Source: the human T2T-CHM13v2.0 reference genome, Homo sapiens. From it: a stretch of DNA of 64,000 nt. The translations under genes and the position numbers were made by a program. The stretch lies in assembly GCF_009914755.1 (NCBI RefSeq), contig NC_060933.1; one strand, 5' to 3'. Below are positions 1 to 64,000 of the stretch, piece after piece. The notes under the pieces were generated by a model. The model did no database searches, was not told where the DNA came from, and saw only the letters and a program-made list of their open reading frames with translations. Numbering within the stretch: the stretch's first letter is position 1; each line of letters begins with the position of its first letter.

Positions 1-236
1 ATGCAATGGAATGGAATCATCCGTAATGGAATGGAAAGGAATGGAATGGAATGGAAGGGAATGGAATGGAATGGAATGGAATCAACTCGATTGCAATCGA
101 ATGGAATGGAATGGAATTAACCTGAATAGAATGGAATGGAATGGAATGGAATGGAACGGAATCAACCCGAGTGCAATGGAATGGAGTGGAATGGAATGGA
201 ATGGAATGGAACAACCCTAATGGAATGGAATGTAAT

Positions 237-278
237 GGAGAGTAAGGGAGTTGAATAGAATCATTCCGAATGTAATGG
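237..278 (+). repeat. Recurrent ~40-bp diverged module GGAG(A/T)GTAAGGGA(G/A)TTGAATAGAATCAATCCGAATGTAATGG (representative copy)
   Basis: Dozens of copies occur in both orientations (e.g. ~2789, 3957, 4132, 7552, 8979, 14349, 29280, 29455; reverse ~31920, 32095, 34477, 63712). Confidence 0.9.
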
Positions 279-779
279 AATGGAATGGAACGGAATGGAA
301 TGGAATGGAATGGAATGGAATGGAATGGAATCAACAAGAGTGCAATCGAATGGAATCGAATGGAATGCAATGCAATGGAATGGATTCAACTTGAATGGAA
401 TGGAAAGAATGGAATCAACACGAGTGGAATGGCATGGATTGGAATGGAATGGAATGGAATCAACCCGAGTACAGGGGAATGGAATGCAATGGAATGCAAT
501 GGAATGGAATCATCCGTAATGGAATGGAAAGGAATGGAATGGAATGGAATGGAATGGAATGGAATGGAATGGAATCAACTCGATTGCAATCGAATGGAAT
601 GGAATGGAATTACCCGAATAGAATGGAAAGGAATGGAATGGAACGGAACGGAATGGAATGGAATGGAGTGGAATGGAATGGAACGGAACGGAACGGAACG
701 GAATGGAATGGAATGGATTGGAATGGAATGGAATCAACGCGAGTGTAGGGGAATGGAATGGAATGGAATGCAATGGAAT

Positions 780-794
780 GGAATCTTCCGGAAT
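780..794 (+). promoter_or_regulatory. Perfect 3-unit heat-shock element match (nGAAnnTTCnnGAAn); first of ~16 copies in the left domain
   Basis: gGAAtcTTCcgGAAt. Other copies start near 4636, 7098, 8865, 9609, 11138, 12406, 14220, 15073 (AC spacer), 18183, 20586, 21963, 24497, 26210, 27034, 29171. The motif match is direct; HSF binding is inferred. Confidence 0.6.
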
Positions 795-3700
795 GGAATG
801 GAATGGAATGGAATGAAATGCAATGGACTCAACTCGATTGCAATGGAATGGAATAGAATGGAATAGAATGGATTGGAATGGAATTAACCCGAATAGAATG
901 GAATGGAATGGAATGGAAAGGAATGGAACGGAAAGGAATGGAATGGAATAGAATGGAATGGAATGGAATGGTATGGAATGGAATGGAATAGTACGGAATG
1001 GAATGGAATGGAATGAATTGTAATGGAATGGAACTGAATGGAATGGAATGGAATGGAATGGAATCAACGCTAGTGCAGGGGAATGTAATGGAAAGGAATG
1101 CAATGGAATGGAATCATCCGGAATGGAATGGAATGGAATGGAATGGAATGCAATGGAATGGATTCAACCCGAGTACAATGGAATGGAATGGAATGGAATG
1201 GAATGGAATGGAATGGAATGCAATGGAATGGAATGGAATGGAATTGAATGGATCGGAATGCCTTCAAACCGAATGGAATGGAAAGGAATGCAATCAACAC
1301 GAGTGGAATGGAATGGAATGGAAAGGAATGGAATGGAATGGAATGGTACGGAATAGAATGGAATGGAACGAAATGGAATGGAATGGAATGGAATAGAATG
1401 GAATCGTTCAGAGTGGAATAGGAGGGAACGTATTCGAGTGGAATGGAAAGGAATGGAATCAACCAGAGTGGAATGGAAGGGAATGGAATGGAATGGAAAC
1501 TAATAGAATGGAATCAACCCGAGTGGAATGGAATGGAAATGACTGGAATGGAATGGAATGGAATGGAATGGAATGGAATGGAATGGAATCAACTCGATTG
1601 TAATGGATTGGAATGGAATGGAATTGAATGCAATAGAATGGAATTAACCCGAATAAAACGGAATGGAATGGAATGGAACGGAATGGAGTGGAATGGAATG
1701 GAATCAACCCGAGTGCAGGGGAATGGAATGGAATGGAATGCAATGGAATGGAATCATCCGGAATGGAATGGAATGGAATGGAATGCAAAGCAATGGAATC
1801 AACTCGATTGCAATGGAATGGAATGGAATGGAAAGGAATACATTGGAATCAACCCGAGTGGAATGGAATGGAAAGGACTGGAATGGAGTGGAATGGAATG
1901 GAATGGAATGGAATGGAATCAACTCGATTGGAATGGAATGGAATGGAATGGAATGGAATGGAATGGAATGGAATGGAATTAACCCGAATAGAATGGAATG
2001 GAATTAAATGGAAAGGAACGGAATGGAATGGAATGGAATGGAATGGAATGGAATCAACCCGACAGAAGGGGAATGGAATGGAATGGAATGCAATGGAATG
2101 GAATCAACCCGAGTACAATGGAATGGAATGGAATGGAATGGAATGGAATGGAATGGAATGGAATTGAATGGATTGGAATGCCTTCAAACCGAATGGAATG
2201 GAAAGGAATGGAATCAACACGAGTGGAATGGAATGGAATGGAAAGGAATGGAATGGAATGGAATGGTACGGAATAGAATGGAATGGAACGAAATGGAATG
2301 GAATGGAATGGAATAGAATGGAATCGTTCAGAGTGGAATAGGAGGGAACGTATTCGAGTGGAATTGAAAGGAATCGAATCAACCAGAGTGGAATGGAAGG
2401 GAATGGAAAGGAATGGAAACTAATAGAATGGAATCAATCCGAGTGGAATGGAATGGAAATGACTGGAATGGAATGGAATGGAATGGAATGGAATGGAATG
2501 GAATGGAATGGAATCAACTCGATTGTAATGGATTGGAATGGAATGGAATTGAATGGAATGGAATGGAATTAACCCGAATAAAAAGGAATGGAATGGAATG
2601 GAACGGAATGGAGTGGAATGGAATGGAATCAACCCGAGTGCAGGGGAATGGAATGGAATGGAATGCAATGGAATGGAATCATCCGGAATGGAATGGAATG
2701 GAATGGAATGCAATCAACCTGATGCAATGGAATGGAGTGGAATGGAATGGAATGGAATGGAAACATCCCGAATGGAATGGAATGTAATGGAGTGTAAGGG
2801 AATTGAATAGAATCAATCCGAATGTAATGGAACGGAATGGAATGAAATGGAATGGAATGGAATGGAATGGAATCAACCCGAGTGCAATGGAATGGATTCG
2901 AATGGAATGGAATGGAATGGAATGGAATCAACTCGATTGGAATGGAATGGAATGGAATGGAATGGAATGGAATGGAATTAACCCGACTGCAGGGGAATGG
3001 AATGGAATGGAATGGAATGGAATGGAATCATCCGGAACGGAATGGACTGGAATGGAATGGAATCAACTCGATTGCAATGGAATGGAATGGAATGGAATTT
3101 AATCGAATGGAATGGAATGGAATTAACCGGAATAGAATGGAATGGAATGGAATGGAACGGAATGGAATGGAATGGAATGGAATGGAATGGAATGGAATGG
3201 AATCAACCCGAGTGCAGGGGAATGGAATGGAATGGAATGCAATGGAATGGAATCATCCGGAATGGAATGGAATGGAATGGAATGCAATCAACCTGATGCA
3301 ATGGAATGGAGTGGAATGGAATGGAATGGAATGGAAAAATCCCGAATGGAATGCAATGTAATGGAGTGTAAGGGAATTGAATAGAATCAATCCGAATGTA
3401 ATGGAATGGAATGGAATGAAATGGAATGGAATGGAATGGAATGGAATCAACCCGAGTGCAATGGAATGGATTCGAATGGAATGGAATGGAATGGAATGGA
3501 TTCAACAAGAATGGAATGGAAAGGAATGGAATCAATCCGAGTGTAATGGCATGGAATGGAACGGAATGGAATGGGATGGAATGGAATGGTATGGAATAGA
3601 ATGGAATAGAATGAAATGGAATGGAATGGAATGGAATGGAATGGAATGGAATGAACCCGTGTGCAATGGAATGGAATGGAATGGAATGGAATGCATTCAA

Positions 3701-6700
3701 CTCGAATGGAATCAACTCGATTGCAATGGAATGGAATGGAATTGAAAGGAATAGAATGGAATCAACACGAGTGGAATGGAATGGAAAGGACTGGAATGGA
3801 GTGGAATGGAATGGAATGGAATTAACACGAATAGAATGAAATGGAACGGAATGGAATGGAATGAAATGGAATGCAATGGAAAGGAATCATCCCGAATGGA
3901 ATGGAATGGAATGGAATGGAATGGAATGGAACAACCCGAATGGAATCGAATGTAATGGAGAGTACGGGAGTTGAATAGAATCAATCCGAATGTAATGGAA
4001 TGGAATGGAACGGAATGGAATTGAATGGAATGGAATGGAATGCAATGGAATGGAATCAACCTGAGTGTAATGGAATGGAGAGGAATGGAATGGAATGGAA
4101 TGGAAACTACCCGAATGGAATGGAATGTAATGGAGTGTAAGGGAATTGAATAGAATCAATCCGAATGGAATGGAGTGGAATGGAACGGAATGGAATGGAA
4201 TGGAATGGAATGGAATGCAATGGAATGGAATCACCCCGAGTGCAATCGAATGGAATCGAATGGAATGGAATGCAATGGAATGGATTCAACTTGAATGGAA
4301 TGGAAAGAATGGAATCAACACGAGTGGAATGGCATGGATTGGAATGGAATGGAATGGAATCAACCCGAGTACAGGGGAATGGAATGGAATGGAATGCAAT
4401 GGAATGGAATCATCCGTAATGGAATGGAAAGGAATGGAATGGAATGGAATGGAATCAACTCGATTGCAATCGAATGGAATGGAATGGAATTAACCCAAAT
4501 AGAATGGAATGGAATGGAATGGAACGGAACGGAATGGAATCGAATGGAATGGAATGGAACGGAACGGAACGGAATGGAATGGAATGGAATGGAATGGAAT
4601 CAACGCGAGTGCAGGGGAATGGAATGCAATGGAATGGAATCTTCCGGAATGGAATGGAATGGAATGGAATGGAAAGAAATGCAATGGATTCAACTCGATT
4701 GCAATGGAATGGAATAGAATGGAATGGAATGGAATGGAATGGAATTAACCCGAATAGAATGGAATGGAATGCAATGGAACGGAATGGAACGGAATGGAAT
4801 GGAAGGGAATGGAATGGAATGGTATGGAATGGAATGGAATGGTACGGAATAGAATGGAATGGAACGAATTGTAATGGAATGGAATTGAATGGAATGGAAT
4901 GGAATCAACGCGAGTGCAGGGGAATGTAATGGAACGAAATGCAATGGAATGGAATCATCCGGAATGGAATGGAATGGAATGGAATGGAATGGAATGGAAT
5001 CAACCCGAGTGCAATGGAATGGAGTGGAATGGAATGGAATGGAATGGAACAACAAGAATGGAATGGAATGTAATGGATAGTAAGGGAGTTGAATAGAATC
5101 AATCTGAATGTAATGGAATGCAACGGAATGGAATGGAATGGAATGGAATGGAATGCAATGGAATGGAATCAACCCGAGTACAATGGAATGGAATGGAATG
5201 GAATGGAATGGAATGGAATGGAATGGAATGGAATGGAATCAATCCGACTGCAGGGGAATGGAATGGAATGGAATGGAATGGAATGGAATGGAATCATCCG
5301 GAACGGAATGGACTGGAATGGAATGGAATCAACTCGATTGCAATGGAATGGAATGGAATGGAATTTAATCGAATGGAATGGAATGGAATTAACCGGAATA
5401 GAATGGAATGGAATGGAATGGAACGGAATGGAATGGAATGGAATGGAATCAACCCGAGTGCAGGGGAATGGAATGGAATGGAATGCAATGGAATGGAATC
5501 ATCCGGAATGGAATGGAATGGAATGGAATGCAATCAACCTGATGCAATGGAATGGAGTGGAATGGAATGGAATGGAATGGAAACATCCCGAATGGAATGG
5601 AATGTAATGGAGTGTAAGGGAATTGAATAGAATCAATCCGAATGTAATGGAATGGAATGGAATGAAAAGGAATGGAATGGAATGGAATGGAATCAACCCG
5701 AGTGCAATGGAATGGATTCGAATGGAATGGAATGGAATGGAATGGAATCAACTCGATTGGAATGGAATGGAATGGAATGGAATGGAATGGAATGGAATTA
5801 ACCCGAATAGAATGGAATGGAATGGAATTGAACGGAATGGAATGGAATGGAATGGAATGGAATGGAATGGAATGGAATCAACCCGACTGCAGGGGAATGG
5901 AATGGAATGGAATGGAATGGAATCATCCGGAACGGAATGGACTGGAAAGGAATGGAATCAAATCGATTGCAATGGAATGGAATGGAATGGAATTTAATCG
6001 AATGGAATGGAATGGAATTAACCGGAATAGAATGGAATGGAATGGAATGGAACGGAATGGAATGGAATGGAATGGAATGGAATGGAATGGAATGGAATCA
6101 TCCCGAGTGCAGGGGAATGGAATGGAATGGAATGCAATGGAATGGAATCATCCGGAATGGAATGGAATGGAATGGAATGCAATCAACCTGATGCAATGGA
6201 ATGGAGTGGAATGGAATGGAATGGAATGGAATGGAAACATCCCGAATGGAATGGAATGTAATGGAGTGTAAGGGAATTGAATAGAATCAATCCGAATGTA
6301 ATGGAATGGAATGGAATGAAATGGAATGGAATGGAATGGAATGGAATCAACCCGAGTGCAATGGAATGGATTCGAATGGAAAGGAATGGAATGGAATGGA
6401 TTCAACAAGAATGGAATGGAAGGGAATGGAATCAACCCGAGTGTAATGGCATGGAATGGAACGGAATGGAATGGAATGTAATGGAATGGTATGGAATAGA
6501 ATGGAATAGAATGAAATGGAATGGAATGGAATGGAATGGAATGGAATGGAATGGAATGGAATGAACCCGTGTGCAATGGAATGGAATGGAATGGAATGGA
6601 ATGGATTCAACTCGAATGGAATCAACTCGATTGCAATGGAATGGAATGGAATTGAAAGGAATAGAATGGAATCAACACGAGTGGAATGGAATGGAAAGGA

Positions 6701-7795
6701 CTGGAATGGAGTGGAATGGAATGGAATGGAATTAACACGAATAGAATGAAATGGAACGGAATGGAATGGAATGTAATGGAATGCAATGGAAAGGAATCAT
6801 CCGGAATGGAATTGAATGGAATGGAATGGAATGGAATGGAATGGAATCAACTCGATTTCAATGGAATGGAATGGAATAGAATGGAATGGAATTAACACGA
6901 ATAGAATGGAATGGAATGGAATTGAATGGAACAGAAAGGAATGGAATGGAATGGAATGGAATCAACCCAAGTGCAGGGGAATGGAAAAGAATGGAATTCA
7001 ATGGAATGGAATCATCCGGAATGGAATGGAATAGAATGGAATGGAATGGAATCAACGCGAGTGCAGGGGAATGGAATGGAATGGAATGCAATGGAATGGA
7101 ATCTTCCGGAATGGAATGGAATGGAATGGAATGGAATGAAATGCAATGGATTCAACTCGATTGCAATGGAATGGAATAGAATGGAATGGAATGGAATGGA
7201 ATGGAATTAATTCGAATAGAATGGAATGGAATGGAATGGAACGGAATGGAACGGAATGGAATGGAATGGAATGGAATGGAATGGTATGGAATGGAATGGA
7301 ATGGTACGGAATAGAATGGAATGGAACGAATTGTAATGGAATGGAATTGAATGGAATGGAATGGAATGGAATGGAATGGAATGGAATCAACGCGAGTGCA
7401 GGGGAATGTAATGGAACGGAAGGCAATGGAATGGAATCATCCAGAACGGAATGGAATGGAATGGAATGGAATGGAATCAACCCGAGTGCAATGGAATGGT
7501 GTGGAATGGAATGGAATGGAATGGAACAACCCGAATGGAATGGAATGTAATGGAGAGTAAGGGAGTTGAATAGAATCAATCCGAATGTAATGGAATGGAA
7601 AGCAACGGAATGGAATGGAACGGAATGGAATGGAATGGAATGGAATGCAATGGAATTGAATCAACCCGAGTACAATGGAATGGAATGGAACGGAATGGAA
7701 TGGAATGGAATGGAATGGAATGAAATGATACGGAATAGAATGGAATGGAACGAAATGAATGGAATGGAATGGAATGGAATGGAATGGAATGGAAT

Positions 7796-7837
7796 GGAAT
7801 CGTTCCGAGTGGAATAGGAGGGAATGTATTCGAGTGG
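7796..7837 (+). repeat. Recurrent module GGAATCGTTCCGAGTGGAATAGGAGGGAATGTATTCGAGTGG (representative copy)
   Basis: Copies near 1400, 2320, 7796, 10358, 12691, 15757, 18632, 22228, 25182, 27798; reverse near 29820, 31000, 38556, 44950, 49685, 54283, 55533, 57136, 57965, 59632, 61006, 62732, 63386. In G-strand orientation they are followed by CAACCAGAGT...GGAAACTAATAG. Confidence 0.9.
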
Positions 7838-10800
7838 AATGGAAAGGAATGGAATCAGCCAGAGTGGAATGGAAGGGAATGGAATGGAATGGAAACTAAT
7901 AGAATGGAATCAACCCGAGAGGAATGGAATGGAAAGGACTGGAATGGAATGGAGTGGAATGGAATCAACTCGATTGTAATGGAATGGAATGGAATGGAAT
8001 GGAATGGAATGGAATGGAATTAACCTGAATACAATGCAATGGAATGGAATGGAACGGAATGGAGTGGAATGGAATGGAATCTACCCGAGTGCAGGGGAAT
8101 GGAATGGAATGGAATGCAATGGAATGGAATCATCCGGAATGGAATGGAATGGAATGGAATGCAAAGCAATGGAATCAACTCGATTGCAATGGAATGGAAT
8201 GGAATGGAAAGGAATACATTGGGATCAACCCGAGTGGAATGGAATGGAAAGGACTGGAATGGAGTGGAATGCAATGGAATGGAATGGAATGGAATCAACT
8301 CGATTGGAATAGAATGGAATGGAATGGAATGGAATGGAATTAACCCGAATAGAATGGAATGGAATGGAATGGAACGGAATGGAATGGAATGGAATGGATT
8401 GGAATGGAATGGAATGGAAACAACCCGACTGCAGGGGAATGGAGTGGAATGGAATGCAATGGAATGGATTCAACTTGAATGGAATGGAAAGAATGGAATC
8501 AACACGAGTGGAATGGCAGGAATTGGAATGGAATGGAATGGAATCAACCCGAGTACAGGGCAATGGAATGGAATGGAATGCAATGGAATGGAATCATCCG
8601 TAATGGAATGGAAAGGAATGGAATGGAATGGAATGGAATGGAATGGAATGGAATCAACTCGATTGCAATCGAATGGAATGGAATGGAATTAACCCGAATA
8701 GAATGGAATGGAATGGAATGGAACGGAACGGAACGGAACGGAACGGAATGGAATGGAATGGAATGGAATGGAACGGAAAGGAATGGAATGGAATGGAATG
8801 GAAAGGAATAGAATGGAATCAACGCGAGTGCAGGGGAAAGGAATGGAATGGAATGCAATGGAATGGAATCTTCCGGAATGGAATGGAATGGAATGGAATG
8901 GAATAAACCCGAGTGCAATGGAATGGAGTGGAATGGAATGGAATGGAATGGAACAACCCGAATGGAATGGAATGTAATGGAGAGTAAGGGAGTTGAATAG
9001 AATCAATCCGAATGTAATGGAATGGAATGGAACGGAATGGAATTGAATGGAATGGAATGGAATGCAATGCAATGGAATCAACCCGAGTGCAATGGAATGG
9101 AGAGGAATGGAATGGAATGGAGTGGAAACTACCCGAATGGAATGAAATGCAATGGAATGGAATCAACCCGAGTGCAATGGAATGGAGAGAAATGGAATGG
9201 AATGGAGTGGAAACTACCCGAATGGAATGGAATCTAATGGAGTGTAAGGGAATTGAATAGAATCAATCCGAATGTAATGGAAAGGAATGGAACGGAATGG
9301 AATGGAATGGAATGGAATGGAATGGAATGGAATGGAAAGGAATGCAAAGGAATGGAATCAACCCGAGTGCAATCGAATGGAATCGAATGGAATGAAATGC
9401 AATGGAATGGAATCAACTCGATTGCAATCGAATGGAATGGAATGGAATTAACCCGAATAGAATGGAATGGAATGGAATGGAAAGGAACGGAATGGAATGG
9501 AATGGAATGGAATGGAATGGAATGGAACGGAACGGAATGGAATGGAATGGAATGGAATGGAATCAACGCGAGTGCAGGGGAATGGAATGGAATGGAATGC
9601 AATGGAATGGAATCTTCCGGAATGGAATGGAATGGAATGGAATGGAATGAAATGCAATGGATTCAACCCGATTGCAATGGAATGGAATAGAATGGAATGG
9701 AATGGAACGGAATGGAATGAACCCGAATAGAATGGAATGGAATGTAATGGAACGGAATGGAACGGAATGGAATGGAATGGAATGGAATGCAATGGTATGG
9801 AATGGAATGGAATGGTACGGAATAGAATGGAATGTAACGAATTGTAATGGAATGGAATTGAATGGAATGGAATGGAATCAACGCGAATGCAGGGGAATGT
9901 AATGGAACGGAATGCAATGGAATGGAATCATCCGGAATGGAATGGAATGGAATGGAATGGAATGGAATGGAATGGAATGGAATCAACCCGAGTGCAATGG
10001 AATGGAGTGGAATGGAATGGAATGGAATGGAACAACCCGAATGGAATGGAATGTAATGGAATGTAAGGGAGTTGAATAGAATCAATCCGAATGTAATGGA
10101 ATGGAATGCAACGGAATGGAATGGAATGGAATGCAATGGAATGCAATCAACACGAGTACAATGTAATGTAATGGAATGGAATGGAATGGAATGGAATGGA
10201 ATGGAATGGAATGGAATGCCTTCAAACCGAATGGAATGGAAAGGAATGGAATCAACACGAGTGGAATGGAATGGAATGGAATGGAATGGAATGGAATGGA
10301 ATGATACGGAATAGAATGGAATGGAACGAAATGGAATGGAATGGAATGGAATGGAATGGAATCGTTCCGAGTGGAATAGGAGGGAATGTATTCGAGTGGA
10401 ATGGAAAGGAATGGAATCAACCAGAGTGGAATGGAAGGGAATGGAATGGAATGGAAACTAATAGAATGGAATCAACCCGATTGGAATGCAATGGAAAGGA
10501 CTGGAATGGAATGGAATGGAATGGAATCAACTCCATTGTAATGGAATGGAATGGAATGGAATGGAATGGAATGGAATGGAATTAACCCGAATACAATGGA
10601 ATGGAATGGAAAGGAAGGGAATGGAGTGGAATGGAATGGAATCAACCCGAGTGCAGGGGAATGGAATGGAATGGAATGCAATGGAATGGAATCATCCAGA
10701 ATGGAATGGAATGGAATGGAATGCAAAGCAATGGAATCAACTCGATTGCAATGGAATGGAAGGGAATGGAAAGGAATACATTGGAATCAACCCGAGTGGA

Positions 10801-13800
10801 ATGGAATGGATAGGACTAGAATGGAGTGGAATGGAATGGAATGGAATGGAAAGGAATGCAATGGAATGGAATCAACCCGAGTGCAATCGAATGGAATCGA
10901 ATGGAATGAAATGCAATGGAATGGAATCAACTCGATTGCAATCGAATGGAATGGAATGGAATTAACCCGAATAGAATGGAATGGAATGGAATGGAACGGA
11001 ACGGAATGGAATGGAATGGAATGGAATGGAATGGAACGGAAAGGAACGGAATGGAATGGAATGGAATGGAATGGAATGGAATGGAATGGAATCAACGCGA
11101 GTGCAGGGGAATGGAATGGAATGGAATGCAATGGAATGGAATCTTCCGGAATGGAATGGAATGGAATGGAATGGAATGAAATGCAATGGATTCAACTCGA
11201 TTGCAATGGAATGGAATAGAATGGAATGGAATGGAATGGAATGGAATTAACCCGAATAGAATGGAATGGAATGGAACGGAATGGAACGGAATGGAACGGA
11301 ATGGAATGGAATGGAATGGAATGGAATGGAATGGAATGGAATGGTATGGAATGGAATAGAATGGTACGGAATAGAATGGAATGGAACGAATTGTAATGGA
11401 ATGGAATTGAATGGAATGGAATGGAATGGAATGGAATCAACGCGAGTGCAGGGGAATGTAATGGAACGGAGTGCAATGGAATGGAATCATCCGGAATGGA
11501 ATGGAATGGAATGGAATGGAATGGAATGGAATGGATTGCAAAGGAATGGAATCAACCCGAGTGGAATGGCATGGAATGGAATGCAATGGAATGGAATGGA
11601 ATGGAATCAACTCGAGTGGAAAGGAATGGAATGGAATGGAAAGGAATGGAATGAAGTCAACTCGAGTGGAATGGAATGGAATGGAATGGATTGGAATGGA
11701 TTGCAATGGAATATAATGGAATGGAATGGAATGGAATCAATCATTCCGAGTGGAATGGAAGGGAATGTAATGGAGTGGAAAGAAGGGAATGGAATCAACC
11801 CGAGTGGAATGCAAGGCAATGGAATGGATTGGAAAGGAATGGAATGGAATCAACTCGATTGCAATGGAATGGAATGGAATGGAATGGAATGGAATGGAAT
11901 GGAATGGAATTAACCGGAATAGAATGGAATGGAATGGAATGGAACGGAATGGAATGGAATGGAAGGGAATGGAATCAACACGAGTGCAGGGGAGTGGAAT
12001 GGAATGGAATGCAATGGAATGGAATCATCCGGAATGGAATGGAATGGAATGGAATCAACTCCATTGCAATGGAATGGAATGGAATGGAATGGAATAGAAT
12101 GGAATGGAATTAACCCGAATAGAATGGAATGCAATAGAATGGAATGCAACGGAACCGAATGGAGTGAAATGGAATGGAATGGAATCAACCCGAGTACAGG
12201 GGAATGGAATGGAATGGAATGCAATGGAATGGAGTCATCCGTAATGGAATGGAAAGGAATGGAATGGAATGGAATGGAATGGAACGGAACGGAATGGAAT
12301 GGAACGGAATGGAATGGAATGGAGCGGAACGGAATGGAATGGAATGGAATGGAATGGAATCAACGCGAGTGCAGGGGAATGGAATGGAATGGAATGCAAT
12401 CGAATGGAATCTTCCGGAATGGAATGCAATGGAACGGAATGGAATGAAAGGCAATGGATTCAACTCGATTGCAATGGAATGGAATAGAATGGAATGGAAT
12501 GGAATGGAATGGAATGGAATTGAATGGAATGGAATACTTTCAAACCGAATGGAATGGAAAGGAATGGAATCAACACGAGTGGAAAGGAATGGAATGGAAA
12601 GGAATGGAATGGAATGGAATGGTACGGAATAGAATGGAATGGAACGAACTGGAATGGAATGGAATGGAATGGAATGGAATGGAATGGAATGGAATCGTGC
12701 CGAGTGGAATAGGATGGAATGTATTCGAGTGGAATGGAAAGGAATGGAATCAACCAGAGTGGAATGGAAGGGAATGGAATGGAATGGAATCTAATAGAAT
12801 GGAATCAACCCGAGTGGAATGGAATGGAAAGGACTGGAATGGAATGGAATGGAATGGAATGGAATGGAATCAACTCGATTGTAATGGAATGGAATGGAAC
12901 GGAATGGAATGGAATGGAATTAACCCGAATACAATGGAATGGAATGGAATGGAACGGAATGGAGTGGAATGGAATGGAATCAACCCGAGTGCAGGGGAAT
13001 GGAATGGAATGGAATGCAATGGAATGGAATCATCCGGAATGGAATAGAATGGAATGGAATGCAAAGCAATGGAATCAACTCGATTGCAATGGAATGGAAT
13101 GGAATGGAAAGGAATAGAATGGAATCAACCCGAGTGTAATGGAATGGAAAGGACTGGAATGGAGTGGAATGGAATGGAATGGAAAGGAATGGAATCAACT
13201 CGATTGTAATGGAATGGAATGGAATGGAATGGAATTAACCGGAATAGAATGGAATGGAATGGAATGGAAAGGAACGGAATGGAATGGAATGGAATGGAAT
13301 GGAATGGAATCAACCCGACTGCAGGGGAATGGAATGGAATGGAATGGAATGGAATGGAATGGAATCATCCGGAACGGAATGGAATGGAATGGAATGGAAT
13401 CAACTCGATTGCAATGGAATGCAATGGAATGGAATGGAATCGAATGGAATGGAGTGGAATTAACAGGAATAGAATGGAATGGAATGGAATTGAACGGAAT
13501 GAAATGGAAGGGAATGGAATGGAATGGAATGGAATCAACCCGAGTGCAGGGGAATGGAATGGAGTGGAATGCAATGGAATGGAATCAACCCGAGTGCAAT
13601 GGAATGGAGAGGAATGGAATGGAATGGAATGGAAACTACCCGAATGGAATGGAATGTAATGGAGTGTAAGGGAATTGAATAGAATCAATCCGAATGTAAT
13701 GGAATGGAATATAACGGAATGGAATGGAATGGAGTGGAATGGAATGGAATGGAATGGAATGCAATGGAATGGAATCAACCCGAGTGCAATCGAATGGAAT

Positions 13801-16800
13801 CGAATGGAATGGAATGCAATGGAATGGATTCAACTTGAATGGAATGGAAAGAATGGAATCAACACGAGTGGAATGGCATGGATTGGAATGGAATGGAATG
13901 GAATCAACCCGAGTACAGGGGAATGGAATGGAATGGAATGCAATGGAATGGAATCATCCGTAATGGAATGGAAAGGAATGGAATGGAATGGAATGGAATG
14001 GAATGGAATGGAATGGAATCAACTCGATTGCAATCGAATGGAATGGAATGGAATTAACCCGAATAGAATGGAATGGAATGGAATGGAACGGAACGGAATG
14101 GAATGGAATGGAATGCCATGGAATGGAACGGAAAGGAAGGGAATGGAATGGAATAGAATGGAATGGAATGGAATCAACGCGAGTGCAGGGGAATGGAATG
14201 GAATGGAATGCAATGGAATGGAATCTTCCGGAATGGAATGGAATGGAATGGAATGGAATGGAATGGAATGGAATCAACCCTAGTGCAATGGAATGGATTG
14301 TAATGGAATGGAATGGAATGGAACAACCCGAATGGAATGGAATGTAATGGAGAGTAAGGGAGTTGAATAGAATCAATCCGAATGTAATGGAATGGAATGG
14401 AACGGAATGGAATTGAAAGGAATGGAATGGAATGCAATGGAATGGAATCAACCCGAGTGCAATGGAATGGAGAGGAATGGAATGGAATGGAATGGAAACT
14501 ACCCGAATGGAATGGAATGTAATGGAGTGTAAGGGAATTGAATAGAATCAATCCGAATGTAATGGAATGGAATGGAACGGAATGGAATGGAATGGAATGG
14601 AATGGAATGGAATGGAATGGAATGCAATGGAATGGAATCAACCCGAGTGCAATCGAATGGAATCGAATGGAATGGAATGCAATGGAATGGATTCAACTTG
14701 AATGGAATGGAAAGAATGGAATCAACACGAGTGGAATGGCATGGATTGGAATGCAATGGAATGGAATCAACCCGAGTACAGGGGAATGGAATGGAATGGA
14801 ATGCAATGGAATGGAATCATCCGTAATGGAATGGAAAGGAATGGAATTGAATGGAATGGAATGGAATGGAATGGAATGGAAAGGAATGGAGTCAACTCGA
14901 TTGCAATCGAATGGAATGGAATGGAATTAACCCGAATAGAATGGAATGGAATGGAATGGAACGGAACGGAATAGAATGGAATGGAATGGAACGGAACGGA
15001 ATGGAACGGAATGGAATGGAATGGAATCAACGCGAGTGCAGGGGAATGGAATGGAATGGAATGCAATGGAATGGAAACTTCCGGAATGGAATGGAATGGA
15101 ATGAAATGCAATGGATTCAACTCGATTGCAATGGAATGGAATAGAATGGAATGGAATGGAATGGAATGGAATGGAATTAATCCGAATAGAATGGAATGGA
15201 ATGGAATGGAACGGAATGGAACGGAATGGAATGGAATGGAATGGAATGGAATGGAATGGAATGGTATGGAATGGAATGGAATGGTACGGAATAGAATGGA
15301 ATGGAACGAAATGTAATGGAATGGAATTGAATGGAATGGAATGGAATGGAATGGAATCAACGCGAGTGCAGGGGAATGTTATGGAACGGAATGCAATGGA
15401 ATGGAATCATCCGGAATGGAATGGAATGGAATGGAATGGAATGGAATCAACACGAGTGCAATGGAATGGAGTGGAATGGAATGGAATGGAATGGAACAAC
15501 CCGAATGGAATGGAATGTAATGGAGAGTAAGGGAGTTGAATAGAATCAATCCGAATGTAATGGAATGGAATGCAACGGAATGGAATGTAATGGAATGGAA
15601 TGGAATGCAATGGAATGGAATCAACCCGAGTACAATGGAATGGAATGGAATGGAATGGAATGGAATGGAATGATACGGAATAGAATGGAATGGAACGAAA
15701 TGGAATGGAATGGAATGGAATGGAATGGAATGGAATGGAATGGAATGGAATGGAATGGAATCGTTCCGAGTGGAATAGGAGGGAATGTATTCGAGTGGAA
15801 TGGAAAGGAATGGAATCAACCAGAGTGGAATGGAAGGGAATGGAATGGAATGGAAACTAATAGAATGGAATCAACCCGAGTGGAATAGAATGGAAAGGAC
15901 TCGAATGGAATGGAATGGAATGGAATCAACTCGTTTGTAATGGAATGGAATGGAATGGAATGGAATGGAATGGAAGTAACCCGAATACAATGGAAGAGAA
16001 TGGAATGGAATGGAAACTAATAGAATGGAATCAACCCGAGTGGAATGGAATGGAAAGGACTGGAATGGAATGGAATGGAATGGAATCAACTCGATTGTAA
16101 TGGAATGGAATGGAATGGAATGGAATGGAATGGAATGGAATGGAAGTAACCCGAATACAATGGAATGGAATGGAATGGAATGGAATGGAGTGGAATGGAA
16201 TGGAATCAACCCGAGTGCAGGGGAATGGAATGGAATGGAATGCAATGGAATGGAAACATCCGGAATGGAATGGAATGGAATGGAATGCAAAACAATGGAA
16301 TCATCTCGATTACAATGGAATGGAATGGAATAGAATGGAATGGAATTAACACGAATAGAATGGAATGGAATGGAATTGAATGGAAAAGAAAGGAATGGAA
16401 TGGAATGGAATGGAATCAACCCAAGTGCAGGGGAATGGAATGGAATGGAATTCAATGGAATGGAATCATCCGGAATGGAATGGAATGTAATGGAATGGAA
16501 TGGAATGGAATGGAATGGAATCAACCCGAGTGCAATGGAATGGAGAGGAATGGAATGGAATGGAATGGAAACTACACGAATCGAATGGATTGTAATGGAG
16601 TGTAAGGGAATTGAATAGAATGAATCCGAATGGAATGGAATGGAAAGGAATGGAATGGAATGGAATGGAATGGAACGGAGCGGAACGGAACGGAACGGAA
16701 TGGAATGGAATGGAATGGAATGGAATGGAATGGAATGCAATGGAATCAACTGATTGCAATGGAATGGAATGGAATGGAATGGAATGGAATGGAATGGAAT

Positions 16801-19800
16801 GGAATTAACCCGAATAGAATGGAATGGAATTAAATGGAACGGAACGGAATGGAATGGAATGGAATGGAATGGAATGGAATGGAATGGAATGGAATGGAAT
16901 CAACCCGACTGCAGGGGAATGGAAAGGAATGGAATGCAATGGAATGGATTCAACTTGAATGGAATGGAAAGAATGGAATCAACACGAGTGGAATGGCATG
17001 GATTGGAATGGAATGGAATGGAATCAACCCGAGTACAGGGGAATGGAATGGAATGGAATGCAATGGAATGGAATCATCCGTAATGGAATGGAAAGGAATG
17101 GAATGGAATGGAATGGAATGGAATGGAATGGAATGGAATCAACTCGATTGCAATCGAATGGAATGGAATGGAATTAACCCAAATAGAATGGAATGGAATG
17201 GAATGGAACGGAACGGAATGGAATGGAATGGAATGGAATGGAACGGAACGGAACGGAACGGAACGGAACGGAACGGAATGGAATGGAATGGCATGGAATG
17301 GAATCAACGCGAGTGCAGGGGAATTGAATGGAATGGAATTCAATGGAATGGAATCTTCCGCAATGGAATGGAATGGAATGGAATGGAATGGAATCAACCC
17401 GAGTGCAATGGAATGGAGTGGAATGGAATGGAATGGAATAGAACAACCCGAATGGAATGGAATGTAATGGAGAGTAAGGGAGTTGAATAGAATCAATCCG
17501 AATGTAATGGAATGGAATGGAACGGAATGGAAAGGAATGGAATGGAATGCAATGGAATGGAATCAACCCGAGTTCAATGAAATGGAGAGGAATGGAATGG
17601 AATGGAATGGAAACTACCCGAATGGAATGGAATGTAATGGAGTGTAAGGGAATTGAATAGAATCAATCCGAATGTAATGGAATGGAATGGAACGGAATGG
17701 AATGGAATGGAATGGAATGGAATGGAATGGAATGCAATGGAATGGAATCAACCCGAGTGCAATCAAATGGAATCGAATGGAATGGAATGCAATGGAATGG
17801 ATTCAACTTGAATGGAATGGAAAGAATGGAATCAACACGAGTGGAATGACATGGATTGGAATGGAATGGAATGGAATCAACCCGAGTACAGGGGAATGGA
17901 ATGGAATGGAATGCAATGGAATGGAATCATCCGTAATGGAATGGAAAGGAATGGAATGGAATGGAATGGAATGGAATGGAATGGAATCAACTCGATTGCA
18001 ATCGAATGGAATGGAATGGAATTAACCCGAATAGAATGGAATGGAATGGAATGGAACGGAACGGAATGGAATGGAATGGAATGGAATGGAACGGAAAGGA
18101 AGGGAATGGAATGGAATAGAATGGAATGGAATGGAATCAAAGCGAGTGCAGGGGAATGGAATGGAACGGAATGCAATGGAATGGAATCTTCCGGAATGGA
18201 ATGCAATGGAGTGGAATGGAATGGAATCAACCCGAGTGCAGGGGAATGGAATGGAATGGAATGCAATGGAATGGAATCATCCGGAATGGAATGGAATGGA
18301 ATGGAATGGAATGGAATGGAATGGAATCAACCCGAGTGCGATGGAATGGAGTGGAATGGAATGGAATGGAATGGAACAACCCGAATGGAATGGAATGTAA
18401 TGGAGAGTAAGGGAGTTGAATAGAATCAATTCGAATGTAATGGAATGGAATGCAACGGAATGGAATGGAATGGAATGGAATGGAAGGCAATGGAATGGAA
18501 TCAACCTGAGTACAATGGAATGGAATGGAATTTAATGGAATGGAATGGAATGGAATGATACGGAATAGAATGGAATGGAACGAACTGGAATGGAATGGAA
18601 TGGAATGGAATGGAATGGAATGGAATGGAATGGAATCGTTCCGAGTGGAATAGGAGGGAATGTATTCGAGTGGAATGGAAAGGAATGGAATCAACAAGAG
18701 TGGAATGGAAGGGAATGGAATGGAATGGAAACTAATAGAATGGAATCAACCCGAGTGGAATGGAATGGAAAGGACTGGAATGGAATGGAATGGAATGGAA
18801 TCAACTCGATTGTAATGGAATGGAATGGAATGGAATGGAATGGAATGGAATTAACCCGAATAAAATGGAAGGGAATGGAATGGAATGGAAACTAATAGAA
18901 TGGAATCAACCCGAGTGGAATGGAATGGAAAGGACTGGAATGGAATGGAATGGAATGGAATCAACTCGATTGTAATGGAATGGAATGGAATGGAATGGAA
19001 TGGAATGGAATGGAATGGAATTAACCCGAATACAATGGAATGGAATGGAAAGGAATGGAATGGAGGGGAATGGAATGGAATCAACCCGAGTGCAGGGGAA
19101 TGGAATGGAATGGAATGCAATGGAATGGAATCATCCGGAATGGAATGGAATGGAATGGAATGCAAAGCAATGGAATCAACTCGATTGCAGTGGAATGGAA
19201 TGGAATGGAAAGGAATACATTGGAATCAACCTGAGTGGAATGAATGGAAAGGACTGGAATGGAGTGGAATGGAATGGAATGCAATGGAATGGAATGGAAT
19301 GGAATCAACTTGATTGGAATGGAATGGAATGGAATGGAATGGAATGGAATCAACCCGACTGCAGGGGAATGGAATGGAATGGAATGCAATGGAATGGATT
19401 CAACTTGAATGGAATGGAAAGAATGGAATCAACACGAGTGGAATGGCATGGATTGGAATGGAATGGAATGGAATCAACCCGAGTACAGGGGAATGGAATG
19501 GAATGGAATGCAATGGAATGGAATCATCCGTAATGGAATGGAAAGGAATGGAATGGAATGGAATGGAATGGAATGGAATGGAATGGAATGGAATGGAATC
19601 AACTCGATTGCAATCGAATGGAATGGAATGGAATTAACCCAAATAGAATGGAATGGAATGGAATGGAATGGAACGGAATGGAACGGAATGGAATGGAATG
19701 GAATGGAATGGAATGGTATGGAATGGAATGGAATGGTACGGAATAGAATGGAATGGAACGAATTGTAATGGAATGGAATTGAATGGAATGGAATGGAATG

Positions 19801-22800
19801 GAATGGATTGGAATGGATTGCAATGGAATGAAATGGAATGGAATGGAATGGAATCAATCATGGAAGGGAATGTAATGGAGTGTAAAGAAGGGAATGGAAT
19901 CAACCCGAGTGGAATGCAAGGCAATGGAATGGAATGGAAAGGAATGGAATGGAATCAACTAGATTGTAATGGAATGGAATGGAATGGAATGGAATGGAAT
20001 GGAATTAACCGGAATAGAATGGAATGGAATGGAATGGAACGGAATGGAATGGAATGGAAGGGAATGGAATCAACACGAGTGCAGGGGAATGGAATGGAAT
20101 GGAATGCAATGGAATGGAATCATCCGGAATGGAATGGAATGGAATGGAATCAACTCCATTGCAATGGAATGGAATGGAATGGAATGGAATAGAATGGAAT
20201 GGAATTAACCCGAATAGAATCGAATGCAATAGAATGGAATGCAACGGAACCGAATGGAGTGGAATGGAATGGAATGGAATCTACCCGAGTACAGGGGAAT
20301 GGAATGGAATGGAATGCAATGGAATGGAGTCATCCGTAATGGAATGGAAAGGAATGGAATGGAATGGAATGGAATGGAATGGAATGGAATGGAATCCACT
20401 CAATGGCAATCGAATGGAATGGAATGGAATTAACCCGAATAGAATGGAATGGAATGGAATGGAACGGAACGGAATGGAATGGAATGGAATGGAATGGAAT
20501 GGAACGCAACGGAATGGAATGGAATGGAATGGAATGGAATCAACGCGAGTGCAGGGGAATGGAATGGAATGGAATGCAATGGAATGGAATCTTCCGGAAT
20601 GGAATGGAATGGAATGAAATGCAGTCGATTCAACTCGATTGCAATGGAATGGAATAGAATGGAATGGAATAGAATGGAATGGAATTAACCCGAATAGAAT
20701 GGAATGGAATGGAACGGAATGGAACGGAAGGGAATGGAATGGAATGGAATGGAATGGTATGGAATGGAATGGAATGGTACGGAATAGAATGGAATGGAAC
20801 GAATTCTAATGCAATGGAATTGAATTGAATGGAATGGAATGGAATGGAATCAACGCGAGTGCAGGGGAATGTAATGGAACGGAATGCAATGGAATGGAAT
20901 CATCCGGAATGGAATGGAATGGAAAGGAATGGAATGGAATGGAATCAACACGAGTGCAATGGAATGGAGTGGAATGGAATGGAATGGAATGGAACAACCC
21001 GAATGGAATGGAATGTAATGGACAGTAAGGGAGTTGAATAGAATCAATCCGAATGTAATGGAATGGAATGCAACGGAATGGAATGGAATGGAATGGAATG
21101 GAATGGAATGGAATGCAAAGGAATGGAATCAACCCGAGTGGAATGGCATGGAATGGAATGCAATTGAATGGAATGGAATGGAATCAACTCGAGTGGAAAG
21201 GAATGGAATGGAATGGAAAGGAATGGAATGAAGTCAACTCGAGTGGAATGGAATGGAATGGAATGGATTGGAATGGATTGCAATGGAATGAAATGGAATG
21301 GAATGGAATGGAATCAATCATTCCGAGTGGAATGGAAGGGAATGTAATAGAGTGGAAAGAAGGGAATGGAATCAACCCGAGTGGAATGCAAGGCAATGGA
21401 ATGGAATGGAAAGGAATGGAATGGAATCAACTCGATTGCAATGGAATGGAATGGAATGGAATGGAATTAACCGGAATAGAATGGAATGGAATGGAATGGA
21501 ACGGAATGGAATGGAAGGGAAGGGAATGGAATCAACACGAGTGCAGGGGAATGGAATGGAATGGAATGCAATGGAATGGAATCATCCGGAATGGAATGGA
21601 ATGGAATGGAATCAACTCCATTGCAATGGAATGGAATGGAATGGAATGGAATAGAATGGAATGGAATTAAACCGAATAGAATGGAATCCAATATAATGGA
21701 ATGCAACGGAACCGAATGGAGTGGAATGGAATGGAATGGAATGGAATGGAATGGAATGGAATCAACTCGATGGCAATCGAATGGAATGGAATGGAATTAA
21801 CCCGAATAGAATGGAATGGAATGGAATGGAACGGAACGGAATGGAATGGAATGGAATGGAATGGAATGGAATGGAATGGAACGGAACGGAATGGAATGGA
21901 ATGGAATGGAATGGAATCAACGCGACTGCAGGGGAATGGAATGGAATGGAATGCAATGCAATGGAATCTTCCGGAATGGAATGGAATGGAATGAAAGGCA
22001 ATGGATTCAACTCGATGGCAATGGAATGGAATAGAATGGAATGGAATGGAATGGAATGGAATGGAATTGAATGGAATGGAATGCCTTCAAACCGAATGGA
22101 ATGGAAAGGAATGGAATCAACACGAGTGGAAAGGAATGGAATGGAAAGGAATGGAATAGAATGGAATGGTATGGAATAGAATGGAATCGAACGAACTGGA
22201 ATGGAATGGAATGGAATGGAATGGAATGGAATCGTTCCGAGTGGAATAGGAGGGAATGTATTCGAGTGGAATGGAAAGGAATGGAATCAACCAGAGTGGA
22301 ATGGAAGGGAATGGAATGGAATGGAAACTAATAGAATGGAATCAACCCGAGTGGAAAGGAATGGAAAGGACTGGAATGGAATGGAATGGAATGGAATGGA
22401 ATGGAATGGAACCAACTCGATTGTAATGGAATGGAATGGAATGGAATGGAATGGAATGGAATGGAATGGAATTAACCCGAATACAATGGAATGGAATGGA
22501 ATGGAACGGAATGGAGTGGAATGGAATGGAATCAACCCGAGTGCAAGGGAATGGAATGGAATGGAATGCAATGGAATGGAATCATCCGGAATGGAATGGA
22601 AAGGAATGGAATGCAAAGCAATGGAATCAACTCGATTGCAATGGAATGGAATGGAATGGAAAGGAATAGAATTGAATCAACCCGAGTGTAATGGAATGGA
22701 AAGGACTGGAATGGAGTGGAATGGAATGGAATGGAATGGAATGGAATCAACTCGATTGGAATGGAATCTAATGGAATTGAATGGAATGGAATGGAATGGA

Positions 22801-25800
22801 ATTAACCCGAATAGAATGGAATGGAATGGAATGGAACGGAATGGAATGGAATGGAATGGAATGGAATGGAATGGAATCAACCCGACTGCAGGGGAATGGA
22901 ATGGAATGGAATGGAATGGAATGGAATGGAATGGAATGGAATGGAATGGAATCATCCGGAACGGAATGGAATGGAATGGAATGGAATCAACTTGATTGCA
23001 ATGGAATGGAATGGAATGGAATGGAATGGAATGGAATGGAATGGAATTAACCGGAATAGAATGGAATGGAATGGAATGGAACGGAATGGAATGGAATGGA
23101 ATGGAATGGAATCAACCCGAGTGCAGTGGAATGTAAGGGAGAGTAAGGGAGTTGAATAGAATCAATCCGAATGTAATGGAATGGAATGCAACGGAATGGA
23201 ATGGAATGGAATGGAATGGAATGGAATGGAATGGAATGGAATTAACCCGAATAAAATGGAATGGAATGGAATGGAACGGAATGGAGTGGAATGGAATGGA
23301 ATCAACCCGAGTGCAGGGGAATGGAATGGAATGGAATGCAATGGAATGGAATCATCCGGAATGGAATGGAATGGAATGGAATGCAATCAACCTGATGCAA
23401 TGGAATGGAGTGGAATGGAATGGAATGGAATGGAAACATCCCGAATGGAATGGAATATAATGGAGTGTAAGGGAATTGAATAGAATCAATCCGAATGTAA
23501 TGGAATTTAATGGAATGAAATGGAATGGAATGGAATGGAATGGAATCAACCCGAGTGCAATGGAATGGATTCGAATGGAATGGAATGGAATGGAATGGAT
23601 TCAACAAGAATGGAATGGAAAGGAATGGAATCAACCCGAGTGTAATGGCATGGAATGGAACGGAATGGAATGGGATGGAATGGAATGGTATGGAATAGAA
23701 TGGAATGGAATGAAATGGAATGGAATGGAATGGAATGGAATGGAATGGAATGGAATGGAATGGAATCGAATGAACTCGTGTGCAATGGAATGGAATGGAA
23801 TGGATTCATCTCGAATGGAATCAACTCGATTGCAATGGAATGGAATGGAATTGAAAGGAATAGAATGGAATCATCCCGAGTGGAATGGAATGGAAAGGAC
23901 TGGAATGGAGTGGAATGGAATGGAATGGAATTAACCCGAATAGAATGAAATGGAACGGAATGGAATGGAATGTAATGGAATGGAATGGAATGGAATCAAC
24001 CCGAGTGCAGGGGAATGGAATGGAATGGAATGCAATGGAATGGAATCATCCGGAATGGAAAGGAATGGAATGGAATGGAATGGAATGGAATGGAATGGAA
24101 TGGAATCAACTCGATTTCAATGGAATGGAATGGAATAGAATGGAATGGAATTAACACGAATAGAATGGAATGGAATGGAATTGAATGGAACAGAAAGGAA
24201 TGGAATGGAATGGAATGGAATCAACCCAAGTGCAGGGGAATGGAATGGAATGGAATTCAATGGAATGGAATCATCCGGAATGGAATGGAATGGAATGGAA
24301 TGGAATGGAATGGAATGGAATCAACCCGAGTGCAATGGAATGGAGAGGAATGGAATGGAATGGAATGGAAACTACACGAATCGAATGGAATGTAATGGAG
24401 TGTAAGGGAATTGAATAGAATGAATCCGAATGGAATGGAATGGAATGGAATCAACGCGAGTGCAGGGGAATGGAATGTAATGGAATGCAATGAAATGGAA
24501 TCTTCCGGAATGGAATGGAATGGAATGGAATGCAATGGATTCAACTCGATTGCAATGGAATGGAATAGAATGGAATGGAATGGAATGGAATGGAATTAAC
24601 CCGAATAGAATGGAATGGAATGGAACGGAATGGAACGGAACGGAATGGAATGGAATGGAATGGAATGGAATGGAATGGAATGGAATGGTGGGGAATGGAA
24701 TGGAATGGAATGGAATCAACGCGAGTGCAGGGGAATGTAATGGAAAAGAATGTAATGGAATGGAATCATCCGGAACGGAATGGAATGGAATGGAATGGAA
24801 TGGAATCAACCCGAGTGCAATGGAATGGAGGGGAATGGAATGGAATGGAATGGAACAACCCGAATGGAATGGAATGTAATGGAGAGTAAGGGAGTTGAAT
24901 AGAATCAATCCGAATGTAATGGAATGGAATGGAACGGAATGGAATGGAATGGAATGGAATGCAATTGAATGGAATCAACCCGAGTACAATGGAATGGAAT
25001 GGAATGGAATGGAATGGAATGGAATGGAATGGCTTCAAACCGAATGGAATGGAAAGGAATGGAATCAACACGAGTGGAATGGAATTGAATGGAATGGAAT
25101 GCAATCGAATGGAATGGAATGGTATGGAATAGAATGGAATGGAAAGAAATGGAATGGAATGGAATGGAATGGAATTTAATGGAATCGTTCCGAGTGCAAT
25201 AGGAGGGAATGTATTCGAGTGGATTGGAAAGGAATGGAATCAACCAGAGTGGAATGGAAGGGAATGGAATGGAATGGAAACTAATAGAATGGAATCAACC
25301 CGAGTGGAATGGAATGGAAAGGACTGGAATGGAATGGAATGGAATGGAATGGAATGGAATGGAATTAACCCAAATACAATGGAATGGAATGGAATGGAAC
25401 GGAATGGAGTGGAATGGAATGGAATCAACCCGAGTGCAGGGGAATGGAATGGAATGGAATGGAATGCAATGGAATGGAATCATCCGGAATGGAATGGAAT
25501 GGAATGGAATGCAAAGCAATGGAATCAACTCGATTGCAATGGAATGGAATGGACTGGAAAGGAATACATTGGAATCAACCCGAGTGGAATGGAATGGAAA
25601 GGACTGGAATGGAGTGGAATGGAATGGAATGGAATGGAATGGAATCAACTCGATTGGAATGGAATGGAATGGAATGGAATGGAATGGAATTAACCCGAAT
25701 AGAATGGAATGGAATTAAATGGAACGGAACAGAATGAAATGGAATGGAATGGAATGGAATGGAATGGAATCAACCCGACTGCAGGGGAATGGAATGGAAT

Positions 25801-28800
25801 GGAATGCAATGGAATGGATTCAACTTGAATGGAATGGAAAGAATGGAATCAACACGAGTGGAATGGCATGGATTGGAATGGAATGGAATGGAATGAACCC
25901 GAGTACAGGGGAATGGAATGGAATGGAATGCAATGGAATGGAATCATCAGTAATGGAATGGAAAGGAATGGAATGGAATGGAATGGAATGGAATGGAATG
26001 GAATGGAATCAACTCGATTGCAATCGAATGGAATGGAATGGAATTAACCCGAATAGAATGGAATGGAATGGAATGGAACGGAACGGAACGGAACGGAATG
26101 GAATGGAATGGAATGGAATGGAATGGAACGGAAAGGAATGGAATGGAATGGAATGGAATGGAATCAACGCGAGTGCAGGGGAATGGAATGTAATGGAATG
26201 CAATGGAATGGAATCTTCCGGAATGGAATGGAATGGAATGGAATGGAATCAACCCGAGTGCAATGGAATGGAGTGGAATGGAATGGAATGGAATGGAACA
26301 ACCCGAATGGAATGGAATGTAATGGAGAGTAAGGGAGTTGAATAGAATCATTCCGAATGTAATGGAATGGAATGGAACGGAATGGAATTCAATGGAATGG
26401 AATGGAATGCAATGGAATGGAATCAACCCGAGTGCAATGGAATGGAGAGGAATGGAATGGAATGGAATGGAAACTACCAGAATGGAATGGAATGTAATGG
26501 AGTGTAAGGGAATTGAATAGAATCAATCTGAATGTAATGGAATGGAATGGAACGGAATGGAATGGAATGGAATGGAATGGAATGGAATGGAATGGAATCA
26601 ACAAGAGTGCAATCGAATGGAATCGAATGGAATGCAATGCAATGGAATGGATTCAACTTGAATGGAATGGAAAGAATGGAATCAACACGAGTGGAATGGC
26701 ATGGATTGGAATGGAATGGAATGGAATCAACCCGAGTACAGGGGAATGGAATGGAATGGAATGCAATGGAATGGAATCATCCGTAATGGAATGGAAAGGA
26801 ATGGAATGGAATGGAATGGAATGGAATCAACTCGATTGCAATCGAATGGAATGGAATGGAATTAACCCAAATAGAATGGAATGGAATGGAATGGAACGGA
26901 ACAGGAATGGAATGGAATGGAATGGAATGGAATGGAACGGAACGGAACGGAATGGAATGGAATGGAATGGAACGGAATGGCATGGAATCAACGCGAGTGT
27001 AGGGGAATGGAATGGAATGGAATGCAATGGAATGGAATCTTCCGGAATGGAATGGAATGGAATGGAATGAAATGCAATGGATTCAACTCGATTGCAATGG
27101 AATGGAATAGAATGGAATGGAATGGAATGGAATGGAATTAACCCGAATAGAATGGAATGGAATGGAATGGAACGGAATGGAACGGAATGGAATGGAATGG
27201 AATGGAATGGAATGGAATGGAATGGAATGGAACGGAATGGTATGGAATGGAATGGAATAGTACGGAATAGAATGGAATGGAAAGAATTGTAATGGAATGG
27301 AATTGAATGGAATGGAATGGAATGGAATGGAATCAACGCGCGTGCAGGGGAATGTAATGGAACGGAATGCAATGGAATGGAATCATCCGGAATGGAATGG
27401 AATGGAATGGAATGGAATCAACCCGAGTGCAATGGAATGGAGTGGAATGGAATGGAATGGAATGGAACAACCCGAATGGAATGGAATGGAATGGAGAGTA
27501 AGGGAGTTGAATAGAATCAATCCGAATGTAATGGAATGGAATGCAACGGAATGGAATGGAATGGAATGGAATGGAATGCAATGGAATGGAATCAACCCGA
27601 GTACAATGGAATGGAATGGAATGGAATGGAATGGAATGGAATGGAATGGATTGGAATGCCTTCAAACCGAATGGAATGGAAAGGAATGGAATCAACACGA
27701 GTGGAATGGAATGGAATGGAAAGGAATAGAATGGAATGGAATGGTACGGAATAGAATGGAATGGAACGAAATGGAATGGAATGGAATGGAATAGAATGGA
27801 ATCGTTCAGAGTGGAATAGGAGGGAACGTATTCGAGTGGAATGGAAAGGAATGGAATCAACCAGAGTGGAATGGAAGGGAATGGAATGGAATGGAAACTA
27901 ATAGAATGGAATCAACCCGAGTGGAATGGAATGGAAATGACTGGAATGGAATGGAATGGAATGGAATGGAATGGAATCAACTCGATTGTAATGGATTGGA
28001 ATGGAATGGAATTGAAGGGAATGGAATGGAATTAACCCGAATACAACGGAATGGAATGGAATGGAACGGAATGGAGTGGAATGGAATGGAATCAACCCGA
28101 GTGCAGGGGAATGGAATGGAATGGAATGCAATGGAATGGAATCATCCGGAATGGAATGGAATGGAATGGAATGCAAAGCAATGGAATCAACTCGATTGCA
28201 ATGGAATGGAATGGAATGGAAAGGAATACATTGGAATCAACCCGAGTGGAATGGAATGGAAAGGACTGGAATGGAGTGGAATGGAATGGAATGGAATGGA
28301 ATGGAATCAACTCGATTGGAATGGAATGGAATGGAATGGAATGGAATGGAATGGAATGGAATTAACCCGAATAGAATGGAATGGAATTAAATGGAAAGGA
28401 ACGGAATGGAATGGAATGGAATGGAATGGAATGGAATGGAATCAACCCGACTGAAGGGGAATGGAATGGAATGGAATGCAATGGAATGGACTCAACTTGA
28501 ATGGAATGGAAAGAATGGAATCAACAAGAGTGGAATGGCATGGATTGCAATGGAATGGAATGGAATCAACCCGAGTACAGGGGAATGGAATGGAATGGAA
28601 TGCAATGGAATGGAATCATCCGTAATGGAATGGAAAGGAAAGGAATGGAATGGAATCAACTCGATTGCAATCGCATGGAATGGAATGGAATGTAATGGAA
28701 AGGAATGGAATGGAATGAAATGGGATGGAATGGAATGCAATGGAATGGAATCAACCCGAGTGCAATCGAATGGAATCGAATGGAATGGAATGCAATGGAA

Positions 28801-29545
28801 TGGATTCAACTTGAATGGAATGGAAAGAATGGAATCAACACGAGTGGAATGGCATGGATTGGAATGGAATGGAATGGAATCAACCCGAGTACAGGGGAAT
28901 GGAATGGAATGGAATGCAATGGAATGGAATCATCCGTAATGGAAAGGAAAGAAATGGAATGGAATGGAATGGAATGGAATGGAATGGAATCAACTCGATT
29001 GCAATCGAATGGAATGGAATGGAATTAACCCGAATAGAATGGAATGGAATGGAATGGAACGGAACGGAACGGAATGGAATGGAATGGAATGGAATGGAAT
29101 GGAACGGAAAGGAATGGAATGGAATGGAATGGAATCAACGCGCGTGCAGGGGAATGGAATGTAATGGAATGGAATCTTCCGGAATGGAATGGAATGGAAT
29201 GGAATCAACCCGAGTGCAATGGAATGGAGTGGAATGGAATGGAATGGAATGGAACAACCTGAATGGAATCGAATGTAATGGAGAGTAAGGGAGTTGAATA
29301 GAATCAATCCGAATGTAATGGAATGGAATGGAACGGAATGGAATTGAATGGAATGGAATGGAATGCAATGGAATGGAATCAACCCGAGTGCAATGGAATG
29401 GAGAGGAGGGGAATGGAATGGAGTGGAAACTACCCGAATGGAATGGAATGTAATGGAGTGTAAGGGAATTGAATAGAATCAATCCGAATGTAATGGAATG
29501 GAATGGAACGGAATGGAATGGAATGGAATGGAATGGAAAGAAGGG

Positions 29546-29573
29546 AATGGAATCAACCCGAGTTGATTCCATT
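29546..29573. other. Intra-satellite inversion breakpoint; hairpin with 12-bp stem and 4-nt loop; CGAGT microhomology
   Basis: AATGGAATCAAC (29546-29557), CCGA, GTTGATTCCATT (29562-29573): the arms are exact reverse complements. CGAGT (29559-29563) is shared by the + module CAACCCGAGTG and the - module AATCGAGTTGATT. Confidence 0.95.
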
Positions 29574-31040
29574 GCTTTGCATTCCGTTCCATTCCATTCC
29601 TTTTCATTGTATTCGGGTTAATTCCATTGCATTCCATTCCATTCCTTTCCATTCCATTCCATTCCATTACAATGGAGTTGATTCCATTCCATTCCATTCC
29701 ATTCCATTCCATTCCAGTCCTTTCCATTCCATTCCACTCGGGTTGATTCCATTCTATTAGTTTCCATTCCATTCCATTCCCTTCCATTGCACTCTGGTTG
29801 ATTGCATTCCTTTCCATTTCACTCGAATACATTCCCTCCTATTCCACTCGGAACGATTCCATTCCATTCCATTCCATTCCATTCCATTCCATTTCGTTCC
29901 ATTCCATTCTATTCCGTACCATTCCATTCCATTCCATTCCATTCCATTCGATTCCATTCCACTCGTGTTGATTACATTCCTTTCCATTCCATTCAGTTTG
30001 AAGGCATTCCATTCCATTCAATTCCATTCCATTCCATTCCATTCCATTCCATTCCATTCCATTCCATTCCATTGTACTCGGTTTGATCCCATTCCATTGC
30101 ATTCTATTCCATTCCATTCCATTCCATTCCATTCCATTCCATTCCGGATGATTCCATTCCATTGCATTCCATTCCATTCCATTCCCCTGCACTCGGGTTG
30201 ATTACATTCCATTCCCTTCCCTTCCATTCCTTTCCATTCCATTCCATTCCATTCTATTCGGATGAATTCCATTCCATTCCATTCCATTCCATTCCATTCC
30301 ATTCCATTGCAATCGAGTTGATTCCATTACATTCCATTCCATTCCGTTCCGGATGATTCCATTCCATTGCATTCCATTCCATTCCATTCCCCTGCAGTCG
30401 GTTTGATTCCTTTCCATTCCATTCCATTCCATTCCATTCTATTCCATTCCGTTCCATTCCATTGCATTCCATTCTATTCGGGTTAATTCCATTCCATTCC
30501 TTTCCATTCCATTCCAATCGAGTTAATTCCATTGCATTGCATTCCATTCCACTGCATTCCAGTCCTTTCCATTCCATTCCACTCGGGTTGATTCCATTCT
30601 ATTCCTTTCCATTCCATTCCATTGCAATAGAGTTGATTCCATTGCATTGCATTCCATTCCATTCCATTCCATTCCGGATGATTCCATTCCATTGCATTCC
30701 ATTCCATTCCATTCCCCTGCACTCGGGTTGATTCCATTCCATTCCACTCCATTCCGTTCCATTGCATTCCATTCCATTGTATTCGGGTTAATTCCATTCC
30801 ATTCCATTCCATTCCATTCCATACCATTCCATTACAATCGAGTTGATTCCATTCCATTCCATTCCATTCCATTCCATTCCATTCCATTCCATTCCATTCC
30901 TTTCCATTCCATTCCACTCGGGTTGATTCCATTCTATTAGTTTCCATTCCATTCCATTCCCTTCCATTCCACTCTGGTTGATTCCATTCCTTTCCATTCC
31001 ACTCGAATACATTCCCTCCTATTCCCTCGGAACAATTCCA
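29562..31040 (-). repeat. ~1.5-kb block paralogous to ~54010-55575 (offset ~24.5 kb)
   Basis: Shared rare markers in the same order: CAGTTTGAAGGC, GATTACATTCCATTCCCTTCCCTTCC (~30200/54759), GAATTC (30264/54823), CTCGGAACAATTCC (~31026/55561). Confidence 0.82.
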
Positions 31041-31373
31041 TTCCATTCCATTGCATTCTATTCCATTCCATTTCGTTCATTCCATTCTATTCCATTCCGT
31101 TCCGTTCCGTTCAATTCCATTCCATTCCATTCCATTCCATTCAATTCCATTCCATTACAATTCGTTGCATTCCATTCTATTCCGTACCACTCCATTCCAT
31201 TCCATACCATTCCATTCCATTCCATTCCATTCCGTTCCATTCCGTTCCATTCCATTGCATTCCATTCTATTCGGGTTAATTCCATTCCATTCCATTCCAT
31301 CCCATTCTATTACATTGCATTGCAATCGAGTTGAATCCATTGCATTTCATTCCATTCCATTCCATTCCATTCC

Positions 31374-31388
31374 ATTCCGGAAGATTCC
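31374..31388 (-). promoter_or_regulatory. Perfect 3-unit heat-shock element match; first of ~25 copies in the right domain
   Basis: aTTCcgGAAgaTTCc. Further copies include those near 32242, 33951, 34794, 35831, 36629, 37119, 38157, 38877, 41134, 41941, 42421, 43299, 43679, 44552, 45267, 46357, 49096, 50415, 52572, 52832, 56334, 58791, 60268, 61736. Confidence 0.6.
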
Positions 31389-34300
31389 ATTCCATTGCAT
31401 TCCATTCCATTCCATTCCCCTGCACTCGCGTTGATTCCATTCCATTCCATTCCATTCCATTCCATTCCATTCCGTTCCGTTCCATTCCATTCCATTACAT
31501 TCCATTCCATTCCGTTCCGTTCCATTCCATTCCATTCCATTCTATTCGGGTTAATTCCATTCCATTCCATTCGATTGCAATCGTGTTGATTCCATTCCAT
31601 TCCATTCCATTCCATTCCATTCCATTCCATTCCATTCCATTCCTTTCCATTCCATTACGGATGATTCCATTCAATTGCATTCCATTCCATTCCATTCCCC
31701 TGTACTCGGGTTGATTCCATTCCATTGCATTCCAATCCATGCCCTTCCACTCGTGTTGATTCCATTCTTTCCATTCCATTCAAGTTGAATCCATTCCATT
31801 GCATTCCATTCCATTCGATGTCATTCGATTGCACTCGGGTTGATTCCATTCCATTACATTCCATTCCGTTCCATTCCATTCCATTCCATTCCATTCCGTT
31901 CCATTCCATTCCATTACATTCGGATTGATTCTATTCAATTCCCTTACACTCCTTTACATTCCATTCCATTCGGGTAGTTTCCATTCCATTCCATTCCATT
32001 CCTCTCCATTCCATTGCACTCGGGTTGATTCCATTCCATTGCATTCCATTCCATTCCATTCAATTCCATTCCGTTCCATTCCATTCCATTACATTCGGAT
32101 TGATTCTATTCAACTCCCTTACACTCCATTACATTTCATTCCGTTCGGGTTGTTCCATTCCATTCCATTCCATTCCACTCCATTCCATTGCACTCGGGTT
32201 TATCCCATTCCATTCCATTCCATTCCATTCCATTCCATTCCATTCCGGAAGATTCCATTCCATTGCATTCCATTCCATTCCATTCCCCTGCACTCGCGTT
32301 GATTCTATTCCATTCCATTCCATTCCATTCCATTCCATTCCATTCCATTCCATTCCTTTCCGTTCCATTCCATTCCATTCCATTCCATTCCATTCCATTC
32401 CATTCCGTTCCGTTCCGTTCCATTCCATTCCATTCCATTCCATTCTATTCGGGTTAATTCCATTCCATTCCATTCGATTGCAATCGAGATGATTCCATTC
32501 CATTCCATTCCATTCCATTCCATTCCATTCCATTCCATTGCACACGGGTTCATTCCATTCCATTCCATTCCATTCCATTCCATTCCATTTCATTCCATTC
32601 CATTTCATTCCATTCCATTCTATTCCGTACCATTCCATTCCATCCCATTCCATTCCGTTCCATTCCATGCCATTACACTCGGGTTGATTCCATTCCTTTC
32701 CATTCCATTCTTGTTGATTCCATTCCATTCCATTCCATTCCATTTCATTCCATTCCATTCCATTACATTCGGATTGATTCTATTCAATTCCCTTACACTC
32801 CATTACATTCCATTCCATTCGGGATGTTTCCATTCCATTCCATTCCATTCCACTCCATTCCATTGCATCAGGTTGATTGCATTCCATTCCATTCCATTCC
32901 ATTCCGGATGATTCCATTCCATTGCATTCCATTCCATTCCATTCCCCTGCACTCGGGTTGATTCCATTCCATTCCATTCCATTCCATTCCATTCCATTCC
33001 ATTCCGTTCCATTCCATTCCATTCCATTCTATTCCGGTTGATTCCATTCCATTCCTTTCGATTCCATTCCATTCCATTCCATTCCATTGCAGTCGAGTTG
33101 ATTCCATTCCATTCCATTCCATTCCGTTCCGGATGATTCCATTCCATTCCATTCCATTCCATTCCATTCCCCTGCAGTCGGGTTGATTCCATTCCATTCC
33201 ATTCCTTTCCATTCCATTCCATTCCATTCCGTTCCATTCCATTCCATGCTATTCTATTCGGGTTAATTCCATTGCATTCCATTCCATTCCATTCCATTCC
33301 AATCGAGTTGATTGCATTCCATTCCATTCCATTCCATTCCACTCCATTCCAGTCCTTTCCATTACTTTACACTCGGGTTGATTCCATTCTATTCCTTTCC
33401 ATTCCATTCCATTCCATTGCAATCGTGTTGATTCCATTGCTTTGCATTCCATTCCATTCCATTCCTTTCCGGATGATTCCATTCCATTGCATTCCATTCC
33501 TTTCCATTCCCCAGCACTCGGGTTGATTCCATTCCATTCCACTCCATTCCGTTCCATTCCATTCCATTCCATTTTATTCGGGTTAATTCCATTCCATTCC
33601 ATTCCATTCCATTCCGTTCCATTCCATTACAATCGAGTTGATTCCATTCCATTCCATTCCATTCCATTCCATTCCATTCCATTCCGGATGATTCCATTCC
33701 ATTGCATTCCGTTCCATTACATTCCCCTGCACTCGTGTTGATTCCATTCCATTCCATTCCATTCCATTCAATTCCATTCCATTACAATTCGTTCCATTCC
33801 ATTCTATTCCCTACCATTCCATTCCATTCCATTCCATTCCTTTCCATTCCATTACGGATGATTCCATTCCATTGCATTACCTTCCATTCCATTCCCCTGT
33901 ACTCGGGTTGATTCCATTCCATTCCATTCCATTCCATTCTATTCCATTCCATTCCGGAAGATTCCATTCCATTGCATTCCATTCCATTCCATTCCCCTGC
34001 ACTCGCGTTGATTCCATTCCATTCCATTCCATTCCATTCCATTCCATTCCGTTCCGTTCCATTCCATTCCATTCCATTCCGTTCCGTTCCATTGCATTCC
34101 ATTCCATTCTATTCGGGTTAATTCCATTCCATTCCATTCGATTGCAATCGTGTTGATTCCAATCCATTCCATTCCATTCCATTCCATTCCATTCCATTCC
34201 TTTCCATTCAATTACGGATGATTCCATTCCATTGCATTCCATTCCATTCCATTCCCCTGTACTCGGGTTGTTTCCATTCCATTGCATTCCAATCCATGCC

Positions 34301-34839
34301 CTTCCACTCGTGTTGATTCCATTCTTTCCATTCCATTCAAGTTGAATCCATTCCATTGCATTCCATTCAATTCGATTCCATTCGATTGCACTCGGGTTGA
34401 ATCCATTCCATTGCATTCCATTCCATCCCATTCCATTCCATTGCATTCCATTCCGTTCCATTCCATTCCATTACATTCGGATTGATTCTATTCAATTCCC
34501 TTACACTCCATTACATTCCATTCCATTCGGGTAGTTTCCATTCCATTCCATTCCATTCCTCTCCATTCCATTGCACTCGGGTTGATTCCATTCCATTGCA
34601 TTCCATTCCATTCCATTCAATTCCATTCCGTTCCATTCCATTCCATTCCATTCGGATTGATTCTATTCAACTCCCTTACTCTCCATTACATTCCATTCCA
34701 TTCGGGTTGTTCCATACCATTCCATTCCATTCCACTCCATTCCATTGCACTCGGGTTTATTCCATTCCATTCCATTCCATTCCATTCCATTCCATTCCGG
34801 AAGATTCCATTCCATTGCATTCCATTCCATTCCATTCCA

Positions 34840-37800
34840 TTCCCCTGCACTCGTGTTGATTCCATTACCTTCTATTCCATTCCATTCCGTTCCATTCCAT
34901 TGCATTCCATTCTATTCCGGTTAATTCCATTCCATTCCATTCCATTCCATTCCATTCCATTCCATTGCAATCGAGTTGATTCCATTCCATTCCTTTCCAT
35001 TCCATTCCATTGCCTTGCATTCCAATCGGGTTGTTTCCATTCCCTTCTTTCCACTCCATTACATTCCCTTCCATTCCACTCGGAATGATTGATTATATTC
35101 CATTCCATTCCATTTCATTCCATTGCAATCCATTCCAATCCATTCCATTCCATTCCATTCCACTCGAGTTGATTTCATTCCATTCCTTTCCATTCCATTC
35201 CGTTCCTTTCCATTCGAGTTGATTCCATTCCATTCCATTCCATTGCATTCCATTCCATGCCATTCCACTCGGGTTGATTCCATTCCTTTGCATTCCATTC
35301 CATTCCATTCCATTCCATTCCATTCCATTCCGTTGCATTCCATTCCATTACATTCCGATTGATTCTATTCAACTCCCTTACTCTCCATTACATTCCATTC
35401 CATTCGGGTTGTTCCATTCCATTCCATTCCATTCCACTCCATTCCATTGCACTCGGGTTGATTCCATTCCATTCCATTCCATTCCATTCCATTCCATTCC
35501 GGATGATTCCATTCCATTGCATTCCGTTCCATTACATTCCCCTGCACTCGCGTTGATTCCATTCCATTCCATTCCATTCCATTCAATTCCATTCCATTAC
35601 AATTCGTTCCATTCCATTCTATTCCCTACCATTCCATTCCATTCCATACCATTCCATTCCATTCCATTCCATTCCATTCCATTCCATTCCATTCCGTTCC
35701 ATTCCGTTCCATTCCATTCCATTCCATTCTATTCGGGTTAATTCCATTCCATTCCATTCCATTCCATTCTATTCCATTCCTTTGCAATCGAGTTGAATCC
35801 ATTGCATTTCATTCCATTCCATTCCATTCCATTCCGGAAGATTCCATTCCATTGCATTCCATTCCATTCCATTCCCCTGCACTCGCGTTGATTCCATTCC
35901 ATTCCATTCCATTCCATTCCATTCCATTCCGTTCCTTTCCGTTCCGTTCCATTCCATTCCATTCCATTCCATTCCGTTCCGTTCCATTCCATTCCATTCC
36001 ATTCTATTCGGGTTAATTCCATTCCATTCCATTCGATTGCAATCGTGTTGATTCCATTCCATTCCATTCCATTCCATTCCATTCCATTCCATTCCTTTCC
36101 ATTCCATTACGGATGATTCCATTCCATTGCATTCCATTCCATTCCATTCCCCTGTACTCGGGTTGATTCCATTCCATTGCATTCCAATCCATGCCCTTCC
36201 ACTCGTGTTGATTCCATTCTTTCCATTCCATTCAAGTTGAATCCATTCCATTGCATTCCATTCTATTCGATTCCATTCCATTCCATTCCGTTTCATTCCA
36301 TTCCATTACATTCGGATTGATTCTATTCAATTCCCTTACACTCCATTACATTCCATTCTATTCGGGTAGTTTCCATTCCATTCCATTCCATTCCTCTCCA
36401 TTCCATTGCACTCGGGTTGATTCCATTCCATTGCATTCCATTCCATTCCATTCAATTCCATTCCGTTCCATTCCATTCCATTACATTCTAATTGATTCTA
36501 TTCATCTCCCTTAGTCTCCATTACATTCCATTCCATTCGGGTTGTTCCATTCCATTCCATTCCATTCCACTCCATTCCATTGCACTCGGGTTGATTCCAT
36601 TCCATTCCATTCCATTCCATTCCATTCCATTCCGGAAGATTCCATTCCATTGCATTCCATTCCATTCCATTTCCCTGCACTCGCGTTGATTCCATTCCAT
36701 TCCATTCCATTCCATTCCATTCCATTCCACTCCATTCCATTGCACTCGGGTTGATTCCATTCCATTCCATTCCATTCCATTCCATTCCATTCCGGATGAT
36801 TCCATTCCATTGCATTCCGTTCCATTACATTCCCCTGCACTCGCGTTGATTCCATTCAATTCCATTCCATTCCATTCAATTCCATTCCATTACAATTCGT
36901 TCCATTCCATTCTATTCCGTACCATTCCATTCCATACCATTCCATTTCATTCCATTCCATTCCATTCCATTCCATTCCATTCCGTTCCACTCCGTTCCAT
37001 TCCATTCCATTGCATTCTATTCGGGTTAATCCCATTCCATTCCATTCCATTCCATTCTATTCCATTCCATTGCAATCGAGTTGAATCCATTGCATTTCAT
37101 TCCATTCCATTCCATTCCATTCCGGAAGATTCCATTCCATTGCATTCCAATCCATGCCATTCCCCTGCACTCGCGTTGATTCCATTCCATTCCATTCCAT
37201 TCCATTCCATTCCATTCCATTCCATTCCATTCCTTTCTGTTCCGTTCCATTCCATTCCATTACATTCCATTCCATTCCATTCTATTCCATTCCGTTTCAT
37301 TCCATTCCATTCCATTCTATTTGGGTTAATTCCATTCCATTCCATTCGATTGCAATCGTGTTGATTCCATTCCATTCCATTCCATTCCATTCCTTTCCAT
37401 TCCATTACGGATGATTCCACTCCATTGCATTCCATTCCATTCCATTCCCCTGTACTCGGGTTGATTCCATTCCATTGCATTCCAATCCATGCCCTTCCAC
37501 TCGTGTTGATTCCATTCTTTCCATTCCATTCAAGTTGAATCCATTCCATTGTATTCCTTTCCATTCGATTCCATTCGACTGCACTCGGGTTGATTCCATT
37601 CCATTGCATTCCATTCCATTCCATTCCATTCCATTCCATTCCATTCCATTCCGTTCCATTCCATTCCATTACATTCGGATTGATTCTATTCAATTCCCTT
37701 ACACTCCATTACATTCCATTCCATTCGGGTAGTTTCCATTCCATTCCATTCCATTCCTCTCCATTCCATTGCACTCGGGTTGATTCCATTCCATTGCATT

Positions 37801-37870
37801 CCATTCCATTCCATTGCATTCCATTCCGTTCCATTCCATTCCATTACATTCGGATTGATTCTATTCAATT
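34840..37870 (-). repeat. ~3-kb block duplicated at ~40150-43150 (offset ~5.3 kb)
   Basis: Shared rare markers: CATTACCTTCTATTCC (~34863/40171), GATTGATTATATTCC (~35086/40395), TTCTAATTGATTCTATTCATCTCCCTTAGTCTCC (~36486/41799), CTTTCTGTTCC (~37233/42535). Near-identical ORF translations at offsets 5302-5313. Confidence 0.88.
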
Positions 37871-37879
37871 CCCTTACAC

Positions 37880-39920
37880 TCCATTACATTCCATTCCATT
37901 CGGGTAGTTTCCATTCCATTCCATTCCATTCCTCTCCATTCCATTGCACTCGGGTTGATTCCATTCCATTGCATTCCATTCCATTCCATTCAATTCCATT
38001 CCGTTCCATTCCATTCCATTCCATTCGGATTGATTCTATTCAACTCCCTTACTCTCCATTACATTCCATTCCATTCGGGTTGTTCCATACCATTCCATTC
38101 CATTCCACTCCATTCCATTGCACTCGGGTTTATTCCATTCCATTCCATTCCATTCCATTCCGGAAGATTCCATTCCATTGCATTCCATTCCATTCCATTC
38201 CATTCCAATCGAGTTGATTCCATTCCATTGCATTCCATTCCATTCCACTCCATTCCAGTCCTTTCCATTCCATTACACTCGGGTTGATTCCATTCCATTC
38301 CACTCCATTCCGTTCCATTCCATTCCATTCCATTGTATTCGGGTTAATTCCATTCCATTCCATTCCATTCCATTCCATTCCATTCCATTCCATTCCATTA
38401 CAATCGAGTTGATTCCATTCCATTCCATTCCATTCCATTCCATTCCATTCCAGTCCTTTCCATTCCATTCCACTCGGGTTGATTCCATTCTATTAGTTTC
38501 CATTCCATTCCATTCCCTTCCATTCCACTCTGGTTGATTCCATTCCTTTCCATTCCACTCGAATACATTCCCTCCTATTCCACTCGGAACGATTCCTTTC
38601 CATTCCATTCCATTCCATTCCAATCCATTCCATTCCATTCCAGTTCGTTCCATTCCGTTCTATTCGGTACCATTCCATTCCATTCCATTCCTTTCCATTC
38701 CATTCCTTTCCACTCGTGTTGATTCCATTCCTTTCCATTCCATTCGGTTTGAAGGCATTCCATTCCATTCAATTCCATTCCATTCCATTCCATTCCCTTC
38801 CATTCTATTCCATTGCATTGCAATCGAGTTGAATCCATTGCCTTTCATTCCATTCCATTCCATTCCATTCCATTCCATTCCGGAAGATTCCATTCCATTA
38901 CATTCCATTCCATTCCATTCCCCTGCACTCGCGTTGATTCCATTCCATTCCATTCCATTCCATTCTATTCGGGTTAATTCCATTCCATTCCATTCCATTC
39001 CATTCCATTCCAATCGAGTTGATTCCATTCCATTCCATTCCACTCCATTCCAGTCCTTTCCATTCCATTCCACTCGGGTTGATTCCAATGTATTCCTTTC
39101 CATTCCATTCCATTCCATTGCAATCGAGTTGATTCCATTGCTTTGCATTCCATTCCATTCCATTCCATTCCGGATGATTCCATTCCATTGCATTCCATTC
39201 CATTCCATTCCCCTGCACTCGGGTTGATTCCATTCCATTCCACTCCATTCCGTTCCATTCCATTCCATTCCATTGTATTCAGGTTAATTCCATTCCATTC
39301 CATTCCATTCCATTCCATTACAATCGAGTTGATTCCATTCCATTCCATTCCATTCCATTCCATTCCAGTCCTTTCCATTCCATTACACTCGGGTTGATTC
39401 CATTCTATTAGTTTCCATTCCATTCCATTCCCTTCCATTCCACTCTGGTTGATTCCATTCCTTTCCATTCCATTTAATTCCATTCCATTCCATTCCATTC
39501 CATTCCAATCCGTTCCATTCCATTCCATTCTATTCCACTGCAATCGACTTGATTCCATTCCATTCCATTCTATTCCATTCCATTCCATTCCATTCCATTC
39601 CATTCCATTCCATTCCATTTTGTTCCAATCCATTCTATTCGGAACCATTCCATTCCATTCCATTCCATTCCATTGCATTCCATTCCATGCCATTCCACTC
39701 GGGTTGATTCCATTCCATTCCATTCCATTCCATTCCATTCCATTCCGTTCCATTCCATTTCATTACATTCATTTTGATTCTATTCAATTCCCTTACACTC
39801 CATTATATTCCAATCCATTCTGGTTGTTTCCATTCCATTCCATTCCATTTCACTCCATTCCATTGCACTCGGTTTGATTCCATTCCATTCCATTCCATTC
39901 CGGATGATTCCATTCCATTG
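37880..39920 (-). repeat. ~2-kb block duplicated at ~44270-46320 (offset ~6.39 kb)
   Basis: GGTACC at 38666 and 45061; TTTTGTTCCAATCC (~39617/45997); CATTTTGATTCTATTC (~39770/46160). ORF pairs at offsets 6390-6395. Confidence 0.88.
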
Positions 39921-54900: not shown

Positions 54901-57900
54901 TTCCGTTCCGGATGATTCCATTCCATTGCATTCCATTCCATTCCATTCCCCTGCAGTCGGGTTGATTCCTTTCCATTCCATTCCATTCCATTCCATTCTA
55001 TTCCATTCCGTTCCATTCCATTCCATTCCATTCTATTCGGGTTAATTCCATTGCATTCCATTCCATTCCATTCCAATCGAGTTACTTCCATTCCATTCCA
55101 TTCCATTCCACTCCATTCCAGTCCTTTCCATTCCATTCCACTCGGGTTGATTCCATTCTATTCCTTTCCATTCCATTCCATTGCAATCGAGTTGATTCCA
55201 TTGCATTGCATTCCATTCCATTCCATTCCATTCCGGATGATTCCATTCCATTGCATTCCATTCCATTCCATTCCCCTGCACTCGGGTTGATTCCATTCCA
55301 TTCCACTCCATTCCGTTCCATTCCATTCCATTCCATTGTATTCGGGTTAATTCCATTCCATTCCATTCCTTTCCATTCCATTACAATCGAGTTGATTCCA
55401 TTCCATTCCATTCCATTCCATTCCATTCCATTCCTTTCCATTCCATTCCACTCGGGTTGATTCCATTCTATTAGTTTCCATTCCATTCCATTCCCTTCCA
55501 TTCCACTCTGGTTGATTCCATTCCTTTCCATTCCACTCGTATGCATTCCGTCCTATTCCACTCGGAACAATTCCATTCCATTCCATTCCATTCCATTCCA
55601 TTCCATTCCATTCCATTCCACTCGTGTTGATTCCATTCCTTTCCATTCCATTCGGTTTGAAGCCATTCCATTCCATTCAATTCCATTCCATTCCATTCCG
55701 TTCCATTCCATTTCATTCCATTGTACTCGGGTTGATTCCATTCCATTGCATTCCATTCCATTCCATTCAATTCCATTCCGTTCCATTCCATTCCATTACA
55801 TTCGGATTGATTCTATTCAACTCCCTTACTCTCAATTACATTCCATTCCATTCGGATTGATTCTATTCAACTCTCTTACTCTCCATTACATTACATTCCA
55901 TTCGGGTTGTTCCATTCCATTCCATTCCATTCCACTCCATTCCATTGCACTCGGGTTGATTCCATTCCATTCCATTCCATTCCATTCCATTCCATTCCAT
56001 TCCATTCCGGATGATTCCATTCCATTGCATTCCGTTCCATTACATTCCCCTGCACTCGGGTTGATTCCATTCCATTCCATTCCATTCCATTCGTTTCCAT
56101 TCCATTCCAATTCTTTCCTTTCCATTCTATTCCGTACCATTCCATTCCATTCCATACAAATCCATTCCATTCCATTCCATTCCTTTCCGTTCCGTTCCGT
56201 TCCGTTCCGTTCCATTCCATTCCATTCCATTCTATTCGGGTTAATTCCATTTCATTCCATTCCATTCCATTCTATTGCATTCCATTGCAATCGAGTTGAA
56301 TCCATTGCATTCCATTCCATTCCATTCCATTCCATTCCGGAAGATTCCATTCCATTGCAATCTATTCCATTCCATTCCCCTGCACTCGCGTTGATTCCAT
56401 TCCATTTCATTCCATTCCATTCCATTACATTCGGATAGATTCTATTCAATTCCCTTATTCTCCATTACATTCCATTCCATTCGGGATGTTTCCATTCCAT
56501 TCCATTCCATTCCACTCCATTCCATTGCATCAGGTTGATTGCATTCCATTCCATTCCATTCCGTTCCGGATGATTCCATTCCATTGCATTCCATTCCATT
56601 CCATTCCCCTGCAGTCGGGTTGATTCCATTCCATTGCATTCCATTCCATTCCATTCCATTCCATTCTTTTCCATTCCATTCCATTCCATTCTATTCGGGT
56701 TAATTCCAATCCATTCCATTCCATTCCATTCCAATCGACTTGATTCCATTCCATTCCATTCCATTCCATTCCACTCTATTCCAGTCCTTTCCATTCCATT
56801 CCACTCGGGTTGATTCCATTCTATTCCTTTCCATTCCATTCCATTCCATTGCAATCGAGTTGATTCCATTTCTTTGTATTCCGTTCCATTCCATTCCATT
56901 CCATTATATTCGGGTTAATTCCATTGCATTCCATTCCATTCCATTCCATTCCATTCCATTCCATTCCATTCCATTCCATTCCATTACACTGGAGTTGATT
57001 CCATTCCATTCCATTCCATTCCATTCCATTCCAGTCCTTTCCATTCCATTCCACTCGGGTTGATTCCATTCTACTAGTTTCCATTCCATTCCATTCCCTT
57101 CCATTCCACTCTGGTTGATTCCATTCCTTTCCATTCCACTCGAATACATTCCCTCCTATTCCACTCGGAACGATTCCATTCCATTCCATTCCATTCCATT
57201 CCATTCCATTCCATTCCATTCCGTTCCGTTCCATTCCATTCCATTCGATTTAATTTCGTTCCATTCCATTCTATTCCGTACCATTCCATTCCAATCAATT
57301 CCATTCCATTCCATTCCATTCCATTTCGTTCCATTCCATTCTATTCCGTACCATTCCATTCCATTCCATTCCATTCCATTCCATTCCATTCCACTCCATT
57401 CCATTCCATTCCATTCCATTCCATTCCACTCGTGTTGATTCCATTCCTTTCCATTCCATTCAGTTTGAAAGCATTCCATTCCATTCCATTCCATTCCATT
57501 CTATTCCATTCTATTCCATTCCATTGTACTCGGGTTGATTCCATTCCATTGCATTCCATTCCATTCCATTCCATTCCATTCCATTCCATTCCGTTCCATT
57601 CCATTCCATTACATTCGGATTGATTCTTTTCAACTCCCTTACTCTCCATTACATTCCATTCCATTCGGGTTGTTCCATTCCATTCCATTCCATTCGACTC
57701 CATTCCATTGCACTCGGGTTGATTCCACTCCATTCCATTCCATTCCATTCCGGATGATTCCATTCCATTGCATTCCGTTCCATTCCATTCCCCTGCACTC
57801 GGGTTGATTCCATTCCATTCCATTCCATTCCATTCCATTCCATTCCATTCGTTTCCATTCCAGTCTTTTCCATTCCATTCCACTCGGGTTGATTCCATTC

Positions 57901-60900
57901 TATTAGTTTCCATTCCATTCCATTCCCTTCCATTCCACTCTGGTTGATTCCATTCCTTTCCATTCCACTCGAATACATTCCCTGCTATTCCACTCGGAAC
58001 GGTTCCATTCCATTCCATTCCATTCCATTCCATTCCATTTCGTTCCATTCCATTCTGTTCCGTATCATTCCATTCCATTCCATTCCATTCCATTCCATTC
58101 CATTCCATTCCACTCGTGTTGATTCCATTCCTTTCCATTCCATTCGGTTTGAAGGCATTCCATTCCATTCCATTCCATTCCTTTCCATTCCATTCCATTG
58201 TACTCGGGTTGATTCCATTCCATTGCATTCCATTCCATGCCATTCCATTCCATTCCATTCCATTCCATTCCGTTCCATTCCATTCCATTACATTCGGGTT
58301 GATTCTATTCAACTCCCTTACTCTCCATTACATTCCATTCCATTCGGGTTGTTCCATTCCATTCCATTCCATTCCACTCCATTCCATTGCACTCGGGTTG
58401 ATTCCATTCCATTCCATTCCATTCCATTCCATTCCGGATGATTCCATTCCATTGCATTCCGTTCCATTCCATTCCCCTGCACTCGCGTTGATTCCATTCC
58501 ATTCCATTCCATTCCATTCAATTCCATTCCATTACAATTCGTTCCATTCCATTCTATTCCGTACCATTCCATTCCATTCCATAACATTCCATTCCATTCC
58601 ATTCCATTCCATTCCATTCCATTCCGTTCCATTCCGTTCCATTCCTTTCCATTCCATTCTATTCGGGTTAATTCCATTCCATTCCATTCCATTCCATTCC
58701 ATTCCATTCCATTCCATTCCATTCTATTCCATTCCATTGCAATCGAGTTGAATCAATTGCATTTCATTCCATTCCATTCCATTCCATTCCATTCCGGAAG
58801 ATTCCATTCCATTGCATTCCATTCCATTCCATTCCCCTGCACTCGCGTTGATTCCATTCCATTCCATTCCATTCCATTCCATCCATTCCATTCCGTTTCG
58901 TTCCATTCCATTCCATTCCATTCCGTTCCGTTCCATTCCATTCCATTCCATTCTATTCGGGTTAATTCCATTCCATTCCATTCGATTGCAATCGAGTTGA
59001 TTCCATTCCATTCCACTCCATTCCATTCCATTCCATTCCATTCCTTTCCATTCCATTACGGATGATTCCATTCCATTGCATTCCATTCCATACCATTCCC
59101 CTGTACTCGGGTTGATTCCATTCCATTCCATTCCAATCCATGCCATTCCACTCGTGTTGATTCCATTCTTTCCATTCCATTCAAGTTGAATCCATTCCAT
59201 TGCATTCCATTCCATTCCATTCCCCTGCAGTCGGGTTGTTTCCATTCCATTCCATTCCATTCCATTCCGTTCCGTTCCATTCCATTCCATTCCATTACAT
59301 TCTATTCGGGTTAATTCCATTCCATTCCATTCCATTCCATTCCATTCCATTCCATTCCAATCGAGTTGATTCCATTCCATTCCATTCCATTCCATTCCAT
59401 TCCATTCCACTCCATTCCAGTCCTTTCCATTCCATTCCACTCGGGTTGATTCCAATGTATTCCATTCCATTCCATTCCATTCCATTCCATTACAATCGAG
59501 TTGATTCCATTCCATTCCATTCCATTCCAGTCCTTTCCATTCCATTCCTCTCGGGTTGATTCCATTCTATTAGTTTCCATTCCATTCCATTCCCTTCCAT
59601 TCCACTCTGGTTGATTCCATTCCTTTCCATTCCACTCGAATACATTCCCTCCTATTCCACTCGGAACGATTCCATTCCATTCCATTCCATTCCATTCCAT
59701 TCCATTCCATTCCATTCCATTGTACTCGGGTTGATTCAATTCCATTGCATTCCATTCCATTCCATTCCATTCCATTCCATTCCGTTGCATTCCATTCCAT
59801 TACATTCGGATTGATTCTATTCAACTACCTTACTCTCCATTACATTCCATTCCATTCGGGTTGTTCCATTCCATTCCATTCCATTCCACTCCATTCCATT
59901 GCACTCGGGTTGATTCCATTCCATTCCATTCCATTCCATTCCATTCCATTCCATTCCGGATGATTCCATTCCATTGCATTCCGTTCCATTACATTCCCCT
60001 GCACTCGCGTTGATTCCATTCCATTCCATTCAATTCCATTCCATTACAATTCGTTCCATTCCATTCTATTCCGTACCATTCCATTCCATTCCATACCATT
60101 CCATTCCATTCCATTCCATTCCATTCCGTTCCATTCCGTTCCATTCCATTCCATTCCATTCTCTTCGAATTAATTCCATTCCATTCCATTCCATTCCATT
60201 CTATTCCATTCCATTGCAATCGAGTTGAATCCATTGCATTTCATTCCATTCCATTCCATTCCATTCCATTCCGGAAGATTCCATTCCATTGCATTCCATT
60301 CCATTCCATTCCCCTGCACTCGCGTTGATTCCATTCCATTCCATTCCATTCCATTCCATTCCATTCCGTTCCGTTCCGTTCCGTTCCATTCCATTCCATT
60401 CCATTCCGTTCCGTTCCGTTCCATTCCATTCCATTCCATTCTATTCCGGTTAATTCCATTCCATTCCATTCGATTGCAGTCGAGTTGATTCCATTCCATT
60501 CCATTCCATTCCATTCCATTCCATTCCATTCCATTCCAATCGAGTTGATTCCATTCCATTCCATTCCATTCCATTCCATTCGACTCCATTCCAGTCCTTT
60601 CCATTCCATTCCACTCGGGTTGATTCCAATTTATTCCTTTCCATTCCAGTCCATTCCATTGCAATCGAGTTGATTCCATTGCTTTGCATTCCATTCCATT
60701 CCATTCCATTCCGGATGAGTCCTTTCCATTGCATTGCATTCCATTCCATTCCCCTGCACTCGGGTTGATTCCATTCCATTCCACTCCATTCCGTTCCATT
60801 CCATTCCATTCCATTGTATTCGGGTTAATTCCATTCCATTCCATTCCATTCCATTCCATTCCATTACAATCGAGTTGATTCCATTCCATTCCATTCCATT

Positions 60901-63900
60901 CCAGTCCTTTCCATTCCATTCCACTCGGGTTGATTCCATTCTATTAGTTTCCATTCCATTCCATTCCCTTCCATTCCACTCTGGTTGATACCATTCCTTT
61001 CCATTCCACTCGAATACATTCCCTCGTATTCCACTCGGAACGATTCCATTCCATTCCATTCCATTCCATTCCATTCCATTCCATTCCATTTCGTTCCATT
61101 CCATTCTATTCCGTATCATTCCATTCCATTCCATTCGATTCCATTCCATTCCATTCCATTCCATTCCATTCCATTCCATTGTACTCAGGTTGATTCAATT
61201 CCATTGCATTCCATTCCATTCCATTCCATTCCATTCCATTCCGTTGCATTCCATTCCATTACATTCGGATTGATTCTATTCACCTCCCTTACTCTCCATT
61301 ACATTCCATTCCATTCGGGTTGTTCCATGCCATTCCATTCCATTCCACTCCATTCCATTGCACTCGGGTTGTTCCATTCCATTCCATTCCATTCCATTCC
61401 ATTCCATTCCGGATGATTCCATTCCATTGCATTCCGTTCCATTACATTCCCCTGCACTCGCTTTGATTCCATTCCATTCCATTCCATTCCATTCAATTCC
61501 ATTCCATTACAATTCGTTCCATTCTATTCTATTCCGTACCATTCCATTCCATTCCATGCCATTCCATTCCTTTCCATTCCATTCCATTCCGTTCCATTCC
61601 GTTCCATTCCATTCCATTCCATTCTATTCGGATTAATTCCATTCCATTCCATTCCATTCCATTCCATTCTATTCCATTCCATTGCAATCGAGTTGAATCC
61701 ATTGCATTTCATTCCATTCCATTCCATTCCATTCCATTCCGGAAGTTTCCATTCCATTGCATTCCATTCCATTCCATTCCCCTGCACTCGCGTTGATTCC
61801 ATTCCATTCCATTCCATTCCGTTCCGTTCCATTCCATTCCATTCCATTCCGTTCCGTTCCATTCCATTCCATTCCATTCTATTCGGGTTAATTCCATTCC
61901 ATTCCGTTCGATTGCAATCGAGTTGATTCCATTCCATTCCATTCCATTCCATTCCATTCCATTCCATTCCATTCCTTTCCATTCCATTACGGATGATTCC
62001 ATTCCATTGCATTCCATTCCATTCCATTCCCCTGTACTCGGGTTTATTCCATTCCATTCCATTCCAATCCATGCCATTCCACTCGTGTTGATTCCATTCT
62101 TTCCATTCCATTCAAGTTGAATCCATTCCATTGCATTCCATTCAATTTGATTCCATTCGATTGCACTCGGGTTGATTCCATTCCATTGCATTCCATTCCA
62201 TTCCATTCCATTCCATTCCATTCCATTCCATTCCGTTCCATTCCATTCCATTACATTCGGATTGATTCTATTCAATTCCCTTACACTGCATTACATTCCA
62301 TTCCATTCGGGTAGTTTCCATTCCATTCCATTCCATTCCCCTCCATTCCATTGCACTCGGGTTGATTCCATTCCATTGCATTCCATTCCATTCCATTCAA
62401 TTCCATTCCGTTCCATTCAATTCCATTACATTCGGATTGATTCTATTCAACTCCCTTACTCTCCATTCCATTCCATTCCATTCGGGTTGTTCCATTCCAT
62501 TCCATTCCATTCCACTCCATTCCATTGCACTCGGGTTGATTCCATTCCATTCCATTCCATTCCATTCCATTCCATTCCATTCCATTCCATTACAATCGAG
62601 TTGATTCCTTTCCATTCCATTCCATTCCAGTCCTTTCCATTCCATTCCACTCGTGTTGATTCCATTCTATTAGTTTCCATTCCATTCCATTCCCTTCCAT
62701 TCCACTCTGGTTGATTCCATTCCTTTCCATTCCACTCGAATACATTCCCTCCTATTCCACTTGGAACGATTCCATTCCATTCCATTCCATTCCATTCCAT
62801 TCCATTCCATTCCATTTCGTTCCATTCCATTTTATTCCGTATGATTCCATTCCATTCCATTCCATTCAATTCCATTCCATTCCATTCCATTGTACTCGGG
62901 TTGATTCCATTCCATTCCATTCCATTCCATTCCATTCCATTCCATTCCATTCCGTTCCATTCCATTACATTCGGATTGATTCTTTTCAACTCCCTTACTC
63001 TCCATTACATTCCATTCCATTCGGATTGTTCCATTCCATTCCATTCCATTCCACTCCATTCCATTGCACTCGGGTTGATTCCATTCCATTCCATTGCATT
63101 CCATTCCGGATGATTCCATTCCATTGCATTCTGTTCCATTACATTCCCCTGCAATCGGGTTGATTCCATTCCATTCCATTCCATTCCATTCGATTCCATT
63201 CCATTCCCCTGAACTCGCGTTGATTCCATTCCATTCCATTCCATTCCATTCCATTCCATTCCATTCCATTCCTTTCCATTCCAGTCCTTTCCATTCCATT
63301 CCACTCGCGTTGATTCCATTCTATTAGTTTCCATTCCATTCCATTCCCTTCCATTCCACTCTGGTTGATTCCATTCCTTTCCATTCCACTCGAATACATT
63401 CCCTCCTGTTCCACTCGGAACGATTCCATTCCATTCCATTCCATTCCATTCCATTCCATTCCATTCCATTTCGTTCCATTCCATTCTATTCCGTATCATT
63501 CCATTCCATTCCTTTCCATTCCATTCCACTCGTGTTGATTTCATTCCTTTCCATTCCATTCGGTTTGAAGGCATTCCATTCCATTCCATTCCATTCGATT
63601 CCATTCCATTCCAGTCCATTCCATACCATTGTACTCGGGTTGATTCCATTCCATTGCATTCCATTCCATTCCATTCCATTCCATTCCGTTGCATTCCATT
63701 CCATTACATTCGGATTGATTCTATTCAACTCCCTTACTCTCCATTACATTCCATTCCATTCGGGTTGTTCCATTCCATTCCATTCCATTCCACTCCATTC
63801 CATTGCACTCGGATTCATTCCATTCCATTCCATTCCATTCCGGATGATTCCATTCCATTGCATTCCGTTCCATTACATTCCCCTGCACTCGGGTTGATTC

Positions 63901-64000
63901 CATTCCATTCCATTCCTTTCCATTCGATTCCATTCCATTCCAATTCTTTCCATTCCATTCTATTCCGTACCATTCCATTCCATTCCATACAATTCCATTC

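What the first reader, a model, noticed from the sequence alone, without database searches (positions are those of the whole stretch)
1..64000. Window-scale imperfect inverted repeat with a 4-nt loop: convergent G-strand transcription, fold-back dsRNA or cruciform potential
Seen: a 12-bp perfect stem closes a CCGA loop. After a few mismatches and a 1-nt bulge, the pentamer pairing resumes (GGAATGGAA at 29530-29538 against TTCCGTTCC at 29582-29590) and can continue for tens of kb on each side. The G-rich strands of both arms point toward the junction. Established: heat stress induces HSF1-dependent, mainly G-rich SatIII lncRNAs that scaffold nuclear stress bodies. Inference: Pol II from both arms would converge here. 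A read-through transcript would switch from GGAAU to AUUCC and fold into a long dsRNA hairpin (potential ADAR, Dicer, PKR or MDA5 substrate). This could explain C-rich SatIII RNA without an antisense promoter. In DNA, a near-spacerless inverted repeat is a candidate cruciform or fragile site.
Basis: partly seen in the sequence, partly recalled or inferred. Interest (0 to 1): 0.72.

Follow-up and report, generated by a model that had tools for sequence, protein, structure and literature searches.

The report
Cloned inversion junction in chromosome-9 satellite
This is a point where human chromosome 9 satellite DNA flips direction, and the same junction occurs 53 times along the array, so the array's 200-plus known flips are likely copies of about five old breaks rather than separate events; a hairpin-RNA or cruciform role is untested and looks like a by-product.

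Summary
The strand switch and the 12-bp stem with CCGA loop are real. The window is HSat3B5 of chr9, and the switch is one of the known inversion breakpoints of that array. It is not a window-scale fold-back: mirror-position identity of the arms is 80.2% against 80.6% for random arm pairs. A stem of 12 bp or more with a loop of 4 nt or less arises at 14% of simulated joints.

What the searched papers do not state: this junction (J1) occurs 53 times, all at chr9:51.1-75.7 Mb, in both orientations, about 1% diverged. Five junction families hold 201 of the 212 strand switches I located; at least 231 are implied. J1 likely arose once, across a 5-bp overlap in the satellite's terminator motif, and was spread by block duplication and by flipping through homologous arms.

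A read-through RNA would fold, but no better than any G/C pair. Free read-through over-predicts measured C-rich RNA about 100-fold. No RNA or nuclease data were tested.

The parts
1..29557 (+). Left arm: HSat3B5 satellite, G-rich strand on +. It extends about 190 kb upstream to a K2 junction at chr9:54,089,862 if no undetected pair of switches lies between.
   Evidence: 16 of 42 HSat3B5 marker 24-mers, all on -; no switch in 30 kb upstream of the window; block length
29562..64000 (-). Right arm: the same satellite inverted, G-rich strand on -. It extends about 186 kb to a K2 junction at chr9:54,465,398 under the same proviso. Not a mirror copy of the left arm.
   Evidence: 26 of 42 marker 24-mers, all on +
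28660..30459 (.). Junction core shared by the J1 copies: 0.4-1.4% substitutions out to 900 bp on the left and 300 bp on the right, rising to 1.9% and 3.4% at 300-600 and 600-900 bp on the right as flanks are exchanged
   Evidence: 14 other copies aligned to the window copy
29546..29557 (+). 5' side of the 12-bp stem; an ordinary satellite word (pentamer run plus the start of a terminator)
   Evidence: 215 and 220 copies in the two arms
29554..29563 (+). Complete SatIII terminator decamer CAACCCGAGT of the left parent unit
   Evidence: sequence; motif named in PMC2241877 section 11; the same subunit continues into this decamer elsewhere in the arms
29558..29561 (.). CCGA loop, with a CpG at 29559-29560; 2 of 53 copies show C>T at this CpG
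29559..29563 (.). 5-bp overlap CGAGT shared by the left parent and the inverted right parent: the likely microhomology at the break
   Evidence: parents identified by context; P(>=5 bp) = 0.0015 for a fixed pair of sites but 0.25 under a permissive any-parent measure
29562..29573 (-). 3' side of the 12-bp stem; the inverted start of a second terminator-type motif of the right parent unit

Best explanation
The window holds one copy of an inversion junction in the chromosome 9 HSat3B5 satellite that occurs 53 times in the array, and it likely arose once, by a join across a 5-bp overlap between two opposed terminator motifs, and was likely spread by duplication of satellite blocks and flipped by recombination between inverted arms. 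Steps. (1) Shown: the switch, the 53 near-identical copies on chr9 only, both orientations, non-mirror arms. (2) Inferred: a break or template switch joined a G-strand unit to an inverted, unrelated unit where the two strands share CGAGT; since both terminators are preceded by the same word, the 12-bp stem and 4-nt loop follow automatically. (3) Shown as pattern, inferred as process: G>C and C>G junctions alternate and recur with the same spacing and order in 9.5-kb, 52-kb, 8.8-Mb and 10.6-Mb duplications, so junctions multiply in pairs as the array grows. (4) Inferred: exchange between homologous inverted arms reverses whole segments, which changes the orientation of the junctions inside and swaps flanks beyond about 1 kb without making a new junction. 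(5) Inferred: the hairpin has no selected role; fold-back RNA or a cruciform would be a by-product shared by every switch in the array.
For: 53 matches of a 32-nt junction pattern (38 exact, 14 with one mismatch, 1 with two; 34 +, 19 -), all chr9:51.07-75.68 Mb, reversed-pattern control 0. All 40 scored candidates of 885 for the 161-nt junction are chr9 copies at 95-100%. 14 fetched copies differ from the window copy by 0.4-1.2% within 300 bp, with variants shared by subsets; the copy at 63.08 Mb shows 0 substitutions over 1.8 kb. Census: G>C J1 53, J3 30, J2 22, other 9; C>G K2 85, K1 11, K3 2. Before adding K3, 188 of 209 neighbours alternate in type (shuffles: mean 104, maximum 134 of 10,000). 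Runs of 33 and 32 junction labels repeat in direct order and a run of 9 in inverted order. All five large families occur in both orientations. Outside the second copies of the two megabase duplications J1 still has 31 copies. The model predicts switch number to scale with array length; r = 0.90 is reported (10.64898/2026.07.22.740206 section 6).
Against: The microhomology step is not secure: under a permissive measure 25% of simulated blunt joints show 5 bp or more, and J2 and K3 show only 2 bp. Only 15 of 53 J1 copies were aligned, and the first 8 were picked as best matches. At least 19 switches (17 C>G, 2 G>C) remain unlocated, and 11 located ones fall outside the five families. One wide-window comparison made the stem look more conserved than its flanks (0.9% vs 3.3%, P = 1e-7); I discount it as misalignment of pentamer runs, since pairwise alignments give about 1% there. 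One haplotype only; no other human or ape assembly was available.
Confidence: 0.82

Rival explanations
1. Functional element: Pol II from both arms converges here, read-through RNA folds into long dsRNA that feeds ADAR, Dicer, PKR or MDA5 and explains C-rich SatIII RNA, or the DNA extrudes a cruciform; the junction is kept and amplified for this.
For: Convergent geometry. Predicted read-through fold of -704 kcal/mol per 1,200 nt with helices of 37 and 30 bp. 42 of 53 copies keep the exact 28-nt hairpin. At least 114 G>C junctions exist. HSat3 is enriched in single-strand footprints, though the authors ascribe this to a G-zipper of the pentamer itself (10.1101/2025.11.03.686349 passages). C-rich RNA rises in parallel with G-rich RNA (PMC2241877 section 18).
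Against: Flanks pair no better than random arm pairs (239 of 300 at least as stable). Seven copies carry 4 distinct stem changes whose partner base is visibly unchanged; 3 more changes have their partner outside the listed rows. Stem rate 0.9% equals flank rate 0.4-1.2%. J2 and J3, the other G>C families, have only 7- and 8-bp stems. Free read-through over-predicts C-rich RNA about 100-fold. Inverted-repeat and cruciform motifs are negatively correlated with single-strand footprints genome-wide. No Rfam match in 28500-30600.
Confidence: 0.08
2. Recurrent hotspot: the terminator motif breaks again and again, and each of the 53 sites is an independent inversion that lands on the same bases.
For: J1 and J3 both break in the terminator that follows the same subunit marker, and a chr17 switch at 21,960,997 also sits in a terminator variant. 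CGAGT/ACTCG is among the commonest 5-mers that the two strands share (6.8% of shared weight).
Against: Copies share rare variant words on both sides and about 99% identity for hundreds of bases, whereas random arm pairs are about 80% alike. The right parent context was found only twice in 173 kb of array, so repeated choice of the same pair is very unlikely. The motif may still be a favoured site for the few founder events.
Confidence: 0.04
3. Fold-back duplication (breakage-fusion-bridge or hairpin-capped break), or a fold-back read or assembly artefact, giving a true palindrome centred on the loop.
For: Near-spacerless 12-bp stem.
Against: Arms are not mirror copies. 53 copies carry lineage-specific variants. 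Hundreds of chr9 switches are reported across independent assemblies, and 1,738 older sequencing reads already matched both HSat2,3 strands (PMC4022460 passage).
Confidence: 0.02

Closest known systems
Inversion breakpoints (strand switches) of the chr9 HSat3B5 array (Altemose et al., 10.1101/2021.07.12.452052; 10.64898/2026.07.22.740206; 10.64898/2026.09.03.749043)
   Same: Same array, same kind of feature, similar number: 'over 200' for chr9 HSat3B5 and beta satellites, hundreds per assembly, about 129 per haplotype; at least 231 implied here.
   Different: The passages I read count the switches and call them randomly placed, stochastic by-products of expansion. They do not say that the junction sequences are copies of a few founders (201 of 212 located switches in five families).
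SatIII repeat (GGAAT)n CAAC(C/A)CGAGT and its stress-induced G-rich RNA (PMC2241877)
   Same: The arms have this structure, and the break lies inside the terminator decamer.
   Different: That work treats the array as one polarity and ascribes C-rich RNA to chromatin opening; junction read-through is not considered in the sections read, and is untested here.
Microhomology-mediated end joining or template switching (recalled, no call)
   Same: A short overlap (5 bp) between two parents, with no inserted bases.
   Different: The pathway cannot be told from sequence, and the statistical support depends on the null used.
Fold-back inversions and true palindromes such as the chrY palindromes (recalled, no call)
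   Same: Head-to-head orientation with a short spacer.
   Different: Those have arms of near-identical mirror sequence; here mirror identity equals array background.

Membership tests
HSat3 / SatIII | (GGAAT)n runs broken by a CAAC(C/A)CGAGT terminator | tested here: met
   about 110 pentamers per kb; CAACCCGAGT 88 and 104 times, CAACACGAGT 26 and 28 times in the two arms; formula from PMC2241877
HSat3B5 subfamily | Subfamily marker 24-mer of PMC4022460 present, markers of sister subfamilies absent | tested here: met
   B5 marker 42 matches (shuffles 0); B3 and B4 markers 0 each; 3 of the markers shown were tested
chr9 HSat3B5 inversion breakpoints | Switch of satellite strand inside the chr9 array | tested here: met
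   place chr9:54,279,558-61
chr9 HSat3B5 inversion breakpoints | Listed at this coordinate in the published strand tables | not testable with these tools
   Tables S6-S7 of the bioRxiv preprint and Supplementary Table 8 of 10.64898/2026.07.22.740206 were not seen
Fold-back inversion / true palindrome | Arms are mirror copies about the centre, above background identity | tested here: not met
   80.2% vs 80.6 +/- 1.6%; no k-mer peak at offset 0
Microhomology-mediated junction | Overlap between both parents longer than chance | tested here: inconclusive
   5 bp with context-identified parents; P = 0.0015 strict, 0.25 permissive
Conserved structured RNA / selected hairpin | Stem conserved above flanks, with compensatory changes, or an Rfam match | tested here: not met
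   stem 0.9% vs flanks 0.4-1.2%; 4 distinct stem changes with unchanged partner; Rfam 0
dsRNA substrate of ADAR, Dicer, PKR or MDA5 | A junction-spanning transcript exists and forms long duplex in cells | not testable with these tools
   only a predicted fold: 2 of 59 helices reach 30 bp; the 30-bp PKR threshold is recalled
Cruciform / fragile site | Extrusion under supercoiling and nuclease sensitivity at the loop | not testable with these tools
   predicted single-strand DNA fold only; K1 and K2 have longer stems

The most novel reading that the evidence does not exclude
The 27-Mb chr9 satellite is a mosaic built by amplifying five founder inversion junctions, and those junctions drive the process: stress transcription converging on the 114 or more G>C junctions stalls or reads through, yields fold-back dsRNA that strand-specific RT-PCR cannot see, and seeds the breaks that duplicate and flip junction-bounded blocks.
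Probability: 0.13. Interest if true: 0.82.

Novelty: new member of a known kind. Interest (0 to 1): 0.48.

Why it matters
Strand switches in the chr9 array are known and unexplained. If about 95% of the located ones descend from five junctions, the array did not suffer 200-plus illegitimate inversions; it suffered a handful, and ordinary homologous exchange did the rest. That explains why switch number tracks array length. It also gives practical handles in a region where reads cannot be mapped: one 32-nt word marks 53 convergent junctions and matches nowhere else in the genome. The order and orientation of five such words give a barcode of the array that exposes 8.8-Mb and 10.6-Mb internal duplications. 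The same words make the old question of where C-rich SatIII RNA comes from testable in existing RNA data, with a number to test against (1.8-4.5% of transcripts if read-through is free).

Tried and rejected
Mirror or fold-back reading: rejected. Shuffle z-scores: set aside because any G-arm plus C-arm pair beats shuffles; replaced by random arm pairs. Stem under selection: one search suggested it (3.3% in flanks), one search showed that figure came from misaligned pentamer runs. Microhomology at all six junction families (2-6 bp): not claimed, since the matched null gives 4 bp or more in 33-37% of random joints. The anchor search for the left parent was uninformative (318 pentamer-run matches); one search used a subunit marker instead. 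The 'K2 L021' row hit a non-junction site and was ignored; the L029 row was used. Generic C>G patterns listed only their first 100 rows and found no switch at chr9:48.7-52.3 Mb, where alternation needs one. K3 turned out to have only 2 copies, so 17 C>G gaps stay open. Rows dropped before the census: 2 K2 matches on chr11 and chr14, the chr7, chr10, chr14 and chr17 sites and chr9:48,706,334. A whole-arm blastn timed out. No single repeat period stood out in the arms. No dating was attempted: satellite mutation and conversion rates are too uncertain. Rfam: nothing. The Science version of the centromere paper and the 2022 satellite review were not held.

Full report
Observation. The window is satellite from end to end, with one strand switch. 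GGAAT dominates the + strand up to 29.5 kb and ATTCC after it, and GC skew flips from about +0.6 to -0.6. A perfect 12-bp stem (29546-29557 with 29562-29573) closes CCGA, the longest perfect hairpin in the window with a loop of 12 nt or less. The G-rich strands converge. The satellite is HSat3B5: the subfamily marker from PMC4022460 (passages) matches 42 times, 16 on - left of the switch and 26 on + right of it, while the B3 and B4 markers match 0 times.

Not a window-scale fold-back. Ungapped pairing fails right after the stem. Shared 50-mers between the arms number 0 at mirror offset 0, and the longest exact inverted match anywhere is 250 bp, far off the mirror diagonal. Mirror-register identity is 80.2% over 19 blocks of 1.5 kb, against 80.6 +/- 1.6% for 40 random arm pairs. 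The arms are complementary only because both are the same satellite. The hairpin itself is cheap: its stem word occurs 215 and 220 times in the arms, and 14% of 20,000 simulated G>C joints give a stem of 12 bp or more with a loop of 4 nt or less.

Anatomy of the break. The switch lies in the terminator decamer CAACCCGAGT (29554-29563), the motif that separates pentamer runs in SatIII (PMC2241877 section 11). The left unit follows a subunit marker that leads into this decamer elsewhere in the arms. The right unit matches a context found twice in 173 kb of array, where it continues into a different terminator-type motif. The two parents overlap by CGAGT at 29559-29563 with no inserted bases. For a fixed pair of sites an overlap of 5 bp or more has P = 0.0015. 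Under a permissive measure that accepts any parent in the library it has P = 0.25. I take microhomology as likely for J1 and unproven for the other junctions. Because both terminators are preceded by the same word, a join there yields the stem and loop with no further cause.

The junction is a clone. The 161-nt junction matched 40 of 40 scored candidates (of 885) on chr9 at 95-100%. The exact 28-nt hairpin occurs 42 times. A 32-nt pattern with up to 3 mismatches finds 53 sites, 34 on + and 19 on -, all at chr9:51.07-75.68 Mb, with 0 for the reversed control. I call this family J1. Fourteen of the other 52 copies were fetched, the first 8 chosen as best matches. They differ from the window copy by 0.4-1.2% within 300 bp, and some fall to array background beyond about 0.5-1 kb. 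The copy at 63.08 Mb has no substitution over 1.8 kb.

Census of the array. G>C and C>G switches must alternate, so gaps show what is missing. Fetching short gaps revealed K1 and K2, J2, J3 and K3. Counts on chr9: J1 53, J3 30, J2 22, 9 other G>C sites; K2 85 (two off-chromosome rows dropped), K1 11, K3 2. Without K3, 188 of 209 neighbours alternate, against a shuffle mean of 104 and maximum of 134. With K3, 212 switches are located, 201 of them in five families, and at least 19 more are implied (17 C>G, 2 G>C): at least 231 in all. Median block length is 77 kb, range 1.1-733 kb. The window's two blocks are about 190 and 186 kb, checked directly only for 30 kb beyond each end.

How the copies spread. 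Runs of 33 and 32 junction labels repeat in direct order (54.6-60.2 to 65.2-70.9 Mb; 52.1-54.6 to 61.0-63.4 Mb), and a run of 9 repeats in inverted order. Smaller tandem duplications carry a junction pair with it, such as K2-J1 spaced 12,683 bp twice, 51.6 kb apart. These do not account for all copies: 31 J1 sites lie outside the second copies of the two large duplications. Every large family occurs in both orientations. The simplest account, inferred, is a few founder joins, then duplication of blocks holding junction pairs, and inversion by exchange between homologous opposed arms, which flips junctions and swaps flanks without making new ones.

A read-through RNA would fold: -704 kcal/mol for 1,200 nt, 82% paired, 2 of 59 helices at 30 bp or more. 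But 239 of 300 random G-arm/C-arm pairs hybridise at least as well as the real flanks. K1 (24-bp stem, 5-nt loop) and K2 (14 bp, 8 nt) are better hairpins than J1, and J2 and J3 are worse. Among 53 copies, 9 carry 10 stem substitutions; 7 copies show 4 distinct changes with the partner base unchanged, and for 3 changes the partner is outside the listed rows. The stem rate of 0.9% equals the flank rate. A wider comparison made the stem look conserved (3.3% in flanks, P = 1e-7); one search points to misaligned pentamer runs as the cause. With 116 G>C junctions in 25.5 Mb, transcripts of 2-5 kb (PMC6309819 passage) and even initiation, 1.8-4.5% of transcripts would cross a junction and 0.9-2.3% of nucleotides would be C-rich. 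PMC2241877 reports G-rich induction of 1-2 x 10^4 and C-rich RNA in stressed cells below the unstressed G-rich level. Free read-through therefore over-predicts by about 100-fold, unless the hairpin blocks primer binding, which is possible. For the cruciform, 10.1101/2025.11.03.686349 (passages) finds HSat3 rich in single-strand footprints, ascribes that to a pentamer G-zipper, and finds cruciform motifs negatively correlated with signal. Rfam has no match. No RNA, chromatin or nuclease data were tested here.

What is known. 10.1101/2021.07.12.452052 (passages; section 8) reports over 200 inversion breakpoints for chr9 HSat3B5 and the beta satellites. 10.64898/2026.07.22.740206 (passages and section 6) finds hundreds of switches in CEN09 HSat3, r = 0.90 with array length, and calls them random by-products of expansion. 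10.64898/2026.09.03.749043 (passages; word search of 3 supplementary files) gives about 129 switches per haplotype. 10.64898/2026.07.13.738322 (passages) added nothing on this array's switches. None of the text I saw says the junctions are copies of a few founders. Searches behind that; for junction RNA. The limit is real: the preprints' supplements, the Science version and the 2022 review were not seen and may say it. Statements on end joining, fold-back inversions and PKR length are recalled.

Verdict. A real inversion breakpoint of a known kind, in a known array. The window-scale inverted repeat and the special hairpin are not supported; dsRNA or cruciform formation is possible, untested and not specific to this site. 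The value lies in the clonal structure, which is well supported in this one haplotype and gives unique words for testing read-through. Interest 0.48.

Noticed in passing
G000:C9, junction order 52.13-54.58 Mb vs 61.04-63.39 Mb and 54.61-60.21 Mb vs 65.18-70.85 Mb: Two megabase-scale direct duplications inside the array (offsets about 8.8 and 10.6 Mb), read from runs of 32 and 33 junction labels; a run of 9 labels recurs inverted (64.99-65.89 vs 71.57-72.44 Mb).
   Followed up: partly
L010:5429-5456 (chr9:53,795,433): K1, a C>G junction in 11 copies, has a 24-bp perfect stem and a 5-nt loop: a better cruciform candidate than the window's junction.
   Followed up: partly
L021:2261-2295 (chr9:61,082,273): K2 is the commonest junction, 85 copies, most of the 98 located C>G switches.
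   Followed up: partly
L035:3643-3687 (chr9:57,614,465): K3, 2 copies: a C>G junction with terminator motifs placed symmetrically, giving a stem of about 17 bp around a 5-nt loop.
   Followed up: partly
L030:3381-3432 (chr9:52,957,868) and window 29554-29563: J3 and J1 break in the terminator that follows the same subunit marker, 2 to 4 bases apart; chance, shared descent or a favoured site. The single junction at chr9:75,367,557 shares J3's right side only.
   Followed up: no
G000:C7:58.72-59.04 Mb: The chr7 array has its own strand switches, some in mirror pairs (58,757,542 and 58,995,521; 58,725,953 and 59,037,544), which suggests a large inverted duplication.
   Followed up: no
G000:C17:21,960,997-21,961,033: A G>C switch on chr17 also lies in a terminator variant, independent of J1.
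   Followed up: no
G000:C9:51.07-52.13 Mb and 16 other intervals: Alternation needs C>G switches that no pattern found; they may have long or non-satellite spacers.
   Followed up: no
window 37420-45710: Local tandem duplications in the right arm at offsets of about 5.3 and 6.4 kb, with exact runs up to 419 bp.
   Followed up: no
L029:1-9581 (chr9:70,853,880-70,863,460): The shortest block in the census (1,133 bp, K2 to J2) lies in a 9.5-kb tandem duplication absent from the paralogous copy near 60.2 Mb.
   Followed up: no

What the first reader, a model, noticed from the sequence alone, without database searches (positions are those of the whole stretch)
780..61750. About 40 perfect heat-shock elements hidden in one satellite module (GGAATCTTCCGGAAT)
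Seen: plain GGAAT gives only direct nGAAn repeats, but the CTTCC pentamer variant supplies an inverted unit in exact register (gGAAt-cTTCc-gGAAt), the canonical HSF trimer site. The flanking pentamers keep GAA in 10-bp phase. By-eye counts are ~16 copies left and ~25 right, about one per 1.5 kb. The commoner sister module GGAATCATCCGGAAT differs by one base and breaks the TTC. Of the variants I noticed, three alter only spacer bases (15073 and 61736 AC/GT spacer; 43679 TTCCTGAAG) and one destroys a GAA (~17350, CTTCCGCAAT). Established: HSF1 binds SatIII, mainly at 9q12. Inference: these modules are the HSF1 nucleation or promoter sites, and CTTCC density may determine which HSat3 arrays form nuclear stress bodies.
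Basis: partly seen in the sequence, partly recalled or inferred. Interest (0 to 1): 0.72.

Follow-up and report, generated by a model that had tools for sequence, protein, structure and literature searches.

The report
Heat-shock elements in chromosome 9 satellite
A one-letter variant of the chromosome 9 satellite repeat spells a perfect heat-shock element, found 12,700 times in the human genome; these are likely the docking sites that draw the stress factor HSF1 to this chromosome, which sharpens an idea already in print rather than overturning one.

Summary
Observation confirmed. The window is chr9 human satellite 3 with 41 perfect GAAnnTTCnnGAA elements (16 +, 25 -): 38 exact GGAATCTTCCGGAAT and 3 spacer variants. 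The exact 15-mer occurs 12,700 times genome-wide, none listed on chr1-8, and chr9 density can account for all of them. It likely arose by one A>T change in the CATCC sister block, then amplified. The Yq12 array, the other primary HSF1 target, carries three unrelated perfect elements (14,092 copies); 46 kb from other satellite arrays held none. The four 15-mers make up 35% of all perfect three-unit elements. So these are likely HSF1's seed sites at 9q12 (0.7), but binding was not tested here. Corrections: the sister block is a one-mismatch element, not a dead one; upstream phase is broken (GCAAT in 37 of 41); no sign of selection; chr15 hybrids form stress bodies although chr15 samples lack perfect elements. 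The concept is published (Jolly 2002; Penin 2021; Franklin 2025, ChIP enrichment over motif-dense HSat3). The exact module, its count and the chr9/Y contrast were not found in my searches.

The parts
25..29553 (+). HSat3 (GGAAT)n array, left arm, G-rich strand on +
   Evidence: Tandem Repeats Finder, period 5, 5914 copies
29566..64000 (-). HSat3 array, right arm, G-rich strand on -
   Evidence: period 5, 6897 copies, consensus ATTCC
780..29185 (+). 16 perfect three-unit HSEs; 15-mers start at 780, 4636, 7098, 8865, 9609, 11138, 12406, 14220, 15073 (variant), 18183, 20586, 21963, 24497, 26210, 27034, 29171
31374..61750 (-). 25 perfect three-unit HSEs; 13-bp cores start (+ coordinates) at 31375, 32243, 33952, 34795, 35832, 36630, 37120, 38158, 38878, 41135, 41942, 42422, 43300, 43680 (variant), 44553, 45268, 46358, 49097, 50416, 52573, 52833, 56335, 58792, 60269, 61737 (variant)
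735..794 (+). One whole block as example: CAACG marker, CGAGT, G(C/T)AGG, four GGAAT, GCAAT, GGAAT, then the HSE (780-794)
   Evidence: block statistics
17350..17364 (+). Broken copy: third GAA changed, two-unit element left
1110..1124 (+). Example of the sister block with CATCC (56 exact copies in the window): one-mismatch HSE that keeps all three G
29546..29573 (.). Inversion junction: 12-bp perfect inverted arms around a 4-base loop; G-rich strands converge

Best explanation
The chr9 satellite 3 array carries a perfect three-unit heat-shock element about every 1.5-2 kb, likely made by one A>T change in a repeat block that was then amplified, and these elements are likely the high-affinity sites where heat-activated HSF1 trimers first dock on 9q12. 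Shown here: sequence, count, density along the array, linkage to one block lineage, absence from other sampled arrays except Yq12, which has three different perfect elements. Established in print: HSF1 trimers bind three alternating nGAAn; HSF1 binds 9q12 and Yq12 first; ChIP signal follows motif density. Inferred: trimers seeded at these sites spread onto one-mismatch sister blocks and the GGAAT lattice, condense, recruit acetyltransferases, Mediator and Pol II, and start SatIII RNA that builds the stress body. Perfect-element density likely sets which arrays are primary targets, while chromatin state and HSF1 level tune the choice. The elements are likely passengers of array expansion, not shown to be selected.
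For: 41 of 41 elements canonical, 40 with the CG pyrimidine-purine step that HSF1 prefers. 133 perfect elements in 20 x 10 kb spread over chr9:49.2-76.4 Mb, present in all 20. 12,700 exact copies, listings on both strands start on chr9; sampled density predicts 13,100-17,700 for 27.6 Mb, so chr9 can hold all. Yq12: 3 elements per 3.56-kb unit, 4,408 + 4,790 + 4,894 copies on Y. 0 perfect elements in 35 kb of other HSat3-like and 11 kb of HSat2-like samples against about 23 and 7 expected. GAATG-flanked elements: 69 of 24,393 lie on chr1-8; strand accounting leaves at most about 650 on the minus strand, where the 7.5-Mb chr15 array lies, against about 3,900 at chr9 density. HSF1 ChIP enrichment on HSat3 3.12 after heat shock, 1.09 without, over motif-dense sub-regions. 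No shift with satellite II in vitro.
Against: No binding data at single-module level were available. Hamster hybrids with chr15 formed SatIII RNA stress bodies as often as chr9 hybrids (about 90% of cells) although 0 perfect elements were seen in 12 kb of chr15. A matrix-based HSF1 score does not single out chr9: about 10 for chr9 B5, about 16 for Y A6, 18.6 for chr15 A5, up to 47 for small A1 arrays. HSF1 DNA-binding domains were crystallised on head-to-tail SatIII repeats (by citation). In HT1080 cells 9q12 is skipped in vivo in favour of Y. One-mismatch elements outnumber perfect ones 360 to 174 in 264 kb. No selection signal. SatIII can be induced by NFAT5 without HSF1.
Confidence: 0.7

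Rival explanations
1. HSF1 coats the array through many weak sites (GGAAT direct repeats, CATCC and CTACC one-mismatch blocks) plus condensation; array size matters and the perfect elements add little.
For: Co-crystal on head-to-tail SatIII repeats (cited); 360 one-mismatch elements in 264 kb; chr15 hybrids form bodies; the 158-bp chr9 probe bound HSF1 more weakly than a consensus HSE; matrix scores are high on arrays without perfect elements.
Against: The chr15 array is 7.5 Mb and GGAAT-rich yet HSF1 granules mapped to chr9 in all heat-shocked fibroblasts; ChIP follows motif density, unlike TEAD4; the two primary arrays are the two with perfect elements. Chr20 and chr17 samples are as GGAAT-rich as chr9 (102-106 per kb) and are not named as primary targets in the papers read.
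Confidence: 0.2
2. Chromatin state or a cofactor decides which array responds; the elements are neutral by-products of satellite turnover and mostly closed or methylated. An ETS-like site on the other strand may be what is read.
For: HT1080 skips 9q12 in vivo but binds it on spreads or with more HSF1; single origin plus amplification, no selection signal; 40 of 41 elements hold a CpG; CCGGAAG occurs 40 times (ETS label recalled).
Against: Purified HSF1 rebuilt granules on chr9 in chromosome spreads (legend); Yq12 repeats are required in hybrids; ETS motifs were not among those heavily enriched in HSat3, bar one. Neutral origin does not exclude binding.
Confidence: 0.1

Closest known systems
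Canonical heat-shock element (three alternating nGAAn; Feng et al. 2021, PMC8379338)
   Same: GAA-nn-TTC-nn-GAA with pyrimidine-purine step between TTC and GAA; one trimer site.
   Different: Only three units, no fourth inverted unit; embedded in heterochromatic satellite, no gene within 100 kb; about 12,700 copies of one sequence.
HSF1 motifs in HSat3 sub-regions (Franklin et al., bioRxiv 10.1101/2024.10.22.616524)
   Same: Same arrays, same factor; ChIP-seq enriched where motifs are dense.
   Different: Matrix scan; the text read does not name the module, its sister or its origin, and its scores do not separate chr9 and Y from chr15. Figure 2b and the supplementary PDF were not seen and may show the sequence.
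Perfect HSEs in the Yq12 3564-bp repeat (Penin et al. 2021, PMC7889540)
   Same: Perfect HSEs scattered in SatIII of a primary HSF1 target.
   Different: Other sequences; four reported per unit, three by the strict pattern here; none is the chr9 module.
HSF1 binding to the 9q12 probe pHuR98 (Jolly et al. 2002, PMC2173303); 'putative HSEs at 9q12, unpublished observation' (PMC9032817)
   Same: Direct HSF1 binding to chr9 SatIII, ascribed to HSE-like sites.
   Different: Sites only 'possible', number unknown; the figure with the probe sequence was not seen.

Membership tests
Canonical HSE | At least three contiguous alternating nGAAn units | tested here: met
   41 of 41; definition
Canonical HSE | Pyrimidine-purine step between TTC and GAA (preferred) | tested here: met
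   CG in 40 of 41; AG at 43679
Extended HSE for two trimers | Four to six alternating units | tested here: not met
   No TTCnnGAAnnTTC on the G-rich strand; units -2 and +2 are GGAAT; unit -3 is GCAAT in 37 of 41
Functional HSE | Bound by HSF1 after heat shock | not testable with these tools
   Only regional ChIP evidence in print
Functional HSE | Drives Pol II initiation nearby | not testable with these tools
   No start-site data
HSat3 (satellite III) | Diverged (GGAAT)n tandem array | tested here: met
   GGAAT is 7,244 of 12,819 pentamer tokens
HSat3B5 subfamily | The large chr9 pericentric array with many strand switches | tested here: met
   Position chr9:54.25 Mb inside the sampled array, strand switch at about 29560; label; subfamily k-mers not tested
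Selected cis-element | Core bases conserved beyond neutral neighbours | tested here: inconclusive
   Core changed in 6 of 138 versus 14 of 113 sister copies (p 0.033, copies not independent); distinct alleles p 0.72; flanking non-HSE GAA equally intact

The most novel reading that the evidence does not exclude
Chromosome 9 and Y satellites independently evolved perfect heat-shock elements from GGAAT and now hold over a third of all perfect three-unit elements in the genome. They act as a sequence-coded HSF1 sink whose capacity varies with array length between people, and methylation of the CpG inside the chr9 element (absent from two of the three Y elements) switches the stress body between 9q12 and Yq12.
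Probability: 0.25. Interest if true: 0.75.

Novelty: new member of a known kind. Interest (0 to 1): 0.48.

Why it matters
Why HSF1 picks 9q12 and Yq12 among many GGAAT arrays has been open since 2002; a 2022 review calls the number of sites unknown. A single named 15-mer with a one-base sister in the same array, plus a count per array, makes this testable in public raw reads without mapping, and gives a chr9-specific handle to block or mark the sites. It is a refinement of a published idea, not a new kind of element.

Tried and rejected
Selection on the HSE core: not shown (the anchor caught 138 T and 113 A blocks, a subset of the 181 and 509 near-matches; T>A reversion is invisible). 'Exact register' as evidence of design: rejected, pentamer shuffles give 23 of 41. 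Extended two-trimer element: rejected. A fixed higher-order period for the module: none; only local duplications. Junction as an HSE source: none there. Sampling outside the chr9 array was 78 kb in 22 loci placed from recalled coordinates or search hits; 7 of 22 missed satellite II/III (L022, L029, L030, L037-L040) and were dropped before the count; subfamily names of sampled loci are recalled or inferred. Large acrocentric arrays (chr13, 14, 21, 22) are thinly sampled, and exact copies on chr10-Y could not be listed, so 'all on chr9' is an inference. Literature searches for the module (40 of 149 hits listed, none on satellites by title) found no paper naming it. Denegri 2002, Eymery 2010, Neudegger 2016 and the Altemose 2022 review were not read, only seen cited.

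Full report
Setting. The window (chr9:54,250,001-54,314,000) is all human satellite 3: two period-5 arrays, 25-29553 with GGAAT on + and 29566-64000 with GGAAT on -. It lies in the 27.6-Mb chr9 array (size from PMC10505914, passages), which holds over 200 inversion breakpoints (bioRxiv 10.1101/2021.07.12.452052, passages).

Observation. The four named variants are exact and are the only near variants. Shuffled sequence gives about 3 or 0.5, but shuffling whole pentamers gives 23 on average: once a CTTCC pentamer exists, the lattice puts it in register. The phase claim is half right: downstream +3 is GGAAT in 38 of 41, upstream -3 is GCAAT in 37 of 41. The element is thus three units, with at most a gapped extension downstream.

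Origin. In the window plus 20 chr9 loci (264 kb), 513 anchored blocks sort by an upstream marker. CATCC occurs with marker C (99 with GGAAT after it, 130 with GTAAT), G (63) and A (12); CTTCC occurs with G (128, plus 6 variants), A (6), T (2) and C (2). A CATCC form is also seen in the chr5 array. I infer that CTTCC is derived: one A>T change in the G-marker lineage, then amplification. Selection is not shown: core bases changed in 6 of 138 CTTCC and 14 of 113 CATCC blocks (p 0.033 by copies, which are not independent; p 0.72 by distinct alleles), and non-HSE GAA at +2 and +3 are as intact (4 and 3 of 138) as the HSE ones (5 and 1).

Genome-wide. The exact 15-mer has 12,700 copies (6,460 +, 6,240 -; reversed control 3); listings for both strands begin on chr9, so none is listed on chr1-8. 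All 20 loci from 49.2 to 76.4 Mb hold perfect elements (133; 108 exact). Sampled density predicts 13,100-17,700 exact copies in 27.6 Mb, so chr9 can hold all; copies on chr10-Y could not be listed. The sister has 20,563 copies, one listed outside chr9 before the chr9 rows. Two Yq12 loci each hold three perfect elements of other sequences and no CTTCC module; their genome counts are 4,415, 4,836 and 4,895, with 7, 46 and 1 off Y. The four 15-mers make 26,846 of 76,189 perfect three-unit matches, 35%; the chr9 module alone 17%. Of 22 loci outside the chr9 array, 2 were Yq12, 10 HSat3-like (35 kb; chr15 x3, 20, 17, 5, 4, 14, 21, 9 small array), 3 HSat2-like (11 kb), and 7 missed and were dropped. 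The 46 kb held 0 perfect elements. A satellite-flanked pattern has 24,393 matches, only 69 on chr1-8, about 15 of them near pericentric satellites by position, 6 in the chr5 array. Subtracting chr9, Y and background leaves about 700 (-740 to 1,970) in all and about 20 (-690 to 650) on the minus strand, which is the G-rich strand of all three chr15 samples. This bound holds only for elements preceded by GAATG.

What is known. HSEs are three or more alternating nGAAn, G most conserved, with a preferred pyrimidine-purine step after TTC; HSF1 domains were also crystallised on head-to-tail SatIII repeats (PMC8379338, passages). HSF1 granules map to 9q11-12 and recombinant HSF1 shifts a chr9 probe, more weakly than a consensus HSE, and not satellite II (PMC2173303, passages; figure with the probe sequence not seen). 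Yq12 is a second primary target with four perfect HSEs per 3564-bp unit; HT1080 uses Y and skips chr9 unless HSF1 is overexpressed (PMC7889540, passages and Discussion; supplement not seen). A review says the number of sites is unknown and cites putative HSEs at 9q12 as unpublished (PMC9032817, passages). Franklin et al. found HSF1 motifs in sub-regions of HSat3 with heat-shock ChIP enrichment there (abstract, passages, section 5; supplement rows; Figure 2b and supplementary PDF not seen). Passages of PMC13634412, PMC13705371 and PMC3761090 do not name the module. Searches found no paper naming it; most subscription papers are outside the library.

Against the simple reading. Chr15 hybrids made G-rich RNA bodies as often as chr9 hybrids (PMC2241877, passages), and a review adds chr12. 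Franklin's matrix score is about 10 for chr9 B5 (read by eye from the row), about 16 for Y A6, 18.6 for chr15 A5. One-mismatch elements that keep all three G number 360 against 174 perfect in 264 kb, led by the sister (197), so the sister should bind less, not nothing. NFAT5 can drive SatIII without HSF1.

Mechanism. Most likely (0.7): activated HSF1 trimers dock first on the perfect elements, one trimer each, every 1.5-2 kb over 27 Mb; weaker neighbours and condensation enlarge the load; coactivators and Pol II follow; SatIII RNA builds the body. Sequence, count, lineage linkage and array contrast are shown; docking on this module, spreading and initiation are inferred. Perfect-element density likely separates primary from secondary targets but is not required for a body. 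The CpG in 40 of 41 window elements, against one of three Y elements, offers a methylation switch; this is speculation, and a search found nothing on it.

Verdict. Real, correctly described, a new instance of a known kind. The concept is published; the named module, its one-base origin, the chr9/Y convergence and the 35% share appear to be new detail that makes an old question testable in public reads. Interest 0.48.

Noticed in passing
window 29546-29573: Inversion junction with 12-bp perfect inverted arms and a 4-base loop, joined at a 5-bp microhomology in the near-palindromic CAAC..GTTG block. G-rich strands converge, so read-through RNA would fold back (z -10.3). One of over 200 known switches in this array.
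   Followed up: partly
L010 about 8315-8335 (chr9:61.508 Mb): A second strand switch of the same convergent polarity, joined in plain GGAAT sequence.
   Followed up: no
window 29566-64000: Recent local duplications with periods near 5.3 and 6.35 kb in the right arm; left arm has weaker periods (2.9, 9.55 kb).
   Followed up: no
L001; chr9:49.16-49.29 Mb: The start of the array is poor in the module: one copy at 49,162,019, next at 49,287,718; 0 exact in L001. A natural low-density control region, perhaps an older layer.
   Followed up: partly
chr5:49.72-49.91 Mb (near L033): Six perfect elements with CTTCC followed by CGAA or AGAA in the chr5 satellite 3 array: likely a separate, rare A>T origin.
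   Followed up: no
window and L001-L020: A second one-mismatch HSE-like block built on CTACC, 90 exact copies in 264 kb.
   Followed up: no
window, all CTTCC modules: The other strand reads CCGGAAG (40 copies; sister CCGGATG 69), an ETS-like core (label recalled), and each holds a CCGG methylation-sensitive restriction site; 124 CCGG in the window.
   Followed up: no
L021, L023 (chrY 28.0 and 45.0 Mb): Three unrelated perfect HSEs per 3.56-kb unit, 14,092 copies on Y; first listed copies at 27.905 Mb.
   Followed up: yes
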